This document shows, in pieces, positions 1 through 64,000 of a stretch of DNA of 64,000 bases (position 1 is the first letter of the stretch; every line of letters starts with the position of its first letter). The DNA is taken from the IMG/VR virus record IMGVR_UViG_3300017917_003366. One strand, 5' to 3'. Under the pieces are notes generated by a model. It did not search any database. It saw nothing but the letters and a program-made list of their open reading frames with translations, and had not been told where the DNA came from. This DNA is from a virus (Duplodnaviria > Heunggongvirae > Uroviricota > Caudoviricetes). Both the position numbers and the translations under genes were made by a program.

Positions 1-414
1 CTTATCTTCGGGTTTATTTTCAGCAATTAAGTTGCCGGTAATAAAAATTAAATTATTTGAATCTAATCCATATTTGTTACCAATCAAATTCATATTAAGT
101 GAAATATGTTCCCCATAAAAATATTCGGTCATGGCATTTATTACCACCTTACATTTTCCTCGTTTCGCATGTTCCACCAATTTATTTGATAATATAATCG
201 ACGAGGCAAAATTTGGGTCTGGTTTTCCATCTATAAAATAAATAAAATTTACGTCTTCATTAATTAGTTCATCAACCGTTCCTTTTCTAAAATTAATTTG
301 GTTTTTATTTATTCCTGAAATTAAGAAACCATATGATAAGCTCATTTCTTTACCATACACATTTGATATCGGCCACCCGTCATCACTTATTTTATCAAAA
401 CCAAAACAACACAT
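1..414 (-). CDS. Hypothetical protein, 3'-truncated by window edge (MCCFGFDKISDDGWPISNVY...)
   Basis: Own translation: ATG at 414-412 overlaps the TAA of the radical SAM gene (TAATG); 138 codons open to position 1. Not in the ORF track. Confidence 0.75.
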   Translation of the reverse strand, partial: MCCFGFDKISDDGWPISNVYGKEMSLSYGFLISGINKNQINFRKGTVDELINEDVNFIYFIDGKPDPNFASSIILSNKLVEHAKRGKCKVVINAMTEYFYGEHISLNMNLIGNKYGLDSNNLIFITGNLIAENKPEDK

Positions 415-1796
415 TAAATTTCTATGGTTTTACAAAAATTATAGAATTCTTCTAATTCGGGAAATGTTTTAATAAAGTCAGTGCCTCTTCTTTTGTCATG
501 CTCGGAAAAGAATTTATAAAAATCGTGTCGATTTCTCATTTGTTGATTTGTATCCTGTGGTGAAATCATCCAATCGTAAATTCTTTTAATTTTATCCACT
601 TCAATATCAACAAATCCCGGAAAAGTATCGGTATGGTCTCTTAACGAATCGGCCAATAAATAATGATTATAAATGTTATCAGATAAATCGTATGGTAAAA
701 CCTGAACAGATTGGTGTAGGGGGTATCTTAAATAAGATGAATCTAAAAATACTGCGGGGTTCCAATATCTATCATTAGAATTAAACTGTTTTTTTAACGA
801 ATGTACACCTCTAATTAACTTATCATAATTAAAAACAGATAGGGCGTTATATGTTGACATGAATACGATAACCACTCTATTAGTTTTTGATAATATTTTA
901 GTTACGTTGTCCCAAAAACGATTGAACTCCATACCGTTACGGATATATTCCGCTTGGTTTCCCCAAGTATCGCAAGAGGTATACAAAACAAGTTCTTTTA
1001 CTAAATTATTATCCTCAATAATTTTAATCTTATCAATCAATCTATCAATTAGGTCATCAGGAGAACCTAAATTTGAATTAATACCCAACTTTAAATCTCT
1101 ATTTGGGTTTGGTTCATTAATTATGTAGTCAAGGATTTTCCATGTATCATTCATCAAAAGTGGTTCACCACCTGTTATTCTAAATGTATGTAAATCCCTA
1201 TACAGTTCTGGCCACCATTTCCAAAACGCCTCCACATATGGATTATGTTCCGTATGTGGTATCGGCATTTGCCCAATTGAATTCAAATACTCGAGATTAT
1301 TAAAATTCTCAAACGTTGGGTATCCTCCAAATTTTTTTGATTCCTGTACCCATTGAGAAGAAAATGATGGTCCACAATAAGAACACTTGAAATTACAAAT
1401 ATTGGAAAATGCAACCTCAACATATCTTGGATTAAAGTCGGCTCTCCAATCTAAATTTTTAATTTCCTCCATATGTGGATGTGACCATGGTTCGTGTGAT
1501 TTATAAACTCTATCTGAAAATTTATCAGAATTATCCTCCACATTCCAACAATACTCACATTCAGATGGTCGTTTACCGTCTAACATCTCTTTTCTACGTT
1601 CCTTTTTATATTTTGTATTATGTAGTGCTGACGGGTTTCTTATTAATTCTGAAACCGGAATTTTATGTGTTGATGGGTGGTGACAAGAATGTGTCTGTCC
1701 CATTTGTAAGTGTATGGTTACTTGTGTCCATTTTGCCAAGCAAAACCCACAACCCGTTGAATTTAATTCGTCTTTTACGTTTTGATGTGATATCAT
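414..1796 (-). CDS. Radical SAM protein with N-terminal Cys/His (twitch/SPASM-like) region
   Basis: CxxxCxxC motif (NICNFKCSYC), GGEP motif (ITGGEPLL), extra CGFCLAKW, HSCHH and CEYCW motifs. Confidence 0.9.
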   Translation of the reverse strand: MISHQNVKDELNSTGCGFCLAKWTQVTIHLQMGQTHSCHHPSTHKIPVSELIRNPSALHNTKYKKERRKEMLDGKRPSECEYCWNVEDNSDKFSDRVYKSHEPWSHPHMEEIKNLDWRADFNPRYVEVAFSNICNFKCSYCGPSFSSQWVQESKKFGGYPTFENFNNLEYLNSIGQMPIPHTEHNPYVEAFWKWWPELYRDLHTFRITGGEPLLMNDTWKILDYIINEPNPNRDLKLGINSNLGSPDDLIDRLIDKIKIIEDNNLVKELVLYTSCDTWGNQAEYIRNGMEFNRFWDNVTKILSKTNRVVIVFMSTYNALSVFNYDKLIRGVHSLKKQFNSNDRYWNPAVFLDSSYLRYPLHQSVQVLPYDLSDNIYNHYLLADSLRDHTDTFPGFVDIEVDKIKRIYDWMISPQDTNQQMRNRHDFYKFFSEHDKRRGTDFIKTFPELEEFYNFCKTIEI

Positions 1797-3178
1797 GTTG
1801 TTGTGTTTATCATTAATACATTATTTAACCCAAATGGATTTTCTTGGGTACCTTCTATTTTAAGTTTTTCCATTATTTGTTTAAAACCATCTGACTTATA
1901 ATCAATTTTTCTTTGTTGCATCTCTGTAACAAATCTTTTTTCATTTTTTGCGGTAGTTGCACCTTTAGCCCAAGTACCATTCACAAACCCTTCGTCGGTA
2001 TGAGATAAACAGTAAAACGAACCTTCTCTTCTGTATGGTAAAATGTTACCAATCACATTGATGTCTTCAGTTCCGTATTCTATGTTTTCATGGTCGATTT
2101 CAAAGTATTCATTACTATAATCGTAATCCATCACCAAATCATTCTCTTCGTTATAGATTTTTATTTCCGCAACTTTACCTTTAAAATAGGTATTTTGATT
2201 TGGACAAAATCCAACAGTGAATGGTCTGACAGAATCAAAACTTTTCATATCTCCAATATAAATTGATTCATTCTCTTTGATACCGTTGATATTCGTTTCT
2301 AACTCATCATTCACATAGAAATATAATTTACCTGTTGGTTTATCGTATTTGTATGTCACCCTTGTCCACAACCCTTCTTGTCTTTTTGCCCAATTATATT
2401 TCACATCACCGGTTTTATCTGTACCCAAGAATGTAACCGCTCTTGAATTGTTGAATGATAAACCCCATGTGTTTCCACCTTCTTTTCTGAGTATCGGATA
2501 TTCTATGAATTTTCTTGCGGGGTCACCAACTAACCATATGGGTACCTTTTCATTTTGTTGTTCGGGATAGAATAATACACTAACCGTGTGAGTATTATTC
2601 AATGCAGTACTTATTTCTCGATTACAACCCAACCTTAATGATGAGTTCTCTCCATTGAATTCGATGTATCCTCGGTCTTTATATTGTTCACTTATTTTAT
2701 ATTCAACATAGTTTTCAAAGTAACATCTCCAAAACAAATCGTCATCTTCTTGACCCCAATCCCAATATTCATTTGAGTAACCGTTGGTTCTTTCAACATG
2801 TTCTTTAGTGAATAAAACAACTCCACCGAAATACTGGTCATAACCCAAACCATACTGGTATTTTGACAACTTAGTGGCAATGTGTATTGGATTCTCCTCA
2901 GGATATGAATAATCGGGTAATGTATCCATATGTTTTGTGTAAGCCAACATATCTACGTCATGCCAAGCGATATAATCACAACCATCTTCAAATGCGTATT
3001 TCGCAGCAATATTCTTCATCATACCTCTATTAAAAAGATTGTCATCAACTTGATGTCCCACATAAAATTTATGGTCAATTCCTCTTTCATTTAGGTATGA
3101 AGAAAGATGTGGAACCAATCTATCGAGATGCTCCTTTCTATTTCTATATGGTATACAAATTCCTAATTTATGTTTCAT
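1793..3178 (-). CDS. GT7 (beta-1,4-galactosyltransferase-like) glycosyltransferase with inserted LamG/ConA-like domain
   Basis: IPYRNR, FNRG..KN, HDVD (DxD), YFGGV, NGYSNEYWDWGQEDDDL; LamG-like segment about aa 165-365; GT7 tail (LSH..., KSDG) resumes after it. Confidence 0.88.
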   Translation of the reverse strand: MKHKLGICIPYRNRKEHLDRLVPHLSSYLNERGIDHKFYVGHQVDDNLFNRGMMKNIAAKYAFEDGCDYIAWHDVDMLAYTKHMDTLPDYSYPEENPIHIATKLSKYQYGLGYDQYFGGVVLFTKEHVERTNGYSNEYWDWGQEDDDLFWRCYFENYVEYKISEQYKDRGYIEFNGENSSLRLGCNREISTALNNTHTVSVLFYPEQQNEKVPIWLVGDPARKFIEYPILRKEGGNTWGLSFNNSRAVTFLGTDKTGDVKYNWAKRQEGLWTRVTYKYDKPTGKLYFYVNDELETNINGIKENESIYIGDMKSFDSVRPFTVGFCPNQNTYFKGKVAEIKIYNEENDLVMDYDYSNEYFEIDHENIEYGTEDINVIGNILPYRREGSFYCLSHTDEGFVNGTWAKGATTAKNEKRFVTEMQQRKIDYKSDGFKQIMEKLKIEGTQENPFGLNNVLMINTTT

Positions 3179-4584
3179 ATTCCTACAACTACATGTATTT
3201 GTTGTTTAACTTTTGAAAGAGAATGTTCAACAAAATCACAATTAGATAAACCATCTTCTTTTGTGTTTCTGTATCCTTTCTGTACCTCATTGTAAAACTT
3301 TAATTGATTATATCTTGTCATATCACTCTTCCATCCGGTCTTAACGAATCCATTCTCTTCATGGGTTAATAATTCAAATGTTGATTTTCTTCTAAATGGA
3401 ACATCGATTGTTTTTGATTCAGAATACGATTCACCAACAATTTCACAGTTATAAATTTCACCATCATTATCTCCACACAAGTCAATTAATTTATAACCCC
3501 TAATGAATTTAGAATCGTAGTAAAGTATCAACGCGTGGTCAGATGAGTATCTTCCAAAACTTTGTGTTAAACCAAAGTATTTGTTATTCGATATCTCCCT
3601 GATTTCCGAATATGGTAATTCTTTATTGAATACTGCAAATGAACTAATCAAACCTCTGTAATAATTCTGGTCTCTTTTTCTTGTTGGGTCACCGACACCT
3701 AAATAAAAGAATTCTTCCTTCTCATATTTGTGAAGTGTTCTATAACTTTCCTGTGAAACCAAATCACCATCTTGATAGAATTTAATTAGGTTATCGTTTG
3801 GATTAATGGTAACCGCTACGTTGGTTCTGTAGTTTGTTTTGATGTTTGAATATTGGTAGATGATATTTCTACCCCCATCAAATATTTCTAATGTGTATCG
3901 GGCGTAAGAATTATATGTTACAGTGAAATCATAACCGGCAATTGAGAATACGGAATATTTGTCATCCATTTTTTCGTGGTCACAAATAAACTCATCAGGA
4001 AAGAATGAAATAAAGATGGTAAACTCCTCTCTTTGTTTGAAGAAGTTCTTACCTCGAACATATGCATCAACTCCATTGAATTTAAGTGATGCAACATTAC
4101 CTCCCTTCATTTCAATTTCTTTAACATCCAATGGAATACCATTTATCTTACATCTATGTAAAAGGTCGGTATCTTCATATCCCCATCCCCAATAATCATT
4201 TGAGTATCCATTAATGTGTTCAAACATGATTACAGGAAATATTGTAACTCCACCAAAGTATTCATCAAATACAATTCTTTTTGTTTCACCAATGAAATCG
4301 GTTGCCATTTGAACCGGTACATCTGAATATGAATAATCAACATCAACCGGTATCATATCCACATCATGAAATGCAACATAATCACATTTATTTTTCTTAG
4401 CATATAGAAACCCTACATTCAACAGTTTACCTCTGTTAAATGCTTTACCATCATCTTGTTCAACCACAATTAATTCAAAATCAATTCCTTTTTCATTTAG
4501 ATAGGGAATGATTTTTTTCTTGAATGTTTGTAGGTGTTCAAATCGGTCACGATAGGGAACTATAACACCAAGTTTCTTATCCAT
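3175..4584 (-). CDS. GT7 glycosyltransferase paralogue with inserted LamG/ConA-like domain
   Basis: VPYRDR, FNRGKLLNVG, FHDVD, YFGGV, NGYSNDYWGWGYEDTDL; then LamG (FNGVDAYV, VAVTI, FYQDG, YYRGLISSFAVFNKEL); then GT7 tail (LTH..., EDGLSN). Confidence 0.9.
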   Translation of the reverse strand: MDKKLGVIVPYRDRFEHLQTFKKKIIPYLNEKGIDFELIVVEQDDGKAFNRGKLLNVGFLYAKKNKCDYVAFHDVDMIPVDVDYSYSDVPVQMATDFIGETKRIVFDEYFGGVTIFPVIMFEHINGYSNDYWGWGYEDTDLLHRCKINGIPLDVKEIEMKGGNVASLKFNGVDAYVRGKNFFKQREEFTIFISFFPDEFICDHEKMDDKYSVFSIAGYDFTVTYNSYARYTLEIFDGGRNIIYQYSNIKTNYRTNVAVTINPNDNLIKFYQDGDLVSQESYRTLHKYEKEEFFYLGVGDPTRKRDQNYYRGLISSFAVFNKELPYSEIREISNNKYFGLTQSFGRYSSDHALILYYDSKFIRGYKLIDLCGDNDGEIYNCEIVGESYSESKTIDVPFRRKSTFELLTHEENGFVKTGWKSDMTRYNQLKFYNEVQKGYRNTKEDGLSNCDFVEHSLSKVKQQIHVVVGI

Positions 4585-4795
4585 TTATGGTTGGGTCCTT
4601 CGGTTTAATTGAATTATGCCATTCAGATAGATACCATTGGATTCTATCTCCCCACTCTTTCTTATCTACTTCTTCGAACCACACGGTTAATGCATCCAAA
4701 GAGTTGGCAATCTTCTCAAGTGCCTTAACTTTTCTTTGTTCAAGAAGTAAGAATTCGTTTTGTTCTTCCGAATTGGTTGTTTTTCTTCCACTCAT
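4577..4795 (-). CDS. Hypothetical protein (72 aa)
   Basis: ORF overlaps both neighbours in operon fashion; plausible helical composition. Confidence 0.6.
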   Translation of the reverse strand: MSGRKTTNSEEQNEFLLLEQRKVKALEKIANSLDALTVWFEEVDKKEWGDRIQWYLSEWHNSIKPKDPTING

Positions 4796-5649
4796 ATTGT
4801 TATGATTTTTTTTATTAATTTATTCCATTGTTTATATTTTTTATATTCAGGTTTGGTTAAACCTTTTTCAAACATAAACTCCGGGTCATCCAAATTGATA
4901 TGTCCTCTCATTTTGGATACTTCTTTGTACATTTTTCTATACTCTTCAGAAAATGCATACTCCTGATTAATCGACGCAACATTTCTCATACGTTGAGTTG
5001 ATGTTGAATCCCATTTAAAGTGATGTACTTGGACAGTATGTGATGGTACTGGTGCAATTAATGGATGATTCCACCCTTGCCATCTCCAAGTAGTATGGTT
5101 AAGTATTTTTGCGTAGTGTTGACCGTTGGTAATTTCAACATATCCCTTAACAACACAAATTTTGTTTGGACATGCGTCACTCATCGGGTATCTGAAGAAT
5201 CCTGCGTTCGGAAATTGTTTCCAAAGTGAATCTTTTTGATTTATTTCGGGGAATGTACCATCGGGACCGATTCTATCAATGAAACCACCTCTTACGATGT
5301 CCCAATTATTGGTTTCACAATCGATTATTAATTGTCTTAAATCATCTTCAGGGTAAAGATGTAACTCATCAATGTCGGCAATCACCCACCAATCATTTGG
5401 GTGTTCTCTTTTAACGTAATTGTATAGTTGTGTAACCTTCTCCCAATCAAAAACCCTATCATATACGGTTTTGACAATCTTTACATTGGGATACTCGTCA
5501 ATAATCTGATTAACTTCGTTAACCAGCTCTCGGTATAAATCAGATTCGTATACCACGAGGTTAATTTCGTCCACATATCTCTGATAGTGTTCAATATAAT
5601 GTTTAAGGAGATTAGTTCCATGACCTATTACACTTAATGCTCGTATCAT
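4792..5649 (-). CDS. Glycosyltransferase family 2-like (GT-A fold) protein
   Basis: LLKHYIEHY near N-terminus, WWVIADIDE (DxD) motif, NKIC...GQH and HHFKW segments typical of GT2/GT92-like proteins. Confidence 0.72.
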   Translation of the reverse strand: MIRALSVIGHGTNLLKHYIEHYQRYVDEINLVVYESDLYRELVNEVNQIIDEYPNVKIVKTVYDRVFDWEKVTQLYNYVKREHPNDWWVIADIDELHLYPEDDLRQLIIDCETNNWDIVRGGFIDRIGPDGTFPEINQKDSLWKQFPNAGFFRYPMSDACPNKICVVKGYVEITNGQHYAKILNHTTWRWQGWNHPLIAPVPSHTVQVHHFKWDSTSTQRMRNVASINQEYAFSEEYRKMYKEVSKMRGHINLDDPEFMFEKGLTKPEYKKYKQWNKLIKKIITI

Positions 5650-6374
5650 TTCTTTCTATTAATAATCGTAATTCCAGTTGATGATGGCTTTGTAGGAATT
5701 ATACGAAAATTGAATAGATTTATCAAGTTCCAATCAGGATTTTCTTGGATTTCTTTTATGAGTTTGGGTGGACCGTCGAACTTATGGTAATCTTTCTTGG
5801 CATCTTCCGAAACAATTAGATTATTTTCATAATTTTCATCGGTATCGTGAATTACGATGATACCATTCTCGGATAATAATTTGGAATAGAGTTCGAAGTC
5901 CTTTTTCACTCCTTCATAAGTATGGTCACCATCAATAAAGAGAAAATCAATCTTTATATCTTGTAAAGTAAAAAAGTTATAGTACGCGTTTTCTGAAGTA
6001 TTTTTAATAAATCGTGGGTAAAACGTTTTTCTATAGAAAGAATCTTCATTATCTAAATCAGTTTGTCCACCAATTCCATTACACGCATCAACCACATAGG
6101 TTGCACCGATGTCACCCCAATTATAATCGGGATTACCTTCAAAAATACCTTGTTTGTGAAGGTCAATACGTGCTTGGGTAATGATACGAGGAATGAACCC
6201 ACCACCAGAACCGATACATACACAGTTCTTTGCCCTTAATTGTTGGATAAGAGCATAAACAACAATCCCGTCACCTATGTGGAAGTCGGTTGCACCGTGT
6301 GTCCAACGATAGGGAACGGGATTATCTCCGTTGTTTGTTATAAACTGATTAATAAAGTCACTATTGGTTATCAC
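5646..6374 (-). CDS. Class I SAM-dependent methyltransferase (Methyltransf_24-like)
   Basis: CIGSGGG glycine loop, IDFLFIDGDHTYEGVKKDF, GIIVIHD; GTG start. Confidence 0.85.
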   Translation of the reverse strand: MITNSDFINQFITNNGDNPVPYRWTHGATDFHIGDGIVVYALIQQLRAKNCVCIGSGGGFIPRIITQARIDLHKQGIFEGNPDYNWGDIGATYVVDACNGIGGQTDLDNEDSFYRKTFYPRFIKNTSENAYYNFFTLQDIKIDFLFIDGDHTYEGVKKDFELYSKLLSENGIIVIHDTDENYENNLIVSEDAKKDYHKFDGPPKLIKEIQENPDWNLINLFNFRIIPTKPSSTGITIINRKK

Positions 6375-6396
6375 AATAGTGATAATTTACGAAAAA

Positions 6397-6759
6397 TTAT
6401 TCAGGTTGTGAAGGGGTCGGGAACATTTCAGGGTCCATAGGGACTGTCCACTCTTCAGTTGCCAATAGTGATAAAATTTCTTCGTGATTGTATTCGGGAA
6501 ATACACCGTTATAGATTGATGGTCTTCCGTAAATACCTGCGGCAATTGTTGATGTCATTTCCTCCATTGTTTCGGGATTAATGAACGTATTGATTATATC
6601 ATTTTCAACGATATTAATTTCGTACTTAATAAATGTTTTAGTTCCGTCAACGGAATAACGAAGTGTCTCAGGTGAGTTCTCGTGAACCTGATTAAAATCT
6701 ACGTTTTCTACTTCTGTAGATGGAATTACCAACCATCTTCTGTTAGGGAAATTGCTCAT
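6397..6759 (-). CDS. Hypothetical protein, probably virion-associated
   Basis: 120-aa ORF ending the adhesin cluster; preceded by the TATTTATA motif. Confidence 0.65.
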   Translation of the reverse strand: MSNFPNRRWLVIPSTEVENVDFNQVHENSPETLRYSVDGTKTFIKYEINIVENDIINTFINPETMEEMTSTIAAGIYGRPSIYNGVFPEYNHEEILSLLATEEWTVPMDPEMFPTPSQPE

Positions 6760-6766
6760 ATTGTTT

Positions 6767-8848
6767 TTATTTTATAAATATTCCATAATGATAATAAGCG
6801 GTCATAGCCGGAGAACCTCCATAGGTTAATGATGGATTATAACCCGCACCTTGGTATAGTGCGGTGTTGTAGTTACTGTTATCGGGAAAACGATTATCGG
6901 TAAATTGTCTTCTGTCCGCGGTATAATAACCTGTACCATCTACATATGGTGAAACATGTGCATTCCATTCATTTTGTGTGTTACTTAATGAATTTCCATC
7001 AATTGCGTAGTGAGTACCCAAACCTCTCGTAACGTCCCAGTTATCAGGTTCTAATGTTTGTTCACTACCCAATATTCTACATCCATTATTAACCAATAAA
7101 TGGTTAACTCGTAAGTGACCTAATGTTCTTGCGATTGAACAATAATCCAATCCTCTATTATATGTCGTTTTACCCAAACCACCTTGAGCATAATACGTAC
7201 TCGATATTTGTCTTCCTCCACTACCCTGACCAGGTGTATTCATTATTGTTTGAAACGTTTGTCCTGTAAAACTTGAAAGTAGTTGCCATGCGGCCCAACT
7301 CTCATTACCAAACTCGGTACCATTATTATGAACCTTTATCATCCATTTTGTACATGGATAATATCTAAAAATATCTCGATTTCTGTATTGTCCCGTTGTT
7401 GTATATGGTAATGAAGGGTTTCCGATTTCTGAACCTGCGTTTATCCAATTATCATAATCATTCCACGTTAAATTGGTATCGCCAAAATAATCACTCTTTA
7501 TATTCATAACCAACATCCAACCCTCACCATTTTTAAATTCACAATAGGTTTGTTTTGTTGATGTTCCATTATTAATCCAATAAACACCGTTTGTTTTAAT
7601 ACCCAAATCTGCCAAGTATTGTGCTGAGGGTGCCGCCAATGCTGACGTACTACCATCTTTAATTGCCGGTAATGAAAATCTACCTCTATAATGTTCGTAA
7701 TTATTTAAAATTTCTTGTTCGGTTAATGCTCTATTGTAAACTTTAGTAACATCTACTTGACCATTTAATTTATATGTACCATATCCACCATGGTTACTTT
7801 GGCCAATCCATGTCCCAAATAATGGGTATGCACCCATTTTTGTACCTGTATATACCCCTGCAGGTTGTCCATTGATATATAATTTTATTCTACCATCTGT
7901 CGCACTTGTAGTTTCATATATCGCAGCGACATGATTATAGTTTGTTTTTGATTGACACGCAACAGTTGCGTTTCCATTAACGGTAAATTGATATCCGGGT
8001 GTATCGGGGGGACCACTCCTTGTTGCTAAACTGACAATATCGGATGAATAGTTATACCACAAATTAAAACGATAATTTTCAAATAATGGACCGTCATTAC
8101 CCGAAGCACCACTGGCAATTTTAAAAACTTGCTCAACAGTTACCGCAGAAACACTTGCAGGAAAATAATCACTAACATTACCTAAATCAATTCTATCATC
8201 TGTCCCATCTAAAATAGGTTTACCATTCACATCAAAAGATGCTGCGGATAAATCAATGGTGGTTAATCCCATAACATCCAATAATCCTTGAGTTGCACTT
8301 CTTGTTCCGTTAACAAATGGTGTAGCAACCGAACCCGCCTCGACTTGTGGCATCGTTACTTCCCATGAAGAATAACTACCACCATAGGTTCCTCCATAAG
8401 AAATTAAATAAAAATTCACACTTGTTGTGGAAAATGTTCTTGTTGCGGACACTCTAACCCATTCCCCTATTGATTTACTATGCCCCTGAGCGGTGTCTCC
8501 TATACCCCCACCACTTGTATAAATAACTCCCCCATTATTGTCTGAAGCTCCCCCCAAATACCTAATATATGCAGATAATGTATATGTTCCGGTACTTGGT
8601 AATGATATACCCTTTACGATACCGTTCCACGAACCTCTGTTATACATTTTATAACCGGTGGTTCCAAATTCAGTAATAAATGTCCCATCATTACCATTAT
8701 CATAAGTTGACCAACCAGACATAGTTGATGCATCTGATACTAAATTAGTTGTTGGTTTACCTTTATATGACGCATCGGTATCACCAACGTCATATCCGAA
8801 GGTTAAACCAGATGTTGATATTTTTCCGTATCCTGTTCTTGTTGCCAT
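6767..8848 (-). CDS. LamG-domain adhesin/tail-fibre protein with inserted jelly-roll domain and C-terminal fibrinogen/intelectin-like domain
   Basis: GKPTTN...TRSATQGLLD cassette; LDGTDDRI, YNHVAAIY, YING, KVYNRALT LamG motifs; C-terminal TNGVYWI..TYCEF..GEGWMLV. Confidence 0.8.
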   Translation of the reverse strand: MATRTGYGKISTSGLTFGYDVGDTDASYKGKPTTNLVSDASTMSGWSTYDNGNDGTFITEFGTTGYKMYNRGSWNGIVKGISLPSTGTYTLSAYIRYLGGASDNNGGVIYTSGGGIGDTAQGHSKSIGEWVRVSATRTFSTTSVNFYLISYGGTYGGSYSSWEVTMPQVEAGSVATPFVNGTRSATQGLLDVMGLTTIDLSAASFDVNGKPILDGTDDRIDLGNVSDYFPASVSAVTVEQVFKIASGASGNDGPLFENYRFNLWYNYSSDIVSLATRSGPPDTPGYQFTVNGNATVACQSKTNYNHVAAIYETTSATDGRIKLYINGQPAGVYTGTKMGAYPLFGTWIGQSNHGGYGTYKLNGQVDVTKVYNRALTEQEILNNYEHYRGRFSLPAIKDGSTSALAAPSAQYLADLGIKTNGVYWINNGTSTKQTYCEFKNGEGWMLVMNIKSDYFGDTNLTWNDYDNWINAGSEIGNPSLPYTTTGQYRNRDIFRYYPCTKWMIKVHNNGTEFGNESWAAWQLLSSFTGQTFQTIMNTPGQGSGGRQISSTYYAQGGLGKTTYNRGLDYCSIARTLGHLRVNHLLVNNGCRILGSEQTLEPDNWDVTRGLGTHYAIDGNSLSNTQNEWNAHVSPYVDGTGYYTADRRQFTDNRFPDNSNYNTALYQGAGYNPSLTYGGSPAMTAYYHYGIFIK
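6773..6780 (-). promoter_or_regulatory. TATTTATA putative late promoter
   Basis: 13 nt before ATG 6759; encoded in GIFIK* of the upstream gene. Confidence 0.55.
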
Positions 8849-8849
8849 A

Positions 8850-10586
8850 TTATAATATATCTACTTCTACGTGACTTAGGTATTCTGCCTCGTCCGTTTG
8901 TCCTTGGTCCGCACCCATCACGTGTCTAACTGTTAATGTGTTACCTGTATGGGGATGCCAACCACTATCAATGGTTAGATAACCATCTTGACCATACGAA
9001 CCTCCACCCCATGGTCTATATGTGTACGATTGATGTCCACTCCAAGTTGCCGTTACACCAACTTTTTGAATACTGATGTTCGGTACTAAATTATATTGTT
9101 TTGTAAATCGTAAAAGTTCAACTTCATTTCCTGTCTGATTTGTGATGAATAACTGATTTACTTCATTATCAAGGGAATCGACTAAATGCCAAAACACCTT
9201 ATATCTTATTTGTGTGTGGGAGTGTGATATTGGTAATGTTAATGTGTATGTTACGGGTCCTGAAGTAAAACCATGTGCGGTAACGTTACCCAATCCACCG
9301 AACTGAGCCATGTTATATGTGGTGCTATTATTCCAATTACCAATAAAATAACTTAACGATGCATTACTACCCTCATAGTAATATGGTATAGAATATTTTC
9401 TTCTATATTTCTGAAAATTAATTTGTATTTCACTATCGGCATGTATCCTATCATATATTTTGAATACATCCATTGTCATTGCGGTATAATATGAACCACC
9501 TTCTCGACCTAACTGTATTTCACCACTGTTACTTAATGTACCGACGGTTCCCAATGTTATTGAACCACCAAGGGTACCGTCAACATAAGCTTTCCAATTA
9601 AGACCACTTTTGGTCCAAACAATATGGTGATATCTACCGTCAACAACTAATCTACCGGTGTCACAACTATAATAAGTTCCATCACCATTTCTTCCACCAA
9701 TGGCTAAGTTTCCATTTGCACCGAGTATTAATTCCCAACCTGTTGAATGGTACTTCATTCCAAAAACTTTTAATGAACCTAAATTTGATGTTTCAAATTT
9801 TACAACGGTTTCAATGGTTATGTCATCAATAATTTGAATCGCACCGTAACTAGCAACAGTCATAGAATCGTTAGTACCATCAAAAATAGGTAAACCGGTC
9901 GAATTAAATGTTGCATTGGTCACATCTATGGTTCCATTCCCACTCACATCAATTAATGATTGTGTAACACTTCTTGTTCCCAAAACGAGTGGTGTCATGT
10001 GGTCCTTTTGTTCTAATTGATATCCAAAATATGCCAATTTCTCACCAACATAATCACCGGTATAACTACTCATATAAACGCCTGTTTCATTTGACTGCGT
10101 TGTAAATGTTATACTTAATCTAATCCACTTACCTCTTGGCCAATTCAAATAATTTGTATCACCATTATATGCAAAATATCCAAGTGAATCGTTATTAACT
10201 GCCGTTCTTAAATATGGTGGTACTTGTAATGTACTTCCTTGGAACCAAAAATAAATGGACATGGTATATTGAGTACTTGGTGAGATACCAATAATTGATG
10301 AACCTAATTGTTGGTTAGAACCTGCACCTGTGACTGTTGAACTAAAGATTTTTAATCCTGATGTATTAACATTTGGGATGATTGGTTTAGGTATTGAAGT
10401 ATCATCATCATTAAATGTTGTACTACCACCATTAACCCACCAATTCGAACCCGAATTTAATGAGTTATTTGTTGCATATGCAATATTTGTGGTCGGTTCT
10501 CCTTTAAATGAGTTAACCGTTTCGGTTGTATCAAATCCGAAAACTAATCCGTAATCATTTGTGTATGGTCCTATTGATTGTGACAT
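8850..10586 (-). CDS. LamG-domain adhesin with inserted carbohydrate-binding-like domain and extra C-terminal lectin-like domain
   Basis: GEPTTN...TRSVTQSLID cassette; FDGTNDS, YHHIVWT, YVDG, KIYDR motifs; C-terminal domain after the KYSI helix. Confidence 0.8.
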   Translation of the reverse strand: MSQSIGPYTNDYGLVFGFDTTETVNSFKGEPTTNIAYATNNSLNSGSNWWVNGGSTTFNDDDTSIPKPIIPNVNTSGLKIFSSTVTGAGSNQQLGSSIIGISPSTQYTMSIYFWFQGSTLQVPPYLRTAVNNDSLGYFAYNGDTNYLNWPRGKWIRLSITFTTQSNETGVYMSSYTGDYVGEKLAYFGYQLEQKDHMTPLVLGTRSVTQSLIDVSGNGTIDVTNATFNSTGLPIFDGTNDSMTVASYGAIQIIDDITIETVVKFETSNLGSLKVFGMKYHSTGWELILGANGNLAIGGRNGDGTYYSCDTGRLVVDGRYHHIVWTKSGLNWKAYVDGTLGGSITLGTVGTLSNSGEIQLGREGGSYYTAMTMDVFKIYDRIHADSEIQINFQKYRRKYSIPYYYEGSNASLSYFIGNWNNSTTYNMAQFGGLGNVTAHGFTSGPVTYTLTLPISHSHTQIRYKVFWHLVDSLDNEVNQLFITNQTGNEVELLRFTKQYNLVPNISIQKVGVTATWSGHQSYTYRPWGGGSYGQDGYLTIDSGWHPHTGNTLTVRHVMGADQGQTDEAEYLSHVEVDIL

Positions 10587-10590
10587 ATTC

Positions 10591-10598
10591 TATAAATA
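10591..10598 (-). promoter_or_regulatory. TATTTATA putative late promoter
   Basis: 4 nt before ATG 10586. Confidence 0.55.
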
Positions 10599-10599
10599 T

Positions 10600-11370
10600 T
10601 TAGTGACCAAACCTCACTTTTTGCATGTTATATAATGAGAGTACTTCGTCGTTATTTAATCTTCTATTCCACATTTGAAAACACCCAAACTCGCCTTTAA
10701 ACGGTTCCCAATAACCATTACTAATTGTTGGGACATATGATAAACCCGATAATAAAACTAATGGGGTATCTCCACCTGTGTTAATTGCACCGTTACCATA
10801 TACGATTTCACCTCTACTTCTGGCAACATCTTCTTGGAGTACACCATCTATAAATAATTTAATTCTTGTATCAACCGTTACGGTTACGCAACTCCATTTA
10901 TCAAAACCTTTAGTTAGAGTAAATGAATTTGTACCATTATTTGTATAACTATTTGTTGTTGAATATGAAAAGTTTGCACTAACCGCCGGACCATTTAATG
11001 ATACGGTGTTTGTGTACATATGAATGAAGAAGCTACCGGCAGTGTTATAATTACCTCTTGAAATCAGTGAATTTGCCCTACTGTTCGCAACTTGACTCGA
11101 TGGTTTAAACCATATATTAAATGTTGCATGTTGTGGACTTAGTATTGCTGATGTTAGAGTATCATTGAGTACGATATAATCGTTTGTACCATCAATCGGT
11201 ACGGTATTTACTCCCGTTGAACCATTGGCAATTGTTCCCGTTCCACCAGCAATGCCCGCGACTGATGATAATGTTGCACCTCCCGAAGATGGGTTCGATA
11301 ACCTATCCGCGGCATCAAGTACGATTAATAAACCATCTGTCGGTATTTTAGGACTAAAGTGTTGCGCCAT
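10600..11370 (-). CDS. LamG-domain protein (minimal paralogue)
   Basis: TDGLLIVLDA N-terminus, IDGTNDYI, FIDG, MWNRRL, C-terminal KVRFGH. Confidence 0.82.
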   Translation of the reverse strand: MAQHFSPKIPTDGLLIVLDAADRLSNPSSGGATLSSVAGIAGGTGTIANGSTGVNTVPIDGTNDYIVLNDTLTSAILSPQHATFNIWFKPSSQVANSRANSLISRGNYNTAGSFFIHMYTNTVSLNGPAVSANFSYSTTNSYTNNGTNSFTLTKGFDKWSCVTVTVDTRIKLFIDGVLQEDVARSRGEIVYGNGAINTGGDTPLVLLSGLSYVPTISNGYWEPFKGEFGCFQMWNRRLNNDEVLSLYNMQKVRFGH

Positions 11371-11376
11371 AATTTT

Positions 11377-13425
11377 TTATCTTATCCAAATACTATAATA
11401 ATAACTACCACCAATATTAGAAGGTGGGAAATCTTGACCCGAACCATAAACTGAACCAGGAACAATATCTCTATAATCAATGGTACCACCTCTATTGGTA
11501 AAACAACCAAGTCCTGAAGGTCCGTCAACTCCATCACCGGCATCGTGTCGATGCCAAGCAATCATAGTTCTATCTTTATTTCCGTCCTGTGCGCCGTCAA
11601 TTTCACCATATTTAAATAATAACTTACTCTTACCTGACGATTGGAGGACAGGGTCATTAACCCCGTAATTTGTTATATCTAATGCGGTTACTCTTTTTCT
11701 ATTAAACGCTTCATTTGATGTGTCAGAACCAACCGCACCCCATTTTAATGATTGAAACCATTCTCTCAATGAGGAATTACTTGATTTAATTTGACCTTCA
11801 TTGGTGTGTAATAATTTACGTTGTGAACCACCAGCATCTTTAATCATTATTTGTTTAAATGGTATTGTACTCCATCCCGCATTTTTATAATCAGATACAA
11901 ATGTTGGTGTTGAACCCCCAAATACCGATTCATCATCCCACGGTGGACATGACTGAGTTCCATTCATATCGTTACTCCATTTATGATATGATGAGTTATT
12001 ACTTGGAGCATCTTCGTCATCAATTGTACCGACATGAACCCATGGGTCACCACCATTTGAATCGAATTCAATATATGCCAAAAATGGTGTTGAAACCCCT
12101 GTTGGTTTTAACCAGTAGTTACCATTTGTTGTAATTCCATGTTCTTGTAAAAGTTTTGCACTTGGTGATGCGGATTCCGACGCTGCGCCCAAATTATTAA
12201 CGGAGGTTAATGACTTTACATCTCTTAATCCAAATCTTTCTTTATAGTGTAAATAATTTTTATGGACTTCTTCAGGTGTCAATTCTTTATTATAAACTTT
12301 TAATACCGGTATCTCACCTTTATAATAATATCCCCTAAATGAACCATTATCATATCTACCTATACTTACACTATTCAATGCCGGAATTGTTGATGTTTGA
12401 CCTCCTCCATAGTGCCACAAAGTACCATCCAAATAAATTCTCATAATACCCGTGGTTGCGTTTTTAGAAACCACCCAGTGGTGATTACCAACATAATCTG
12501 CGGATGATGAAACTCCTTTACTAATCCTATTAAATGGACTCCCACAATCCCAATAAACATTACCGTCCGCCCATGGTAAGTGTAAACTCAAATCTTGGTT
12601 TCCACTACCACCTGCAATTATTGAATTCGCCTGTAATCCACCACTCCAAGATGTCACAATCTCAATTGTGATTTGATTTCCTGTTGGTATTGCCGACGGG
12701 CTTAGGTTGATGTAATCATCCGAACCATCAAAATTTATTTTTGATGTGGTATCACTACTAAATGAGACAGTACTTAAATCGAGCGTAACACTACTTGCTG
12801 TATTTATTAAACCTTCAGTGTTAGAACGAGTACCTCTCGTAAAATATGTTCTTCTATTTTTGGCCTCAATTTGCATGTGTGTTATATCAACTGAAATAAC
12901 ATCATTTAAAACTGCAGTCGGGGCATGTATATGAAAATATCTCGCATCGCTTGCTGTGGATGCGAAATTTCTATCAATTCGATGTAACTTCCATCCACCA
13001 TAGTAATCAACACTACTATCAACATTTAAACCCCACCCACCAATATTAGATGGGTGTCCATAAATTTGAATATCAGGGTGCGAAACCGGTCGGTAAATGG
13101 TGCTAACCATATATGGTGTATTCGCATCATATGTTTGGCCACCTAAGTACCATCCTGTACCTGCACCCCATCTAGAATTTGCATATGAAACTTGGTCGGG
13201 AATATCCAAACTTAACGATACTCGATATATGGGTTGACCTTGGTATGTCTCATTCAAAGTGGTGATTGTTTGTATACTTCTTGACCACCAACTATAGATA
13301 TTTGGTACACCGGTACCATTCATATTTGTTGTGGGTTCTCCCTTATAACTATTATAGAAATCACCCGTATCAAAGTGAAATATCAAACCATCTCGTATTG
13401 TTCTACCGTTCTGTCTCGTTGCCAT
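11377..13425 (-). CDS. LamG-domain adhesin with inserted domain and C-terminal intelectin-like (X-type lectin) domain
   Basis: GEPTTN...TRSNTEGL cassette; FDGSDDYI, YLDG, KVYNKEL; C-terminal TNGNYWL..AYIEF..GGDPWVHV and W....VFG.....DYKNAGW, resembling the intelectin DDYKNPGY region. Confidence 0.8.
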   Translation of the reverse strand: MATRQNGRTIRDGLIFHFDTGDFYNSYKGEPTTNMNGTGVPNIYSWWSRSIQTITTLNETYQGQPIYRVSLSLDIPDQVSYANSRWGAGTGWYLGGQTYDANTPYMVSTIYRPVSHPDIQIYGHPSNIGGWGLNVDSSVDYYGGWKLHRIDRNFASTASDARYFHIHAPTAVLNDVISVDITHMQIEAKNRRTYFTRGTRSNTEGLINTASSVTLDLSTVSFSSDTTSKINFDGSDDYINLSPSAIPTGNQITIEIVTSWSGGLQANSIIAGGSGNQDLSLHLPWADGNVYWDCGSPFNRISKGVSSSADYVGNHHWVVSKNATTGIMRIYLDGTLWHYGGGQTSTIPALNSVSIGRYDNGSFRGYYYKGEIPVLKVYNKELTPEEVHKNYLHYKERFGLRDVKSLTSVNNLGAASESASPSAKLLQEHGITTNGNYWLKPTGVSTPFLAYIEFDSNGGDPWVHVGTIDDEDAPSNNSSYHKWSNDMNGTQSCPPWDDESVFGGSTPTFVSDYKNAGWSTIPFKQIMIKDAGGSQRKLLHTNEGQIKSSNSSLREWFQSLKWGAVGSDTSNEAFNRKRVTALDITNYGVNDPVLQSSGKSKLLFKYGEIDGAQDGNKDRTMIAWHRHDAGDGVDGPSGLGCFTNRGGTIDYRDIVPGSVYGSGQDFPPSNIGGSYYYSIWIR

Positions 13426-14681
13426 TATAACCCGTATTGTGATTTTGTTCTATTGTAATTATTTTGAATTTCGGTTGCTGTTAATCCTTTTGAATAAGCT
13501 TTTACACTTCCGATTTTACCCGCAAATAGTGAACCACCTAAACTCCATGTTGCAGTGCCGATTGCCATTCTTCCACCTTGAGGTGTTACTAAACCACTCT
13601 TAGTTGTCGCATATTCTGTACCATTTAAATAAAATCTATTTGATGTTCCGTACCATGTAAATGCCACATGTGCCCATTGGTTTGCGGTTGCGCCGACAAT
13701 ACCGTCATAATCTTGGGAACTACTACCATATGTTACTGTTGACCAAGTTCCACCATTAATTCTAATTGCCCTAGACGCACCATATACTTGAGCTTCCCCA
13801 ATACTAAAAACATATCTGTCCCCACTTGTGGATGTTGGGTAACACCATGCTTCAATTGTTCCATATGGTAATTGATGTCCCGTTAATCCGGTAAATGTCA
13901 TGTAATCATCAGTACCATCAAACTCAAGTTCACCGGGGTTTTTAATTTCCAACCCAAAATTTAAGTGTCCAACTTGTGTTGGGTTTGTTGGATAATTTTC
14001 GATTGCCCATCCATATGCATTTCCCGAACCTAAACCCGGTCTCCCAACCAAAACAAATTCTTTCCAATTACTGGTTGGTAACCATGCATTAACAACACTT
14101 GAAGGCGCACCTAAACTAATTAAAATATTAATTGCCGTTTGGTCCCATCCAGAACTAGCATGTGAACCTATCACAATAAATGTTGCGTTTGGATATCGTC
14201 CGGAAATTCTACTGAAATCCTCACCAAAATACCTTATTTGTTGGGTCCAACTTCCATATCCATCATAGTTGTCATAACATCTACCACCAATACCTCCGGT
14301 TCCTCTAAAAAATGAATCACCAACCCAACTATTTGTGTCATTATCCCAAGCATATAAGGTTAACGCCCTACCAGCACCATAAACACTACCTCCCACTCTT
14401 ACATTATACCCCGATGATATTCCTTGACAACTTGCAGCGTCACCACCATAGTTACCTTCGGGATATGAAATACCAAATCCTGTATAATATGATTTACCAC
14501 TTAATCGTAATCCATTCGTAAATAAACTTTTATTAGTATTAATCTGATTCGTTACACCGTCAGTACTACCATTGTATCCACCACAACCAATAGGGCTAAC
14601 ACCCGTACCGATGTTATGGGTGTCAATGACAAAATACGCGTCTTGTCTTCCAACTAATGGTGTACCTCCTCGTGTTGACAT
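13425..14681 (-). CDS. LamG-domain protein with inserted ILEI/PANDER-like domain
   Basis: FIVIGSH....DQTAINILISLGA...EFVLVGRPG segment precedes FDGTDDY, WAHVAFTW, YLNG, KAYSKGL. Confidence 0.72.
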   Translation of the reverse strand: MSTRGGTPLVGRQDAYFVIDTHNIGTGVSPIGCGGYNGSTDGVTNQINTNKSLFTNGLRLSGKSYYTGFGISYPEGNYGGDAASCQGISSGYNVRVGGSVYGAGRALTLYAWDNDTNSWVGDSFFRGTGGIGGRCYDNYDGYGSWTQQIRYFGEDFSRISGRYPNATFIVIGSHASSGWDQTAINILISLGAPSSVVNAWLPTSNWKEFVLVGRPGLGSGNAYGWAIENYPTNPTQVGHLNFGLEIKNPGELEFDGTDDYMTFTGLTGHQLPYGTIEAWCYPTSTSGDRYVFSIGEAQVYGASRAIRINGGTWSTVTYGSSSQDYDGIVGATANQWAHVAFTWYGTSNRFYLNGTEYATTKSGLVTPQGGRMAIGTATWSLGGSLFAGKIGSVKAYSKGLTATEIQNNYNRTKSQYGL

Positions 14682-14870
14682 TTATAGATTAATCTTTTCT
14701 ACTTCAGTTATATCCCATAACATTTTCATTTGATTTTCAAAATCAATGAATATTTGGTCACCATAAATGGGACAATAAATTTCCCAATTACTTTCAAAAT
14801 CAATCTCACCCTCCGGAGTTTTGATTATCCTTTTGTATCTATCTTCTTGTATGTGGAATTCTAATTTCAT
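14682..14870 (-). CDS. Hypothetical protein (62 aa)
   Basis: Fills the gap exactly between two structural genes. Confidence 0.6.
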   Translation of the reverse strand: MKLEFHIQEDRYKRIIKTPEGEIDFESNWEIYCPIYGDQIFIDFENQMKMLWDITEVEKINL

Positions 14871-14876
14871 AATATA

Positions 14877-15575
14877 TTATTTTATATAAACGGCACCATA
14901 CTGATGAATGTCCCCACTTGAACCATTCCAATATGGTCCATTATCATATCCAAAATAGTTACCACTCCAACACGATTCATACCACCATGGGTTATTACCA
15001 TAATATGATGAGCAACTACCGCTGTTCGTATCTTGGTCATTATCGTATGTACTTAAATTATATCCACCCGCCGCGTGGTTACTATAAAATCCCGGAGCCC
15101 CCGTGCTTGTTTCATCACTTAATGCTCCGACACCTGAAAACGCAAATGTTGGAGTAAAATTATCAAATTTCCATCTATATCTTTTTGCGTGAGCACCACT
15201 TAAAGGAGTCCCATTTGTTGGTGCAACAAATTGGGTAACTGTTACATAACTTGAGTTATTTCTTTTACCTAACACCTCCCAATATTTTGTTCCAATCCAA
15301 ACATTATAATTTGATAATCCTGAAAGATTGTATAAAGGTTCATTCGTGTTACTTGATGTTCTATAGTTACAGGTGTTAATTGCATCATAATATGTTAAAT
15401 TTCTCATACCAACAGAACTTTGTCTGTTAGCAATTACACATACCCATCCACCACCATCATATTCTTGGTCCACATATACCACAACATTGTCGTTTCCAAC
15501 TTTAATGTTGTAAAATCCTGAAGGTCCTGTTATTTGGGAAACACTTGTGTATCTCCCTCCAAAATGCATCGCCAT
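14877..15575 (-). CDS. Fibrinogen C-terminal (FReD) domain protein
   Basis: VYVDQEYDGGGWVCV and LSTYDNDQDTNSGSCSSYYGNNPWWYESCWSGN match the FReD consensus (D..GGGW; FST.D.DND...C.....WWY..C). Confidence 0.88.
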   Translation of the reverse strand: MAMHFGGRYTSVSQITGPSGFYNIKVGNDNVVVYVDQEYDGGGWVCVIANRQSSVGMRNLTYYDAINTCNYRTSSNTNEPLYNLSGLSNYNVWIGTKYWEVLGKRNNSSYVTVTQFVAPTNGTPLSGAHAKRYRWKFDNFTPTFAFSGVGALSDETSTGAPGFYSNHAAGGYNLSTYDNDQDTNSGSCSSYYGNNPWWYESCWSGNYFGYDNGPYWNGSSGDIHQYGAVYIK

Positions 15576-15594
15576 ATTTTACCTCTTTGTTTCT

Positions 15595-15602
15595 TATAAA
15601 TA
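15595..15602 (-). promoter_or_regulatory. TATTTATA putative late promoter
   Basis: Intergenic, before the fibrinogen-domain gene. Confidence 0.6.
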
Positions 15603-15611
15603 CCAAAAACC

Positions 15612-16307
15612 TCAGTTATTTGGTTTCAATTTTTCACCAATTAAATTGTGGAGGTTTGTGTCTTTTTGAATGTCAGTATCTGACAGTTTCGATGCAATGG
15701 AAATTGATATTCCTTCACCAGCTCCGTGAACGAGTTTATTTAAATGTAAATCAGAGAAATCCTTACAGAGTTGTAGTTTCTCGTAGTAATTAAAGAATCT
15801 TTCTTGGTTAAAACCTATCTTATTGAAAATCAAGATGTATTCCCATATGGTTTCGAGTTCCCCATATGATGGGTAAACCTTTTCAAGGTACATTTTGTAT
15901 GAGTTCCATTCACCGTGGTCAACAACCACCTCTTTTACCCATTCTTTTCCGTTCTGGTGACCTTTTAGGTTCTCCAAGTACGAAATACCGTATTTGAATA
16001 CATATCGTTTTAAATCGATTAAAAAGGACCAATCTTGTATTTCCAAATCAGCATCTAATATAACAGAAATATCATGATATTTTGTTATATGTTTCACCAA
16101 AATGAGTTTGTCGTGGTAAGATTTTACTGACCTTAGATAGGGAATTATTTTAACAAAGATTGGTGAGTATCTTTCCTCGAAATATTTGGGTTTATCGGTT
16201 AAAACATAAACATTATAACCGTTGGCAAGGATGTTATTTAATTTTATTGTTGTTTGTTCAAAATATTTCTCATCACCAAAACATAGTATTCCTATTCCAA
16301 TCCTCAT
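15612..16307 (-). CDS. Putative GT-A fold glycosyltransferase
   Basis: IGILCFGDEKY, VYVLTDKP, SYHDK, VILDAD (DxD) pattern; ATGA overlap with the LamG gene. Confidence 0.55.
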   Translation of the reverse strand: MRIGIGILCFGDEKYFEQTTIKLNNILANGYNVYVLTDKPKYFEERYSPIFVKIIPYLRSVKSYHDKLILVKHITKYHDISVILDADLEIQDWSFLIDLKRYVFKYGISYLENLKGHQNGKEWVKEVVVDHGEWNSYKMYLEKVYPSYGELETIWEYILIFNKIGFNQERFFNYYEKLQLCKDFSDLHLNKLVHGAGEGISISIASKLSDTDIQKDTNLHNLIGEKLKPNN

Positions 16308-17077
16308 ATATCAAATCTTGGTTTGAATTTCTCCCAATGTCTTTCAACCTCAGTATCGGATAGTTGTTTTGAGTGAACCATTACAATACCTATTTGTCCG
16401 TTCCACATTGAATAATAACTATCCGAACCGGGGCCGTAACTATCTGAATTACATGGTCCCCATTTACCACTAATGTTTCTAATTGAGGGACTAACGGGAG
16501 CAACTAATGTGGTATCGTCAGTTAAATTGTTATCTATATACATTTTGATTGCACTGTCCTGAACCGCCCATACCAAATAATGCCAATTACCGTCATTAAT
16601 ACCACCTATTGAACTTTGGATATTTTGCCACGGTGCGGTGTAATAATCCATTGACATAAACCCATTAGTCACACACGCAGCAAAGTTTACCGGACCACCA
16701 TTACACCAAGATAAAATCCCTAATTCTCCACTTGCAGATGTTTTAACCCAAGCGGAAACCGTGAAACGTGTTCCAACATAAAAACCACCACTTGTTATGT
16801 ATGCAAAATCGTTTGTACCATCAAATGTAAATTCACCACCTTTGACTTTTGTATATGGCGGAGCTTGTGGGGGATTTGTAGAATATGTACTACCACCCAA
16901 CGTGTAGAAATTCATATTTCTACCATTACCACTTAAATCTCTCCAAACGTATCCACCATTTGGATATGAATAATATCTTGCAGCGTCATAATAACATTGA
17001 AGTGACTCTGTTACAATACCACTAACATTACTGTTATTATTAATTGAATTATCGGGTCCTACTACTACTGTTGACAT
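16304..17077 (-). CDS. LamG-domain protein (minimal paralogue)
   Basis: YYDAA..YSYPNGGYVWRDLSGNG, FDGTNDF, NDGNWHYLV, YIDN, C-terminal KPRFDI. Confidence 0.85.
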   Translation of the reverse strand: MSTVVVGPDNSINNNSNVSGIVTESLQCYYDAARYYSYPNGGYVWRDLSGNGRNMNFYTLGGSTYSTNPPQAPPYTKVKGGEFTFDGTNDFAYITSGGFYVGTRFTVSAWVKTSASGELGILSWCNGGPVNFAACVTNGFMSMDYYTAPWQNIQSSIGGINDGNWHYLVWAVQDSAIKMYIDNNLTDDTTLVAPVSPSIRNISGKWGPCNSDSYGPGSDSYYSMWNGQIGIVMVHSKQLSDTEVERHWEKFKPRFDI

Positions 17078-17078
17078 A

Positions 17079-18395
17079 TTATAAATTATATTTCCCTCTT
17101 ATTGCATGATAATTTGATTTAACCTCTTCAGACGTTAAAACTTTATTATATACTCTAACAATATCAATCTCACCATTAAAATATTCTGAAGGTGCACTAA
17201 TCTTGTAACCAACCGATGATTTGTACGAACCGACGTTTAAAGCCGCGGCAGTTCCTGTGGAGTTACCTTGTGAATATAAAGAACCGTTCACATAAATCTT
17301 AATTGGGTTTGATGGTGCGTTTATATCTACTGTTATTATCCAATGATTCCACGTACCGGTGGTGTATGGTACCACACTATGGTAATCATTTCCTTGTCCG
17401 TTAAATCCACCATAACCATTCGATAATAAAATCATACAAGCTCTTGTGCTATTGATAACTGACGATGTATTTTGTTCCCACACAACTTGAGTTGCTGTTG
17501 CATTTGTTTTAAAAACTGCTTCAATTGTATACTGTTGTTGTCCCGCAGATAAAACAGGATTCATTAAAGCGTAATCGTTAGAACCATCAAATATCATTTT
17601 ACCCGTTGAGTTAAATGAAACATTTGATAAATCAATTGATGTGATTGTTTTTGTTCTATCAAATAATCCCTGTGTTGAGCTTCTTGTAAGTGTTGGACTG
17701 AATTTTGTTGGGTGGTCCTTTAATTCTAATTGTACATCGGCAATTCTTATTAATCCAATATCAAATACATAAGTGTACATGTATACCGCACTATAAGAAT
17801 CGTTTAAGTTTCTACTTGCTGATACGGTAAATGTTTGAGATAATCTTTCCCATGTATGGGTTTTGGTATTTACAGGAACTGTTGATAATCCATCCCAAAA
17901 ATTAAAGTTTCCACTACCATCTCTACTATATACCCCAACATGTGCTCTTTTTACTAAATTATTTGTCCATTGTAACCAAGATATTGTATACTGAGAACCA
18001 ACCGTCATTCCATAAGTTGACCAAGCGTTCATGCCGGTTCCAAATGATTTTGCCTGCCAAGTATTAACCACATCGTATGATTGGACAACGGGTTTTTTCA
18101 AATCATTATCATAAATCCAATAAGCGTGTCGTGCATTCGTCCAATCCCCAACTCCCGAATTTATGTAATTTGAAATATCGTTATTGTCAGTGTTATAAAC
18201 TCTGATTGCTTGGGGGTGATTAACCGCGATTGTTCCTTGACCACTTTCGGGCATGTATGAAGTATATGTACCATCAATTCTTGGATTTTGGTGGTAGATA
18301 TAATTTGTTGTTGGTTCACCAGCAAATGATTTTCCATCACTTAAATCGTAGTGAAAAACTAATCCATCTCTTACTATGTTTGGTCCACTACTCAT
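17079..18395 (-). CDS. LamG-domain adhesin with inserted carbohydrate-binding-like domain
   Basis: RDGLVFHYD, GEPTTN...TRSSTQGLFD, FDGSNDY, WNHWIIT, YVNG, RVYNKVL, GKYNL. Confidence 0.82.
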   Translation of the reverse strand: MSSGPNIVRDGLVFHYDLSDGKSFAGEPTTNYIYHQNPRIDGTYTSYMPESGQGTIAVNHPQAIRVYNTDNNDISNYINSGVGDWTNARHAYWIYDNDLKKPVVQSYDVVNTWQAKSFGTGMNAWSTYGMTVGSQYTISWLQWTNNLVKRAHVGVYSRDGSGNFNFWDGLSTVPVNTKTHTWERLSQTFTVSASRNLNDSYSAVYMYTYVFDIGLIRIADVQLELKDHPTKFSPTLTRSSTQGLFDRTKTITSIDLSNVSFNSTGKMIFDGSNDYALMNPVLSAGQQQYTIEAVFKTNATATQVVWEQNTSSVINSTRACMILLSNGYGGFNGQGNDYHSVVPYTTGTWNHWIITVDINAPSNPIKIYVNGSLYSQGNSTGTAAALNVGSYKSSVGYKISAPSEYFNGEIDIVRVYNKVLTSEEVKSNYHAIRGKYNL

Positions 18396-19555
18396 TATAA
18401 TCCAAATCTTGATTTTGATGCATTATAGTTTTGATAAACTTGTTCTGCGGTTAATGCTCTATTGTAAATTTTGGCAACAGATATGTAACCATTAAAATTG
18501 TGAGTATCATCTACGATAGTACCACCATATGTTCCAATGTAATATGTTGCACTTGGTATTGTTCCCGTTAACGATGCGTTCCATACTTCAACACCATTTA
18601 TATATGCCCTACTAACACTTCCATTATATGTTCCAACCAAATGTGTCCATTTGTTTCTTGGTATGCTCCCATTAATATTATAAGGACGAGCACCCGTGGA
18701 TGTTTGAACTGCCCAATGTGAACCAAATGTGGTTCCATCATAAGAATCGAAGATACCTAAGTACATACTATTGGTACTCGAAATAACCCCACCTCTAATT
18801 GTGCCAGGTGTAACCAAATCTTGTGGATTAATCCACGCTTCACATGTAATATAATTTGTTGGTTGGGTAAATGAAGTTAGTTGTATGTAATCATTTGTTC
18901 CATCGAAATTCAACATTGCATTTGAATCAAATGATGCATTTGCCACGGTCATAACACTTCTCTTGGATAAATCAATTAAACCTTGGGTATTTGAACGAGT
19001 ACCGGGAGTAAATGGTGTTACGTGTGATTTAGCTTCACATTGAACATCTTTTATTTCAAATGAGTGTGTGTATGTTGTATAATCATCACCATCTTGTACA
19101 AACCAAATAAATCTATTTGTATTTGCCGGTGTGGTAAGAGTATATTTTGCTGTTTGCCAACCATCAATATCGGTTAAACCAATTTGTGCGGTTGTTGGAA
19201 AATATGATGTGATGTATGTCCCATCATTATATGGTTGAATTTGAAATCTTAATGTTGGGGGGCCACTTATTTTTTTAAATTTTACTGAAAAGGTATATGT
19301 TGTGTTTGCAGAAATACCATAAAAAGAAATATAATGTCTTGTATTTGAATTCACATCAACAATTCTACAATGATAATCACTTAAAATTGTTCTTGTTCCA
19401 ATACTACCTTGTCCTGAACCATCAACATTCCAATAACTCCAACGGGCATCAACAAGATTTGTTGTTGGTTCCCCAACAAGTGATTTCTCATTACCTGTAT
19501 CGTAATGAAAAATTAAATCTTGTGTTGTCGTTTTCGGTCCTCTGTGATGTGACAT
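18395..19555 (-). CDS. LamG-domain adhesin with inserted CBM-like domain
   Basis: GEPTTN...TRSNTQGLID, FDGTNDYI, WTHLVGTYNG, YING, KIYNRALT, KSRFGL. Confidence 0.85.
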   Translation of the reverse strand: MSHHRGPKTTTQDLIFHYDTGNEKSLVGEPTTNLVDARWSYWNVDGSGQGSIGTRTILSDYHCRIVDVNSNTRHYISFYGISANTTYTFSVKFKKISGPPTLRFQIQPYNDGTYITSYFPTTAQIGLTDIDGWQTAKYTLTTPANTNRFIWFVQDGDDYTTYTHSFEIKDVQCEAKSHVTPFTPGTRSNTQGLIDLSKRSVMTVANASFDSNAMLNFDGTNDYIQLTSFTQPTNYITCEAWINPQDLVTPGTIRGGVISSTNSMYLGIFDSYDGTTFGSHWAVQTSTGARPYNINGSIPRNKWTHLVGTYNGSVSRAYINGVEVWNASLTGTIPSATYYIGTYGGTIVDDTHNFNGYISVAKIYNRALTAEQVYQNYNASKSRFGL

Positions 19556-19564
19556 AATATTTTT

Positions 19565-20704
19565 TTATCCTAGATATGCGACTGAGAAATTATCATTTGC
19601 ATCAAATGAAATTACACCCACGGCAACAACCATTTTAAGGGTATCGCCGGCGTTTAATTTAGATATCGTACTACCACCTGTATGGTTCATGGTTGTATTT
19701 GCACCAAATTCAATCATCACTTGTGGAGTTCCAGTTGTTCCTCCCGTATTGTTTTTATATACTATAAGTTGAGATATTGTGCCCAAACTATTTGAATTCG
19801 TTCTTACCACAACATTTACTTGGTATAACCCTGTTATTGGTGCAGTAAACGTACCGGTTGTATTGTTCCAACCACTACCTTGTTGGTAATCAACATTTAA
19901 ATAACTACCTGATAGGGTTGTAACTGCGGACATTGGTCCACCCGCACCTGTTACTCTAAATGCAGGTCTGTTTGTCATTACCATCGTACCGCTTACAGTT
20001 AAAGAACCTGTAACCGCAACATCACTCGTAACGTTAAGAGAACCTGTGATAGTTTGATTACCATTAAATGAGTTTGAACCTGTGGTCGCGAATCCCATAT
20101 CTGTTATAGTATTCCAACTTGCACCAACCCCATCTGTTTGTAAAATTCTTCCATCGTATGAAGAACTTATTGCGGGTAAACCTCCACCAACTGTTGCGGT
20201 TGCGAACCCCGATTGTGCCATAGAAAATGTAATAACGGCAGTATTTTCACTAAACATCTCAATTGATGATGGAATTACAACGAATCCATTACTATCATAA
20301 ACTTGAATTACCGGATAAGTTTCACCCAAATTATGGTTAAAGTACCAAGTTGTAGAAGGAGTTGTTACTTCCAATAATTGTGTTGAACCGGGTGTCGATT
20401 GAATTGTAAATGCCAATCCAGCATATGAAGATGTTACAGCATATGATGATGAAATTACTCCCGTAATTCCCGCACCTCCACCAACGAAATTAGATGCGGT
20501 AACCGCACCAATTAAATTGATTGAACCCGTGTTAACGGTGTTGGTACTAATTAGTTCTTCAATTGATGGTCCGCCCGAACCAGATTTGGCAAGGAAAACC
20601 TTACCATCAGTTGTGTTAATTGCTAATTCTCCGAGCTGGAGATTCGAGTTTGTGGGTTTCTGACCCCCAACCGCACTCCTACGCAGTTTGACTATTTGAG
20701 CCAT
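19565..20704 (-). CDS. Tail fibre protein with C-terminal C1q-like domain
   Basis: N-terminal KLRRS..G.KP...L.LGELAINTTDG tail-fibre anchor; W.FNHNLG..YP.IQVYD module; C-terminal PAFRV, GTFTAPITGLYQV, KLNAGD, FSVAYL (C1q fold). Confidence 0.8.
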   Translation of the reverse strand: MAQIVKLRRSAVGGQKPTNSNLQLGELAINTTDGKVFLAKSGSGGPSIEELISTNTVNTGSINLIGAVTASNFVGGGAGITGVISSSYAVTSSYAGLAFTIQSTPGSTQLLEVTTPSTTWYFNHNLGETYPVIQVYDSNGFVVIPSSIEMFSENTAVITFSMAQSGFATATVGGGLPAISSSYDGRILQTDGVGASWNTITDMGFATTGSNSFNGNQTITGSLNVTSDVAVTGSLTVSGTMVMTNRPAFRVTGAGGPMSAVTTLSGSYLNVDYQQGSGWNNTTGTFTAPITGLYQVNVVVRTNSNSLGTISQLIVYKNNTGGTTGTPQVMIEFGANTTMNHTGGSTISKLNAGDTLKMVVAVGVISFDANDNFSVAYLG

Positions 20705-20726
20705 ATCTTTATTTTCCTTCTAATTC

Positions 20727-20758
20727 TTGGTATATACCAAATTATAACCTATATAGGT
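20727..20758. promoter_or_regulatory. Two adjacent perfect palindromes (TTGGTATATACCAA, ACCTATATAGGT) in the leader of the C1q fibre gene
   Basis: Read directly: 20727-20740 (14 bp) and 20747-20758 (12 bp), between the TATTTAT motif and the ATG. Confidence 0.5.
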
Positions 20759-20764
20759 CTATTA

Positions 20765-20771
20765 ATAAATA
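20765..20771 (-). promoter_or_regulatory. TATTTAT putative late promoter
   Basis: Directly after the terminator, before the C1q fibre gene. Confidence 0.6.
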
Positions 20772-20786
20772 CTTCTTTGGGTAAAT

Positions 20787-20812
20787 AAAAAAACCCCGAT
20801 TTCTCGGGGTTT
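20787..20812 (-). terminator. Rho-independent terminator
   Basis: AAACCCCGA-GAAA-TCGGGGTTT stem followed by a T run on the minus strand, just after the 20834..22816 stop. Confidence 0.88.
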
Positions 20813-20833
20813 CTATGTTTGTGTTTGGTTAAG

Positions 20834-22816
20834 TTAGTATGTACCTCCGTCAATTACTGTAGAAAATACCAAACCACCGTTTGAATTCTTATAACCTAAG
20901 ATACCATCCATAACATCGGTTGTCTCTGTTGTTGAAACGTAACCAACAACGTTGGTATTATTTCTAAACATGATTGCCGATGTTTTTGAGTTACTATCAG
21001 CACCTCCGGCAGAACTTAATGTTACGTTACCCGCAATTAAAGTTGCTCCGTCTGAAGATGCCACAGTAAATTTATTTGTATTGTAAGCAAGTACCGTACC
21101 ACTGTCAGATAATAAACTATCTCCGATTGTACTTGCACCTGTTGCTTTTGGAATTCTATTTGTTGTTAAACTTATTTCAGAACCGTAAGTCCCTGCAGTT
21201 GTACCAATCAATTTACTTGATTGTCCACTTGATGAAACAAACATCCAATAATCACTTAGAGAATCCCATACAAGTGAAGCCGAAACTCCTGAAGAACCTG
21301 AATCCATAACTTCGAATCCCGCATATCTTTCAAATGGAGAGTAAGCGTTTAATCTGATAATATTATCATCAAGTTCAACAACTGAAGATGAGATATGTAC
21401 TTGAGTTGCACTACCCAATAAATTTAAATTACCACTAATATTAACGTCACCACTGAAACCTGTGTTTCCTGTGATTGTCATTGTACCACCTGTAATGTTG
21501 GTAGATACTAAATTAATAGTGGTTGCACTTGTTGATATGAATGAAGAGTTTGAACCTAAATCAACTGTAGATGGTAAACTTACCGTCCATGTTCTATCTC
21601 CCGTTAAGTTTTGTGCACCACCCGTAACTGTTACTTGATTTGTTGTTCCTGTAATAGTTAAACTTCTATCGGCACGAACTGTTTGAGTTGTTCCGGTTGC
21701 TTGTGCTCCCAATACAACCTGATTAAATGTGGTTGTTGCACCTGTTCTAATATCTTGTGCTAAATCGTATTGAAGTGTATTTGTTCCGTTATTGAATGAT
21801 GTTGTCAAACCTTTAGCTGCAACACCCGCAAACGTCATTGTTTCGGTTTTAAGTGATACATCACCTGTTGTGGTGGTTGTACCGTCAGAACCTGTAATGT
21901 TTAATGTTGAAACAATTCCTGTTAATTGTGAACCATCACCAACAAATGAACCTGTAAATGATGATGCAGTAACCGCACCTGTAATATTTGCGGAACCTTG
22001 AAGTCCGAATGAACCTGTAATGTTTACATAATCAGTTGATTGGTTACCTAATGTGGTATTTCCAACAATGGTTAAATCATCACCAAAATTACTACCATTA
22101 CCTAAAGTGATTCCACCAACATATACTGACCCACTGAAATAACCATTTCTCCAAGCTTTACTTGTAGAACCTAAATCAAATGAGTTGTTTACGTCAGGAA
22201 TTATAGAAGAAGAAACCTCAGCACCGAAAGAGATATAATCAGTATCACCGTCACCAACAATGATATTACCACCTAATGTGATATTACCATCGATTACCGC
22301 ATTACCCGTTAATTTTAAGTTTGAACCTGTAATGTTACCCGTAAATTGAGAATCTCCGATAACTGTTAAGTTGTTGGCCACTCTAAGGTGAGAAGCTGAT
22401 AGTGCAGTTGTAAAGTTACCAGTACCACCTGTAATGTTTGTTACGTTAGCGTTTGTACCGGTTAAACTTGTGATTGTAACATTGGCAATGGTATTACCCT
22501 CTATGTTACCTGTTAAATCTATTTTTCTATTACCACCCGAAGCTAAGATGAATAAAGCTTCGTCAGTTGTTGAGTAAAAAGGGGTTCCGTCAACAGTTGT
22601 ACCGTATGAACCAGCACCAATTGTTGGAACGGTAGAACCTTCGTAAATTTTTGAAACGGGTTTATAACCACCAGCTATTTCGTCAGAACCAATGAAAACC
22701 CATGGACCGTTCATTGTTCCAATCGAACCGGTTGCCACGACCATTTCACCAGCTCTAGCAGTAACATCTTTAAGTTGTGTGATACTACCCCTTCTGTGCT
22801 TAATTATTTGTGCCAT
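20834..22816 (-). CDS. Long tail-fibre/virion structural protein
   Basis: MAQIIKHRRG N-terminus, G/T/S/N-rich beta-repeat shaft (ITGS, LTGN), VELDDNIIRLN domain, C-terminal IDGGTY. Confidence 0.75.
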   Translation of the reverse strand: MAQIIKHRRGSITQLKDVTARAGEMVVATGSIGTMNGPWVFIGSDEIAGGYKPVSKIYEGSTVPTIGAGSYGTTVDGTPFYSTTDEALFILASGGNRKIDLTGNIEGNTIANVTITSLTGTNANVTNITGGTGNFTTALSASHLRVANNLTVIGDSQFTGNITGSNLKLTGNAVIDGNITLGGNIIVGDGDTDYISFGAEVSSSIIPDVNNSFDLGSTSKAWRNGYFSGSVYVGGITLGNGSNFGDDLTIVGNTTLGNQSTDYVNITGSFGLQGSANITGAVTASSFTGSFVGDGSQLTGIVSTLNITGSDGTTTTTGDVSLKTETMTFAGVAAKGLTTSFNNGTNTLQYDLAQDIRTGATTTFNQVVLGAQATGTTQTVRADRSLTITGTTNQVTVTGGAQNLTGDRTWTVSLPSTVDLGSNSSFISTSATTINLVSTNITGGTMTITGNTGFSGDVNISGNLNLLGSATQVHISSSVVELDDNIIRLNAYSPFERYAGFEVMDSGSSGVSASLVWDSLSDYWMFVSSSGQSSKLIGTTAGTYGSEISLTTNRIPKATGASTIGDSLLSDSGTVLAYNTNKFTVASSDGATLIAGNVTLSSAGGADSNSKTSAIMFRNNTNVVGYVSTTETTDVMDGILGYKNSNGGLVFSTVIDGGTY

Positions 22817-22842
22817 GTTTGTCTATAATTTTTCTTCTTTTA

Positions 22843-22850
22843 TATAAATA
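22843..22850 (-). promoter_or_regulatory. TATTTATA putative late promoter
   Basis: Intergenic, before 22816. Confidence 0.6.
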
Positions 22851-22863
22851 CTTAATTTTTCTT

Positions 22864-23544
22864 TTAAAAGAACCCTCCCAGGTCGATTTCAGCATTTGCT
22901 GTGGGACTTGAGAATGTTCCTAATCCGGAGATGTTCAATGATGCGGAAATTATTTGTGAATTAATTAAGTTTTCAACGATTTTCATTGCCCCTGAAACAA
23001 TTAACGTTTCGGAATTGGGGTCATTTTTCTGTACCAAGATGGTTTTACCCTCAACAATTAAATCTCCTTTGATTGTTGTTGCTCCACTGATGGTAATCAT
23101 TGTACCATCGTCAATAACTCTTGAATCTACAAGGGTACCATTTGCATGAACTTTTTGTAGCACATTTTCATGACCTAATCCACCAATAAGGATAGCTTGT
23201 TCAGAACCCGAAGGACCCCCTATCCACCTGTCATTTAGAGAATCCCATAATAAACTCCCCGAAACCATGTTTGGGGATGTGGGGTCTTTTACTAATAAAC
23301 CACCAAATGCCTCTGCGGTACCATTTAATTCAATGATGTTATCACCAAGACTAATTGTTGTTGACTCTACTATTGTTGTTGTCCCTCTAACCGTAAGATT
23401 ACCACCGATATCCAATGAACCGGAGATATCCATATCTCTAACATAAATCCCCTCTAACGGTAATATATCACTACCCAAAACGACCGTGGTTCCCGAAGGT
23501 GGAACAGTCTCAATTTGGGTCCAATTAATCTTTTGTAATGCCAT
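22864..23544 (-). CDS. Virion structural protein paralogous to part of 20834..22816
   Basis: ISLGDNIIELN...LLWDSLNDRW aligns by eye with VELDDNIIRLN...LVWDSLSDYW; C-terminal IDLGGFF. Confidence 0.72.
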   Translation of the reverse strand: MALQKINWTQIETVPPSGTTVVLGSDILPLEGIYVRDMDISGSLDIGGNLTVRGTTTIVESTTISLGDNIIELNGTAEAFGGLLVKDPTSPNMVSGSLLWDSLNDRWIGGPSGSEQAILIGGLGHENVLQKVHANGTLVDSRVIDDGTMITISGATTIKGDLIVEGKTILVQKNDPNSETLIVSGAMKIVENLINSQIISASLNISGLGTFSSPTANAEIDLGGFF

Positions 23545-23564
23545 GTAAAAGTAAAGTCTTTTAC

Positions 23565-23571
23565 ATAAATA
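23565..23571 (-). promoter_or_regulatory. TATTTAT putative late promoter
   Basis: After the terminator, before 23544. Confidence 0.6.
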
Positions 23572-23591
23572 TTTTATATTGGCTTATATGC

Positions 23592-23621
23592 AAAAAAAAA
23601 GAGGAATTTAATCCTCTTTTT
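23592..23621 (-). terminator. Rho-independent terminator ending the MTase-AAA-trx-grx operon
   Basis: 10-bp stem AAAAAGAGGA/TCCTCTTTTT, 6-nt loop, T run on the minus strand; overlaps the glutaredoxin stop. Confidence 0.8.
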
Positions 23622-23898
23622 CTTCTGTGATGTATTTTTTTATGATTCCCATCGCCTCTTCTTCACCGTTAAAGTCCCTCGTCGGACAAAAAACAGGTCC
23701 CGTATTGGACCCTTCCTGTCTTATGAAAAAGGTAGGTAGGTAATCCAATTTCGTTTGTTCGAGTACTTGGTCCCACAATTTCTTGTTTGAGTTAACCTCG
23801 TATTCGGTGAATGGAATCGATTCATTACCGAGTCTTGTCTTTAAACTTTTACAAGCCCCACACCCATTTAAGGTGAATAGAATTAATTTGTTAGCCAT
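23608..23898 (-). CDS. Glutaredoxin/NrdH-like protein
   Basis: FTLNGCGACKSLK (CxxC), LPTFFI (cis-Pro), 96 aa. Confidence 0.85.
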   Translation of the reverse strand: MANKLILFTLNGCGACKSLKTRLGNESIPFTEYEVNSNKKLWDQVLEQTKLDYLPTFFIRQEGSNTGPVFCPTRDFNGEEEAMGIIKKYITEEKED

Positions 23899-24202
23899 TT
23901 AATTGAGTTAAATATCTTTTATAAAAATCGTCAGATTGGGCACCTGCGGATTGTCCTATTAGTGATGACCCTTCAAAGAACATTACAGTTGGTACAGAAC
24001 GGATACCCATGTCCATAGAGAACTCTCTGTTATGGTCAACATTTAATTTAACAAATTTGACATCAGGGTACTCTGTTTCCATTCTTTCTAATCTTGGTAT
24101 TAGCATCTTACAGGGTCCACACCAATCTGCGTAAAAATCCACTAATAATTTTTCTCCGTGGAGTTTCATTTGTTCTAATTCTTCACTTGTTACGTTTTGC
24201 AT
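23891..24202 (-). CDS. trxA: Thioredoxin
   Basis: LVDFYADWCGPCK, IRSVPT motifs, 103 aa. Confidence 0.95.
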   Translation of the reverse strand: MQNVTSEELEQMKLHGEKLLVDFYADWCGPCKMLIPRLERMETEYPDVKFVKLNVDHNREFSMDMGIRSVPTVMFFEGSSLIGQSAGAQSDDFYKRYLTQLNG

Positions 24203-24206
24203 TTTT

Positions 24207-25283
24207 TTAATTATTAAATCCTATTGTTGTTTTATTCTCACTCTTATAGATTTCTTCATCTATATTGTAAATATCCGCCAAACACATTCCTTTGTCAACC
24301 CTTTTTTCGTTTCCAAGGTAATTTAATAGGTTATTTGTTTCATCAACATTTAATTTCTCAAACTTGTGTTCAACAATTAAACGACCCTTACGAAGTAACG
24401 CTTGGTCGATTTTTTCTCGTTTCATGTTGAATGTTGCGATTATTTGAATACCCAAACAATCTCCGAGAATCCCATCAGTTAGGTTCAAAATATTTGAAAC
24501 TCCAACAGATGAACCGTTACCCTCTCTATCCGCAATTACCCTTTCAGCATCCTCCACAATCAAAATAGAATTTTTATGTTCCATTAGGAAAGGAATGATT
24601 GACGGTTCGGATAATGATTCTGCCATTGCCGGTGGAATAAAAAGAATCTCCTTGTCGTTTATCAAACGAGTAAGGTATTTGATGTACGATGTTTTTCCTG
24701 TGCCAGGGTCACCATGAAAAAGAATAATACCCTTATCATTTGGTTTATTCAATCGTTGGATAATGACATCGTGGATTTTTAAGAACTTCTCACCATAGTT
24801 TAATTTTAAATCGATATCAGGAACATTCATTTCATACTCTTCAGTATCTAAATGTCCCATATCGGATTTAACTAAGTTGATTCCTGTCTTTTTTATTTCA
24901 ATTTCAAAATTGTGTAATTCGTATTTTTCAAAATATTCACTTGATGACAAATACAAAGAATTATAATAAAGTACCACATCATAATAAATTCCATGTGTTT
25001 TATCTATGGTACTTTTTAGTACGATAATCACCTCATTTTGTTTATCGACCAACATATGTGTGTTTGTTGGTTTATCGTAACGTCTGCCGGTGATTATTAA
25101 TTCACAATCATTCGTAAAACCAAAACCTAAAAGGTGTCTAAAAACATCTGATTTGTAATTCTTTTTTGAATTTATCATCTTTGATGGTAACGTATCAAAT
25201 AAATGAATAAAGTATTGTTCCACCGGTAGCTCGTTCCCATAACCTATCTCGTGTAGTGGATATTTTTCAGGTAATCTCTTCAT
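24207..25283 (-). CDS. AAA+ ATPase
   Basis: Walker A GDPGTGKT, Walker B LIVEDAE, ATFN sensor, DQALLRKGRL arginine finger. Confidence 0.92.
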   Translation of the reverse strand: MKRLPEKYPLHEIGYGNELPVEQYFIHLFDTLPSKMINSKKNYKSDVFRHLLGFGFTNDCELIITGRRYDKPTNTHMLVDKQNEVIIVLKSTIDKTHGIYYDVVLYYNSLYLSSSEYFEKYELHNFEIEIKKTGINLVKSDMGHLDTEEYEMNVPDIDLKLNYGEKFLKIHDVIIQRLNKPNDKGIILFHGDPGTGKTSYIKYLTRLINDKEILFIPPAMAESLSEPSIIPFLMEHKNSILIVEDAERVIADREGNGSSVGVSNILNLTDGILGDCLGIQIIATFNMKREKIDQALLRKGRLIVEHKFEKLNVDETNNLLNYLGNEKRVDKGMCLADIYNIDEEIYKSENKTTIGFNN

Positions 25284-25286
25284 CTT

Positions 25287-25580
25287 CTATTTTAAATAAA
25301 AATTTATATGTTTCGGAATGTACTCATAGATTGATGTATCTTCCATTTCCTCTTCTTCTGCTTGCTTAAACGCCCTCAATGTAATTCGTATCAATTCGAA
25401 CTGTTCCTTGGTTAGTTGTGGTTCTCCCCTCTTTTCGTAGTTCACCGACGCAACATCGATAACTAACTCATAAAACGATTCTTCACTATTGTCACCAATA
25501 AAATACTCCTTCGCTTCTGAATTTTTATCAAGATACGTTTTTACTGTTTGTATGTAAACCAGAACATCAGGATGAGCCAT
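25287..25580 (-). CDS. Hypothetical protein (97 aa)
   Basis: ORF in tight operon with its neighbours. Confidence 0.7.
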   Translation of the reverse strand: MAHPDVLVYIQTVKTYLDKNSEAKEYFIGDNSEESFYELVIDVASVNYEKRGEPQLTKEQFELIRITLRAFKQAEEEEMEDTSIYEYIPKHINFYLK

Positions 25581-25582
25581 TA

Positions 25583-26470
25583 TTAGTAATTCATAATTAA
25601 TAATTCAATTCCCTCATTTTGTGTACCGTCTTTTTTAGAACCTGCAGCTTTTTTAAATGTTTGGGATTCCCATCTGAAACCTTTTGCGAATAGTGACAAT
25701 TGACCATTCTCATCTACCCCATTTCCATATCTTGGGAACCACTCATTTAATTGTGGGAATTCATAATATGATAAGCTAAATTTACCTTGAGCGGCTTTCA
25801 ATGTATCTGCCAATCTCTTGTGGTCATCAGCATCAAAGTCATGATTGGAATAATAGTTCTCGGTTTTCCAATATGGGGGGTCCATATAGAAATATGTTGT
25901 TGGTGAATCATATTTCTCAACTACTTGTTGGAAATCCATATTCTCAACGAAAGTTATTTTATCAAGGTGTGCTCGGTACTCAGGGTGTTTTAATTTATCC
26001 ATGAAAATTAAAACTTTACAACGATATTTTCCCTTGTAATCGGTGTAATTTGATGATTCGGGTTTTGAACCTGAGAATACTTGTGTCAACACATAAACAT
26101 ACTTTGCGGCAGCTTCGAAATCGGGTTCATCACCAATCACAAAATCGGGGGCAAACACCTCTTTTTGATATTCTTTGAACATTTGTTCATACTCAGGTGG
26201 TGTATTCTCAACCCCCAATTGTTGGCAAGGGTATTTTGCCAATTCTTCCCACAATCTATCATAATGTTTGGAGCAACGAAACAGGTTTGTGTTCAGTTTG
26301 TTAAAATCATTATAAACAACTGTTTTAAGGTTAGGATACTCTTTGAGGTCCATATTGAAGAATACCCAAAACATACCTGAGAACCCTTCTACATAAGTTT
26401 CTATGTCCTTTGGTATAAACGGGACAATCCATTTTCCTATTCGTGCCTTACCACCAATATATGATATCAT
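25583..26470 (-). CDS. DNA adenine methyltransferase, D12/Dam class
   Basis: SYIGGKA motif X, YVEGFSG motif I, VYNDFN motif II, YMDPPY catalytic motif IV. Confidence 0.92.
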   Translation of the reverse strand: MISYIGGKARIGKWIVPFIPKDIETYVEGFSGMFWVFFNMDLKEYPNLKTVVYNDFNKLNTNLFRCSKHYDRLWEELAKYPCQQLGVENTPPEYEQMFKEYQKEVFAPDFVIGDEPDFEAAAKYVYVLTQVFSGSKPESSNYTDYKGKYRCKVLIFMDKLKHPEYRAHLDKITFVENMDFQQVVEKYDSPTTYFYMDPPYWKTENYYSNHDFDADDHKRLADTLKAAQGKFSLSYYEFPQLNEWFPRYGNGVDENGQLSLFAKGFRWESQTFKKAAGSKKDGTQNEGIELLIMNY

Positions 26471-26509
26471 ATTTAATAAGCTTTCTTAAATGTTATGTTG
26501 ATACATTTA

Positions 26510-26587
26510 AAAATATAAGTAAAAAAAACCGAAAAAAGAAGGGGGGAGGAAACTTCTTTACAAAGAATTATTTATTTCGTATATTGT
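26510..26587. promoter_or_regulatory. Divergent Bacteroidota-type promoters
   Basis: Minus: TATATTTT at 26517-26510 before the MTase. Plus: TTTA(26557-60)-N19-TATATTGT(26580-87) before 26594. Confidence 0.6.
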
Positions 26588-26593
26588 ACTATT

Positions 26594-26746
26594 ATGGGAT
26601 GTTCAGAATGTAAAAAGAAACAATCAATCAAGGAAGATATGCTTGACAACGTGAAGTTTGTAAGCAATACGGTTGTTTGGTTTGTGGTTGTATGGAGTGG
26701 GTTTGCCATCTACGGCATTTACACTCTCATCAGTAAGTTATTATGA
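26594..26746 (+). CDS. Small membrane protein (50 aa, MGCSECKKK... with one TM segment)
   Basis: Own translation; CxxC N-terminus, hydrophobic VVWFVVVWSGFAIYGIYTLI; ATGA overlap with the next gene. Below the ORF-track cutoff. Confidence 0.7.
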   Translation: MGCSECKKKQSIKEDMLDNVKFVSNTVVWFVVVWSGFAIYGIYTLISKLL

Positions 26747-27381
26747 AAAATGGAAAGTATTTCATAGTTCTTTTTTGTAACAAAAAAAAGATAAAAATGT
26801 TATATCGTTGCCAAAAACTGACGACGATATACGAACATTGGCGCGAGTACAAAACCCAACGAAAACCTCGTTTCTTAAAAATCCAAGGGGGTAAGAGGAA
26901 ACAGGAGTTGGTGTATGAACTTGCATTAATCTTTCCTAACAATAGATGGTCAAACAAAACGTTTGTTCGAGATAGTTTGGGTAGAACTATTGAAGCAAAA
27001 ATGGAAGATGATAAATTACGTATAAAGGAAATAATTCCATATTGGAAAGAAGAATTAATATACGACTTCCAAAAGAAAGAACATGTCAGATATCATATTA
27101 TGTTAGAGGACATAATGGGTATTAATGACATTGGTCAGATTTTTACACTGAACAATAAATTATTTGTCCAAAATGAAAATGACATCCGGTTGTATGGTAA
27201 CAAGAACATAAAGGATGCCGAAAGATTATTTGATTTGGTTAGAGAAGACCTTCTAAAAAAGAAAAAGAGTAACTTCATCTTTGTTAAGGATGTTACCACC
27301 GCACAAAGGAAATTACTCTACACTCTATTGGAGTCAAAAGGTTTTAAGAGGACTGAACTTTTCCGTCACTATTCTTATTAA
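26743..27381 (+). CDS. Hypothetical basic protein (212 aa)
   Basis: Only long plus-strand ORF; coupled to 26594..26746. Confidence 0.75.
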   Translation: MKNGKYFIVLFCNKKKIKMLYRCQKLTTIYEHWREYKTQRKPRFLKIQGGKRKQELVYELALIFPNNRWSNKTFVRDSLGRTIEAKMEDDKLRIKEIIPYWKEELIYDFQKKEHVRYHIMLEDIMGINDIGQIFTLNNKLFVQNENDIRLYGNKNIKDAERLFDLVREDLLKKKKSNFIFVKDVTTAQRKLLYTLLESKGFKRTELFRHYSY

Positions 27382-27601
27382 AAACAATATCTACATCACC
27401 CATCTTTATTGTAAATGTTTTACCGGCAGAATTTGTTTTCTTATTCTGTTTTTTACAGATGTAATCGTAAACTTTGTAGTATTCTAATTCGGGGACTTCA
27501 AGCACAACGGTACTTGAATCTGTTTTAAGATTCAATTTTTCAACTAAGTCACAAATAATTGCCAATTGATTTAGTAAATCACCCTTTTTTTCCATAACCA
27601 A
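27344..27601 (-). CDS. Hypothetical protein (85 aa)
   Basis: ORF in minus-strand operon; 3' end overlaps the plus-strand gene. Confidence 0.65.
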   Translation of the reverse strand: MVMEKKGDLLNQLAIICDLVEKLNLKTDSSTVVLEVPELEYYKVYDYICKKQNKKTNSAGKTFTIKMGDVDIVFNKNSDGKVQSS

Positions 27602-27797
27602 ATATCTTCAGTATCTTTTTAAATATACTGGTCTTTTCCTTTTCAGGGACTTTAAACATTTCACTTTTATCGAGCTGTTTGATTTCGTCAATCATCTTCC
27701 TCTTGTGATTCAATATCTCCATCTTGTCCTTCTCCGTCTCCTTCTTCAACCAGTTTAATCCCTGTTGGAGTTTCTTGTTCTGATTTTGCATTTTCAA
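27579..27797 (-). CDS. Hypothetical protein (72 aa), overlapping upstream gene
   Basis: Needed to fill 27602-27687; amphipathic C-terminus SIFKKILKIFG. Confidence 0.55.
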   Translation of the reverse strand: MKMQNQNKKLQQGLNWLKKETEKDKMEILNHKRKMIDEIKQLDKSEMFKVPEKEKTSIFKKILKIFGYGKKG

Positions 27798-28149
27798 TAA
27801 AACTTAGGTCTTTTAATTTGTCCAAAGATTCATGTTGGAAAAGAATTTGTAGTTCTTTAATTTTTGCTTGTAACAATCTTTCCTTCTCTTCCATTTCTTT
27901 ATTGGTATCAATGATGTCTCTTGCACATGTAAATGCGGTTTCATAACCGTTGTATGTTGCTTGGGCAATTATCGATAACAATGTGAATTTTTCATTCTTA
28001 TCTTGTACTTTAAATTTAACTGATTTGTATGGAGCCACGATTTGTTCGAACTTCCATGTAATTGGTAACTTAATGTCCAAGCTTACATTACTGTCGATTT
28101 CTCTAAGTGAGAAAAAATATGGTCTCAAATATTTTATAGATTCAAACAC
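27688..28149 (-). CDS. Hypothetical protein (153 aa)
   Basis: Long ORF with coiled-coil and acidic tail; GTG start. Confidence 0.7.
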   Translation of the reverse strand: MFESIKYLRPYFFSLREIDSNVSLDIKLPITWKFEQIVAPYKSVKFKVQDKNEKFTLLSIIAQATYNGYETAFTCARDIIDTNKEMEEKERLLQAKIKELQILFQHESLDKLKDLSFIENAKSEQETPTGIKLVEEGDGEGQDGDIESQEEDD

Positions 28150-28153
28150 GTTC

Positions 28154-28333
28154 TTAAATTATTATATATGTTATGATGTATGATAGTGCAAGATAAATGA
28201 AGACCTCCTTCACGGAATTCACCTCCATTGGTTGTGGTTCTTCCTGAAATAGTTTTATTATGAATTCAAAAACAAATCTTAAAGTGAAAACTAATGACAG
28301 GATGAACAAAAAAAGTTTAATTTGTTCAATCAT
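28154..28333 (-). CDS. Small two-TM membrane protein (59 aa)
   Basis: Own translation MIEQIKLFLFILSLVFTLRFVFEFIIKLF...VFIYLALSYIITYIII; fills the gap exactly. Confidence 0.7.
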   Translation of the reverse strand: MIEQIKLFLFILSLVFTLRFVFEFIIKLFQEEPQPMEVNSVKEVFIYLALSYIITYIII

Positions 28334-28505
28334 GACGTTTTATCTCCTCCAATATTTCTTTTCTGTAGTTAGCGATGAGTGTTTTAATTTCTTGTGCGTA
28401 CTTTCTAGCACGGATTGAAGCACTCCTATTCCCTTTTTCATACACTTTAGTGGTATCGACAGACATTTTCTCCACCAAGTCTTTTATTTTCTTTAGTGTT
28501 TCCAT
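28326..28505 (-). CDS. Histone H1-like (Hc1/HctA family) small protein (59 aa)
   Basis: Own translation METLKKIKDLVEKMSVDTTKVYEKGNRSASIRARKYAQEIKTLIANYRKEILEEIKRHD; the EKGN.SA..RARK...E.K....YRKE pattern matches the Hc1 core. Confidence 0.75.
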   Translation of the reverse strand: METLKKIKDLVEKMSVDTTKVYEKGNRSASIRARKYAQEIKTLIANYRKEILEEIKRHD

Positions 28506-28543
28506 AATTATTCCGTTTTTATTATCAATATACGGAAAAAAAT

Positions 28544-29011
28544 CTATTTTTTCAAGTTTTGTTCTAATAATTTATAAACCTCGGTTAACATGTCAAGTTC
28601 TGACCTTGACTTCTTGTGTTTAAAATCGAATAGTTTATAGAAGTATTCCCCAATCCTCGGGTTTCCCTCATCCATTTTAACACTATAGTATGCCTCATGG
28701 AAGAAGTTCCAAAAATACTCGTAGTGAGCACCTTTTTCTTTAAAATGAATTTTTTCTTTGGAGAAATTGGACAGGATTCTGTCCCAACACCAATTAAAAT
28801 GATTGTGTTGGTCTGATTCTTTATGGAGAACATCAATACCTAAAAAGGTACTGTCCACCAATTCATACAATGATGATAGAAAGTCGTAGAAAAGTTCAAT
28901 CTTTTCACGATGTATATTGTATGCTCTATACCAAACGTCGATTTGATGTCTATATTTTTCTGTGGCTTGCGACTCCATATATTCTTCTCTCTTTTCCATA
29001 TTCCTTATCAT
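28544..29011 (-). CDS. Hypothetical protein; true start probably 28999 (MEKREE)
   Basis: Aromatic-rich 155-aa ORF; the promoter -7 box ends 2 nt before the first ATG, which favours the second. Confidence 0.75.
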   Translation of the reverse strand: MIRNMEKREEYMESQATEKYRHQIDVWYRAYNIHREKIELFYDFLSSLYELVDSTFLGIDVLHKESDQHNHFNWCWDRILSNFSKEKIHFKEKGAHYEYFWNFFHEAYYSVKMDEGNPRIGEYFYKLFDFKHKKSRSELDMLTEVYKLLEQNLKK

Positions 29012-29013
29012 AT

Positions 29014-29041
29014 CAAAAATATAAGGAAAGAAAAGGACAAA
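29014..29041 (-). promoter_or_regulatory. Bacteroidota-type promoter
   Basis: TTTG(29041-38)-N16-TATTTTTG(29021-14); perfect TAnnTTTG, short spacer. Confidence 0.55.
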
Positions 29042-29049
29042 AAGAAGAA

Positions 29050-30312
29050 TTACTGAGTTCTTTCGTCGTATCCTAAAATCTTCTTCATTCTCTTGATTTC
29101 TTCTTCAAGAATGGAAGACATAGTAGGTTTTTCAGATTCGTTAACCACGTTAACTTTCTCAGGTTCTTTCCAAGCATGACCCCAACTAATTTGTGGTTCT
29201 TTAGAAATCTTCTTAGCCTTTCTTTCAGCTTTTACTTTGATTTTCTTTCCTGTATCTGTTTTAATAACATTAGCAGCATCTTGTGAGTTACCCATAGTTG
29301 AATCACCCTCCAATGCTTTCTTTAATCTTTCTTTGAATCTTTCTGATGGTTCATAATCATAATTCAAATCTTCAAGTCCACCACCTCTATAATCTTCGAT
29401 GGTTTCATTTTCTTTTTCGTCACTTCTTTGTGCGACAGTTTCACCCTTACCAATTGCTTTTGGGAATTCAGGATTGTCGTTACCATCGAATGATGAAACA
29501 TCTTTCAATTTCTTCTCAACGTCGGCCATATGTGATTTAGATTCGTCACCAGAACCCTTTTGAGCTCTTTTAGTAACTTCTAAACCCGGTACCGCTTCGT
29601 TTACCATTTTTGAAATTAAAGAAACCAATTCACTTTCTGTAAGTCTTAAAGTGTTTCCTGTTGATTCATTCATAGGTGAACCACACTCAGAACACATACC
29701 TTCTTCGTTTAACATAGCTCCACACTCATTACAAGAACCCATTCCTTCAGAAACATCTTCTTTCTTACCTGCTCTTAAATCAGCTAAGTCGTCAGCACCA
29801 ATGTCACCATCTTTGTCAACGTCAAGTTTATGTTGGTCTCCGGTAAGTTCTTCTCCCATCTCACCACACTCAGCACACATTTCCTCTTCTTCAAGTTGTT
29901 TGTAACACTCGTCAACATTATAAGTTTCTTCTCCAACTTTAAATTCTTTTAGACCCTTTTCTTTAGCGTCTAAAACGGCTTGTGCCAAATTCTTAACCTT
30001 TACAGTCGTCTTTTTTTCCATGGTTTTTGTTTCTTTAACTTCAAGTTCTTCTCCTAAATCTTCCATTTTGTCTATCATTTCAGAATAGGAGTTATATTTT
30101 GTTTTTTCGATTATAAATTCTTTTTCAGGATGTTTCTTCTTATAAATATCTAAATGAGTATTGGCTTCTTCCTCGGTCTTAAAAGTATCAACAGGTTCTC
30201 CTTCACAGGTGATATGAAATACCTCTTGACCCTCTTCTCCTTCGTTTAGAATGGTTTTTCTAACCTCATCAGCTAAGGACTCATTAATAATATTTTGAAT
30301 GTCTGAAATCAT
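29050..30312 (-). CDS. Acidic head-associated/internal protein with EF-hand-like loop and CxxC motifs
   Basis: DVDKDGDIGADD loop; CAECG, CNECG..CSECG; LRLTESELVSLISKMVNE segment; TATTTATA upstream. Confidence 0.6.
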   Translation of the reverse strand: MISDIQNIINESLADEVRKTILNEGEEGQEVFHITCEGEPVDTFKTEEEANTHLDIYKKKHPEKEFIIEKTKYNSYSEMIDKMEDLGEELEVKETKTMEKKTTVKVKNLAQAVLDAKEKGLKEFKVGEETYNVDECYKQLEEEEMCAECGEMGEELTGDQHKLDVDKDGDIGADDLADLRAGKKEDVSEGMGSCNECGAMLNEEGMCSECGSPMNESTGNTLRLTESELVSLISKMVNEAVPGLEVTKRAQKGSGDESKSHMADVEKKLKDVSSFDGNDNPEFPKAIGKGETVAQRSDEKENETIEDYRGGGLEDLNYDYEPSERFKERLKKALEGDSTMGNSQDAANVIKTDTGKKIKVKAERKAKKISKEPQISWGHAWKEPEKVNVVNESEKPTMSSILEEEIKRMKKILGYDERTQ

Positions 30313-30313
30313 C

Positions 30314-31072
30314 TTACTTTATAAATATCTTGTTTATCTCATTTAATACTACTTTTTCCATTTCTGAGTATGGAATACCGTATGTTTTTGACGCTTTTTG
30401 AATTGCTTCTTTAAGACCGTCCATCTCTAATGCTTCAATTGCATTTATGTCACCCTGATTACAGTAAGGGAATTTCTTACATTTTTCCTTTATTTTGATA
30501 AAGATTCCACCGGGACCACCGTACTTTGGGAAGTTCTTATCCTTAACGGCTCTACTCTTTTTAATACTATCAGGACCTCCGATTTTTAAAGGATTTTTAC
30601 TTCCATCACCAAATGGTGCATCATAGGGACCCGCAGCATCTGATGTCATTGCCTCCCTCAAATTATGGATAATATCGATTTTTCTTTTGATTGGTTTTGA
30701 ACTAAGAGACCCGACGAATGAACCCGCGGAATCTGCACCCATTGATTCGGTTGCTTCTTGTTTTTTCTTTTTACCTTGACAATGTGCCTTCTGTGAGAAA
30801 CCTTTTGGATTTGAACAATCTATAGAATTTTTATATTTCTGTGACCATTTCTCATCCATTTCTATCTTACTTAACTTGTCATAGTATTTTGGGTCTTCGT
30901 ATATGTGGTCCATAGCAATTTCTTTTGCTTTGGATTCATCACCCGTATGTTCCTTCTCTACTTTGATACCTTTCTTCAATTGGGATAAGATATCTTTAAT
31001 TGTGATTTGGTGTTTTTTTGCCAAATCCTCAGGTTTCATATTATCCGATAAACCACCCTTTAACTTGTTCAT
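30314..31072 (-). CDS. Modular phage protein with DUF5661-like domain
   Basis: LKKGIKVEKEH...AKEIAMDHIYEDPKYYDKL; small Cys modules IDCSNPKGFSQKAHC and KCKKFPYCNQG. Confidence 0.62.
   Translation of the reverse strand: MNKLKGGLSDNMKPEDLAKKHQITIKDILSQLKKGIKVEKEHTGDESKAKEIAMDHIYEDPKYYDKLSKIEMDEKWSQKYKNSIDCSNPKGFSQKAHCQGKKKKQEATESMGADSAGSFVGSLSSKPIKRKIDIIHNLREAMTSDAAGPYDAPFGDGSKNPLKIGGPDSIKKSRAVKDKNFPKYGGPGGIFIKIKEKCKKFPYCNQGDINAIEALEMDGLKEAIQKASKTYGIPYSEMEKVVLNEINKIFIK
30320..30327 (-). promoter_or_regulatory. TATTTATA putative late promoter
   Basis: Encoded in KIFIK*, before ATG 30312. Confidence 0.55.
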
Positions 31073-31311
31073 TATTTTACACTTTTTAAAGAGGTCTCCC
31101 AGAAAGATTTACGTTGCCATAGTGTCTTAAACAATTCAACAACGACCTTCGTGGAAAGGTCAACAATTTTATCATCGATATTACGTGTACCGAGTTCTTT
31201 TTGAATCATTTTAACCACGATATTATGAGCTTGAGTTGTCTCAAGGAAATCTTTCATTTCTTTCCTTGAAATTCTTTCAATCTCTTTAATATCTGCATTA
31301 GTTAGTGCCAT
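31072..31311 (-). CDS. Hypothetical protein (79 aa)
   Basis: Operon-coupled ORF. Confidence 0.7.
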   Translation of the reverse strand: MALTNADIKEIERISRKEMKDFLETTQAHNIVVKMIQKELGTRNIDDKIVDLSTKVVVELFKTLWQRKSFWETSLKSVK

Positions 31312-31312
31312 A

Positions 31313-31870
31313 TTACGTTGTTCTTCTATCTCTTAACATGGGTTCCATTGATGAGATGAATGTTGGTTTAAACTTTGATAGTTTATCGAACATTTCTAAT
31401 GTCTCTGATTCAATTGGTAACATGTCTGAATTAATATATAAACCACTTTCGTTTCCTGCAATGAGTACAAAATTGATATCTAAATCAGGAATTGACCCAT
31501 CTAATCTAATTTGTTGTTCATCGATGGTAAAACCGGGATTTAAATCTCCTAATTGTGCAACTTGTTGTCTAAATCCATCAATTAACTGACTGATACTATT
31601 TTTCTCGTCATCTTTTAATTTGACATCCTCTTGGTCAGTTGAAATTAATTTTACTTCAACCTCATTTACTACCTCAACGTTGTCATATTTTTCTTGGTAT
31701 GATTCAGGACTTGGTACGTCGTCACCGGGTTCTGATGGTTGTGGTTCTGAAGGTTGTACATCTTCAGATAAGATTCTTGCACTTTTTGATTGTTTTGATT
31801 CGTTAAGGGTTCTCATTGTAGAGAGCATTCCCTTAATCTCATCATAAGCTGTTTGTTTCTTTGTATTCAT
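31313..31870 (-). CDS. Hypothetical acidic protein (185 aa)
   Basis: N-terminal IKGMLSTMRTLNE segment, acidic body; TATTTATA upstream. Confidence 0.72.
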   Translation of the reverse strand: MNTKKQTAYDEIKGMLSTMRTLNESKQSKSARILSEDVQPSEPQPSEPGDDVPSPESYQEKYDNVEVVNEVEVKLISTDQEDVKLKDDEKNSISQLIDGFRQQVAQLGDLNPGFTIDEQQIRLDGSIPDLDINFVLIAGNESGLYINSDMLPIESETLEMFDKLSKFKPTFISSMEPMLRDRRTT

Positions 31871-32465
31871 CTTTTAAAAATATTCTAAAATTAAACGAAG
31901 GGTTTATATCTGTATAAATATTTGAAAAATTGGATTTACAGACAACTCCGTGGAATTTTAAGACATTTTCCAAATAACCTTGAGAGGGCACTGACTGATA
32001 TGGGATATCATTAAGATTACATAGGTGTTCACAGAGTTTAGCAATTGAGTCAAGTTGACTCTCAGGATACCTGTCCCAGAAGTAATAATTCCTCCAATTA
32101 CGAGCAAACGGTTCCGACCTGTATGGGTCACCAATCCAATTATTCATGAATCCCGTGATGGTATTCTTATTTAACCAACCAAGATTCTCAATTGCGATTT
32201 TGATGAACTGTTTATCAATTTTAGGTTCATCAAAGGTATTTGAATAGTATTTGGTATCGAAGAGTTGATATACGGTACCTAACTTAGTTACGATGAAATG
32301 AGGTACCTCATCATAGTTACCGTTCCTCCTGTGTCTGATTTTATTGATAAAATCGTCAGCCCTTCTTCCCGTATCGTATAGAAATATTTGAGTTTTTTTA
32401 GATTTTCTCTTAGTAATGTTAAGTGTCTTACTATCTAAACCTTCTACGTTGTGTATTTCCAACAT
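31842..32465 (-). CDS. Amidase_2 (N-acetylmuramoyl-L-alanine amidase)-like protein with degenerate Zn site
   Basis: PHFIVTKLGTVYQLFD, IAIEN, YPESQLDSIAKLC, DINP; LYDT replaces the HHT motif and VVCK replaces the second His motif. Confidence 0.7.
   Translation of the reverse strand: MLEIHNVEGLDSKTLNITKRKSKKTQIFLYDTGRRADDFINKIRHRRNGNYDEVPHFIVTKLGTVYQLFDTKYYSNTFDEPKIDKQFIKIAIENLGWLNKNTITGFMNNWIGDPYRSEPFARNWRNYYFWDRYPESQLDSIAKLCEHLCNLNDIPYQSVPSQGYLENVLKFHGVVCKSNFSNIYTDINPSFNFRIFLKDEYKETNSL
31913..31920 (-). promoter_or_regulatory. TATTTATA putative late promoter
   Basis: Inside the amidase-like gene, about 42 nt before ATG 31870. Confidence 0.45.
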
Positions 32466-32649
32466 TCCTTGTTATAATTTTTCTCATCGGAGCCTGTCTT
32501 ATTGTTGGTGTTTCTTCCACGATGTCATTTACAGGTGTCTCCTGATTATCATCAGATTCCCAATAAATGGGGTCTTGATTAGTAGAAACCTCGTTTTCCG
32601 AACCATAATTTTGAGTATTTTGATTGGGTTGGGATTCGGTTTCTTCTAG
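32431..32649 (-). other. ATG-less 72-codon reading frame continuing 32646..34004 in the -1 frame (candidate frameshift extension)
   Basis: A10 run (GAA AAA AAA AAC TAG) at the stop; -1 frame reads LEETESQPNQ...NTQRRRFR* and fills the 180-bp gap. Confidence 0.65.
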
Positions 32650-34004
32650 TTTTTTTTTTCTTCCTCCGATTCGTCCGGGGGAAGTGTTGTTTCGGTCACC
32701 TCAGGTGTTGGTTCTTCTATTATCTCTTCTTCCTCAGCAATCGGCGTGGGGTCGTCTTGTGGTTGGACTTGTAAATCTATTGTCAATACATCATCGTCAA
32801 TATCTTCGTCTTCCTCAAAAACTTCCTCCTCAACCACCGGTGTTGGTGTTGGTTCAGGTGTTTCGATTGGATTAAGTGCCATGTCCAATTCTTGAGTATA
32901 TTCAAAACCATATGGTTTCTCCGGCTCAACCTCATTTACTTCCTCAGGGGTCGGTGTTTCAACTACCTTAACTTCTTCGGGTGTTGGGGTCTCGGTAATC
33001 TCATTAATAACCTCCTCAGGAATAAATCCGTCATATCCATCTAATTCTGTATCTTCAGGGATTAAATCGTTTTCATACGATTCAATGGGTGGTTGAGGGG
33101 GTAATAAACTTTCATCAAAAGAATACCCGTAATCTTCTCTCTCTTCGTATTGTTCTTTTATTGCTTCTAATGCCTCTTCAGTTATTGGTAAAGTATTTGG
33201 TGTCGGTTCAATCGTCTCTTCTTTTGGTTTCTCATCGTGTGTTAAGTCCCAAAAATTTTCATTGATTATTTGATTGAATTCTTCAGGAATATCCTGAGTT
33301 GAAATGTTTAACTCTTCTTCGACTTGAGGGGTGACTTCGGGGGTAACTTGTGGGGTCCTATTTAAGAATTTTTCAAGTAATACCAAATCCTCTTCCGATA
33401 ATCTTATTCTTGATACTTCACCAACAATATCCTTTGCTTCAACTGTTGGGACCTCTTCTTTCTTAATTGGTTCTTCAACAACATTATCGTTTGGTTGAAC
33501 GATATTTTCATTTATCGGTTCATTCGACGATATTTCTTTATTTTCCTGTGTGAACTTAACCAACATGTGGAGGAATGAGAGTGAGATTAGTGGTAACATA
33601 CCACCAGCAAAAAATGCTAAGAATCTTTTATGACCCACAAGGTCAGTTGGTTCTACTCCTATAAACTCAATTAGTGGAGAAACGAGTTCAACCCACGAAA
33701 TGAAAGAAGGGCTGTTTACATCAATGTATGAATATGCAAAATAGATATTACCGATAAATTGTACCAACGTCACAATACCAAATGGGAAATAAACTTTCTT
33801 ACCCATATTGGCAGATATTGCTGCAAGTGCCGACAACGCGGCAATTTCAACACCTATGGAAAGGTATATCGCCCAAGTTACGGGATTAGATATACCATAC
33901 CATTTTGTTACGTGTGAAATCGATACAATGGCAACAGTTATAATCGGAATTAAAAATGCCGATATAATAAGTGTCTTGTAATTTCTATTAAACCAATTCT
34001 TCAT
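32646..34004 (-). CDS. Membrane protein: about 4 N-terminal TM helices plus long acidic Pro/Glu-rich tail
   Basis: Hydrophobic segments in aa 12-150; ETPTPEEV-type low-complexity C-terminus. Confidence 0.8.
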   Translation of the reverse strand: MKNWFNRNYKTLIISAFLIPIITVAIVSISHVTKWYGISNPVTWAIYLSIGVEIAALSALAAISANMGKKVYFPFGIVTLVQFIGNIYFAYSYIDVNSPSFISWVELVSPLIEFIGVEPTDLVGHKRFLAFFAGGMLPLISLSFLHMLVKFTQENKEISSNEPINENIVQPNDNVVEEPIKKEEVPTVEAKDIVGEVSRIRLSEEDLVLLEKFLNRTPQVTPEVTPQVEEELNISTQDIPEEFNQIINENFWDLTHDEKPKEETIEPTPNTLPITEEALEAIKEQYEEREDYGYSFDESLLPPQPPIESYENDLIPEDTELDGYDGFIPEEVINEITETPTPEEVKVVETPTPEEVNEVEPEKPYGFEYTQELDMALNPIETPEPTPTPVVEEEVFEEDEDIDDDVLTIDLQVQPQDDPTPIAEEEEIIEEPTPEVTETTLPPDESEEEKKN

Positions 34005-34291
34005 TAATTCAACTTACCTTCTAATGTCTTTATTTCATTGTCAATTTGAGTTTGTCTGTTGACATCTAAGATTTTTCTATCTGTTGATTGAATCATTCTT
34101 TTTTCTGCCTTCAAACCCTCAATCTGTAAACGAAGATTTAATTCTTCTTTTGTGTATGTGGAATCTTTAATTGATTGAACCTCTTTTCTCATTTTAGAAA
34201 GTTCTCTTCCGTCACCACAGCTCTTGAAAAACCCAAGTAGGGCAATAACAAGAACAATTACTGTAAAGTTATTTTGTATGAACTTTTTCAT
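34004..34291 (-). CDS. Small membrane/lipoprotein-like coiled-coil protein
   Basis: Hydrophobic N-terminus ending FKSCG, then coiled coil; TATTTATA upstream. Confidence 0.65.
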   Translation of the reverse strand: MKKFIQNNFTVIVLVIALLGFFKSCGDGRELSKMRKEVQSIKDSTYTKEELNLRLQIEGLKAEKRMIQSTDRKILDVNRQTQIDNEIKTLEGKLN

Positions 34292-34302
34292 AATTTTTTA
34301 TT

Positions 34303-35112
34303 TTATAAATAGTTTAGTAATCCATAACTATCGTTTCTAAGCTTTTTCAGTGCCTTGTCACGTAGTTGTCGGATTCGTTCTTTGGTACATCCAAATTCTT
34401 CTCCAAGGTCCTCAAGGTTCATTTCAATACCTGTCAAACCATATGATTTTTCAATAATTACTTTTTCTCTCTCATCCAAAATGGACAACATCATATCCAC
34501 TCTCTTTTTAACCTCTGCCGGTGTATTAAGAAGTGCTTCGGGGTCATCAGCATCCTTGTTGATGATGATATCAATCAACGTGTCACCTTCTTCATTTATT
34601 TCATCACTAAGATTTACACAATGAGGTAAAACAAACTCCTTACTGGTATCTTCATAATTGATGAAGAATTGGTCATCTTTATAAGGTTGTTCTTTTTGTT
34701 TCTTTTGGTTTTCTTGAATGATGTTAGATGGTAAACGTATCATTCGGGCATTTTCATTTAAAGATGCCATGATTGATTGTTTTACCCACCAAACCGCATA
34801 AGAGATAAATTTGAATCCACTATTGGGGTCAAATCTTTCTGCTGCCTTAATAAGACCAATGTTACCTTCAGATATCAAATCCATGATATCCATTCCTTGA
34901 CCTTGGTATAGTTTAGCTACGGTGATTACAAAACGAAGATTACCGACCACGAGTTCGTTGAGTAGTTGTTGCTTCTCAACTTTAGTGATGTCTTTTCGTT
35001 TTAGTTGTTTAAAGATTTCATCCTGTCTCTCGTGTGAGATTACTTTGATTTTACGGATGTCTTTGATGTATTGTTGGATTTCCTCCGTGTTAATAAGAAT
35101 AGATTTACTCAT
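34303..35112 (-). CDS. rpoD: RNA polymerase sigma-70 factor, Bacteroidota RpoD-like, shortened region 3
   Basis: NLRFVITVAK.YQ.QG...DLISEGNIGLIKAAERFD...GFKFISYAVWWVKQSI (region 2); TKERIRQLRDKALKKLR (region 4.2). Confidence 0.93.
   Translation of the reverse strand: MSKSILINTEEIQQYIKDIRKIKVISHERQDEIFKQLKRKDITKVEKQQLLNELVVGNLRFVITVAKLYQGQGMDIMDLISEGNIGLIKAAERFDPNSGFKFISYAVWWVKQSIMASLNENARMIRLPSNIIQENQKKQKEQPYKDDQFFINYEDTSKEFVLPHCVNLSDEINEEGDTLIDIIINKDADDPEALLNTPAEVKKRVDMMLSILDEREKVIIEKSYGLTGIEMNLEDLGEEFGCTKERIRQLRDKALKKLRNDSYGLLNYL
34304..34311 (-). promoter_or_regulatory. TATTTATA putative late promoter
   Basis: Encoded in the NYL* end of the sigma gene, before ATG 34291. Confidence 0.55.
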
Positions 35113-35137
35113 TGTACTAGTTGTTTCGGTTTACCTA

Positions 35138-35168
35138 TAAAGGTAACAAAAATATTCTAATTTTCAAA
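35138..35168 (-). promoter_or_regulatory. Bacteroidota-type promoter for the sigma gene
   Basis: TTTG(35168-65)-N19-TACCTTTA(35145-38). Confidence 0.7.
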
Positions 35169-35621
35169 GTTATCCAAGAACTTTTTTTCGTCCTCAGTTA
35201 AACTTTCTAAACCGAACTGTTCAATCTTTTCTAAAATGATATCAAGGTCCAAATCAGAAGACATTACCCTGTCCTCTGCAACCTCCTGTTTTTCGTACTC
35301 GATACGTAATGAGGTGTGGTCCTCTTTGGGTTTGAAGATGAAATCCTTCATCTGCACTGGTAAGTTTGCACTGTATATTGATTCCCTTTCAAAAAGGAAA
35401 TAGAACTTCACAATATCACTAGTTAGGATACTGTGAAGTTCCTCCGATAATTCCTTTCTTACTAAATCAGATTCAAATATAACAATGATATTTTTATTAT
35501 TTTCGATTACAAAACGGACTGTTTTAACCGCGGGACTTGTCCCGAGAATTTCAGAACAAAAAAATTCAATGTCCTCTTGGTCTTCAAATATTCCGTATAG
35601 AAATAATAAAAATGTTTTCAA
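35157..35621 (-). CDS. Hypothetical protein (154 aa)
   Basis: C-terminal LDIILEKIEQFGLESLTEDEKKFL helical motif. Confidence 0.7.
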   Translation of the reverse strand: MKTFLLFLYGIFEDQEDIEFFCSEILGTSPAVKTVRFVIENNKNIIVIFESDLVRKELSEELHSILTSDIVKFYFLFERESIYSANLPVQMKDFIFKPKEDHTSLRIEYEKQEVAEDRVMSSDLDLDIILEKIEQFGLESLTEDEKKFLDNFEN

Positions 35622-35623
35622 TT

Positions 35624-36052
35624 CTACTTAATGATTAAGAATGTTGTTAAAACTAAAATTGCGGTACCTCCAAGGAAACTCTTGAATTTGTTTTTGACTT
35701 TCTCCTTCTTGAGTTTTAATTCAACTGATTTGGTATAATTTTCCAACACAGTATACTTTTGTTCATGTGCACCGATGATTGTTTTATAGTTCTCTTCTTT
35801 CTGTTGCATGGTAACGATAACACTATCTTTCAATGCAACTTTTTCTTCTAACTTAGAAATTTCTTCGTTAGCCAATTTTAATTCAGCTTTAGCCGAATCG
35901 CCCTTTAATAAATCTTTTGCGATTTCTTTAAAAACGGAAACGGGTAAACACTTAACTGGTTCGGGGGTTGGTTGTTTCTTACTTGTATCTGTCTGAGAAA
36001 AACTCGTCAAGCTCAGGTTCAGTAAGAGTATTAACACGATTAATTTTTTCAT
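35624..36052 (-). CDS. Signal-peptide coiled-coil protein with C-terminal hydrophobic anchor (spanin-like candidate)
   Basis: MKKLIVLILLLNLSLTSFSQ signal, coiled coil, TAILVLTTFLII tail; overlaps the upstream gene by 74 nt. Confidence 0.6.
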   Translation of the reverse strand: MKKLIVLILLLNLSLTSFSQTDTSKKQPTPEPVKCLPVSVFKEIAKDLLKGDSAKAELKLANEEISKLEEKVALKDSVIVTMQQKEENYKTIIGAHEQKYTVLENYTKSVELKLKKEKVKNKFKSFLGGTAILVLTTFLIIK

Positions 36053-36371
36053 GGTAAATTTCTTTTACAACTGTTTTTTGTCCTTTTATCTTGTCAATGT
36101 CTTTGTCGACCTCAACAATCTCTTCGTTAATTCCATCGATTTTGTCATCTAAAATTTGTTGATTTTTGTTCATTTCCAAAATCAACACGTTTAGTGAATC
36201 AATCTTAGCTTTCTCCTCAACTGACATGTTCATTTTCGGAGTTAAAACGAACATCAACCAATACAATACAAATAATCCAAACAATACTGCCAAGATTATT
36301 TTGTAGTTCTTAGTAACAAATGAACCTGTACTTTTCAAGTTCTTTTTTGCATTTTCTACTTTGTTATTCAT
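35979..36371 (-). CDS. N-terminal TM coiled-coil protein (i-spanin-like candidate)
   Basis: IILAVLFGLFVLYWLMFVL TM followed by coiled coil; TATTTATA upstream. Confidence 0.6.
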   Translation of the reverse strand: MNNKVENAKKNLKSTGSFVTKNYKIILAVLFGLFVLYWLMFVLTPKMNMSVEEKAKIDSLNVLILEMNKNQQILDDKIDGINEEIVEVDKDIDKIKGQKTVVKEIYHEKINRVNTLTEPELDEFFSDRYK

Positions 36372-36384
36372 AAGTTTATTTTAT

Positions 36385-36392
36385 TATAAATA
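36385..36392 (-). promoter_or_regulatory. TATTTATA putative late promoter
   Basis: Immediately after the clpP terminator, before ATG 36371. Confidence 0.62.
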
Positions 36393-36396
36393 TGAG

Positions 36397-36422
36397 AAAA
36401 GGGGGTTAATTCGACCCCCTTT
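36397..36422 (-). terminator. Rho-independent terminator after clpP
   Basis: AAGGGGGT-7 nt-ACCCCCTT stem with T run on the minus strand. Confidence 0.88.
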
Positions 36423-36424
36423 AA

Positions 36425-37087
36425 TTACTTCTTCTTACGAACAATTTCGTCGATAATACCGTAATTCAACGCATCTTCCGCGGATAACCATAGGTCTCGA
36501 GACGCATCGGTTTTTACTTGTTCTGCGGATTTTCCACAATAATCACCAAGCAATTGGAAGAGAATGTCATTAAGTTTTTTCCATTCAACCATGTCAATTT
36601 CCGCATCTTGGATGTTACCTCTAAACCCACCTGATGATTGGTGTAACATGGTTCTTGAGAAACGAAGTGAACATCTTTTTCCCTTTGTTCCCGCACCAAG
36701 TAGAATTGAACCCATTGATGCTGCCATACCTGTATTCACGGTTCTAATGTCAGAGTTGATGTAATCCATAACGTCAACCATGGACAAACCTGATTTAACG
36801 GAACCACCGGGACTGTCAATGTGCATCGTAATGTCATTGTTGTCAATACTGTCCAAGAACATTAATTGAGCTTGTACCACTGTTGACATTGAATCGTTTA
36901 CTTCACCAGCAACCCAAATGATTCTTTCCATCATCAATCGTGAGAATACATCCATTGCAGTTACGTTGAGTTGTCTTTCCTCAAGAATATATGGGGTCAT
37001 ACTATCCTCAATACGTTGATTGTAGTAGTGTAGGTTCATTCCGCTGATACCTCTATCTTTTGCGAACAATTTGAAATCTCTATTCAT
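36425..37087 (-). CDS. clpP: ATP-dependent Clp protease proteolytic subunit
   Basis: MDVFSRLMMERII, DSPGGSV, GMAASMGS (Ser), MLHQ (His), RDLWLSAEDA.NYG (Asp). Confidence 0.96.
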   Translation of the reverse strand: MNRDFKLFAKDRGISGMNLHYYNQRIEDSMTPYILEERQLNVTAMDVFSRLMMERIIWVAGEVNDSMSTVVQAQLMFLDSIDNNDITMHIDSPGGSVKSGLSMVDVMDYINSDIRTVNTGMAASMGSILLGAGTKGKRCSLRFSRTMLHQSSGGFRGNIQDAEIDMVEWKKLNDILFQLLGDYCGKSAEQVKTDASRDLWLSAEDALNYGIIDEIVRKKK

Positions 37088-37101
37088 GTATATAGTTTTT
37101 T

Positions 37102-37132
37102 TAAAAATAAGAAAAAAATGTGTTATTACGAA
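37102..37132 (-). promoter_or_regulatory. Bacteroidota-type promoter for clpP
   Basis: TTCG-N19-TATTTTTA. Confidence 0.55.
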
Positions 37133-39468
37133 ATCTTGGGTGTGATGAAGTCAATGGAACTTACGTTCTCTTCTTTCTTCACCATAACCAAATTATCCGA
37201 CCAGTTACGAATCAAAGAGTTGTGGGAGATTACAAAGATGTGGTCAAAATAAACTTTAATCTTCTTAAAGAATTCTCCAACCATTTCAAGGTTCTCATCC
37301 GCAATTTTACCGAACACCTCATCCATCACAACGATGTTTGGTTTAGGTAGAGAAGAAATCTTGGTCAATACACTTCTAAGTGCCAATGACGATATTGTTC
37401 TCTCATATCCCGAACCCGAATTCAATGGTTTAACTACCCTTGTTTCGGTATCAATCATAATGAAATCAACCTCGTTCTTCTCGGTAACGTTCAATTCCAA
37501 AATAAAGTAACAACTGTCAACCAACAAACGATAAAGTTCCTGATTGATAAGTGGAACCATATTCTTTAGAATCACTTTTGAAATACCATTCTTACCAAAT
37601 ATTGTCAAGTATATCTTGAAGATTGTTTGAGTTTCGTTCTCAATCTTAATCTTCTTGATTAATTCCTGACTGGTTTTGATTTTATCATTTAGAAGAATGA
37701 TGTTGCTTTTCAATCTTTCAATTGAAGTGTTAATCACACGAATGTTTGCAGTTGCGGTTTCGATTTGGGTTTTCAATGCCAAAATCTCCGAATCAATCTT
37801 AACGTTCTCATCTAACTTCTGCTTGTTACGGTCGTAGTTATCCAACTTGACTTGAATTCTATCAATCTCGGTTTGTTTTTGTTCCGCTTCGAGTTCGTAT
37901 CGTGCTTTCTTTAATTTGTTCTTCTCGTACTCATCGTACTCTCTTTTCAAATTTGAAAACACTTTCTCTCTTTCGTTTGCTTCAGTTAGTTTGTTTTCAT
38001 TATCCTTTTGAATACCCTTGAGTTTCTCAATCTCTTCTTTAATCTTGTTAATCTCATCGGTGTGGTCAACTTGGTCCAACGGACGATTACAAGTTGGACA
38101 TATTGAACCTTTCTCCAATTGAACAACAAGAGTTTCTTGCCTTCTAATTGCGTCGCCGTTAACCCTACCCTCAACGATTATTCCGTTTACTTCACTCTTA
38201 ATCTTTTCGTGGTCCTCTTCAAGATAGTATTGTGAAGGTTCCTTTACTTCAACCAACTTACCAGCATTTACCGATGCTGTTTTTGCATTGTTAAGTGTTT
38301 CAATGTCCCTTCTTAATTGGTCGGGGTTTGTTCTAATAAGTTCTTGGTCGATATCATTGTTTCTTCTTCTTAAAGCATCTTCCTTTTTGGCTTCAAGTTC
38401 TTTAAGATTGGTTTCATTTGTCTTTAGCTCACCTTCCTGTTTTACAATTTGATTTTCAGAATCTGTAATTTGTTCAGTAAAGGTTTCGATATCCGTTTCT
38501 AATTGAACAATGTTATATTGATTGGAAATAAGTTTCTTACTCCATTCAGATTGGATATTCTTACAGATTTCTTCTTTTTGTTTAAGAGTTTCTAACCCTA
38601 AGAACTTCGTAAGAATTTGTCCCCTTGCTGTTGGTTTAGATTCAATCAACTCTTCCAAGTTATAACCAGTGGTTAATATCGTTGATAAGAAATCTTCTTT
38701 GTTACCAATTGCTGATGTAATGAACTCTTCAGTTTCTCTCCTTTGTTCTCCGTTTAAGTTTTCAATGGTTCCATCAGGATTCATTTTATTAAACTCAAGT
38801 GAGTTGGTTACATTATAATCACCACTCTTAGTTTTTTTGCGGACGCTCTTTCTTTCGATAATGTAATCATCACCATCGATGTTAACATAACCCTTAACAT
38901 ATACTGTATCAACATCAGTAAATCTATTGAATATCTCGATGTTAGTTTTTGTTTTGGTTGTTTCATTGAAGAATAAGAACATCAACAAATCAACAGTTGC
39001 AGTTGATTTACCTCCGAAGTTTTTTGGAGTGGACTCAACAACAGTAATGCCGGGTAAATCCGTAAAATCAATTACATTGTCCTGTCCATAAGAAAGAAAG
39101 TTAGAGAACTCAATTTTCTTAACGTACCATTTGTTGTATCTAACCTTACTTCCGTTTCTATTTAAAAGTTCCTCATTGACTTTGTTATCCAATCTGTTGA
39201 TTGAATCCCATTTAACATCAATACCATTTTCATCAATGAAATCTTTCATCAATGTCTTTTGATATTCTGAATCAGAAATGTTTTCAGCGATGTCCAATGA
39301 TTTTAACTTAGTTTGTTCCACATTGGAAACAACCTTTGTTACGATTTGAACATGCTTACTGTTGTATTTCTTTTGGAAATAAGATTTCACCCGATTGATT
39401 TTTTCGGATGTGAAGTTTTCAGGAGTATCCTGCCACGTTACCTTGATGTATGGATTATTGTATGCCAT
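37126..39468 (-). CDS. sbcC: SbcC/Rad50/gp46-like ATPase with about 110-aa N-terminal extension; start probably 39468 (MAYNN), not 39492
   Basis: KKIEFSNFLSYG, NFGGKST Walker A, coiled coils, CPTC zinc hook, NSGSGYER signature, VMDE Walker B, VISH; TAATG coupling at 39468. Confidence 0.92.
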   Translation of the reverse strand: MAYNNPYIKVTWQDTPENFTSEKINRVKSYFQKKYNSKHVQIVTKVVSNVEQTKLKSLDIAENISDSEYQKTLMKDFIDENGIDVKWDSINRLDNKVNEELLNRNGSKVRYNKWYVKKIEFSNFLSYGQDNVIDFTDLPGITVVESTPKNFGGKSTATVDLLMFLFFNETTKTKTNIEIFNRFTDVDTVYVKGYVNIDGDDYIIERKSVRKKTKSGDYNVTNSLEFNKMNPDGTIENLNGEQRRETEEFITSAIGNKEDFLSTILTTGYNLEELIESKPTARGQILTKFLGLETLKQKEEICKNIQSEWSKKLISNQYNIVQLETDIETFTEQITDSENQIVKQEGELKTNETNLKELEAKKEDALRRRNNDIDQELIRTNPDQLRRDIETLNNAKTASVNAGKLVEVKEPSQYYLEEDHEKIKSEVNGIIVEGRVNGDAIRRQETLVVQLEKGSICPTCNRPLDQVDHTDEINKIKEEIEKLKGIQKDNENKLTEANEREKVFSNLKREYDEYEKNKLKKARYELEAEQKQTEIDRIQVKLDNYDRNKQKLDENVKIDSEILALKTQIETATANIRVINTSIERLKSNIILLNDKIKTSQELIKKIKIENETQTIFKIYLTIFGKNGISKVILKNMVPLINQELYRLLVDSCYFILELNVTEKNEVDFIMIDTETRVVKPLNSGSGYERTISSLALRSVLTKISSLPKPNIVVMDEVFGKIADENLEMVGEFFKKIKVYFDHIFVISHNSLIRNWSDNLVMVKKEENVSSIDFITPKIS

Positions 39469-40001
39469 TATTTTCTTTTTTGTAAGACCCACTTACCGTT
39501 CTTTAGGTCATATGTTTGAACATCTTTCTTTCTAAACGACATCCATCTTTCAACCTCATCACTATTGTTTGGTTGGAATGTTGTCCATAGAATCTTGTCT
39601 CTGTTTTTAATTGTTGTTGGTTTTATAACGATTGCCTGTGTAAAATCTTTGTTGGTACGAATAAACAAATTTTTTTTCTTATTTGGAACATAAATTTCAT
39701 TTATTTTATCATACCAATACTTTGTCTTTCTTATTGGGATGTTTATCGTTTCAGTACCTATGTTACTAATCAAAGAATACTTTTGGTTGGACCAAAAATC
39801 ACCTTCCCATCCACCACCTTCCATCTCGGCTCCGAAATTGGGGTCATCAGGACTAATAAGGTCAATGGCCGTCTTATTTGGATGTGATATGAAAACATAT
39901 CCGAAATTCTCTTTACTAAACTTAATACCAAATTCTCTAACTGGTGTGTCATCAAAACATCTTTTAAAAAACGCCATTAATAATAATTCTAAGAAATCCA
40001 C
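39468..40001 (-). CDS. Putative PD-(D/E)XK-like nuclease/hypothetical; start possibly 39977 (MAFFKR)
   Basis: IDLI....FGAEMEG and IPIRKTKY segments resemble a PD-(D/E)xK core. Confidence 0.45.
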   Translation of the reverse strand: MDFLELLLMAFFKRCFDDTPVREFGIKFSKENFGYVFISHPNKTAIDLISPDDPNFGAEMEGGGWEGDFWSNQKYSLISNIGTETINIPIRKTKYWYDKINEIYVPNKKKNLFIRTNKDFTQAIVIKPTTIKNRDKILWTTFQPNNSDEVERWMSFRKKDVQTYDLKNGKWVLQKRK

Positions 40002-40012
40002 TCATAGGTGGT

Positions 40013-40321
40013 TTATTTTATTCTGCTCTCCTCGAAGAACTCGACGATTGCGTTAATCGTCCAAACAATACCCGCAGTAAACATACCGTCAAAAAATATT
40101 GCTGGTATCCAATGGATATTGTACGCGGTTGTTAATCCACCAAAACAAATGGACATGAAAAATCCAACCCACGTGGATGTACATAATGTACAACTGATTA
40201 AATCACCAAAAAATTTTGATTTTGATTTAATCCATAATCTTTGATTTTCAAAAATGGAACCCCAAACTAAAATTGATGTCATTCCATATGCGATAAACGC
40301 CCAAACTAATAATGATGCCAT
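40013..40321 (-). CDS. DUF1360-like membrane protein with CxxC
   Basis: Three hydrophobic segments, LISCTLCTSTWVG motif. Confidence 0.7.
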   Translation of the reverse strand: MASLLVWAFIAYGMTSILVWGSIFENQRLWIKSKSKFFGDLISCTLCTSTWVGFFMSICFGGLTTAYNIHWIPAIFFDGMFTAGIVWTINAIVEFFEESRIK

Positions 40322-40336
40322 AATAAACTATTTTCT

Positions 40337-40367
40337 AAAATATACTAAAAAAAATTGATGATTCAAA
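40337..40367 (-). promoter_or_regulatory. Bacteroidota-type promoter
   Basis: TTTG(40367-64)-N19-TATATTTT(40344-37). Confidence 0.65.
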
Positions 40368-40368
40368 A

Positions 40369-40974
40369 TCAATCATCATAAAGTGATGTCATATCACTAT
40401 TGCGCATCATCTTACCTTTTTTACCAAATGCTTCAAGGGATTTGGTGATGGTATCGAGTTGTTCTTTTAATTTTTGATTCTCCTCGGTTAAACGATTTAT
40501 CTCATCGTTATTGATGATTTCTTTAACCACTTCAACAGGGACTTGTATCTCTTTTACTATTTCAACAGGAACCTCGATTTTAACCTCTTTGATTACTTCT
40601 TTGGTTATCACCTGAGTTTCCCCTTTTATTTCAATCGGTACTTCTTTAATTACTTCGACCGGAACCTCTTTAATGACTTCTTTAATGATTTCAACGGGAA
40701 CTTCTTTGATAACCTCTTTGATAACTTCGACAGGTACTTCAACCTTCTTCTCCACGATTTTTTCAACCTCTTTAATAATCTCTTTTTCAACTATAACTTC
40801 TTTTTCAATTATTTTAGGTTCCGATTTTGCACCTGTCGGTGTTTCCCCATACTTCAATAACGAAAAACCCCTATCGAAAACCTGTTTGGCAAGTTTCTCG
40901 GGGTCTTTAATTTCATTCAGTTCACAATACTGAAGAAACTCGTTATCTAACGTTAAGGAGGTTTTCTTCTTCAT
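40369..40974 (-). CDS. Repeat protein with (P)VEVIKEV tandem repeats and C-terminal coiled coil
   Basis: More than 10 EVIKE/EIIKE-type units in aa 57-155. Confidence 0.75.
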   Translation of the reverse strand: MKKKTSLTLDNEFLQYCELNEIKDPEKLAKQVFDRGFSLLKYGETPTGAKSEPKIIEKEVIVEKEIIKEVEKIVEKKVEVPVEVIKEVIKEVPVEIIKEVIKEVPVEVIKEVPIEIKGETQVITKEVIKEVKIEVPVEIVKEIQVPVEVVKEIINNDEINRLTEENQKLKEQLDTITKSLEAFGKKGKMMRNSDMTSLYDD

Positions 40975-41746
40975 TTTCTATGTCTGCAATATCAGATATT
41001 GAGAAGTGTAAAAATGGTTGTTCGTTCTTTATATCATGTGTGGTATACTCATCTGTTTCCACATCGTACATTCCGTAACCATGATAGTTTACTGTCTCAC
41101 CAAAGTTTTGCTGAATGAGTGAACCAATCATAACTGCCTTTCCTCCACCGGGTAGTTGGAACATTTGTCTTTTGTGAATATCACCACAAAGAAGTAAATC
41201 CAAATCAACAAAGTTTAGTGGTGAGAACGCATTATCAAATTCAAAACCTAAATCGGTTGACAAACCTTGGATTGGTCCGTGAAATAAACCAACATAAAAA
41301 CCCTCCTCTTTTGTGTACTCAGGTTTCTGATTGTGTTCATATAAAGAATAAACAACCCAATTGATGTTGTCATCTTCATACACACCACTATTTTTATAGT
41401 ATTGAATGTCATCATGGTTTAATAGTTCAACCACGGGTGTGATACTATCTAAACGCTGTACGTTGTTCTCCAAGAAATCATGGTTACCGGGAATGATGAT
41501 AACCTTACCAATAATATCGGCAAGTTCCTTAATTAACCAAGAGGTTAACATCATTTGTTCGTTTGAAATATTAATCTTTTGATGAGCAATATCTCCAGCA
41601 ATTACAACTCTGATTTCAGAATAATCATAATCCAAAACTTGATTCTTTAAATCTTCCAATAGTAAATCAAATTGTCTTTTGTACATCTCATGATATTGAT
41701 ATGTACGAATGTGTAGGTCGGCAATATGTATAATTTTCTTTATCAT
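40943..41746 (-). CDS. sbcD: SbcD/Mre11/gp47-like metallophosphoesterase nuclease (short)
   Basis: HIADLH, AGDIAH, PGNHD, FHG, GDIHKRQ, GSLIQQNFGE motifs. Confidence 0.92.
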   Translation of the reverse strand: MIKKIIHIADLHIRTYQYHEMYKRQFDLLLEDLKNQVLDYDYSEIRVVIAGDIAHQKINISNEQMMLTSWLIKELADIIGKVIIIPGNHDFLENNVQRLDSITPVVELLNHDDIQYYKNSGVYEDDNINWVVYSLYEHNQKPEYTKEEGFYVGLFHGPIQGLSTDLGFEFDNAFSPLNFVDLDLLLCGDIHKRQMFQLPGGGKAVMIGSLIQQNFGETVNYHGYGMYDVETDEYTTHDIKNEQPFLHFSISDIADIENEEENLLNVR

Positions 41747-42600
41747 TTTCTAATGTATTTGTTAATATCCATTTTTAAAATTGTTTGTGTTACTTCGAAT
41801 GGTACTTTATATTCTTCAAATGTACCATCATCTTTTAATAAAACAACAACACATCCAAGTAATTTCAAATCACCGTACTTTGTGCCTTGTAACATTTTAA
41901 TTAACAACTTACCATATAATGGTAACTGAAGAAAGTAGTGACCTAAAGCGGTATCATGATAATTTTCAAATGGGTGTAACATTCTACCAGTGTATGGTTG
42001 AATTTTAAAATTCTTTGGTTGATTAGTTTTCCAATCGGTTATAACAATACCAAAACCATCTTGAAGTTTGTTCATCATTAACCACATTTTATCGGGTTGT
42101 CCTGTGTAACCTAATTCAGGGTCACCTAAAACCATTTCCGTATCCAATAAAATGGCATTTCTTTCTGCCATTAAATCCAAGAACTTATTTCCTGCTTCAA
42201 TCATTTTGTCACTCTTAACAATTTGACTGTGGTCACAATCGAAGATTGGTTCTCTCACATCTTTATAGGAACCGTATCTCGCAATTGTTTCTGTCTCTAA
42301 CAAATAGTGAACACGACTACCCATGTTGGTTGAGTATTCACCCGATGCTTTCCATTGTTCTAAAAGTTCTTTTTGTTTTTTAACATCACCTTTAGCCATT
42401 TGTAATGCCTTGGTATCGGCATCAAATGGTACATAGAAATTCTTAATAATTTTTGATACCGATGGGTAATTATTTCGCAATTTTCCATTCACATCTCTCA
42501 TGTAATAGATGTGGTCTTCTTCGATAAATGTTAACTCAAGTTCTTTTCGTTTAACTTCAAGTACATCTCTTATTTCCTCTGATATTTTTACTAAATCCAT
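41743..42600 (-). CDS. PD-(D/E)XK exonuclease (lambda-exo/PDDEXK_1-like)
   Basis: PSVSKII, GSRVHYLLE, TEMVL, GQPDK, ITDWKT, QLPLY. Confidence 0.85.
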   Translation of the reverse strand: MDLVKISEEIRDVLEVKRKELELTFIEEDHIYYMRDVNGKLRNNYPSVSKIIKNFYVPFDADTKALQMAKGDVKKQKELLEQWKASGEYSTNMGSRVHYLLETETIARYGSYKDVREPIFDCDHSQIVKSDKMIEAGNKFLDLMAERNAILLDTEMVLGDPELGYTGQPDKMWLMMNKLQDGFGIVITDWKTNQPKNFKIQPYTGRMLHPFENYHDTALGHYFLQLPLYGKLLIKMLQGTKYGDLKLLGCVVVLLKDDGTFEEYKVPFEVTQTILKMDINKYIRK

Positions 42601-42608
42601 TATCTTTT

Positions 42609-43547
42609 TTAATCAAGTTTAAATTCAGGATAATCTGTTAAATTACCCTGAAGGTCCGCAATGTCTTTGTCTTTTGGTAATCTCACCACACTAACTTTAC
42701 CCATCAACTTACCACAATTAATTTTATGGTATAATTTTTCAGTATCGTCCCATGCATCACCATCTAATATTATTGTTATATCTTTTGCTGTTTCGTATAT
42801 TTTTTTGAATAATAAATCACTTATATATTTCCCTAACATTGGAATTGAGTTAGGTAAGAATATTGAATCAAAAACACCCTCAACCAAGTATATCTTTTTA
42901 TTCCAATCAATCAAGTGTTCGTTCCAAATAATTGTTTCTTTTTGAACATCGGGATTCTTATACTTCATCTTTGTTCTCGACAAATATGAACGAGCAATGA
43001 AATAATTAATCTTACCATATGAATCATATGATGGGATGATTATTCTATTTGCATAGGGTCCATCGTAACAAAAACCGATATTGTATTTGGTAATGAGTTC
43101 CTGACCAATATTTCTACTTTTCAAGTAATTCATCGCCTGTCGATAGTGATGTGTTAGTTTCAAACCCGCACTTGCCTGTAGAATTGGGATGAATTCTTTG
43201 GGTAATCTAACATCCTTTTTCGGAGCGTGTCCAAATTCTTGGTCCTCAGGTCTTAATAGTTCGTAACGTTTGAGATGTTTTGGTAACCCGTATTTCTTTA
43301 TCAGTTTAAAAAGTGACCCGTGGGTTTCGTGGGTTTCGGCACATGACCAACACTTATAAACCCCTCTAATGTAGTTAACTTCTAAGTTTCCCTTACCGTC
43401 ACCACTATCCAAACCTTTAATGTCATATGAACAAACAGGACAATCAAATGACATCTGTCCCTTGTATTCATTATGCATCCGGTAGTCCCCAAGGATATCC
43501 TCGACAATCTCAACTATTGGTTCGTATTCCACAGAAACTACAGACAT
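42609..43547 (-). CDS. DNA primase (DnaG-like: Zn finger plus TOPRIM)
   Basis: CPVC...CWSC zinc finger, YLKSRNI, RIIIP, LVEGVFD, LDGDA. Confidence 0.9.
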   Translation of the reverse strand: MSVVSVEYEPIVEIVEDILGDYRMHNEYKGQMSFDCPVCSYDIKGLDSGDGKGNLEVNYIRGVYKCWSCAETHETHGSLFKLIKKYGLPKHLKRYELLRPEDQEFGHAPKKDVRLPKEFIPILQASAGLKLTHHYRQAMNYLKSRNIGQELITKYNIGFCYDGPYANRIIIPSYDSYGKINYFIARSYLSRTKMKYKNPDVQKETIIWNEHLIDWNKKIYLVEGVFDSIFLPNSIPMLGKYISDLLFKKIYETAKDITIILDGDAWDDTEKLYHKINCGKLMGKVSVVRLPKDKDIADLQGNLTDYPEFKLD

Positions 43548-43552
43548 ATGGA

Positions 43553-43584
43553 ATAATATAAGAAATAAAAATCAAAAAACCAAA
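43553..43584 (-). promoter_or_regulatory. Bacteroidota-type promoter for the primase operon
   Basis: TTTG(43584-81)-N20-TATATTAT. Confidence 0.5.
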
Positions 43585-43591
43585 TGAGCAT

Positions 43592-43626
43592 AAAAAAGGA
43601 CGGAGGTCACACCACAACCCCCGTCC
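43592..43626 (-). terminator. Rho-independent terminator
   Basis: GGACGGGGG-11 nt-CCTCCGTCC (one G-U pair) followed by TTTTTT on the minus strand. Confidence 0.82.
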
Positions 43627-43660
43627 ATACCAACCACGTATATTACTATACGTCCCGTAC
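43592..43660 (-). ncRNA. Candidate about 70-nt small RNA (GNRA-capped hairpin plus terminator)
   Basis: TATTTATA at 43671-64, then ACGTATA-GTAA-TATACGT (43653-36), then the terminator; more GC-rich than its flanks. Confidence 0.5.
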
Positions 43661-43692
43661 ATTTATAAATATAAGTAAAAAAACTTTAAAAA

Positions 43693-44301
43693 TCAATCCT
43701 TACCGACAGCTTTATTCATATTAACGAATCCGATAACTGCGGTAGCGGCATCACTCATATCATAATTTTCTTTTTTCAAAGCCCCTGTCTTACCGTATAA
43801 CCATTTAATATCGGGACAAACCGCATTAACGTGTTCCCAAATGATGTGTTTTTTATCGATGTCTTTTGGTAAACCACCAAATAGTACATTTTTACCTTTA
43901 TCGTTTTTACCCACTAAAGATGGGAACGCATATTTTCTTGCGTTGTATGTTGAGATGAAGGTCGGTAACACACCCAATACGTCGTAACACGCTCTAAGAA
44001 TAAGTGTATTATATCTTAATAGTGTTCCAACTGTATAAATGTTATTTGATTGTAATAGAGGTTCTTCGATAACCACTTTGGTTATCCCAACGTCTTTATA
44101 ACTCTCCAAGTGTTTTTTAAACCCGTCAGCTTTTTTAATTAATTCCTCAATCTTATCCTCAGGTTGAGGTTTAATTTTTGGAGAAAAGTGGGTTAATTCC
44201 AATAATTTAGAAGATGAAATATCAAATAATGCAAACCCAATGGTTTTAGTTGATATATCTAAGCCCAAAATCTTAGGGGCATGTTTTAGTTTTATACTCA
44301 T
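43693..44301 (-). CDS. RuvC-like Holliday junction resolvase
   Basis: ILGLDIST..GF, VVIEE, DMSDA acidic catalytic motifs. Confidence 0.82.
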   Translation of the reverse strand: MSIKLKHAPKILGLDISTKTIGFALFDISSSKLLELTHFSPKIKPQPEDKIEELIKKADGFKKHLESYKDVGITKVVIEEPLLQSNNIYTVGTLLRYNTLILRACYDVLGVLPTFISTYNARKYAFPSLVGKNDKGKNVLFGGLPKDIDKKHIIWEHVNAVCPDIKWLYGKTGALKKENYDMSDAATAVIGFVNMNKAVGKD

Positions 44302-44340
44302 ATAAAAATATATAACGAATATTCTGGAAAATGTAAAGTC

Positions 44341-46488
44341 TTAGAAATCTAAGTTCACAGAAAATACCTGAGTACCTACTCTTTTGACAGGATTTGCGGT
44401 TTTAGCAACTACTAAAACTTCTTTGTTACTGTTCAATAATGCAACTTCGGTAATTCTTCTGTCCATACCTGTAACAAAGGTTGGGTTCTGACTCACATTA
44501 AATTGTGATGTCGGTAAATTAACCAAGAAACTCATTCTTTCAATATCAGTTGCTCTAACTAATCTGATACTGCCAGGGAATGGTTGTTCATCACCAAATT
44601 GTGGTAATGAAGATGGTTCGTCAGGAACACTACCTAAGAATGTTTCAATGTCATATGGTGTTGCACCTGTATACATCGGATTTGTAATCACAATTGAGCT
44701 CGATGTCAATCCTGTTGGATTAATTAATTGTCCCACAGTATGACCCGGTATTGATGATGTATAATCAACTTTCTTCCAACCATCGTGTGTTGGTAATTCA
44801 TCAGGGTCAGTGATTTGAATTAATACTTGGAATTGATTCGCAATATATCCTTCAACTGCTCCTGTACATAGATTACTACTTTCCATGAATGGGAAACTAC
44901 CATCTTCGAAATTGATGTACAATTGTGATGGTCGAACTAAACATGGGTCATCCACTGCAACTTCTACTTTAGAATAGTAGTTACATGGTAAACCGTTTAA
45001 TGAAGTATCTCCCGTGTAATTAAACATGTAAGTTACCCATACTGTTTGTCCTGATGTTGAACCTGTGAAGAATGATTGAGCAGCACTTGCATCACTTGGA
45101 ATCAACGCCACTTTTGGAGCAGGTAATGTGTACTTTCTATTTGATTTATAATCAAGTACAGCAACCAATTCTTGGTCGTCAAATACTACAGTTTTGTTAT
45201 TCACAAAAACCTTTCCTACTCTATAACCTTGTTCATCTAAAAGATATCTAAACTTCAATAACTGATTTGCATTTTTCAGAGATTTCATGAAGTAATCAAC
45301 GGTATCCATTGTAAACAATGCACCGATAGTTGTTCCCGTATTTCTATGATACTGAATAAACGGAATGTAAACTTCAAAATAATCTAAATCAGTTATTGCA
45401 TTTTCATCAATATCTTCTAATAACGCATCTCCAATTACATTATTTGTACTAATGTAATCATCGTATTTAAAGAATCTTTCAGGGTCATTTTTTAAATCAC
45501 CCAATTCAGAATAATGTATAATCGCAATTGTTCTTTGTTGTTCAGGTGTTACAATAATTTGTTCATCAAATGAATTGTAATATGATGTTACACCTGTAAT
45601 CGTACCACCGGTTGTGTTAACCCAAGTTTGTCCACTTGATGTGGTATATCCCAAAAATTGTTTTGTTGAAACGTGTTTGTTTGATGTGAATCCTGTTAAA
45701 TTCTCATCAGATGATGGTACATCAAATCCAATTGGTTTTTTATCCCAAACAACATTTAGTGTCCAAGAATTTAACTGTTGTGATGGGTCAATTTCTTCAG
45801 GTCGACAATTTGAATTTAATGGTGACACAGGGTATTCATTTTCACATGAATTACATATTACCTGAGCATTACCACTACATCCTGAGAAATTAGGTAAATT
45901 TCTATCTACTGTAATGGTATTACCACTAACACTCATTACCTGATAAATTAAACTCGATGATTGTCCCGAAATGATTGGGTGTAATGGGTCAGTGCCTGTG
46001 AACGTTGTAAATGCAACTGTGATAAATTCACAATCATTAAAACTTGCTCCTGTTGGAACCACAATTGACGTTGTTCCCGTAATTCCCGATAAAGGAATCA
46101 TTTGTGTTGTACATTCTATTGTTGTACCCGTACAAGCAACGGCATCATATTCTTTATAATCGGATACAAAACCCGCAGGTCCCATAACATTTCTAAGAGT
46201 TTCAGTTGTTGATACTTCCACAGGAATACCATATGTGGTTGAACCACTTGTCGAATCTAATTGATATGGATATTTTACACCACCTTCTTTATCAAGGGGT
46301 GAAAAAACTGACTGATGTGGTACACCCGCCAAACCTGTTAATCCCGTAAATGGGGAAGTATAATCAAATTCGGAATCTCCGATTTGGAAATAAGAGATAA
46401 CAAAATTACCCTTAGCAATAGAATTTCTACCCTTTTGGGTGATTCTTGCTGATAAAAACTCCGAATTATTATTACTTAAAAAACTCAT
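44341..46488 (-). CDS. Baseplate/tail-collar-type structural protein
   Basis: N-terminal ITQKGR..IAKG...YFQIGDSE and C-terminal ITEVALLN...VVAK...PVK resemble tail-collar/fibre-attachment proteins; TATTTATA upstream. Confidence 0.62.
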   Translation of the reverse strand: MSFLSNNNSEFLSARITQKGRNSIAKGNFVISYFQIGDSEFDYTSPFTGLTGLAGVPHQSVFSPLDKEGGVKYPYQLDSTSGSTTYGIPVEVSTTETLRNVMGPAGFVSDYKEYDAVACTGTTIECTTQMIPLSGITGTTSIVVPTGASFNDCEFITVAFTTFTGTDPLHPIISGQSSSLIYQVMSVSGNTITVDRNLPNFSGCSGNAQVICNSCENEYPVSPLNSNCRPEEIDPSQQLNSWTLNVVWDKKPIGFDVPSSDENLTGFTSNKHVSTKQFLGYTTSSGQTWVNTTGGTITGVTSYYNSFDEQIIVTPEQQRTIAIIHYSELGDLKNDPERFFKYDDYISTNNVIGDALLEDIDENAITDLDYFEVYIPFIQYHRNTGTTIGALFTMDTVDYFMKSLKNANQLLKFRYLLDEQGYRVGKVFVNNKTVVFDDQELVAVLDYKSNRKYTLPAPKVALIPSDASAAQSFFTGSTSGQTVWVTYMFNYTGDTSLNGLPCNYYSKVEVAVDDPCLVRPSQLYINFEDGSFPFMESSNLCTGAVEGYIANQFQVLIQITDPDELPTHDGWKKVDYTSSIPGHTVGQLINPTGLTSSSIVITNPMYTGATPYDIETFLGSVPDEPSSLPQFGDEQPFPGSIRLVRATDIERMSFLVNLPTSQFNVSQNPTFVTGMDRRITEVALLNSNKEVLVVAKTANPVKRVGTQVFSVNLDF

Positions 46489-46492
46489 ATTA

Positions 46493-46500
46493 TATAAATA
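46493..46500 (-). promoter_or_regulatory. TATTTATA putative late promoter
   Basis: Intergenic, 4 nt before ATG 46488. Confidence 0.58.
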
Positions 46501-46515
46501 CCTTTATTTCATTTA

Positions 46516-48747
46516 TTAACAACCATCATTTATTGTATATTCGGTACCAATAATTCCTGACGATACATCATAAATTTTTCCATTTGAAATTATCACAAAA
46601 AATCCATCAAATGGTAATGTTCTTTCTGCATCTGTATAGATAACAACACCATTCGCCGTAATATCGGTTACTGACAAATCAGTATATAAATTTAATGAAG
46701 CCGGACTAACACATTGAGTATTTCCTCCAAAACAGTAATTGTTACATACTGTCATATCCCAAACTTTACTATCACATGTTGTTAATAATGTAAATTCGGT
46801 GATGTAACCATTGGCATCTGTTTTCACATAATATGTTGGTGCCCCACTAAGAATTATTCCCGTAGAGTATAAACCTATCATATTAGGTATTGGATTGTAC
46901 GGTGACATAAAACCAAATATCTGTGTGCCGACCCCAATCGGGTTTGTGTGATATCTGAAACTAAATCCATTAAGTGCACCATCTGGTGAAGCATTAAGGA
47001 TTTCACAAAGAACCCCCTCTGCCGCCGAAGACGTTGGAGCTCCGTCTGAGAAATTAGTGAATGTTGCGCCATCGTTTAAACTATACGATGTTTGTAAAGT
47101 TGCAGTCAATGATGGAATCGTTACTTGAGAAGCGGTTGGTGTACTAGTTGACGTAGGGGTCGGTGTTGATGTCTGAGTGGTTTGTGGTGTACAACCTGTA
47201 TTAATTAAATCTACAGTATAACCCGTCGATGGACATCCCGCATATGGTATTGAACACGAACATAATTCGATTACCGTTCCATTAAAAAATGGTAAATCAG
47301 ATAAACCAAAATAATCTGCTTGTTGATTCATTACTGTGTTAGTATCACAATCGGTCCATGTTAAATATTCTCCACAATTTGAATTAAACGTTACACGATA
47401 TGTGTTACAATCACATAACGACACAGATGCAGTTGGTGTACTCGTTGATGTTGGTGTTGCGGTTGATGTCGGAGTTGGTGTTAATGTTGTTGATGGCACA
47501 TAACCACAACACTCATCAAGATTTACTCTAAACACTTGTTCACAACATCCGATACATACAATTTTCACATAAATTTCCATCAATGTTGGTGTAATTCCTG
47601 TGATGTTTACAGTTCCACCTGTAACTGTTGTGAATGATGTTGCACCTGTTATAACCGTTGAGGTGGTTCCCGTATAAACTGAACAGTTCGTATAATCAGA
47701 ACCTGAATTAAAACTTATTAAAACACCTTTTGGTGTAACAGTATCATTTATACAAACCGAACCACTTGTACTTGTTAGTGTTTGAGTAGGTGTATTTGTG
47801 GATGTTGAGGTTGGAGTACTTGTTAAAGTTTGAGTTGGAGTGCTCGTTGGTGTTTCTGTAGGGGTACTTGTTGGGGTTTGGGTTTGTCCCACACTTGCGG
47901 TTAAAGTTGGTGTAGCAGTTGCCGTTTCTGTAGGGGTATTTGTTGGAGTGCTAGTTGGTGTACTCGTTAATGTCTGAGTGGGTGTTTGAGTTGCGGTCTG
48001 TGTTGGGGTAAGTTCAGAATCACAATTTTGATTATCCGCACAACCACCGTTAGCATATACAAAAATATCCGCATTAGATGGGCTAAATGTTATTGTTGAA
48101 TTTGTGGAACAAACACATTGATAAACGGTCCCCATTGCAGGTAAAAAACCAGAAGTTTGAAAGTTGTTGTAACAATCGTAATAACTATATGTTACATCAT
48201 CGCCCCTTTCACTCACAATTTGTTTACATAAACAATCTTCACATACCAATGGAATTCCGTATTCACATATGTATGTGGTTCCTGTTGTGGTTGTTAATCC
48301 TGTTGTCGGGGTAACGTTTGTTATTACATTTACCGCAACTGCCGTTGCACTACCTATAAGAACATTATTCGCGGTTTCTACACTATATGTTCCACCACTA
48401 ATTGTTAAAGTATATGGGTATGTCCCTCCCTCTTGATTATCTAAATAACCCGTTATTGTGATATCTTGAGTAACAATTGTATCAATTGATAATTTTATAC
48501 CAAAAAAGTTGTTTTCACCTGTTTGAGGATAAGGAGATAAAATTTGTTCAGTTAACGTAACACAATCACAATTACCCACATTATTAACCGTAACACCGTC
48601 ACCGCTTGGGGTAGTTGTTGCACAAAAATATTGGGTTTCAAAACCCCCCATGGATACCGTTTGGGAATTACCTTCACAATCGGTAAATGAGGTGATACAA
48701 TTACCACCACTAAGTGCACAGTAAACTGAATATCTATTACACGCCAT
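46516..48747 (-). CDS. Virion surface protein with Cys-rich modules and Thr/Pro tracts
   Basis: Three TxT tracts and repeated C..Y...DC.G...C modules; no signal peptide. Confidence 0.75.
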   Translation of the reverse strand: MACNRYSVYCALSGGNCITSFTDCEGNSQTVSMGGFETQYFCATTTPSGDGVTVNNVGNCDCVTLTEQILSPYPQTGENNFFGIKLSIDTIVTQDITITGYLDNQEGGTYPYTLTISGGTYSVETANNVLIGSATAVAVNVITNVTPTTGLTTTTGTTYICEYGIPLVCEDCLCKQIVSERGDDVTYSYYDCYNNFQTSGFLPAMGTVYQCVCSTNSTITFSPSNADIFVYANGGCADNQNCDSELTPTQTATQTPTQTLTSTPTSTPTNTPTETATATPTLTASVGQTQTPTSTPTETPTSTPTQTLTSTPTSTSTNTPTQTLTSTSGSVCINDTVTPKGVLISFNSGSDYTNCSVYTGTTSTVITGATSFTTVTGGTVNITGITPTLMEIYVKIVCIGCCEQVFRVNLDECCGYVPSTTLTPTPTSTATPTSTSTPTASVSLCDCNTYRVTFNSNCGEYLTWTDCDTNTVMNQQADYFGLSDLPFFNGTVIELCSCSIPYAGCPSTGYTVDLINTGCTPQTTQTSTPTPTSTSTPTASQVTIPSLTATLQTSYSLNDGATFTNFSDGAPTSSAAEGVLCEILNASPDGALNGFSFRYHTNPIGVGTQIFGFMSPYNPIPNMIGLYSTGIILSGAPTYYVKTDANGYITEFTLLTTCDSKVWDMTVCNNYCFGGNTQCVSPASLNLYTDLSVTDITANGVVIYTDAERTLPFDGFFVIISNGKIYDVSSGIIGTEYTINDGC

Positions 48748-48764
48748 TTATACTAATATATCCA

Positions 48765-48771
48765 ATAAATA
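48765..48771 (-). promoter_or_regulatory. TATTTAT putative late promoter
   Basis: Intergenic, before ATG 48747. Confidence 0.58.
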
Positions 48772-48794
48772 CCGTAATGTAAATTTTATCTCAA

Positions 48795-50576
48795 TTATGC
48801 ACAATCTTCATTAGCAGTACATAGAGATGAACTCAACGTAACGGTAGATGTTCCCGGTGTTGCCGGATTTCCATTAACCAATATGTGATATGAGATTAAT
48901 GATTGTGCACATGGTCCCGAAATGGTTCCATACATATTAAATTGAATATTTTGAGTGGTTCCTGAACAATCCACATATTGAATGTACAATATTCCATCAT
49001 CGGAAGCGACGCCATAATCATCTTCACTAAATACGGTTGTTAAACAATAACATGATGTTGGTGGTGGTCCTTGTGGACATTGGCAATCAACACATGGGTC
49101 AGAACCTGCTTGTGTGATTGAACACACATCGCTAATTATCGTATGGGAACAGAATGAATATGCACTACCCGCAATGACATTATATATAGTTGGGTTATTA
49201 GTTGCACAATCAATATATTCAATTTCACAATCTTCTTGTCCCGTAGTATTATCAGCGGTGTAACATAACGACGGTGGTGCTGGTTCTGTTGCGGTTGCTG
49301 TTAATGTTGGGGTTGGGGTTGGTAAACATGCATAAACACCACATTGACTTAGAATAGTTAAAAATCCATAATTACCCGATATTGTACCCGGAATTACACA
49401 AATTCCTTGTCCGGGTCCAACCGTTACATTTATTTGTTCGATTCCGCTACAATCGGTATAATTAATTCCTGAGTAGGATTCACTATTGTTGTTGTAATAT
49501 TCAAAACAATCACCACATGGACTGGTTGTTGGGGTAGGTGTTGGAGTTTGAGTCACCGGTTCCGTACTCGTTGATGTCGGTGTTTGAGTAGGGGTATTTG
49601 TTGAGGTGCTCGTTGCAGTTAAAGTTGGAGTGTTTGTTGGTGTTGAGGTCGGTGTACTTGTTGTGGTACTTGTTGGAGTTTGAGTTGGTGTAACACATCC
49701 ACCACATGGTTCATTTGCCGCAACCCATACAATACAATCCACTGTATTACCCATATCACAATAAATTGCTTCAGAACCTAATGAACCTTCTAAAGCACAT
49801 GTAATGTAAGTTTGTTGACCATTACCGGCAGCACTAATTGTTTGACTATCACCATTACAATCGACATAATACACATCATATGGTATATTATAGTAGTTTG
49901 TAATTTCATATTGATAACAACACAACGTTGTCGGAGTAGGTGTTGGGGTCGATGTTAATGTTGGTGTGTTTGTACTTGTTTGAGTTGGTGTATTGGTACT
50001 CGTCAATGTTTGTGTCGGTGTACTCGTCAATGTTTGTGTTGGAGTTTGCGTTGGTGTCTCAGTTGACGTAGGGGTACTAGTTGGTGTTAACCCCATGGTA
50101 GAGGTTTGTGTTGGAGTTTGAGTTGACGTACTTGTCGCAGTTAAAGTAGGTGTTTGCGTCGGAGTAGAAGTCGATGTTGGTGTTACTCCTAACGTAGAGG
50201 TTTGAGTTTGAGTTGGTGTACTCGTTAATGTTTGAGTTGGAGTTGGTGTTTGGGTTGATATTACCGGACCTGAGCCAACACAATCATTACATCTTAAATC
50301 AACCAATGTTACCTGATATCCACCTTGTAATTTTGGGGTGGAATTCGGTACCGAATTAATATGTCCATCACAATGTTCAATAAATAAGTAAACGTGTGTA
50401 TACGAACTATCAACACTTAAATTAACTGTATGTCCTGATATTGTTGATGATGAAACCGTTTCAACAAAAGTCGCATTATCAACAACATGGGTTACACCTG
50501 TGTAAATGTCATATGACGTACATGGTGTTGAACCTGTAAAATTTGATATTGTAACTTGATATAGTGAATTCGGCAT
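48795..50576 (-). CDS. Virion surface protein with Cys-rich modules and Thr/Pro tracts
   Basis: Long TPT tracts (49930-50260, 49520-49695) and four Y.DC modules. Confidence 0.75.
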   Translation of the reverse strand: MPNSLYQVTISNFTGSTPCTSYDIYTGVTHVVDNATFVETVSSSTISGHTVNLSVDSSYTHVYLFIEHCDGHINSVPNSTPKLQGGYQVTLVDLRCNDCVGSGPVISTQTPTPTQTLTSTPTQTQTSTLGVTPTSTSTPTQTPTLTATSTSTQTPTQTSTMGLTPTSTPTSTETPTQTPTQTLTSTPTQTLTSTNTPTQTSTNTPTLTSTPTPTPTTLCCYQYEITNYYNIPYDVYYVDCNGDSQTISAAGNGQQTYITCALEGSLGSEAIYCDMGNTVDCIVWVAANEPCGGCVTPTQTPTSTTTSTPTSTPTNTPTLTATSTSTNTPTQTPTSTSTEPVTQTPTPTPTTSPCGDCFEYYNNNSESYSGINYTDCSGIEQINVTVGPGQGICVIPGTISGNYGFLTILSQCGVYACLPTPTPTLTATATEPAPPSLCYTADNTTGQEDCEIEYIDCATNNPTIYNVIAGSAYSFCSHTIISDVCSITQAGSDPCVDCQCPQGPPPTSCYCLTTVFSEDDYGVASDDGILYIQYVDCSGTTQNIQFNMYGTISGPCAQSLISYHILVNGNPATPGTSTVTLSSSLCTANEDCA

Positions 50577-50625
50577 TTATCTTAAATATAAAAAATCTTA
50601 TTTATTATGGACAGTTTCATTTTAA

Positions 50626-52461
50626 TTATAATTGACAACTTTCTTGACATGCATCGACACAATCAATCCAAGCATTGGTTCCATATAATGTAATAACACC
50701 CGTACCGGTAGAATTACCCGTAATCATATAAACAAACCCATTACATCCTCCCACGACATCAACATAAAATCTACCAAAAGATGGAGATATTGATGTTGGC
50801 ATTTCAACAATAATTAAATCATTAACCATTGTACATCCGGTTGCAGTTCCTTCTGCATCATATCCACACTCCCATTGTTCTGCCTCATACGCAACCGTTG
50901 ATATTGGTTCAGTCGGCATTGTGGCGGTTTGAGTGGGTGTTGATGTTGGTGTGTTTGTAGGGGTACTCGTTGGAGTTTCCGTTAGTGTTTGAGTTGGTGT
51001 GCTCGTTAATGTTTGGGTTGGTGTGCTCGTTAATGTTTGGGTTGGTGTAGATGTCGAAGTCGGAGTTGAAGTTGGGGTTTGGGTCGGTGTTGCGACATTC
51101 TCACCACAAATTTCATAAACCGCATAATCCAATGATACGGTGTTACTAATGTATATTGTATTTGTTGGCTCATATAACTCAACCGACATAACACTAGTTG
51201 TTATTGGTGTTGACGTGATTAAATTGGTTGCGGTATCTAAAATAGAAATTCCACTAACATAATTTGCGGTATAAATTCTATTATTGGCACTATTGTATTT
51301 TGCACTAAATGTTAAATTAAATGATGAAGATGTATGTGACGATACAACCGTTTCCGTGGTACAATCAATTATACTATATCCATCATCAGTAGAGAAGCTT
51401 TCAAAAAATGCAAAGAGTTGATTTGTTGATGGTTTGTATGTCATGGTAGATGCATAATCCGCAGGTAGGGTTATACTGTTAGTTACCGTATTAGTTGTAC
51501 AGTCAAACACTTTAACTGTACCGGTATTTCCCGCAATGTAGATTTTATTATTGCTTGGAACACATTCCATAAATTCGGAATTAACCAATCCGTTATTTGC
51601 ATTTCTAAATGGTAATCCCGTTAATGTTGTTGTTATCGTATCTGTTGACCCATCAATTATTGTTAATTCTGAAGTTGACACACCCGTACTTGAGTGTGCA
51701 TAAATTTTATTATTTGAACTATTATAAACTAAACCTCCGGCATATGTATGTCCCGCAGTGCCGGTAATTGTTGTTAATAATGAGAAGTTACCTAAACTAA
51801 CATCAAAAACATAGATTACTTGGTTACCAGTTACATAAAGTTTATTATTTGTGGTATTCAATGTAGAGTATCTAGCATGATTCAATCCCGAATAAACTTG
51901 AGTTATGGTTGGTGTGTTTGGTGTAATTGCATAAATTACCGAGGTATTGGTCGTACCACTATATGCAACAACATATACTAAGTCATTCAATTCATCCGTT
52001 TGTATTGATTTGGCAATTCTCGGAGCAACACTCAATGTTCTAACGATATCATCCGAACACTCAGTTAATGTCGGTGTTGATGTTTGAGTAGGTGTTTGGG
52101 TAGGGGTGTTAGTTGGTGTACTCGTTAATGTTTGAGTAGGTGTTTGAGTTGGTGAAACTTCTCCTTCTTCACAAACAACTTCCACACTAAAGCAAATTGT
52201 GTCATAACATGGAAATGCTTTACTGTCGTGAGTGTATATGTTTTTAATAATGTAACGACCTGTTGTTTGGTCGGTCATTTTAATCCAATATTGAGTGTCG
52301 AATGTTAAACCTGTTAATTCAATGGTCGTAGCAGTTAAACCTGTACCATAAAGTGTGAATGTTGTATTATCATACTCTGGCCAAGGATTAGAACCACTTT
52401 TATATCTAATTGAATAAGGTCCATCCGAAACTATATCATATATTCTTACATTTAATCCCAT
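50626..52461 (-). CDS. YncE/YVTN-like beta-propeller protein flanked by Thr/Pro tracts
   Basis: About seven blades (NNKLYV, NNKIYA, NNKIYI, TNQLFA, NNRIYT, TNTIYI) between two TxT tracts. Confidence 0.75.
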   Translation of the reverse strand: MGLNVRIYDIVSDGPYSIRYKSGSNPWPEYDNTTFTLYGTGLTATTIELTGLTFDTQYWIKMTDQTTGRYIIKNIYTHDSKAFPCYDTICFSVEVVCEEGEVSPTQTPTQTLTSTPTNTPTQTPTQTSTPTLTECSDDIVRTLSVAPRIAKSIQTDELNDLVYVVAYSGTTNTSVIYAITPNTPTITQVYSGLNHARYSTLNTTNNKLYVTGNQVIYVFDVSLGNFSLLTTITGTAGHTYAGGLVYNSSNNKIYAHSSTGVSTSELTIIDGSTDTITTTLTGLPFRNANNGLVNSEFMECVPSNNKIYIAGNTGTVKVFDCTTNTVTNSITLPADYASTMTYKPSTNQLFAFFESFSTDDGYSIIDCTTETVVSSHTSSSFNLTFSAKYNSANNRIYTANYVSGISILDTATNLITSTPITTSVMSVELYEPTNTIYISNTVSLDYAVYEICGENVATPTQTPTSTPTSTSTPTQTLTSTPTQTLTSTPTQTLTETPTSTPTNTPTSTPTQTATMPTEPISTVAYEAEQWECGYDAEGTATGCTMVNDLIIVEMPTSISPSFGRFYVDVVGGCNGFVYMITGNSTGTGVITLYGTNAWIDCVDACQESCQL

Positions 52462-52468
52462 GTTATTT

Positions 52469-52476
52469 TATAAATA
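52469..52476 (-). promoter_or_regulatory. TATTTATA putative late promoter
   Basis: Intergenic, before ATG 52461. Confidence 0.58.
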
Positions 52477-52483
52477 TTTTTAA

Positions 52484-55400
52484 TTACGTAACATAAATTA
52501 TATCATCCCTTACCGGTGCATTAATATTTACACCATTAGCATTAAGTGTGATTGGTGGTGTGCCGGTACTATCTTTCCAAGCGTTGTTATAAGGTTCATT
52601 ATAATTAAACATTACAGCACCAGGACTAAATGCCGGTGCTAAATCGGTATTAGGTAATCCATTGTTATATATAATAGTATCGATATCTTGGTTACTTATC
52701 AAACCATTATAGAACAACGTTTGGTCCTGCCAATGTGCGTTGGCCCAATAGTGTCCACCAAGTTTAATTGTTGAACCATTATTAAACGCCGTTAAATATG
52801 ATGTGGTTGTACCTGTTGGTATGTGCATATCTAACGTTTCTAATGGTTGTCCGTTCCAAAAGAATGTACCCGCCAATGAAGCACTTCCCGATGTGGTAGC
52901 AAAACCACCAGTTCCATCAATTGTAAAAGTTATATTTACGAATTGAGCAATACTACTTGCGTTCCATGCGGTGTACCCTCCAGGACCTAATCCCGTAATT
53001 GTTGCATTATTACCATCATTAACTACAGCGCTAAATACATGAGCTTTATAGTTATCTGATTGACACCATATAACTTCAACCCATAGTTGATTACCGTATG
53101 ATTCACTATCATATGAGAAGCTTATTCTATCTTCAGAATCTGCCCCACATCCACTACCTATTGACGGAGCTCTCATTTCCATAAATGATGTTGGTAAATA
53201 TGTTGGTCCCGCCTGCCAATCTGGTTTTATCCATGTTGAGAATGTGAATTGGGTTGCTCCCGAACCTATACGTATATCACTTTCAAAACCACTTGACATA
53301 TATGAATACTCACCCGTATTTGTTGCTTGGTCATAGTAAACTGAAGAAGATGTCGACGCAGCTGCTGCTGATGCGGTTGCCGTTAATGTACTTGTCTGAG
53401 TAGGTGTATTTGTTGGTGTACTTGTTGCCGTTAAAGTAGGTGTTTGAGTTGGTGTTGATGTTGGAGTTGATGTTGGAGTTGATGTTGCGGTTGGGCAAGG
53501 TCCACAATCAGTACATGTTGTGTATATCTGATATGTCGGCGATGCTCCTACGGTTACTGCACCGACCGCTGTTATCTCATAACAATACCCACCATAACTT
53601 AATGAATTACCAACACTTGGTAATGTATATTGTGTACCACATCCAATACCGACTTCTAGTTTATTAACAAATGGACTATCGGGACAACATGCTGTCAAGT
53701 TTACGTTTACATACGCACAACCACCTCTTTCTTCTAAACAAAGTTCACAGGCAGTAAAATCAAATAAGGTATTACCTGAATAATATCCATCTGAACCATT
53801 ACCACCAAGTCCTCCCATGTGATAACAACATCCAAACGTGCTAGTTGTTAATTGGAAATCATTAGTGTCGTATACCCCCGCATCAACACTTATTTGTAGT
53901 GTATCGTTTTCATCACAACACGACACAAGTAAAATATTAACTGGTGGTGTTGCCGACGGAGTATTAGTTGGGGTATTAGTTGGTGTTTCTGTTAATGTTT
54001 GAGTTGGTGTATTCGTACTTGTACTTGTCAAAGTAGGGGTACTCGTAGCGGTTAATGTTGGTGTATTAGTTGGGGTTTGAGTTGGTGTTTCTGTTTGAGT
54101 ATTCGTACTTGTTAAAGTAGGTGTACTCGTTGCTGTTAATGTCGGAGTATTGGTAGGTGTTTGTGTATTAGTACTAGTAGCAGTCAACGTAGGTGTGCTA
54201 GTTGCCGTCAACGTTGGAGTATTAGTAGGTGTTTGTGTTGGTGTCTCTGTTAAAGTTTGAGTAGGCGTACTCGTCAATGTTTGCGTCGGAGTATTCGTAC
54301 TTGTCGAAGTACTTGTCAACGTCGGGGTTGAGGTCGCCGTTAATGTAGGTGTACTTGTTGCCGTCTCCGTTGGTGTGTTTGTACTTGTACTTGTTAAAGT
54401 TGGCGTACTTGTAGCTGTTAATGTTGGAGTGTTAGTTGGTGTTTGGGTCGCAGTTTCAGTTTGCGTATTTGTACTTGTCAACGTTGGTGTTGATGTTGCA
54501 GTCAATGTCGGAGTATTGGTCGGAGTTTGTGTCTGAGTATTTGTTGCCGTTAATGTTGGCGTACTCGTAGCAGTTTCCGTTGGCGTATTTGTGCTCGTAC
54601 TTGTCAAAGTAGGAGTGCTCGTTGCAGTTAACGTAGGGGTGTTTGTTGGTGTCTGTGTTTGAGTTTCAGTTTGTGTATTAGTTGCGGTCAACGTAGGAGT
54701 ACTCGTCGCCGTTAACGTTGGAGTACTTGTTGCTGTTAATGTTGGTGTTGCTGTAGGTGTTGGACAAATTTGTGATGTTCCACATATTGCTTCATCATTA
54801 TTATCTTCATAAACAATGTGAACATCTGATAAACTATTAAGTGGTGCTATGTAAACACTACCTCCACCACCGGCATAGGTAACTAAATAAGAGTAACTAT
54901 AGATTTGTAAACTAGTTCCTGAGTACAGATGTTCGTTTTCTTGAACAGGGTGGTCATTATCATAAATTATAATTGTTGCAGGATTTCCATTACATAATGT
55001 ATCTAAATTATCCGCAATTACATAAACTTGACCAAGTTGGACTTCAGTTGCTGTCGGTGTTTGAGTAGGTGTAAGTGTAGGTGTACTCGTTGCCGTTTGC
55101 GTTGGGGTTTGAGTTGGTGTCTCTGTTTGAGTATTTGTACTTGTCAAAGTAGGAGTACTCGTAGCAGTTAATGTCGGCGTTTCTGTAGCGGTACTTGAAG
55201 ATGTAAGGGTTGGGGTCGACGTTGCAGTTAACGTCGGAGTATTAGTAGGTGTCTCCGTCGGTGTGTTTGTTGGGGTTTCTGTTGGTGTGTTAGTTTGTGT
55301 TTCAGTTTGGGTATTCGTACTAGTTAACGTCGGAGTACTTGTTGCCGTTAATGTTGGTGTTTCCGTTAAAGTAGGAGTACTTGTAGCGGTTTCGGTAGGT

Positions 55401-58400
55401 GTATTAGTTGGGGTTTCGGTTTGGGTATTAGTACTCGTTAAAGTAGGAGTACTTGTTGCCGTTAATGTTGGTGTTTCCGTTAAAGTAGGAGTACTAGTAC
55501 TTGTTTGAGTAGGAGTATTTGTGGGTGTCTCCGTCAACGTTGGAGTATTAGTAGGTGTATTTGTAGCGGTACTACTATTTGTTAATGTGGGAGTACTGGT
55601 TGCAGTTAATGTCTGTGTAGGTGTCTGAGTTGGTGTTTGAGAATATAACGTAGTTGAGGTAATGATACAATTAACAACCTCTATAATTAAAACATTCGGG
55701 TCATTTGGATTATTCACTAGCTCATCAAAAACCCAATATGTTCCGTCAAGAATTCCACATTGACAATCTGTTTGAGATGTTGTATAAATTCTTTCTCCAA
55801 TTGTTATCGATGCAATATTATAATCGTTGTATGATATAGATTGTGCACCATATAGTTTAAATTGGTCAAACGCCATCCCCGCATATGAGGTTGTTCCTGT
55901 ATAAAAGTTGTATGAAGTTCCGTTTACAAGAACCTGACTAATCAAATTATATGTATCTAATCCCGCAGGTTTTTGACATATCTCACTTGATGTTGGAGTG
56001 CTTGTCATTGTAGGTGTACTCGTTGCACTTAATGTTGGTGTATTTGTACTTGTTTGTGTTGGAGTATTGGTTGGTGTTTCTGTAGGTGTGTTAGTAGCCG
56101 TCAACGTAGGAGTACTGGTCTCCGTTAATGTTGGAGTATTAGTTGGCGTTGCAGTTGATGTTGGTGTTGGTGACGGACATTCGTATGTTCCACAATCAGG
56201 TAAGCTTGCGAAATCATGTATCACCGCAATGACACCATTTACAATTTCAACCACATATAATGGATATGTATTTTCACCGTTTGGTGCGTAAATGTAATTA
56301 CCTGTTTGTGTTGAAGGGAAATAAGTAGGTCCGGCACCATATAATTGTGTTCCCGCAACAAATCCCGCAGATGAGTAATAGTATACACTACCACCACCCA
56401 TACTCCAGTTCGGATGTGTTATAATATATATCCAATCACATTTTGCCTCCTGTACACTTTTCGTTGTCCAATTCGTTAATATATCACCACAAACTTCTCC
56501 TTCGTACCATAAGTTGGTATCCGCATCAGGATTACCAGCGGCACTTGGTGTGTTTGTCGCAGTTGGGGTACTCGTACTTGTCGCAGTTGGTGTTTCCGTT
56601 AAAGTAGGAGTACTCGTTGCCGTTAACGTAGGGGTATTTGTTGGTGTTTGAGTAGGGGTTTCAGTTGACGTAGGGGTACTTTCAACCGTTGCTGTATTGG
56701 TTGGAGTACTGGTCTCTGTTAATGTTGGAGTATTGGTAGGTGTTGCCGTTTCTGTTAATGTCGGAGTACTCGTAGCAGTTAACGTCGGAGTGTTAGTAGG
56801 TGTGTTAGTTGACGTTGCCGTTAATGTCTGAGTAGGTGTATTTGTTGGTGTACTAGTTAATGTTTGTGTCGGAGTATTCGTACTTGTTGAAGTAGGTGTA
56901 CTCGTTGCAGTAACCGTTGGTGTTGGTGTCGAGGTTTGTGTGCTTGTCGGAGTTGGTGTCGGACTTGCACCCGGTACACATTCAAATGGAGATTCTTCCA
57001 AATCCTCATCTGTTGGTACTGTTGGACAATGTACAGGGTCAATATAATATTGTCCTAAATTGAAATCAATATTAGGATGTTTATCATACTGATGTTTCAT
57101 TAATATTTGATGATTTGTGTTACCATCAAATACAACCATAAATTCATCCGTTAACGGTGAACCATCTTTCTCAACATTAAGATTAAAATATAATCCCGTG
57201 TCACAATAATTTAAATCAACACTTAAAACTTCAATTGGAGAACCATATTGGTTGATTAGGAAATCTCCTTTGTCATATAATTCACTTGGGTGGTCACAAC
57301 ACGGCCCAATAAAATCCTCAGGTCTTACTTGTAATTCCTCAGGGAATCTATCATCAAAATGATATGTTCCGTTTGTTACCGAACCGAAATCTTCAATAAA
57401 TTTATTCGTATAAACTCGTAATTGTGTTGTTGGTAAAACTTCAAATACTTCGATGTCACCGGTTGTTGTTTCACCAGTGATAATACTTTTCTTAATTGAA
57501 CCTAAACATTCTTTATCAGTCACCAAAAGTTTTGAATATTCATATGTAAATGAATATCCATCTTGAGATGCATTTTGGAATTGTTGGTTTGTTAATCCTG
57601 AACACGGTAGATAATCTGCACTTAAAATGTATTCACCAACTTGAAGTTGATAAACTGTTTTTTCGGTAATCGTTCCACCTAAAATATATGATTCAATATC
57701 ATCACTTGTTGTTGTACTATCAATCACCAATCCTGAGGAAACAACCAATACAATTGAACTGTCTTTTAAACCGTAATTAAAATTAGATTTATATTCAACC
57801 TTTGGTTGCATTGTGTATCCTGTGTAATTGTCACAGAATGTCACCCCTGATGTTGTTGAAATGGTATTTCCTGTTGAACCTTGGTAACCGTTAATCACAA
57901 ATATTTCTGTGTGACTTTTTCCACTTGGTAGTGGACAAGGGTCATGTTCAATTTTTGCTTGTAATCCTTCAATTTTAAATTTAACCTCATTGTTAGCAGC
58001 ATCAACGATATTGAAATCAATCACATCGTATTCAGTAACACCCGTTAATTTAAATTTACAATCGTATCCTGCAACTTTTTCAATGTATACGTCAGCATTT
58101 TGGCTGTGTCCACTTGTACAATTTGCATAAATGTAGAACGGCCATTCGTGTCCTTTTTGAACTCCGAATTGTGCCCCAATGACATCAATGTAAATGTCAG
58201 ATACCATGATACAGTTTTCCGGTTCTTCACAATAATATTCTCCGTCACCACTAACCTCAACACTTAATCTATCATTAATTTTTGTTGTTCTATAATCAGC
58301 TTCAAAACGATAATCAAAGTAATCTTTAACAGAACAATCACCAATACCGTACTTTATTGATGAGAATTTAATCATCTCCTCACCATCTTCATTAGTGAAT

Positions 58401-61231
58401 ATTTCATAACTCACCATCGGTACTGTTTCAGTTGTGTATGAATGTCCCGTTGCTCCGGTAAACGGTGCATATGGTTCATATCCGGCACTATATCTCGTAA
58501 TCGTAATTGTATTAATTAAATTACTTAATGCCGTTAACCATAATTGTTTTATTTTAACAATATCTGGTTCTAAATAATCTTTGTAATCACAAATAAGAGC
58601 CAAATTAATTGGGTCGTTATTTGTTAAATCAGTACATCCCGTCATTGGGAATGGATTAAACAGTTGTGCACTATTTGTGGTATTTGTGGTACCACTAACA
58701 ACAACTGTCATCCCTGTGGTTAATCCCGAATAATCAGGACCACCGTATACAATTCCATCAATCTCAATTATTGGGTAATATGTTACACCCGTTAAATTGA
58801 TTAATCCTCTAAAGTTTGTTTCTTCACCAAGTAATGTTTCAAGGTCTTCTTCGATTGCGGTTTCAAAATCAGGATATAAATCCTCAATAAACTCCATTGG
58901 TTGACAATCAAATACATAAGGGTATTTTGGTCTTCCAAATAAATTGTTTTCAATTAAATTACCACCCGTCCATAATGTTGTTGCTGGAACTAATTGTTCT
59001 ACTAACTGTACCCAATAAGGACTGATTCTATTTACAAACTCCGCAGAATCGATAAATGTAAATGGTGTAAAACCGGTTTGTGAAATATAATCTCTGTAGA
59101 TATCTTCAAGAACGATGTAGTTCTTTTTATATCTAATTGTGTGAGAATTCTTAATTACTTTATGTATGAAATTATCAACAAATTGAGCAAATGTAATTCC
59201 TGTTTGAGGTGCCAATAAATTTGTTGTACCAAAAGAAATTTCTAAATCTCTACTCTTTCTGAAAATATCATAGTTAATTGAGTTCGATGGTGAAATATGA
59301 ATATTGATATTTTTTCTATTCAATATCAATGATGAACCATCTTCAACATCGTGAGCTTTTAAATTGTCAATTTCCGCTTGTAAACCATAACCCGTATCTA
59401 AACCCGGTAGTGTTCTAAACACATCAAAATAATCTTCACCATATGTGTAAGATTTATTTTTTGTTTTGATTGTTTTGGTTCTACCTGTTAATACAGAATT
59501 TTCATCATCCAACACTGTCGGAGAACGGTGGTCCAATGTAATATCATACCACCCCGCACCTTTTTCAAAGAAAATATCGTTACTTTCACTAAACGCTCTT
59601 CTTGGTAAACCAGTATCGGGGTCAACAGGGAAACCATCTCTATCAAATGTGGTGGTTCCTGTGGCAACAGTTGTTGTATATGTATACCCCGTTGTATTGA
59701 AATTCGCTGTTATGTATGTTTTTTCACCGGCAATTACGTCATAGATGTCTTGTTCCAAATCAGAACTTGACGGCATCGATGTTACCTTATAAACATATTC
59801 GTTAATCTTAATCAACGGTTCAGGAGCCCCTAAAAATTTTAAGAAAAATTCTACCGATGCTCTCGTACCTTTTGATTTAAAAATATATGCAAGATTTACT
59901 AATAATCTTCTGTAGAATTCATATTCCGCTTCAACCTGATTAAATCCTGTAGATACTCCTTGATATGTTGATGACAAACGAGTGTACATCATATCCTCCA
60001 ATGACTTCTCATCAAATAGATTGGTTGTTGATAAACCAAGGTTTTCAGATAAATTCTTTAATAATATATCAGGTAAGTTATTTACACCATCGTAACTCAC
60101 ATTTCTCATGTAAGCAATGTTGTCAATATATTTTTTTACTGAGTCGAAACTTTGACCATATAATTGAAAGACACTTTCTGTTCTCTTGTCTTCCGTATCA
60201 AATTCAAATAATTGAGGGGAAGCCAAGAATCTAACCATAAGATTAGATTTGTAGTTATCAATTTGGTCCGAAATGTCACTTAGATTTTGAATGTAAGATT
60301 CGTAATCAAGTCCACTGATTTGAATATTCCAACCATCTACCAATATTGGCCACGAATAACTAATATTTTGAAGTGTTGTTCTTGAGCCGTCGGTACTTTC
60401 TTGTGGTACCTGAAAACTCGAGGTATAAATTGGTGTTGTTTCTCTGTTTAATAAAGATTCCTCAACATCATCTAAACCATTAAAAAATTCTTCAACTACA
60501 CCGTCATTAGGTCTAATAATGAAATCATTAGAATATGATGTGGAACCACTGAAGGGATTTCCAATTACAACAAAAACCAATTCATTTGCACTGTTTGGTT
60601 CATTGTATTGAATAACCGGATAACTTTCGTTATTTAAGTTTAAAACGTATTTGTTATAAGATGAATATAAATTTCTAAGTTCGTTTTCTGTTGTTGGTTT
60701 AATAACACTATTCGGTTCAACTAATGTAATATCAAATGGATTGAATATTTTACTTAATTGAACATAGAAAGTTGTACGATTTAAACTGTAATCGTGTGAT
60801 ATGTTATATGCCGAGAAAAGGTTATTACCAATTGGGGTATCCGCAACAATAGATAATGCTCCGGGGAACTTTTTAATAATACGAGTAATTGAAACTAAAA
60901 TTCTTTCTTTTAAAGAACCGAACATAGATTTGTCCGCGTTTCTCTTATTACTCTTAAAACGAATTGTACTTTTTCTTTGTGAACCACCTGATGTCGATGA
61001 CTGTGTGGTTGTTACCGCCGAGGTTTCTTTCTTAACACTATCAAGAGTTAGAAACTCAGAAAATGGATTATTTCTGAATGATTTAGCATCTTTTTCAGGA
61101 ATGGTCTTATCAATATCAAAACTTGTATTGGCAAGGGCAGGACTACCCGTAGTGATTTGTCTTCCAACTAAATTATCACTAAATGTTTCTGCTCCGCTAG
61201 CCGCTTGACTTGGTACCTTTCTTCTCGCCAT
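52484..61231 (-). CDS. Giant (2915 aa) baseplate-wedge-like protein with mucin-like stalk, Cys-rich beads and C-terminal LamG-like domain
   Basis: [42 protein letters not shown] (P2 gpI/T4 gp7-like); five TxT tracts; C-terminal FTFSTWIKP...FWNG...FYNGL. Confidence 0.78.
53350..56970 (-). repeat. Coding Thr-x-Thr repeat tracts in the giant protein (about 56541-56970, 55985-56175, 55045-55640, 53940-54765, 53350-53495)
   Basis: ACN codon at every second position; x drawn from P,N,Q,L,S,A,E; third codon positions diversified. Confidence 0.95.
55332..55495. repeat. Exact 50-bp direct repeat (55332-55381, 55446-55495)
   Basis: GGAGTACTTGTTGCCGTTAATGTTGGTGTTTCCGTTAAAGTAGGAGTACT read twice, 114 bp apart. 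Confidence 0.9.
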
Positions 61232-62148
61232 TATTCGGTAATAGTATCAAAGTTTAATGTTTCATCAATATCAGTTCTTTCCTCACGAACTTCGTATAGA
61301 GTTTCATTAAACTCATCCTTAACCTCGTAAAGATTGTACTGTCTGTATATGTTATTATTGTTATCGTAAATTGTGTATATACCCTGAGAAACGGCTTTAC
61401 TTTGATTACCGTACAGTGCGTGTGCCAATGTACTTGCGTCATGTTCTACCATCTCAACCTCAATCGTTGTTGGATTGAAATAGGTATTTGTTAAAATGAT
61501 TTTTTGTGATGGTGTACCGATAAAAGGAACGGTGTTAGGTTTGTTTGATGGTGCAGATGAAGGTGTTACCGTCAAAAACATCAAATTTGTTGCCTGTTCA
61601 CTGTATTGATAACGAACCGCTTTTTGTGATGTACTTGTTAAGTTTGAAACTATTGGAGTACAGTAAAAAGAAGATGTTACTACTCTATAAAAATTAGATA
61701 TCTTTTTGTTATCAGATGTGTTGATGTATTCAACTCTGTATCCTACCAATCCTTGTGGGGTAAATTTGTTTCTGTCCGCAGCCGGCACATTACTCAAATC
61801 AATAACCAATCCTCTAACAGATGGTAGTGAAGCCAAAATACCACAATCGGTAATTGTTGTACGAATTTGTTTTGGTCTTATGTGTAGGGTGTAAATTCCT
61901 AATTCTGAGAAATCCCCTGAAGCCAATTTTAAATTGTACATACCACCCAAAATTTCAACATCGGGTGCTGCCGCGTCGTCCGTGGTATCTGCATTGTGAA
62001 AAACCGGAGTTAAAACGTCACTCGGGCTAAGTCTTTTTAGTGTTGCAGTTGCGTCACTTGTTCTACCTGAAACATAGTGGTAATAGATTTCCACATCTTC
62101 AGGAGAAACATCCGCTGGTCTTATAATTCCGTAACTACCTACTGCCAT
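61231..62148 (-). CDS. Putative virion structural protein (305 aa)
   Basis: TAATG coupling to the giant protein; TATTTAT upstream; beta-rich. Confidence 0.7.
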
Positions 62149-62160
62149 GATTTTTTATTA

Positions 62161-62167
62161 ATAAATA
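62161..62167 (-). promoter_or_regulatory. TATTTAT putative late promoter
   Basis: Intergenic, before ATG 62148. Confidence 0.58.
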
Positions 62168-62173
62168 TAAATT

Positions 62174-63286
62174 TTATTGTTTTCTTATATTAAAATATCC
62201 ATTTCCGTAGATATCTAATTCACCTGTATTATCAATTTCACCCAATCTCAAGGTTTTTTCTAATACCCCCTGTTTACCTCTTTCAACAAATATGTCTGAG
62301 AATATTGTGGGTTCATCGATGAATCCTAAGAAATGTTCGTTTCTTGTTATTGCGAAATTCATCACTTCTTCTTTGGTGAAACCTGAAGTACTCCCTGTTA
62401 TTGTGGTGATTCCATCCTCGAAATCTCGATAATATAAATTATCGATAGTATATGCACTATATGATATTCCTGACGTTGTACCCGTGGTTACACCTGAGTA
62501 GGTGTTTGAACCATAAAGTTTCTTTTCATCGATTCTACTCTTACCGATAGCAGCATAACTAAATGTTGTGTTTCCTGTGGTTCCGGTTGTTGAGTATTCT
62601 AAATTATTTAGGTAGTTCAATGTCTGACCTGTAATAGTTGAATATGGTATTGTAAATCCACTAAATGTTCCCAATGGGTCAGATACCGTTGTATTTGATG
62701 GTACTGTTACCTGTTTTTCCAATTTAAAATCTAACCAAGGGGTACTCAATGAAATTGATATCGTTTTAACCCCTGTTGTTCCGTATGTTTTACTTACAGA
62801 ATTTAAGGTTGTTCCTGTGTGTGTAGTTAAAGTACTTGTGGTAGAATCACCCCAATCCACTGTAAAGTTTACAGTATGGATTTCAGATACTTTACTAGTG
62901 TCCACCGTGTTGTAAACTTGAACCGTATTTCCTGTTTGGGTGTATGAGAAATTACAGATTTGTTCGACTTGTTCGATATTCCCGTCAAAACCAACCATAA
63001 CACCCATTTCATCAACTGACGATTCCAAAAATAACGGAACGTCGTAACTACCCATCGCATCGGATTTGGTGGTCAGACCCCATGAAGAACCTTGCCACTC
63101 ATAATATCCTGTTGGAACACTCCCTGTGACATTGTAAACCACATCACCAACCTCAGGTGGTAGTGTTGTAGAACCCGACCAAGGTATCCAATTACCAAAG
63201 TAATCATACCAAAATTGACCCGACAATGAGTGTAACCTCACATTAGGTATATTCTTTCGTAATATTTTATATATGTTTTTTTCCAT
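62174..63286 (-). CDS. Putative virion structural protein with PKD-like VDWGD motif
   Basis: FTVDWGDST; many (S/T)GxT motifs. Confidence 0.7.
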   Translation of the reverse strand: MEKNIYKILRKNIPNVRLHSLSGQFWYDYFGNWIPWSGSTTLPPEVGDVVYNVTGSVPTGYYEWQGSSWGLTTKSDAMGSYDVPLFLESSVDEMGVMVGFDGNIEQVEQICNFSYTQTGNTVQVYNTVDTSKVSEIHTVNFTVDWGDSTTSTLTTHTGTTLNSVSKTYGTTGVKTISISLSTPWLDFKLEKQVTVPSNTTVSDPLGTFSGFTIPYSTITGQTLNYLNNLEYSTTGTTGNTTFSYAAIGKSRIDEKKLYGSNTYSGVTTGTTSGISYSAYTIDNLYYRDFEDGITTITGSTSGFTKEEVMNFAITRNEHFLGFIDEPTIFSDIFVERGKQGVLEKTLRLGEIDNTGELDIYGNGYFNIRKQ

Positions 63287-63999
63287 TATAAAAACTTTTC
63301 ATAAAAAACTATTGGGTCGGTTGTTTCTCCAATTCTTGAACCCATCGAACCGTTAAATCTGAAAACTTGGTATGAATAATCTGACCTGTCAATAACCACC
63401 TTATAATACATATCATTTTCTTCGACGATAGTGCCACTTGGGGTTTTGGTTTTATTTGTAAAATCAAATACTTCTCCTGTTTTTGCATTATAAAACTTTG
63501 CGGTCATATAAAACGTGTTACCCGTCAAAGTTGTCTCACTGAATGGGGTATCATCACTAAACCAGAAGAAATACATATTTTCTTTATTTCTATAGTTTGA
63601 GCCCATGAATACAGGAAAATATATGTAATCATTTAATGAAAGTGTACTCCCACTTGTTGTTCCCGTATAAAAAACTTTTTCACCTATCGGTAATGCCAGA
63701 TTCTTAGCAAATACTAATCTTCTGTTTGTACTGTTTGGCGCCTCGTCATTTGATGTTTTATAAAACTCCAATCTGAAGAAACTTTCTGTGGATTGTTTTA
63801 ACATCAAAGCGTTTTCTTGTAATGTTATATCCATTAATTGGTAATCCTGTTCAAATGTTACCCCCGTAATAATTGGGTTTGCGGGATTTGAAGTATTGTA
63901 AGAAAAATTACCAAAATAGAAATAAAACCAAATATCAGTTTGGGTAAATCCGGTTGCATTTGTGTAAGGTTTGTGTATGTATCTAACCGTTTCATAATT
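63286..63999 (-). CDS. Putative structural protein, 5'-truncated by window edge
   Basis: Frame of the listed 63286..63834 ORF stays open to 63999 (NYETVRYIHKP...QDYQLMDITL), so the real start lies outside the window. Confidence 0.8.
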   Translation of the reverse strand, partial: NYETVRYIHKPYTNATGFTQTDIWFYFYFGNFSYNTSNPANPIITGVTFEQDYQLMDITLQENALMLKQSTESFFRLEFYKTSNDEAPNSTNRRLVFAKNLALPIGEKVFYTGTTSGSTLSLNDYIYFPVFMGSNYRNKENMYFFWFSDDTPFSETTLTGNTFYMTAKFYNAKTGEVFDFTNKTKTPSGTIVEENDMYYKVVIDRSDYSYQVFRFNGSMGSRIGETTDPIVFYEKFL

Positions 64000-64000
64000 T

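Follow-up and report, generated by a model that had tools for sequence, protein, structure and literature searches.

The DNA analyzed here (hereafter, the window) is a stretch of 64,000 nucleotides from an uncultured jumbo phage (IMGVR_UViG_3300017917_003366), and all the genes described below lie on its minus strand. The phage carries both baseplate-module proteins bearing long threonine tracts and a separate cassette of soluble sugar enzymes. A preliminary description had merged them into one system; they are two separate modules, 414-6759 and 44341-63834, with 40-57 kb between the tract genes and the cassette. The former runs on past the window's left edge; it is a cassette for building glycans in the cytoplasm, situated at the end of an array of lectin-like fibre genes, and is exchanged block-wise among related phages. 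The latter, placed by synteny, is the distal portion of a baseplate gene module, whose strictly alternating Thr-x tracts are long spacers between small Cys-rich domains. A literature search found no published description of the T-x tracts, of the [ST]GxT motif or of the GT7-LamG cassette.

The cassette includes two paralogous GT7 (beta4GalT-like) glycosyltransferases with a LamG insertion, identified at 3175..4584 (paralogue A) by Pfam, alignment and a structure-profile search, and at 1793..3178 (paralogue B; Glyco_transf_7N 7.5e-16, 7C 2e-18, Laminin_G_3 1e-7). Both exceed the Pfam gathering scores for Glyco_transf_7N (58-76 bits), Glyco_transf_7C (57-66 bits) and Laminin_G_3, and the family profile matched the structures of beta4GalT7 and beta4GalT1 at E 1.7e-39 to 1e-35. 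The catalytic domain is not contiguous: LamG splits the fold in each of the two paralogues and in every one of the 23 aligned relatives, being interposed in 3175..4584 (about residues 160-395) after the WGWGYED motif and ahead of the HEENG histidine segment, where it adjoins the acceptor side of the GT7 fold. Since D74-x-D76, E137-D138 and H408 are invariant in 23/23 aligned sequences, and paralogue B retains the DVD, WG.ED and His motifs (alignment A1), the pair look active as enzymes, judging by their sequences; H408 we take to be the metal-binding His of B4GalT1, equated by position only. The family comprises 1,943 homologues, is represented on about 494 IMG/VR contigs, and has 0 matches among 50,697 GenBank phage records. 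To our knowledge, the GT7 enzymes described so far act on sugars, not on protein.

Downstream, a radical SAM enzyme with an N-terminal twitch (auxiliary Fe-S) domain (414..1796; PF04055) matches NCBIfam NF033640 over residues 18-452 (352 bits; cut-off 170), and in each of the four related loci (L001-L004) its gene comes after the GT7 pair. The gene at 4792..5649 encodes a GT-A glycosyltransferase-like protein of the Glyco_tranf_2_4 type (PF13704): the window copy, with 22 bits, lies under the 27.5-bit Pfam cut-off, whereas the profile is matched by 36 of the 41 family members, and at 28.1 bits, over the cut-off, by the orthologue in the related genome G002. D92/D94/E95, D125-R126, H178 and an HHFKW block are invariant or nearly so in this family, and the protein is a candidate for the first or an early transferase. 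A class I SAM methyltransferase (5646..6374; Methyltransf_24, Pfam 4e-14) weakly resembles CmcI/rhamnosyl O-methyltransferase, and a conserved 120-residue protein (6397..6759; 87% identity in G002), preceded by a TATTTATA motif 14 nt upstream on the coding strand, heads the sugar gene run. No membrane spans were found in the cassette proteins, which points to soluble enzymes; the Pfam scan of the ~48 window ORFs recognised no exporter, flippase or polymerase, nor was an initiating protein O-transferase (GtfA-, OGT- or ppGalNAc-T-like) recognised.

On the same strand, the cassette adjoins the end of an array of ~13 lectin-like (LamG/ConA-type) fibre-like paralogues (6767..23544; phrog_8510, phrog_24074 and tail-fibre PHROGs; Laminin_G_3, Fibrinogen_C), and it comes immediately after fibre-like genes not only in the window but also in G002 and the smaller phage G022. 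Inside the array lie a fibrinogen-C-domain protein (14877-15575; Fibrinogen_C) and a GT-A-like lead (15612-16307), whose language-model look-alikes are GT8, GT6 and TOD1-type clusters (0.95). As the latter has no match in Pfam, PHROGs, NCBIfam or PDB sequences, of the four glycosyltransferase-like genes originally proposed three are supported by profiles, together with the methyltransferase and the radical SAM enzyme, and one stands as a language-model lead.

Defining tracts by at least 50% Thr in 12-residue windows, four consecutive ORFs (46516-48747, 48795-50576, 50626-52461 and 52484-61231) contain 160 + 184 + 107 + 727 = 1,178 tract residues, in agreement with the more than 1000 announced previously; the four proteins have no hydrophobic N-terminus, no signal peptide and no membrane-span-like segment, and they are termed structural by synteny. 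The first two are beads-on-a-string proteins, the T-x residues joining Cys-rich domains in 46516..48747 (37 Cys), while 48795..50576 contains 32 Cys; in 50626..52461, two tracts surround a T/S/N-rich beta-type central region. The fourth, a 2,915-residue giant (52484..61231), consists of a conserved 1,420-residue core followed by a variable T-x extension, in which 10 windowed stretches, equivalent to about five main tracts, alternate with four small domains and lead to a 295-residue end domain whose LamG likeness is not established. The core has 702 homologues, many of only about 1,412 residues and devoid of the extension; its model (pLDDT 52.7) had no structural match, and it has no match among the 50,697 GenBank phage records. 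The tracts of the giant are matched by phrog_15511.

Threonine makes up 575 of the 1,178 tract residues, at alternate positions, and x in the T-x-T pattern is P (31%), S (20%), L (12%), Q (12%), A (9%), N (9%) or E (5%), Asp being found at 1 of 528 x positions. All four Thr codons are in use, and repetition in the DNA is short and degenerate (period 24, 66-95% matches), so that the periodicity is maintained at the protein level. The identity of x varies by lineage (P/S/L/Q in the window, P/A/G/S in G002, P/N/V in G027) while alternate Thr is kept, which, together with the codon usage, argues for selection on Thr itself. Thr/Pro spacers between folded domains are also known from the Pro/Thr linkers of bacterial cellulases and from Bacteroidota O-glycosylation, where they are glycosylated in the native hosts; those substrates, however, are secreted and receive their glycans outside the cytoplasm. 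The tract proteins were rejected as substrates of the Bacteroidota general system, having no export signal and 0-8 D-(S/T)-(A/I/L/V/M/T) sequons each.

Flanking the tract genes, 44341..46488 encodes a 715-residue multi-beta-sandwich protein (AF2 model pLDDT 72.6), probably a tail or baseplate component, whose best structural matches are phage tail/baseplate parts at middling Z scores (up to 9.7); BFVD contains one true relative, itself uncharacterised, and the 50,697 GenBank phage records contain no match. On the other side, 61231..63834 codes for three baseplate-module proteins of 305, 370 and at least 182 residues, all of them conserved; [ST]GxT is abundant in two. Their counterparts in the collinear relative G002 follow a gp25-like gene (PF04965, 6.9e-12), a Baseplate_J-like gene (4e-4, just short of the cut-off) and genes for 1,293- and 580-residue proteins, and it is because of this gene order that the tract proteins are put in the baseplate module.

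The recurrence of (S/T)GxT in structural proteins, noticed in the preliminary description, was borne out by shuffling. The motif occurs 16 times in 44341-46488 against 1.0 +/- 1.0 in shuffled sequences (0/2000 shuffles reach 16), 11 times in 62174-63286 against 1.3, and 22 times in the giant protein against 9.1; overall, enrichment in tail/baseplate proteins is 8- to 16-fold. It is also directional, the reversed motif occurring 2-3 times. In the predicted model, [ST]GxT sits in loops ahead of strands, and turnover of sites is seen across 115 homologues. Within the G002 proteome, it is the sheath, baseplate and fibre proteins that the motif picks out, and the tail proteins of T4 lack it.

All the GT7-LamG contigs at least 80% complete contain the T-x-T pattern (27 to 539 matches, vs. 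0-1 in the control). A specific co-occurrence of GT7-LamG genes with tract proteins across genomes, as had been proposed, was nevertheless not found. Contigs G027 and G030 of a close relative, which together cover about 286 kb of a genome estimated at 307 kb, are collinear with the window at 23.6-64 kb (protein identity 55-88%) and lack GT7-LamG as well as every other gene of 414-23544, yet their T tracts total 5,375 residues, 4,858 of them (89% of the chain) in a single 5,472-residue protein. The T tracts do not require the GT7-LamG cassette. At the locus of the missing block these contigs carry a different GT2/epimerase cassette and, GT2-type genes being present in five of five genomes tested, the presence of any phage glycosyltransferase and that of T tracts are inseparable in this lineage; Glycos_transf_1 matches in G002 and G027 are weak or short only.

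The best single reading, to which we would give somewhat less than an even chance, is that phage transferases decorate virion proteins, chiefly at their Thr tracts, with O-linked glycans of short length. Modification in the cytoplasm would precede assembly, in the way that the Ser-x repeats of streptococcal adhesins are glycosylated before export. A GT-A enzyme would add the first sugar to Thr, the candidates being 4792-5649, 15612-16307 and any such enzyme whose gene lies in another part of the genome. A beta-linked hexose or N-acetylhexosamine would then be attached by the GT7 pair, while their inserted LamG grips the chain modified so far, and the methyltransferase and radical SAM enzyme could tailor the sugars. 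What the sequences show is the enzyme families, whose catalytic motifs are intact, the tracts with their selection on Thr, and the location of those tracts in the baseplate module; any glycan, its sugars and each step from enzyme to acceptor are inferred. The original proposal that the phage glycosylates its own virion is partly supported: the soluble enzymes, the lack of a recognised exporter and the conservation of Thr fit it, and the specific pairing of GT7-LamG with tracts finds no support. Active-looking GT7 motifs, a LamG on the acceptor side, the position of the cassette next to the fibres, T-x-T in GT7-LamG contigs and the scarcity of the host sequon also speak for glycosylation of the virion; tracts that persist where the cassette is missing, the want of a recognised initiator, the distance between the modules and the action of GT7 enzymes on sugars speak against it. 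A wider picture, which we regard as doubtful, is that this lineage of freshwater jumbo phages makes mucin-like baseplate threads by cytoplasmic Thr-x O-glycosylation, the glycan type being set by an exchangeable fibre-plus-transferase cassette, with a further lineage-specific hydrophobic-T-G-x-T loop sequon on sheath, baseplate and fibre.

The tracts might, alternatively, be unmodified semi-rigid spacers holding binding domains off the baseplate, as Pro/Thr linkers of cellulases can function unglycosylated, with the cassette altering the host envelope glycan in infection, e.g., by masking the receptor of the lectin-like fibres; this would prevent loss of progeny on infected cells and debris. 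We consider this rather unlikely. In its favour are the exchange of the block as a whole, the cassette being linked to the lectin-like fibre array and not to the tract genes, and the retention of T tracts where the cassette is absent; Pro, at 31-44% of x, would alone favour extended chains. Nonetheless, a plain spacer needs no strict Thr, as opposed to Ser or another small residue, over thousands of positions, and among the window genes nothing was recognised as a membrane-bound transferase, a flippase or an enzyme of lipid carriers. The cassette could also modify virion proteins other than the tracts, i.e., the adjacent fibre/lectin proteins or the hydrophobic-T-G-x-T loops, the tracts being modified by other enzymes or left bare. 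Its place beside fibre genes in three lineages fits such acceptors, as do the enrichment, direction, loop position and site turnover of the motif, which marks G002 sheath, baseplate and fibre proteins and is missing from the T4 tail. We nonetheless judge it decidedly unlikely: the LamG array has no [ST]GxT excess, a Gly-containing turn ahead of a strand would account for the motif on ordinary structural grounds, and the motif is equally enriched in the cassette-less G027 (13, 11 and 19 copies), so that its enzyme, if it is a sequon, is not GT7-LamG.

Very improbable, finally, is that the glycosyltransferases hypermodify phage DNA, as in related systems and in the glucosyl-hydroxymethylcytosine of T4, whose DNA glucosyltransferases are GT-B enzymes, and have nothing to do with virion proteins. 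The replication and recombination genes of the phage are T4-like, G027 has a long ORF resembling thymidylate synthase by its N-terminal sequence only, and phage glycosyltransferases frequently act on DNA (PMC12619734; PMC13326640). However, the DNA-acting transferases that PMC13326640 lists in a table are GT-B-like, whereas those found here are GT7/GT-A enzymes with a lectin-type insertion, encoded among fibre genes, and the window contains no base-hydroxymethylase.

Glycosylation of virion proteins by these enzymes would vary a theme already known from mycobacteriophage virions and Ser-rich-repeat adhesins. GT-A catalytic units joined to a lectin module, acting on dense Thr/Pro tracts, are known in the GT27 polypeptide GalNAc-transferases; membership of GT27 was rejected for GT7-LamG, since the N-terminal half is Glyco_transf_7N and the lectin an internal LamG, whereas a GT27 enzyme combines a GT2-type half at its N-terminus with Glyco_transf_7C and a ricin-type lectin at its C-terminus, and the likeness is one of analogy. 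With B4GalT7 and B4GalT1 (CAZy GT7; PDB 3lw6, 4irq, 1o0r) the viral pair share both Pfam halves, the DxD, the WGxEDD and the C-terminal His, and B4GalT7 extends a sugar O-linked to protein Ser; the viral enzymes differ in about 235 LamG residues that separate the EDD motif from the His segment and in having no membrane anchor. In mycobacteriophages (Che8, Corndog, Myrna), glycans have been shown on the capsid and tail tube (Freeman et al., 2023, via PMC12619734). As far as that secondary account goes, soluble phage-encoded glycosyltransferases are likewise found beside structural genes, and the cytoplasmic modification of Ser/Thr-rich virion proteins demonstrated there is what is proposed here; the acceptors in that account are short C-terminal tails of capsid and tail-tube subunits, in contrast to the candidate acceptors of the jumbo phage, hundreds to thousands of T-x residues in baseplate-module proteins, and to its GT7-LamG and GT2_4 enzymes. 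Streptococcal and lactobacillar Ser-rich repeats are primed by GtfA/B and extended by GtfC and dGT1, among others (PMC5796085). They resemble the tracts in their very long dipeptide periodicity (S-x there, T-x here), and the proposed scheme resembles theirs, in which a cytoplasmic priming enzyme acts first and several GT-A enzymes with neighbouring genes then lengthen the glycan. The differences are Thr instead of Ser and a phage part instead of a cell-wall adhesin; neither a GtfA/GtfB (GT4 plus DUF1975) pair nor an accessory Sec system was found among the Pfam-scanned window ORFs.

If the tracts are glycosylated, the cytoplasm of environmental bacteria would be a place where tailed phages produce mucin-like glycoproteins by means of animal-type GT7 enzymes with a built-in lectin, on a scale for which animal mucins and streptococcal adhesins are the other known cases. 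This would provide a natural cytoplasmic system for dense O-glycosylation, and would bear on host finding by large phages, protease resistance and sticking to particles or mucus. If they are bare, a Thr periodicity over thousands of residues and a tail-wide TGxT still need explaining. Fully extended, the 4,858-residue T-x tract of the cassette-less relative would measure about 1.5 micrometres, so that the proposed threads could be micrometre-scale in that relative.

The window derives from a jumbo, T4-like, uncultured phage. All but one of its main ORFs (51 of 52) lie on the minus strand, its G+C content is 33-39%, no tRNAs were found in it, and it has no nucleotide match among 50,697 GenBank phage records. 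Freshwater samples are the source of this contig and of its relatives G002 and G027. Close relatives are present in IMG/VR: contigs G001 and G002 (245 and 310 kb) are collinear with the window at 55-95% protein identity, and contigs G027 and G030 (233 kb each) overlap, together covering ~286 kb of a genome estimated at 307 kb. The mid-window genes encode a thioredoxin, an AAA ATPase, a Dam-type methylase, an amidase, a sigma-70-family factor (regions 2 and 4; 34303-35112), a full-length ClpP protease (E 2.9e-57; 36425-37087), an SbcC/SbcD-like pair and a primase-like protein. Phage relatives of the SbcC-like protein are only distant (~25% identity), uncultured huge phages among them.

Four consecutive ORFs (46516-48747, 48795-50576, 50626-52461 and 52484-61231) contain 1,178 residues of threonine tract, 575 of which are Thr at alternate positions. 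This count agrees with the preliminary description, which had proposed four structural proteins without signal peptides bearing over 1000 such residues; none of the four has a signal-peptide-like N-terminus, and the structural role comes from gene order. At the DNA level the tracts consist of short, degenerate repeats that draw on all four Thr codons, so the periodicity is held by selection at the protein level and not by recent slippage. The tracts connect small, mutually dissimilar Cys-rich domains (14-44 Cys per protein), and no Pfam family was found at E up to 1 for these beads or for the C-terminal domain of the giant, 2,915-residue product of 52484-61231. A LamG identity of the latter domain is not established, its basis being a single short motif (E 0.065). 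The beads reach 4-5% Cys (37 Cys in 743 residues, 32 in 593) in proteins devoid of export signals (46516-50576, 59800-53500), and a thioredoxin is also phage-encoded (23891-24202); metal binding or disulfides formed after lysis are both possible roles for these cysteines.

The giant protein contains a core of 1,420 residues with 702 homologues, conserved at 43-89% identity (52484-61231 against homologues P0123-P0242). What follows this core ranges from nothing, many orthologues ending at ~1,412 residues, to more than 1,000 residues; extensions elsewhere comprise BspA-type repeats or discoidin domains, and most include T tracts and Cys. In one relative the core is 89% identical but the tract residues number just 327, vs. 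727 in the window. The tracts are thus part of a fast-changing add-on.

Gene order would locate the tract proteins in a distal baseplate module. G002 has, directly upstream of the window's right edge, genes for gp25-like, Baseplate_J-like, 1,293-residue and 580-residue proteins, with the sheath and tube genes farther along. Fold evidence for this placement failed or was weak. The giant core had no match among solved-structure sequences or, by tblastn, in GenBank phages; its language-model lead scored only 0.75-0.81 (12% of one cluster being annotated Baseplate_wedge), and a wedge-like identity is not supported by the fold, the AF2 model of residues 330-790 having a pLDDT of 52.7 and no fold match. 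The 715-residue protein of 44341-46488 likewise has no match in PDB sequences or GenBank phages, its Foldseek TM-scores against the PDB are 0.12 or less, and its one relative in BFVD is uncharacterised.

This 715-residue protein contains 16 copies of the recurrent motif [ST]GxT vs. 1.0 expected, a number reached in none of 2000 shuffles. Excess was also found in 62174-63286 (11 vs. 1.3), 63286-63834 (3 vs. 0.2) and the giant protein (22 vs. 9.1, 18 of them within the core), bearing out the earlier claim that the motif recurs strongly across structural proteins. The motif is directional, its reverse occurring only 2-3 times, and Gly-specific (0-3 occurrences with A, N or D at that position); the residue before it is typically hydrophobic or aromatic. 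The 115 homologues of the 715-residue protein average 11.7 copies, vs. 1.6 in the reverse direction. Seven sites persist in 77-87% of these sequences and about twenty are seldom occupied, pointing to turnover of sites while their number stays high. The AF2 model puts every one of the 16 sites in coil, for the most part right before a strand. Eight of the 210 larger ORFs of G002 have an excess at p < 1e-4, namely the sheath, baseplate-module proteins, a fibre-like protein of 4,057 residues and further large proteins encoded near the sheath gene, and G027 also keeps the enrichment. The excess is a lineage-wide mark of tail proteins beyond the genes of the window. No such excess is seen in T4 sheath, tube and baseplate proteins, where only the capsid vertex protein gp24 is marginal (3 vs. 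0.2); the LamG array and all enzymes of the window are devoid of the motif. In G002 (loci L189-L204) the counts are 11 vs. 1.6 for the sheath and 38 vs. 16.9 for the fibre-like protein, with excess also in 702-, 1,947- and 580-residue proteins.

The preliminary description had counted four glycosyltransferase-like genes, a methyltransferase and a radical SAM enzyme, most of which could be confirmed. Both 1793-3178 and 3175-4584 match Glyco_transf_7N, Glyco_transf_7C and Laminin_G_3. In a 23-sequence alignment D74-x-D76, E137-D138 and H408 are invariant, and the WGWGYED motif is separated from the HEENG histidine segment by LamG, which is therefore an insertion and not a terminal fusion. The profile matches beta4GalT7 (3lw6, E 1.7e-39) and beta4GalT1; by motif and profile the two enzymes classify as GT7 members which, unlike those galactosyltransferases, have a fold interrupted by LamG. 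Likeness between this insert and the LamG domains of the fibre array is distant and little informative (HMM E 6.5e-10 to 3e-4). The family is large, comprising 1,943 homologues and occurring on ~494 IMG/VR contigs, and is absent from the 50,697 GenBank phage records searched. NF033640 places the product of 414-1796 among the radical SAM enzymes with an N-terminal twitch, and 5646-6374 encodes a Methyltransf_24 enzyme. ORF 4792-5649 falls under the Glyco_tranf_2_4 cut-off, but its G002 orthologue and 36 of 41 relatives match the family, and it is assigned from these matches, at family level, to the Glyco_tranf_2_4-type GT-A enzymes. The fourth candidate, 15612-16307, is no more than a lead: it matches no profile in any collection searched, and its look-alikes, in GT8, GT6 and TOD1 clusters, come from a language model only. 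Sequence and profile searches gave no relative in solved structures for either of these two ORFs. Membrane spans are lacking in all proteins of the cassette. The order GT2_4-like, GT7-LamG, GT7-LamG, radical SAM is repeated in four loci, with SGNH-like, sugar dehydrogenase-like and carbamoyltransferase-like genes (named from their N-termini) lying past it.

A specific co-occurrence of GT7-LamG genes with tract proteins had been suggested as a check, and it failed in one direction. Tracts were detected by a DNA pattern in which eight alternate codons specify Thr; its backward reading served as control. The pattern is present in every GT7-LamG contig of 80% completeness or more (match numbers: G002, 539; G006, 217; G009, 27; G012, 252; G014, 190; controls 0-1); some less complete ones do not, and G022 (70% complete) has no strict match yet contains an 84-residue tract. 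The converse does not apply: nine giant-core contigs from different samples have ~1,700-2,060 matches each and no GT7-LamG, so the tracts are independent of this enzyme. GT2-type genes are present in all five genomes tested, so a comparison within this lineage does not discriminate for or against a link of the tracts with some phage transferase. G027 is collinear with the window over 23.6-64 kb and has no homologues of the genes of 414-23544. Here the giant core forms a protein of its own (1,414 residues), and the next ORF, 5,472 residues long (loci L182-L183, 107307-123725), has a T-x tract of 4,858 residues (T 45%, P 20%, N 14.5%, V 8.6%) between small Cys-rich N- and C-terminal domains. Such a protein would measure roughly 1.5 micrometres if fully extended, at ~0.3 nm per residue, and the match numbers of the nine contigs argue against an assembly artefact. 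The site past the thioredoxin gene is an exchangeable fibre-plus-transferase cassette locus. There, the window and G002 have the LamG fibre array and GT7 cassette, and G027 (153071-165180) has, on the opposite strand, a cassette of 13 genes that include GT2-type ones together with ORFs resembling epimerases and methyltransferases (these ORFs named from N-terminal sequences only). Inside the window's array, 14877-15575 encodes a fibrinogen C-terminal-domain protein (Pfam E 3.4e-8; G002 copy 93% identical), a ficolin-type lectin fold within a phage fibre module.

We tentatively favour, at somewhat below even confidence, the reading that virion proteins are O-glycosylated in the cytoplasm, chiefly on the Thr tracts. 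Priming would be carried out by some GT-A enzyme, with 4792-5649 and 15612-16307 as candidates along with any in the rest of the genome, extension by the GT7 enzymes with LamG as a holding module, and tailoring by the methyltransferase and the radical SAM enzyme. The main support is that the cassette is soluble, export-free and placed among fibre genes, that Thr is conserved with x free, and that a Bacteroidota-type sequon (which may not be the host's) is nearly absent and export signals are lacking. Two precedents add support by analogy: mycobacteriophage virion glycosylation, as cited in PMC12619734, is the nearest demonstrated system; the streptococcal Ser-x repeat adhesins (PMC5796085) are nearest in architecture.

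The original proposal that the phage glycosylates its own virion is partly supported, and is weakened mainly by the failed GT7-LamG specificity, a missing initiator and the 40-57 kb separating the tract genes from the cassette. GT7 enzymes transfer sugar onto sugar, a further main weakness. Tracts acting as bare spacers, with the cassette directed at the host, are rather unlikely; abundant tracts apart from GT7-LamG stand on one side here, and the conserved Thr on the other. An action of the cassette on the neighbouring fibres, or on the TGxT loops, is less probable still, its position among fibre genes notwithstanding, and DNA modification by these enzymes is very improbable. Compared with these, O-glycosylation of the tracts remains our preferred reading.

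Regarding expression, sigma-70-like promoters and terminators in window positions 1-20000 are not above chance, lending no support to co-transcription. The sequence TATAAATA, read on the coding strand as TATTTATA, has 14 plus-strand and no minus-strand sites in 6773-52476, at least 10 of the 14 within ~120 nt upstream of minus-strand start codons; they precede, among others, the start of the run of sugar genes (6773) as well as genes for fibres and for tract proteins. The total is not above chance (14 vs. 9.65 expected), and it is strand bias and placement that suggest a phage promoter element.

Follow-up and report, generated by a model that had tools for sequence, protein, structure and literature searches.

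Two adjoining phage GT7 glycosyltransferase genes whose products carry a LamG domain nested in the catalytic fold

Glycosyltransferases of family GT7 are best known from the Golgi of animals. In beta-1,4-galactosyltransferase 1 (beta4GalT1), the strand that carries the C-terminal histidine (C-His strand) runs into a mobile lid loop; this loop shuts over the donor and forms the acceptor site. In lactose synthase (beta4GalT1 with alpha-lactalbumin; 1nf5, 1yro), a GT7 enzyme is given a new acceptor by a module docked beside this loop, the specifier being a separate protein. Polypeptide GalNAc-transferases (GT27) combine a GT-A domain with a ricin-type lectin domain, which steers substrate choice (PMC4432651, PMC10901373), and the GT-A enzyme GnT-IVa (MGAT4A) is described as having its activity regulated by its own lectin domain (PMC9296478). 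Among phages, transferases encoded by mycobacteriophages place glycans on the capsid and tail-tube proteins of the phage itself while these are in the cytoplasm (Freeman 2023, as cited in PMC12619734). No description of a GT7 enzyme split by a LamG domain was found in the literature.

We analysed a window of 64,000 nucleotides from an uncultured large aquatic phage, in which two adjoining genes on the minus strand encode such proteins (Table 1). The products, P0001 and P0002, are 28% identical across their full length. Both chains begin directly at strand 1 of the fold, and no hydrophobic segment was found in either sequence.

Table 1. Features of the two GT7-LamG genes and their operon partners (window coordinates)
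Feature	Coordinates	Strand	Residues and landmarks	Evidence
Twitch-domain radical SAM protein (P0003, NF033640), conserved downstream partner	414..1796	-		Pfam-type profile match, locus comparison
GT7-LamG paralogue 1 (P0001)	1793..3178	-	461 aa	Pfam, AF2 model, VIA-align
P0001, GT7 GT-A fold N-part (Rossmann-like half)	2711..3178	-	aa 1-156; D74-V-D76, Y116-FGG, W141-G-x-E144-D145, helix 144-154	Pfam 7N/7C, phmmer, Foldseek, conservation
P0001, inserted ConA-like/LamG beta-sandwich and two connecting strands	2051..2710	-	aa 157-376	Laminin_G_3, VIA-align
P0001, GT7 fold resumed	1796..2050	-	aa 377-461; P381-x-R383, C-His H393, N412-x-x-RF, D-G431, last two strands	VIA-align 1..461 vs beta4GalT1 178..398
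GT7-LamG paralogue 2 (P0002)	3175..4584	-	469 aa	Pfam, AF2 model, VIA-align
P0002, GT7 fold N-part	4129..4584	-	aa 1-152; D74-V-D76, Y109-FGG, W134-G-x-E137-D138	Pfam, conservation
P0002, inserted LamG domain	3412..4128	-	aa 153-391	Laminin_G_3, VIA-align
P0002, GT7 fold resumed	3178..3411	-	aa 392-469; P396-x-R398, C-His H408, N426, G445	C-part profile, VIA-align
ORF overlapping both neighbours	4577..4795	-	72 aa	
GT2-like protein, conserved upstream partner	4792..5649	-	285 aa	weak Glyco_tranf_2_4 match
Methyltransf_24 methyltransferase, conserved upstream partner	5646..6374	-		

Pfam searches with gathering cut-offs matched both proteins to Glyco_transf_7N (P0001, E 7.5e-16, 58.4 bits; P0002, E 2.5e-21, 76.1 bits; cut-off 27), Glyco_transf_7C (E 2e-18, 66.2 bits; E 1.1e-15, 57.5 bits; cut-off 23) and Laminin_G_3 (E 1e-07; 32.6 and 32.4 bits; cut-off 27.6), the Glyco_transf_7C match being truncated to profile positions 2-60 of 78. 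The GT7 motifs read by the earlier note were all found (PYRNR/PYRDR, FNR, HDVD, YFGGV and WDWGQED/WGWGYED), and their correspondences were upheld by alignment to human beta4GalT1, in which the DxD metal/donor motif of both proteins is aligned to SDVD. Among 64 divergent members of the family, D74, D76, W141, G142, D145 and R151 of P0001 were invariant, and E144 and H393 were retained in 98% and Y116 in 92%. The small-loop Trp, the Glu and the catalytic-base Asp of the WGxED(D)D motif were present in 98-100% of members, and the C-His, which occupies the position of the His in the short GT7 proteins, in 98%. The C-His is predicted to be the counterpart of His347 of beta4GalT1 from the motif and the structure range, not from a residue-level superposition. 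The donor-pocket Tyr (Y116/Y109) pairs with that of QYFGGV in the beta4GalT1 alignment, which hints, by analogy only, that the donor is a hexose and not a HexNAc.

The N-part of P0001 was similar to beta4GalT7 in sequence (phmmer E 1e-30), and a Foldseek comparison of its structure gave E 1e-13. AlphaFold2 models of P0001 and P0002 (pLDDT 93.6 and 94.9; pTM 0.89 and 0.90) were superposed with VIA-align on bovine beta4GalT1 (1tvy_A) with Z scores of 27.5 and 27.1 and rmsd of 1.9 and 2.2 over 214 and 213 residues, and the match to residues 178..398 spanned the whole length of these predicted models (1..461 and 1..469). Comparison with beta-1,4-galactosyltransferases 1 and 7 (CAZy GT7; 1tvy, 3lw6, 4irq) showed a like GT-A fold (Z 26-27.5, rmsd ~2 A) with 29-33% identity over ~213 aligned residues, and DVD, YFGG, WGxED(D)D, the C-His and the DGL C-terminal segment in common. 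The phage proteins have no counterpart of the ~48 residues at the start of the animal catalytic domain, nor of its stem or membrane anchor; bovine residue 178 is where the match begins. A profile of the C-terminal segment matched beta4GalT1 chains only in the whole PDB (E 0.004; last 43 residues aligned), which together with the full-length superposition supports the earlier reading that the GT7 fold resumes after the LamG domain. Both proteins look catalytically competent.

In contrast to beta4GalT1 and beta4GalT7, the catalytic domain of the cytoplasmic phage proteins is split by a LamG domain of 220-240 aa. In the models, residues ~160-390 formed a separate sandwich of the LamG/pentraxin type (Z 15-22); residues 164-376 of P0001 matched the LamG of PAPP-A, PTX3 and neurexin LNS (Z 15-18), and residues 163-395 of P0002 gave Z scores of 17-22, with 22.0 to 4dqa and 21.5 to PAPP-A. 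This fold was nested, not terminal, in both models. The insert had been estimated at about 200 aa; it is present but slightly longer, P0001 having 220 inserted residues and P0002 having 242. It lies between the xED helix and the RRxGxFxxLxH strand, which is the C-His strand. Short GT7-only homologues (~195-290 aa) from bacteria, phages and giant viruses pass directly from this helix to this strand, whereas the long forms have 220-260 additional residues there. The short proteins are collinear with the N- and C-parts, RRxGx(F/Y)xxLxH and DGL included, and their lid loop after the His is ~8 residues shorter, without the GxxxGxW motif of the long forms. Taken together, the short homologues, the profile and the superposition show that the LamG domain truly interrupts the GT-A fold, and does so at one and the same site in the two paralogues, as the earlier note had claimed. 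Neither protein has the contiguous catalytic domain of GT7, and an insert that separates the xED helix from the C-His strand makes this a variant GT7 architecture. None of these matches is due to chance.

The GT7-LamG family was found at at least 520 loci in IMG/VR, and among the full-length ESM Atlas clusters listed, 100% were viral. The composite architecture is common to hundreds of phages, down to ~27% identity, and the clade is essentially limited to tailed phages. A 33%-identical GT7-LamG pair was present on a Spirochaetales MAG contig, accompanied by radical-SAM, methyltransferase and carbamoyltransferase partners. Laminin_G_3 was detected in all eight neighbouring ORFs to which the earlier note had ascribed LamG domains. 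Its suggestion that the insert was recruited from this adhesin array is not supported by the tree, in which the inserted LamGs of both paralogues and distant relatives were split from the eight neighbour LamGs by a branch with support of 99/94. The profile match of the insert to phage-fibre LamGs (E 8e-17 to the ORF at 18395-19555) reflects generic kinship only. Since the inserted LamGs form one group apart from the neighbours and the architecture is found in hundreds of phages, the insertion is old and predates the array of this phage.

Chain topology would place the LamG domain near the element that forms the acceptor site. N356, R359 and F360 of beta4GalT1, in the alpha-lactalbumin/lid region, align with the conserved N..RF motif of the phage proteins, whose LamG, unlike the separate specifier of lactose synthase, is covalently nested, with its proximity to the acceptor site deduced. 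We infer that the LamG may have an acceptor-selecting role. It is rather unlikely that it is instead a structural or docking domain, which would tether the enzyme to pathway enzymes or assembling particles or stabilize the lid, while the GT7 core chooses the acceptor. The LamG residues invariant across both paralogues (F174, G176, G323, G334) are only of the fold-determining type, no common binding site is evident, and the high pTM suggests a rigid two-domain body, as expected of such a domain. However, the insertion comes just ahead of the strand and lid from which beta4GalT1 forms its acceptor site, and conserved surface-type patches specific to orthologues were seen in the LamG. In 119 orthologues, the LamG part was 52% identical to P0001, compared with 83% for the N-part, but nevertheless contained several near-invariant patches.

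The operon comprises genes for the methyltransferase, the GT2-like protein, the small ORF, the two GT7-LamG proteins and the twitch radical-SAM protein, and adjacent genes overlap by 4 nt, including the ATG of P0001 with the stop of paralogue 2 and the stop of P0001 with the radical-SAM start. Apart from the small ORF, this order, with paralogue 2 ahead of paralogue 1, was found in most of 80 viral loci, 6 of which had three GT7-LamG copies. A called gene of 64-67 aa occupies the position of the 72-aa ORF in L001, L002 and L003, a likeness that is positional. Fibre-like LamG, fibrinogen-like and C1q-like genes immediately precede this gene group on the same strand, and a sugar-nucleotide dehydrogenase and a carbamoyltransferase are encoded near the module.

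In cyanophage-type jumbo phages, clusters of sugar genes have been interpreted as capsular or O-antigen modification systems (PMC7824862), and the module might likewise remodel the LPS, O-antigen or capsule of the host, for example to block superinfection, with lipid-linked or polysaccharide acceptors and a LamG that binds the growing polysaccharide. The UDP-sugar dehydrogenase and carbamoyltransferase in the wider cluster of relatives and the bacterial GT7-only homologues in MAGs agree with this proposal. It is nonetheless unlikely, since the enzymes have neither a membrane anchor nor an amphipathic segment, no flippase, polymerase or initiating phosphoglycosyl transferase was seen among the five conserved core genes, and the module sits within a block of fibre and structural genes on the same strand. 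Glycosylation of modified phage DNA bases has a precedent in the DNA-hypermodifying glycosyltransferases of phages (cited in PMC12619734) but is highly improbable here: the operon showed no base-hydroxymethylation gene, the partner enzymes are of the sugar-tailoring kind, and fibre genes adjoin. Another point against it is that the LamG sandwich is not known to serve as a DNA-binding module.

The earlier note had compared the proteins with the GalNAc-transferases, which is reasonable as an analogy, and proposed that they act on repetitive acceptors. Both kinds of enzyme have a GT-A domain and a beta-rich domain of the carbohydrate-binding type in one chain. The GalNAc-transferases, however, belong to another family, are retaining and Golgi-lumenal, and carry a lectin domain of a different fold (ricin-type, CBM13) at the C-terminus on a flexible linker, whereas the phage proteins are GT7 with a nested LamG; the likeness is a functional analogy only. 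The lectin domain of GnT-IVa, an enzyme of yet another GT family, is also C-terminal and of another fold. By analogy, the phage might densely O-glycosylate its own (Thr-x)n tracts, with the LamG binding sugars already added. Within window 46516-61231, (T-x) runs of at least four account for 98-696 residues in each of four structural ORFs, and tracts were present in three related jumbo-phage records bearing the module (CheckV completeness 100% for two and 93% for one), while a reversed control pattern gave 0 matches. Until lysis, the structural proteins of a phage are in the cytoplasm, where these enzymes also reside. Three 100%-complete relatives, tied to this phage by a gp46-like protein (45-64% identical), had 5, 57 and 126 tract matches but no GT7-LamG gene, indicating that the Thr repeats do not depend on these enzymes, which weakens the repetitive-acceptor claim. 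Moreover, the insert does not belong to the ricin-type lectins, and its sugar-binding role is putative. Known GT7 enzymes extend an existing sugar (GlcNAc, Xyl) and do not initiate on Ser/Thr. Dense glycosylation of the tracts is therefore improbable.

We favour, with a probability of roughly 60%, the reading that P0001 and P0002 are cytoplasmic GT7 glycosyltransferases with a nested LamG acceptor selector in a phage glycan pathway. Both would be soluble, metal-dependent, inverting GT-A enzymes of the beta-1,4-galactosyltransferase type, in which a complete ConA-like/LamG sandwich of 220-240 residues between the helix with the xED catalytic base and the metal-binding C-His strand would serve as a built-in acceptor-selecting module, playing in cis the part that alpha-lactalbumin, as a separate specifier, or a terminal lectin domain plays elsewhere. 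Each of the two old paralogues would transfer a different sugar, probably in succession, in a pathway that may also include the methyltransferase, the GT2-like enzyme, the small protein and at least one twitch radical-SAM enzyme. The gene neighbourhood points, at slightly less than even odds, to virion or fibre proteins of the phage, synthesized in the cytoplasm, as the target; otherwise it would be a lipid-linked or host surface glycan. The mycobacteriophage system offers a parallel, but it uses other transferase families, no nested lectin-fold domain is known from it, and virion glycosylation in the present phage lineage is putative. A fuller picture, in which the LamG is a covalent acceptor specifier working with the GT7 lid loop and the tandem enzymes, radical-SAM protein and methyltransferase furnish the fibres or particle of a highly abundant aquatic jumbo-phage lineage with a novel glycan that is methylated or carbamoylated, is tentative and somewhat doubtful.

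These proteins represent a large GT7 clade, essentially restricted to tailed phages, that has kept the full catalytic machinery while a whole lectin-fold domain is nested beside the acceptor-site element. If the insert sets acceptor choice, it would be a compact natural case of a GT-A enzyme gaining specificity by domain insertion, not by loop growth or terminal fusion, and a possible template for transferase engineering. As markers, the enzymes point to a conserved glycan module of five genes, including a radical-SAM family, in abundant freshwater and marine jumbo phages, and this module provides a concrete set of proteins for asking if these phages build glycans and what would carry them. 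If the fibre or particle glycan reading is true, these phages would encode a system for protein glycosylation that recognizes its substrates by a logic of its own.

The window reads like a portion of a large tailed-phage genome. Almost all of its ORFs are closely packed on the minus strand, no tRNA was found in it, and a gp46/SbcC-like nuclease subunit, a primase and a Dam methylase are encoded. The ORFs of the two adjacent paralogues P0001 and P0002 overlap by 4 nt with each other and with the next gene, and the two proteins share 28% full-length identity. Pfam detected Glyco_transf_7N and Glyco_transf_7C, both far over the cut-offs, in each protein, and Laminin_G_3 (LamG), marginally over the cut-off, after 7C. 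These HMM searches confirmed what the earlier note had read from the sequence, namely two genes for family 7 glycosyltransferases (GT7, the beta-1,4-galactosyltransferase family) with a LamG domain. The Glyco_transf_7C alignment ends at position 59-60 of the 78 positions in the profile. When all PDB sequences were searched with phmmer, residues 3-152 aligned to beta4GalT7 and beta4GalT1 (E 1e-30 to 1e-25) with the DVD, YFGGV and WGxED motifs in register, and the alignments stopped at the short strand following the xED helix. No informative match in PHROGs and no match in NCBIfam was obtained for either protein.

Features of the window discussed in the text
Feature	Position	Strand	Remarks
Twitch-domain radical-SAM protein	414-1796	(-)	NF033640, E 4e-105; adjoins the transferases
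P0001	1793-3178	(-)	461 aa, GT7-LamG
P0002	3175-4584	(-)	469 aa, GT7-LamG
72-aa ORF	4577-4795	(-)	overlaps the GT2-like stop and the P0002 start
Four structural ORFs with (Thr-x)n runs	46516-61231	(-)	98-696 residues each in runs; one ORF of 2915 aa

Exhaustive searching with HMMER gave 5,315 relatives, many of them GT7-only proteins of ~215-250 aa. In these short homologues, the segment DDDLxxRC...G.... runs directly into RRxGx(F/Y)xxLxH, N..R and DGL and then into the final strands. Alignment of the window proteins with them revealed that the long proteins carry an additional 220-261 residues between the DDDLxxRC and RRxGx(F/Y)xxLxH segments. A profile built from the C-terminal 78 positions only matched beta4GalT1 chains exclusively in the PDB (E 0.004) and covered the last 43 residues of beta4GalT1 (NPQRF...SDGLNSLTY...VDI). 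Confident AlphaFold2 models of P0001 and P0002, based on a 64-sequence alignment, had pLDDT of 93.6 and 94.9 and pTM of 0.89 and 0.90, respectively. Since Foldseek local alignments covered the GT7 fold for the first ~155 residues only, VIA-align was required for the discontinuous match; it superposed model residues 1-461 (P0001) or 1-469 (P0002) on residues 178-398 of bovine beta4GalT1 (1tvy_A) with Z of 27.5 and 27.1 and rmsd of 1.9 and 2.2 Å over 214 and 213 residues. LamG, pentraxin and neurexin-LNS sandwiches matched mid-chain, at ~164-376 in P0001 and ~163-395 in P0002 (Z 15-22). The short homologues, the C-terminal profile and the structure prediction are three independent lines of evidence and they agree; it is thus concluded that, as the earlier note had proposed, LamG is an insertion inside the catalytic fold and not a terminal fusion. 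In the models, the GT-A fold is discontinuous and LamG is nested between the helix bearing the xED base and the strand bearing the C-terminal His. As hypervariable regions of GT-A folds, Taujale et al. (PMC7185993) describe beta3-alphaC, beta6-beta7 and the tail that follows beta8; the LamG insertion, which comes behind the xED helix (alphaF) and precedes the C-terminal His, does not obviously fall in one of these three. One viral ESM Atlas cluster, of GT7 proteins 495 aa long, aligned with only ~226 residues of the model, spread over residues 1-461, and had no match to Laminin_G_3; its members may have another domain inserted at this point.

Conservation was computed over 64 members, down to ~27% identity. 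The DxD pair (D74, D76), the Tyr of YFGG (Y116 in P0001, Y109 in P0002), W141, G142, E144, D145, R151, P381, R383, N412, G431 and the C-terminal His (H393 in P0001, H408 in P0002) were invariant or nearly so. The second D of EDDD is replaced by T in P0002, and the catalytic-base position is retained. The lid-loop motif HxxxGxxxGxW after the His is common to the long forms and absent from the short forms. Since P0001 and P0002 lack any hydrophobic segment or leader and both chains begin at the first strand of the GT7 fold, they are predicted to be soluble enzymes of the cytoplasm.

Among 5.8 billion proteins, a word-indexed search returned 1,601 matches to P0001; the best 120 of these were nearly all full-length (~450-480 aa) and none had an informative name. 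At least 520 GT7-LamG loci were found in IMG/VR, on contigs of up to 335 kb among the matches listed, and the full-length ESM Atlas clusters among the matches listed were 100% viral, mainly Uroviricota. Among prokaryotes (one genome per species, 185,579 species), there were three full-length matches, all on MAG contigs, two of which bear the phage operon; the remaining 13 matches were partial, mostly to the GT7 N-part of shorter or otherwise-built proteins. Neither megablast with window positions 1-9000 nor tblastn with P0001 and P0002 gave a match in the 50,697 GenBank phage records, so no cultured or deposited phage among them has these genes. One full-length look-alike was present in the AlphaFold DB clusters (A0A2E0BNI5, TM 0.88, 34% identity) and none in BFVD, which yielded only giant-virus GT7 domains and separate LamG proteins. 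A literature search did not find the nested GT7/LamG architecture described. The proteins constitute a large, undescribed, phage-specific GT7 variant with a nested LamG, within a conserved glycan operon.

The gene order in the majority of 80 viral loci is Methyltransf_24, GT2-like (285 aa), P0002-type, P0001-type and twitch radical-SAM. Six loci carry a third GT7-LamG copy, and the radical-SAM paralogues number one to five per locus, some of them fused. In related phages (L023-L090), up to four more radical-SAM paralogues then follow, with fusions of 697-940 aa in some. The 72-aa ORF of the window had no family match; three related loci (L001, L002, L003) have a called gene of 64-67 aa at the same position between the GT2-like and P0002-type genes, and the product could be a pathway adaptor or carrier. 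A UDP-sugar dehydrogenase and a carbamoyltransferase are encoded near the module in relatives. In one related 108-kb contig (L004, 8711-10004), the P0002-type gene is broken into ORFs of 279 and 144 aa and the P0001-type gene is intact, which may reflect a frameshift or decay of the paralogue. A 24.8-kb Spirochaetales MAG contig (L007) has a divergent, 33%-identical pair of genes of GT7-LamG length, accompanied by genes for a radical-SAM protein, an FkbM-methyltransferase/radical-SAM fusion and a carbamoyltransferase. The functional association therefore persists at great distance, perhaps in a cell. Genes for a polysaccharide deacetylase and a FapA-like protein (FapA_N, flagellar assembly) are also on this contig, which may represent a cellular form of the module in the vicinity of flagellar genes.

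Upstream in the window, genes for eight LamG proteins, an Mtd_N-bearing protein, a fibrinogen-C-like and a C1q-like protein have the look of a block of fibre or adhesin genes. The fibrinogen-C-like (E 3e-08) and weakly C1q-like (E 0.003) proteins, at 14877-15575 and 19565-20704 (-), are animal-type recognition folds inside this phage adhesin array. The insert profile detected the neighbouring LamGs, most strongly the ORF at 18395-19555 (E 8e-17), and they are therefore homologous Laminin_G_3 domains. The earlier note had suggested recruitment of the inserted LamG from this array. In a maximum-likelihood tree, one branch (support 99/94) parted 26 inserted LamGs from the eight neighbours, which ruled out a recent recruitment, and the P0001-type inserts formed a clade (100/100). 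This split and the wide side-by-side occurrence of the paralogues point to a single ancient insertion that was duplicated afterwards, rather than to fresh capture from the array. In 119 P0001 orthologues, identity to P0001 was 52% in LamG, 83% in the N-part and 62% in the C-part, and several near-invariant patches are retained in LamG; conserved patches lie at P0001 residues ~211-250 and 262-272. The inserted domain is thus under constraint and not a hypervariable tip.

Repetitive acceptors had also been proposed for these enzymes, and (Thr-x)n tracts occur in three related module-bearing records (two 100% and one 93% complete) as well as in the window. Three jumbo-phage relatives found via the gp46-like protein (45-64% identity) are 100% complete and have no GT7-LamG gene, and they gave 5, 57 and 126 tract matches. 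One more distant complete genome has neither GT7-LamG nor tracts. The tracts therefore do not need the enzymes and a strict link is ruled out; a mucin-like model is a possible one that has lost its main support.

Of the earlier interpretation, the nested LamG is thus supported, the array origin is not, and the proposal of repetitive acceptors is weakened. In beta4GalT1, the His and the following loop form a lid that closes on the donor and creates the acceptor site, and alpha-lactalbumin docks on this lid. In the C-terminal profile alignment, N356, R359 and F360 of beta4GalT1 stand opposite the conserved N..RF motif of the window proteins. Because the nested LamG enters and leaves the GT7 fold directly before the strand that leads to the lid, the best reading of this chain topology is that LamG would serve as a built-in acceptor-selecting module of the GT7 enzyme. 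The two paralogues would then carry out two different steps of one glycan.

Follow-up and report, generated by a model that had tools for sequence, protein, structure and literature searches.

A conserved frame-switch site at an A10 run in a phage membrane-protein gene, probably used through hairpin-assisted polymerase slippage

Programmed slippage by bacterial RNA polymerase is known from a handful of genes, among them Thermus dnaX, type III and type VI secretion genes and IS elements, and most known recoding in phages concerns tail chaperones and capsid genes. Transcriptional frameshifting at A11 takes place in tssM1 of C. rodentium and tssM of Yersinia pseudotuberculosis, where the polymerase adds As (10-15 are seen in C. 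rodentium tssM1) and no Shine-Dalgarno or downstream signal is needed (PMC4256274). Slippage on a 9-nt run gives tau and gamma from Thermus thermophilus dnaX (PMC5009743), and in the Roseiflexus IS630 transposase gene slippage is stimulated by a nascent-RNA hairpin (Penno et al. 2015, as described in PMC5009743). Stuttering at the Ebola virus GP gene divides the transcripts 70/25/5% among sGP, GP and ssGP, and in Shigella spa13-spa32 slippage both adds a C-terminal extension that reaches into the start of the following gene and affects that gene's expression (both PMC5009743).

The locus described here lies on the minus strand of a 64-kb stretch of viral DNA, which we refer to as the window. 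Judging by what its relatives keep, the A10 run at the end of ORF0, a core membrane-protein gene in a clade of large, uncultured phages from fresh water, is a conserved frame-switch site, and we consider it likely that the site works by programmed recoding through hairpin-assisted transcriptional slippage, giving three C-terminal isoforms. Like tssM1 and tssM, ORF0 is a membrane-protein gene with a poly-A run just before a premature stop, and the truncated and full-length variants differ in their C-termini (PMC4256274). Unlike them it is an unrelated phage gene, known from sequence alone, with a covarying hairpin and a second conserved alternative frame. This predicted hairpin, which adjoins the run, and the conserved +1 frame peptide are what is new beyond an earlier sequence-only reading of the window. 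The features, from 5' to 3' on the minus strand, are:

34004..34291, minus strand: 95-aa protein, hydrophobic near the N-terminus as judged by eye, with a stop that overlaps the ORF0 start
32646..34004, minus strand: ORF0 short form, a 452-aa membrane protein (ORF call)
32660..32684, minus strand: RNA hairpin CUUCC(C)CCGG-ACGAA-UCGG(A)GGAAG (folding and covariation)
32650..32659, minus strand (T10 when read on the plus strand): A10 run, at which slippage is proposed (sequence and conservation)
32646..32648, minus strand: TAG stop of ORF0, 0-9 nt past the run in every split context
32582..32650, minus strand, stop at 32579-32581: +1 frame peptide TRRNRIPTQSKYSKLWFGKRGFY (translation, consensus and substitution pattern)
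32434..32649, minus strand, stop at 32431-32433: -1 frame extension of 72 codons (translation, fused homologues and substitution pattern)
32434..32465, minus strand: 32-nt dual-coding overlap of the long-form end and the amidase start (amidase ATG at 32465)
31842..32465, minus strand: Amidase_2 gene, N-acetylmuramoyl-L-alanine amidase-like (PF01510, E=2e-7, 31.9 bits against a cut-off of 26)

In the window ORF0 ends GAG GAA GAA AAA AAA AAC TAG on the minus strand, and the protein has the C-terminus ...EEEKKN. The first 160 aa or so form a domain with four TM helices, placed at residues 9-36, 41-64, 68-93 and 122-159 in an AlphaFold2 model (pLDDT 70), and are followed by an acidic linker rich in Glu, Pro, Thr and Ile. 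A database search returned 2542 homologues, all of them viral and all unnamed, and the family alignment has 49 invariant columns within residues 1-170. Neither Pfam, PHROGs, NCBIfam nor a PDB profile search assigned ORF0 to a family, a fold search with the pLDDT-70 model gave no meaningful match in the PDB or the ESM Atlas, and the matches in a language-model atlas were unnamed viral clusters only. Among GenBank phages the DNA of the locus had no match and a protein search gave a single distant one, in a 462-kb uncultured phage; the run-bearing relatives are found on contigs of up to about 330 kb.

A single A10 run is present in the 64-kb window against 3.75 expected from shuffles, which is not above chance, and a -1 frame open for 72 codons has a chance probability of about 0.006. 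The significance of the junction comes from its conservation across relatives. Junction contexts were gathered from independent metagenome assemblies through a search that accepted the tail motif in whichever frame it lay. In the 31 distinct contexts where ORF0 and the tail are split, the same junction carries A10 (29 contexts) or A11 (2 contexts), the tail is in the -1 frame every time, and the possible shift window is just 16-22 nt in most of them. Three fused contexts, with the long form in frame, also hold A10 or A11, giving 34 distinct contexts in all, and the shortest run among the loci tabulated for them is 10; P0022, P0038, P0073, P0091, P0098 and P0102 have this tail as an in-frame fusion. 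All 13 assemblies of one phage have A10. In a tree of the N-domain the run-bearing clade is monophyletic with 100% support, the split state is the commonest and the three fused tips are scattered among split ones. The phase of the run relative to ORF0 varies between lineages, which we take as one sign that the polymerase slips and not the ribosome.

The -1 extension reads LEETESQPNQ...IYWESDDNQETPVNDIVEETPTIRQAPMRKIITRNVGNTQRRRFR* and has, besides an acidic linker and an IYWE motif, a basic tail, RNVGNTQRRRFR; it opens with a conserved Leu-Glu (CTA GAA), and this pair creates the TAG stop of ORF0. It spans the 180-nt gap after ORF0 and runs into the start of the Amidase_2 ORF. Its pooled dN/dS of 0.58 is only moderately below 1, as expected of a disordered linker. 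The sequence-only reading had described the end of ORF0, the A10 run, the 72-codon -1 frame with its basic tail, the filling of the 180-nt gap and the amidase overlap, all of which we confirm in the sequence. Its proposal that a -1 shift or polymerase slippage at A10 adds 72 residues is supported by the 31 contexts, in which homologues do keep the in-frame stop, the run and the -1 ORF, and by the in-frame fused relatives. We rejected the extension as a separate gene, as it has no ATG at its start and scattered TTG and GTG codons only, with two lineages lacking any start codon. Stop-codon reassignment was set aside, since both TAG and TAA serve as ORF0 stops among the lineages and reading the window with code 11 gives dense coding.

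The +1 frame across the same DNA encodes a conserved basic and aromatic peptide with the consensus RRxRVP....SK[LR]WFG..G, of which FG is invariant in 22 lineages. The median open length of this frame is 22 codons where 7-12 would be expected, and across lineages the +1 peptide is 39% identical, the -1 frame on that stretch of DNA 28%. Over the first 21-36 codons substitutions fit the +1 frame (NS 92 against SN 48, p=2.5e-4), with NS exceeding SN in 14 of 14 pairs, whereas past the +1-frame stop they peak at codon position 3 of the -1 frame (SN 128 against NS 51, p=8e-9); the contrast between the two regions has a Fisher odds ratio of 4.8 (p=3e-11). A second count past the +1-frame stop also favours the -1 frame, with SN 952 against NS 466. 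The substitution patterns show purifying selection acting on the predicted +1 peptide, and both alternative frames look translated. No Met is found in the window's +1 frame between the upstream stop and the run. The peptide is absent or different in four lineages (L019, L020, L026 and L027), and profile comparisons of the basic C-terminus of run-less relatives with the +1 peptide and the -1 tail were uninformative, the peptides being so short. Where two isoforms had been proposed, the short and long forms stand and the number is refined, on the strength of the conserved and selected +1 peptide, to probably three, the third being a product of medium length. A set ratio between isoforms, as had been suggested, may apply.

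Directly 5' of the run, the RNA is predicted to fold into a hairpin of -10.2 kcal/mol in the window, with a 0-nt gap, its last base standing directly 5' of the first A. A stem of at least 5 bp ending at position -1 is present in 27 of the 34 contexts, compared with 15.5% of background positions, and the hairpin is absent or displaced in the other seven. At least nine different covarying stems occupy this position, and none of 20000 arm-swap permutations equalled the pairing seen. In ten sequences picked for shared geometry, seven of nine pairs are compensatory and covariation is 0.671 against 0.219 in shuffles (0 of 500). A GGAGG had been pointed out 7 nt upstream, with the reservation that Shine-Dalgarno pairing is rare in Bacteroidota; the distance holds when counted to the A_AAA_AAC heptamer (3 nt to the run), and the motif is part of the 3' arm of the covarying hairpin and no Shine-Dalgarno-like stimulator. 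It is confined to one sub-clade, and in other clades unrelated stem sequences take its place.

Whether these frames are reached by the ribosome or by the polymerase had been left undecided by the sequence-only reading; recoding itself is supported, and the present data favour polymerase slippage over ribosomal frameshifting. Classical -1 programmed frameshifting on A_AAA_AAC or A_AAA_AAA, of the kind seen in dnaX, IS3 elements and the phage G-GT tail chaperone, would give short and long forms only, and we regard it as a quite unlikely account of the site. It would fit the slippery heptamer standing in zero-frame phase in every context with the tail always in -1, and some downstream segments in the window's sub-clade do fold better than shuffles (z=-3.2 in the window, z=-3.7 in L085). 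Against this, downstream folding is heterogeneous and, at 0 to -3 kcal/mol, practically absent in several lineages, with no conserved stem-loop or pseudoknot 5-9 nt past the heptamer; the consensus after the run reaches -0.9 kcal/mol and has no covariation or compensatory pair. The GGAGG is not kept beyond its sub-clade, and the phage's genes do not use Shine-Dalgarno sites, a Shine-Dalgarno-like 4-mer being present upstream of 8 of 52 window genes and lacking from 44. It is because of the lack of conserved downstream structure and of Shine-Dalgarno sites that slippage is the best reading. Moreover at least ten A's are kept although seven bases suffice for a -1 ribosomal shift, which we count toward polymerase slippage, and the hairpin is conserved directly 5' of the site, where a ribosome would have melted it; 5' hairpins have been reported to attenuate -1 frameshifting. 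Frameshifting by the ribosome also leaves selection on the +1 peptide unexplained, while a population of A(n) transcripts would put both alternative frames to use, as appears to be the case, and this again counts toward the polymerase. As an A_AAA_AAN heptamer is present in all contexts, the ribosome may nevertheless contribute a share of the -1 product.

Phase variation at the DNA level, in which the run changes length in replication and phage sub-populations have different default isoforms with no recoding of RNA, seems very unlikely, although all three registers occur among relatives (most have ORF0 in the short register, L065, L066/L067 and L019 in the long one and L113 in the medium one) and L113 (A9) and L114 (A10), which are 99.96% identical, come from two assemblies of one read set, SRR3184736. 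This pair indicates that run length is either not perfectly stable or not perfectly called, perhaps through read heterogeneity or assembly error, and we have withdrawn L113 as a natural in-frame medium variant, since the same read set assembled elsewhere gives A10. Within all other near-identical groups (of 13, 6, 5 and 4 members, and several of 3) run length is uniform, purifying selection acts on both alternative frames even in lineages where they are out of frame, and a covarying RNA hairpin adjoining the run would have no role in replication slippage. Occasional changes in the DNA would be compatible with transcriptional slippage and would merely reset the default isoform. The further alternative raised earlier, a homopolymer sequencing or assembly error concealing a true A11 and a single 524-aa ORF, is not borne out and strikes us as extremely improbable: homopolymers are error-prone and one assembly pair differs by one A, yet an out-of-frame length is called consistently at more than 70 loci, across different projects and assemblers, and independent assemblies keep A10 or A11 with the -1 tail. 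A11 is called correctly where it is present (L066 and L067, two independent assemblies), L002 and L088 carry A11 yet still require a -1 shift, and the fused L065 is in frame through an extra T outside the run. An error would also leave the hairpin and the +1 peptide unexplained.

Transcriptional slippage could proceed as follows. The RNA:DNA hybrid in RNA polymerase is 9-10 bp long, which the length of the A10 run matches (PMC5009743), and once the host enzyme had passed the ten A's the whole hybrid would be rA:dT; the nascent-RNA hairpin would form directly behind it and the transcript would slip on the template. The mRNA pool would then consist of A10, A11 and A12 or A9, and its ordinary translation would give three proteins sharing the four-helix membrane domain and the acidic linker. 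At 452 aa, the short form (A10) would end EEEKKN, the long form of 524 aa (one extra A, A11) would have a second acidic linker before the basic tail, with the junction peptide EEEKKKLEETESQ, and the medium form of about 475 aa (two extra A's or one missing, A12 or A9) would have the junction EEEKK(K)KTRRNRIPTQSK and end ...RRNRIPTQSKYSKLWFGKRGFY. In the fused lineages, which keep the run, slippage would still give the other two forms. A point against slippage is that T runs are reported to make E. coli RNA polymerase slip more readily than A runs do (PMC6260861), although the host's enzyme may be a different one.

The position of the hairpin, directly 5' of the slippage motif and placed for the RNA exit channel where it shortens the hybrid, is shared with IS630; according to PMC5009743 the IS630 motif, T5C5, is heteropolymeric, and slippage there deletes one base and cannot do without the hairpin, whereas an A-run of full hybrid length could slip unaided and the main productive event proposed for ORF0 is insertion of one A. 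With dnaX the locus has in common a homopolymer run and a multi-subunit RNA polymerase, dnaX giving its two products at a high ratio (PMC5009743), and the fused lineages L065, L066 and L019 share the dnaX layout, with the long form in frame and nearby stops in another frame. However, the alternative frames of dnaX merely truncate, while in ORF0 each appears to add its own conserved C-terminus. One stuttering site giving three C-termini in all three frames, as proposed here, is the arrangement of Ebola virus GP and of paramyxovirus P/V/W (PMC5009743), although those enzymes are RNA-dependent RNA polymerases of animal RNA viruses and ORF0 would use a DNA-dependent bacterial polymerase in a dsDNA phage. 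In the literature we found no example from bacteria or phages in which all three frames are used, and no published description of a recoding site in the ORF0 family.

The neighbourhood of ORF0 suggests what the isoforms may do. A gene of 94-95 aa is its constant upstream neighbour within the clade (the 95-aa protein of the window has a weak match to phrog_25409), and a 96-aa ORF is upstream in L034, a run-less relative. The amidase neighbourhood downstream, whose Amidase_2 product is a probable endolysin, is common to the window and its relatives; in run-less relatives a Cys-rich protein with no amidase match is there instead. Of 20 lineages, 18 have the amidase ATG 32 nt before the extension stop and the other two have it 29 nt before. 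The 32-nt overlap is nearly invariant at the DNA level across lineages, and its substitutions are equal in the two frames (7 synonymous and 15 non-synonymous against 6 and 14). Ribosomes making the long form would stop 32 nt inside the amidase gene and may couple amidase translation to slippage; this resembles spa13-spa32, an unrelated system.

In holin/antiholin pairs such as lambda S105/S107, dual translational starts give a small protein two forms that differ at the N-terminus. As in that pair, ORF0 would give multiple forms of a membrane protein beside an endolysin gene that differ in charged terminal residues, and it has four predicted TM helices, an Amidase_2 gene immediately 3' and basic tails in both alternative frames. 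Unlike S105/S107, and unlike typical holins, it is large (452-524 aa) and its membrane domain is far more conserved than is usual for holins, and its run-less relatives have no recognisable amidase downstream. We infer polymerase rather than ribosome slipping, and likewise the isoform ratios, the amidase coupling and any role in lysis. A tentative, and on balance doubtful, extension of this is that the hairpin-A10 site acts as a three-way transcriptional dial in the lysis module, the proportions of isoforms being holin- and antiholin-like, with the basic and aromatic tail of the medium form membrane-seeking, and the overlap setting amidase level and lysis timing. If true, this would be the first three-frame use by co-transcriptional stuttering outside RNA viruses.

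For annotation, gene callers cut the ORF0 protein short in about nine out of ten relatives, leaving an apparent intergenic gap of 120-450 nt. The case would add to the known examples of slippage a large and widespread phage family, with 2542 database homologues of which dozens have the site, and the site combines an A-run of hybrid length, a covarying nascent-RNA hairpin and conserved peptides in both alternative frames. Confirmation of the three products would mean that a cellular RNA polymerase is usable in the manner of the Ebola virus and paramyxovirus polymerases, with one gene read in all three frames.

The 452-aa membrane-protein gene (ORF0) ends at a run of ten A residues, around which the following features are found in the window:

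34004..32646, minus strand: ORF0, 452 aa, ending GAG GAA GAA AAA AAA AAC TAG
32684..32660, minus strand: hairpin CUUCCCCCGGACGAAUCGGAGGAAG, folding at -10.2 kcal/mol
32659..32650, minus strand: A10 run near the 3' end of ORF0
32650..32582, minus strand: peptide TRRNRIPTQSKYSKLWFGKRGFY and stop, downstream of the run in frame +1 with respect to ORF0
32649..32434, minus strand: -1 frame with 72 open codons, LEETESQPNQ...IYWESDDNQ...TPTIRQAPMRKIITRNVGNTQRRRFR and stop

The -1 frame bridges a gap of 180 nt and then overlaps by 32 nt the gene of a 207-aa Amidase_2 protein, which starts at an ATG at 32465; the chance of an open 72-codon frame with such composition is about 0.006. The minus strand is densely coding and this is its sole run of at least 10, although an A10 count of 1 in 64 kb, against 3.75 expected from shuffles, is not unusual by itself. 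None of the other window genes on the same strand is interrupted at a homopolymer. An A9 run at 23592-23600 (plus strand: GCAAAAAAAAAGAGG) lies inside a 63-nt gap between two minus-strand genes.

The membrane protein has 2542 database homologues, all viral and all unnamed. Among the best 120, 96 terminate in E..KK(K/N) followed by 0-2 residues, which holds even where identity is about 50%, and six are longer, with the terminus RNVGNTQRR(R/K)FR. In 114 loci on viral and metagenome contigs we sought the tail motif in every frame, which kept the result independent of gene calls. The tail lies in the -1 frame in 31 distinct junction contexts (A10 in 29, A11 in 2); no context among the 114 loci has it in frame +1 to ORF0. 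The stretch in which a shift is possible spans just 16-22 nt in most contexts; the flanks of the run vary freely (GAGGAAG-A10-TTAG, GATGTTG-A10-CAATTAA, GATGATTT-A10-TCATAA and others), its phase within ORF0 differs by lineage, and A10 is present in 13/13 assemblies of one phage. In three contexts the tail is fused in frame, and all three keep an A-run: L066/L067 (two independent assemblies) have A11, L065 has A10 and an additional T 3' of the run, and L019 has A10 in frame. Remoter homologues, 204-276 aa long and 45-55% identical in the membrane domain, lack the run and carry a basic tail in frame, for example KMKRFGK or NKLRRQ.

Run-bearing sequences are monophyletic in the membrane-domain tree (100% support). 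The split arrangement is the most frequent one in their clade, and the three fused tips fall at separate places among the split ones, L066 being sister to the split L069 with 97% support. Because of this pattern, together with the conserved junctions, a sequencing artefact and a decaying pseudogene are both ruled out. The sequence-only reading had placed a -1 ORF behind a slippery run, with a homopolymer assembly error as the alternative; homologues keep the former in 31 distinct split contexts, and the latter does not survive their A10/A11 runs and the tree.

The fused 521-aa protein of L019 (L019:3001-4570, IMGVR_UViG_3300008262_000014) has two separate in-frame A10 runs (...SEEKKNDI... and ...EELKKKEIE...), and slippage at the first would cut it off after 4-5 residues. 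L020:4086-4538 has a Glu/Asn/Ile-rich -1 extension of 151 codons, twice the usual length, with the same basic tail at its end; its +1-frame peptide is of a different type and has just 14 codons. A short aromatic motif, (D)P/L-(I/L)YWE(S/N) (window 32530-32560, -1 frame), is shared by the long extensions of several otherwise unalignable lineages, among them the fused forms P0091 and P0102.

The final base of the window hairpin is the base directly before the A10 run. A GGAGG upstream of the run, previously noted as a potential Shine-Dalgarno element, is indeed present, 3 nt away, but is the 3' arm of this hairpin and not a Shine-Dalgarno stimulator. In 27 of the 34 distinct contexts, 5 or more uninterrupted pairs form a stem whose end is exactly at -1, as against 15.5% of background positions (taken from the same genes). 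Stems of at least nine different sequences are seen, including CTTCC/GGAAG, CAACATTAG/CTGATGTTG and CTTTATCTG/CAGATGAAG, with CTTCGTCA/TGACGAAG and CAATTAACTC/GAGTTAGTTG as further variants among lineages, and pairing is lost on exchanging 3' arms between lineages (0/20000 permutations match the observed sum). In ten sequences picked for matching geometry, a selection that does not apply to the stem-position and arm-swap tests, there are compensatory changes in 7/9 pairs, paired cells amount to 94.4% versus 69.5% in shuffles, and the covariation score is 0.671 versus 0.219 (0/500), with collapse in slid controls. The fused L066 (3707-3757) and L067, identical in sequence and with A11 in frame, have lost the 5' arm, CTTCC now being ACCCC, while the split sister L069 has kept it; in this single lineage the loss would fit a weaker requirement for slippage where the long form is already made by default.

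A homologous +1-frame peptide is found in 30/34 contexts, with the consensus RRxRVP....[SG]K[LR]WFG..G, or PLKHGR[YF]SI[IL]xFG in another clade, the FG being invariant. The median open length of this frame is 22 codons, versus 7-12 predicted from its own stop density elsewhere, and over the same DNA identity is 39% in the +1 frame versus 28% in the -1 frame. By eye, neither Met nor any start codon occurs in the window's +1 frame from the upstream stop to the run. We classed every substitution by its effect in both frames, as NS (non-synonymous in -1, synonymous in +1) or SN (the converse).

Substitutions in the dual-coded segment and the remainder of the extension
Dual-coded segment, all pairs: NS 669, SN 311
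Remainder, all pairs: NS 466, SN 952
Dual-coded segment, 14 non-overlapping pairs: NS 92, SN 48; p=2.5e-4; NS>SN in 14/14
Remainder, same 14 pairs: NS 51, SN 128; p=8e-9

Segment and remainder differ with a Fisher odds ratio of 4.8 (p=3e-11, 14 pairs), and from these counts and p values the dominant coding frame therefore changes from +1 to -1 precisely at the +1-frame stop. The substitution pattern shows both predicted alternative-frame products to be under selection, and as the +1-frame peptide is conserved this is probably a three-product site.

Run length clearly changes now and then in the DNA itself, as in the fused lineages and in a pair of assemblies that are 99.96% identical over 5.2 kb, with A9 in one (L113:3157-3165) and A10 in the other (L114:3157-3166). 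Read set SRR3184736 yielded both lengths, an A9 contig, while the Logan assembly encodes the A10-type protein; the disagreement reflects either read-level heterogeneity or assembler error. Such DNA-level changes account neither for the hairpin nor for selection on frames which, in nearly all genomes, are out of register. No ATG is found near the start of the -1 extension, which in two lineages lacks any start codon. Ribosomes could have a share in the -1 product because the slippery heptamer is present in every context. Downstream folding is heterogeneous (0 to -22 kcal/mol), and no conserved downstream structure was found, the consensus of ten relatives folding at -0.9 kcal/mol without covariation. 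Within 25 nt before predicted starts, a Shine-Dalgarno-like 4-mer occurs in just 8/52 window genes, and the 52 leaders are rich in A/T, A being enriched at -1 to -3, which argues against a dnaX-like Shine-Dalgarno stimulator. Such leaders would fit a host with Shine-Dalgarno-independent initiation of the Bacteroidota type.

The most likely explanation is transcriptional slippage, in which a transcript population of A10, A11 and either A12 or A9 would account for all features together. The conserved run length equals that of the 9-10 bp hybrid, the hairpin lies directly behind this hybrid-length run, and mixed-length transcripts would put both alternative frames to use; the fused lineages keep the run and would still obtain the two remaining products from slippage there. 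Slippage is efficient in vivo on runs of 9 A or T, the two products of T. thermophilus dnaX each make up about 50%, slippage in Roseiflexus IS630 is driven by a hairpin 5'-adjacent to the motif, and Ebola GP yields three products at 70/25/5% (PMC5009743). For C. rodentium tssM1 (A11), the transcripts carry 10-15 As and two length variants are made (PMC4256274). Taken in this way, the literature supports each element of the slippage model.

Four helices are predicted in the membrane domain, where 49 of 170 columns are invariant, polar residues inside helices among them; Pfam, PHROGs, NCBIfam, PDB and fold libraries gave no match to it. In the run-bearing clade the gene always has a 95-aa gene on one side and the amidase on the other, with sigma-70 and ClpP-like genes upstream, and the long form always terminates 32 nt inside the amidase gene, where the sequence hardly varies. 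In the window (32434-32465) its tail (RNVGNTQRRRFR) overlaps the amidase N-terminus (MLEIHNVEGL); this DNA is almost invariant even among lineages with unalignable flanks, and both frames change equally rarely. In run-less relatives the gene is followed by one for a Cys-rich protein without an amidase match, so that a holin-like role is only hypothetical. In L030:3786-4316, L034:3827-4351, L040:2187-2723 and similar loci the product of this next gene is 175-180 aa long, starts ...NLNEICDCCGGYENQP... and resembles neither a Pfam family nor, by BLASTP, the amidase.

We found no description of this site or of the protein family in the literature searched. The class of mechanism is already known; what is added here is the statistics on how widely the site occurs, formal evidence that the hairpin covaries, and the conserved +1-frame peptide. 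The combination of features, as well as the use of all three frames through a cellular polymerase, would be a new variant.
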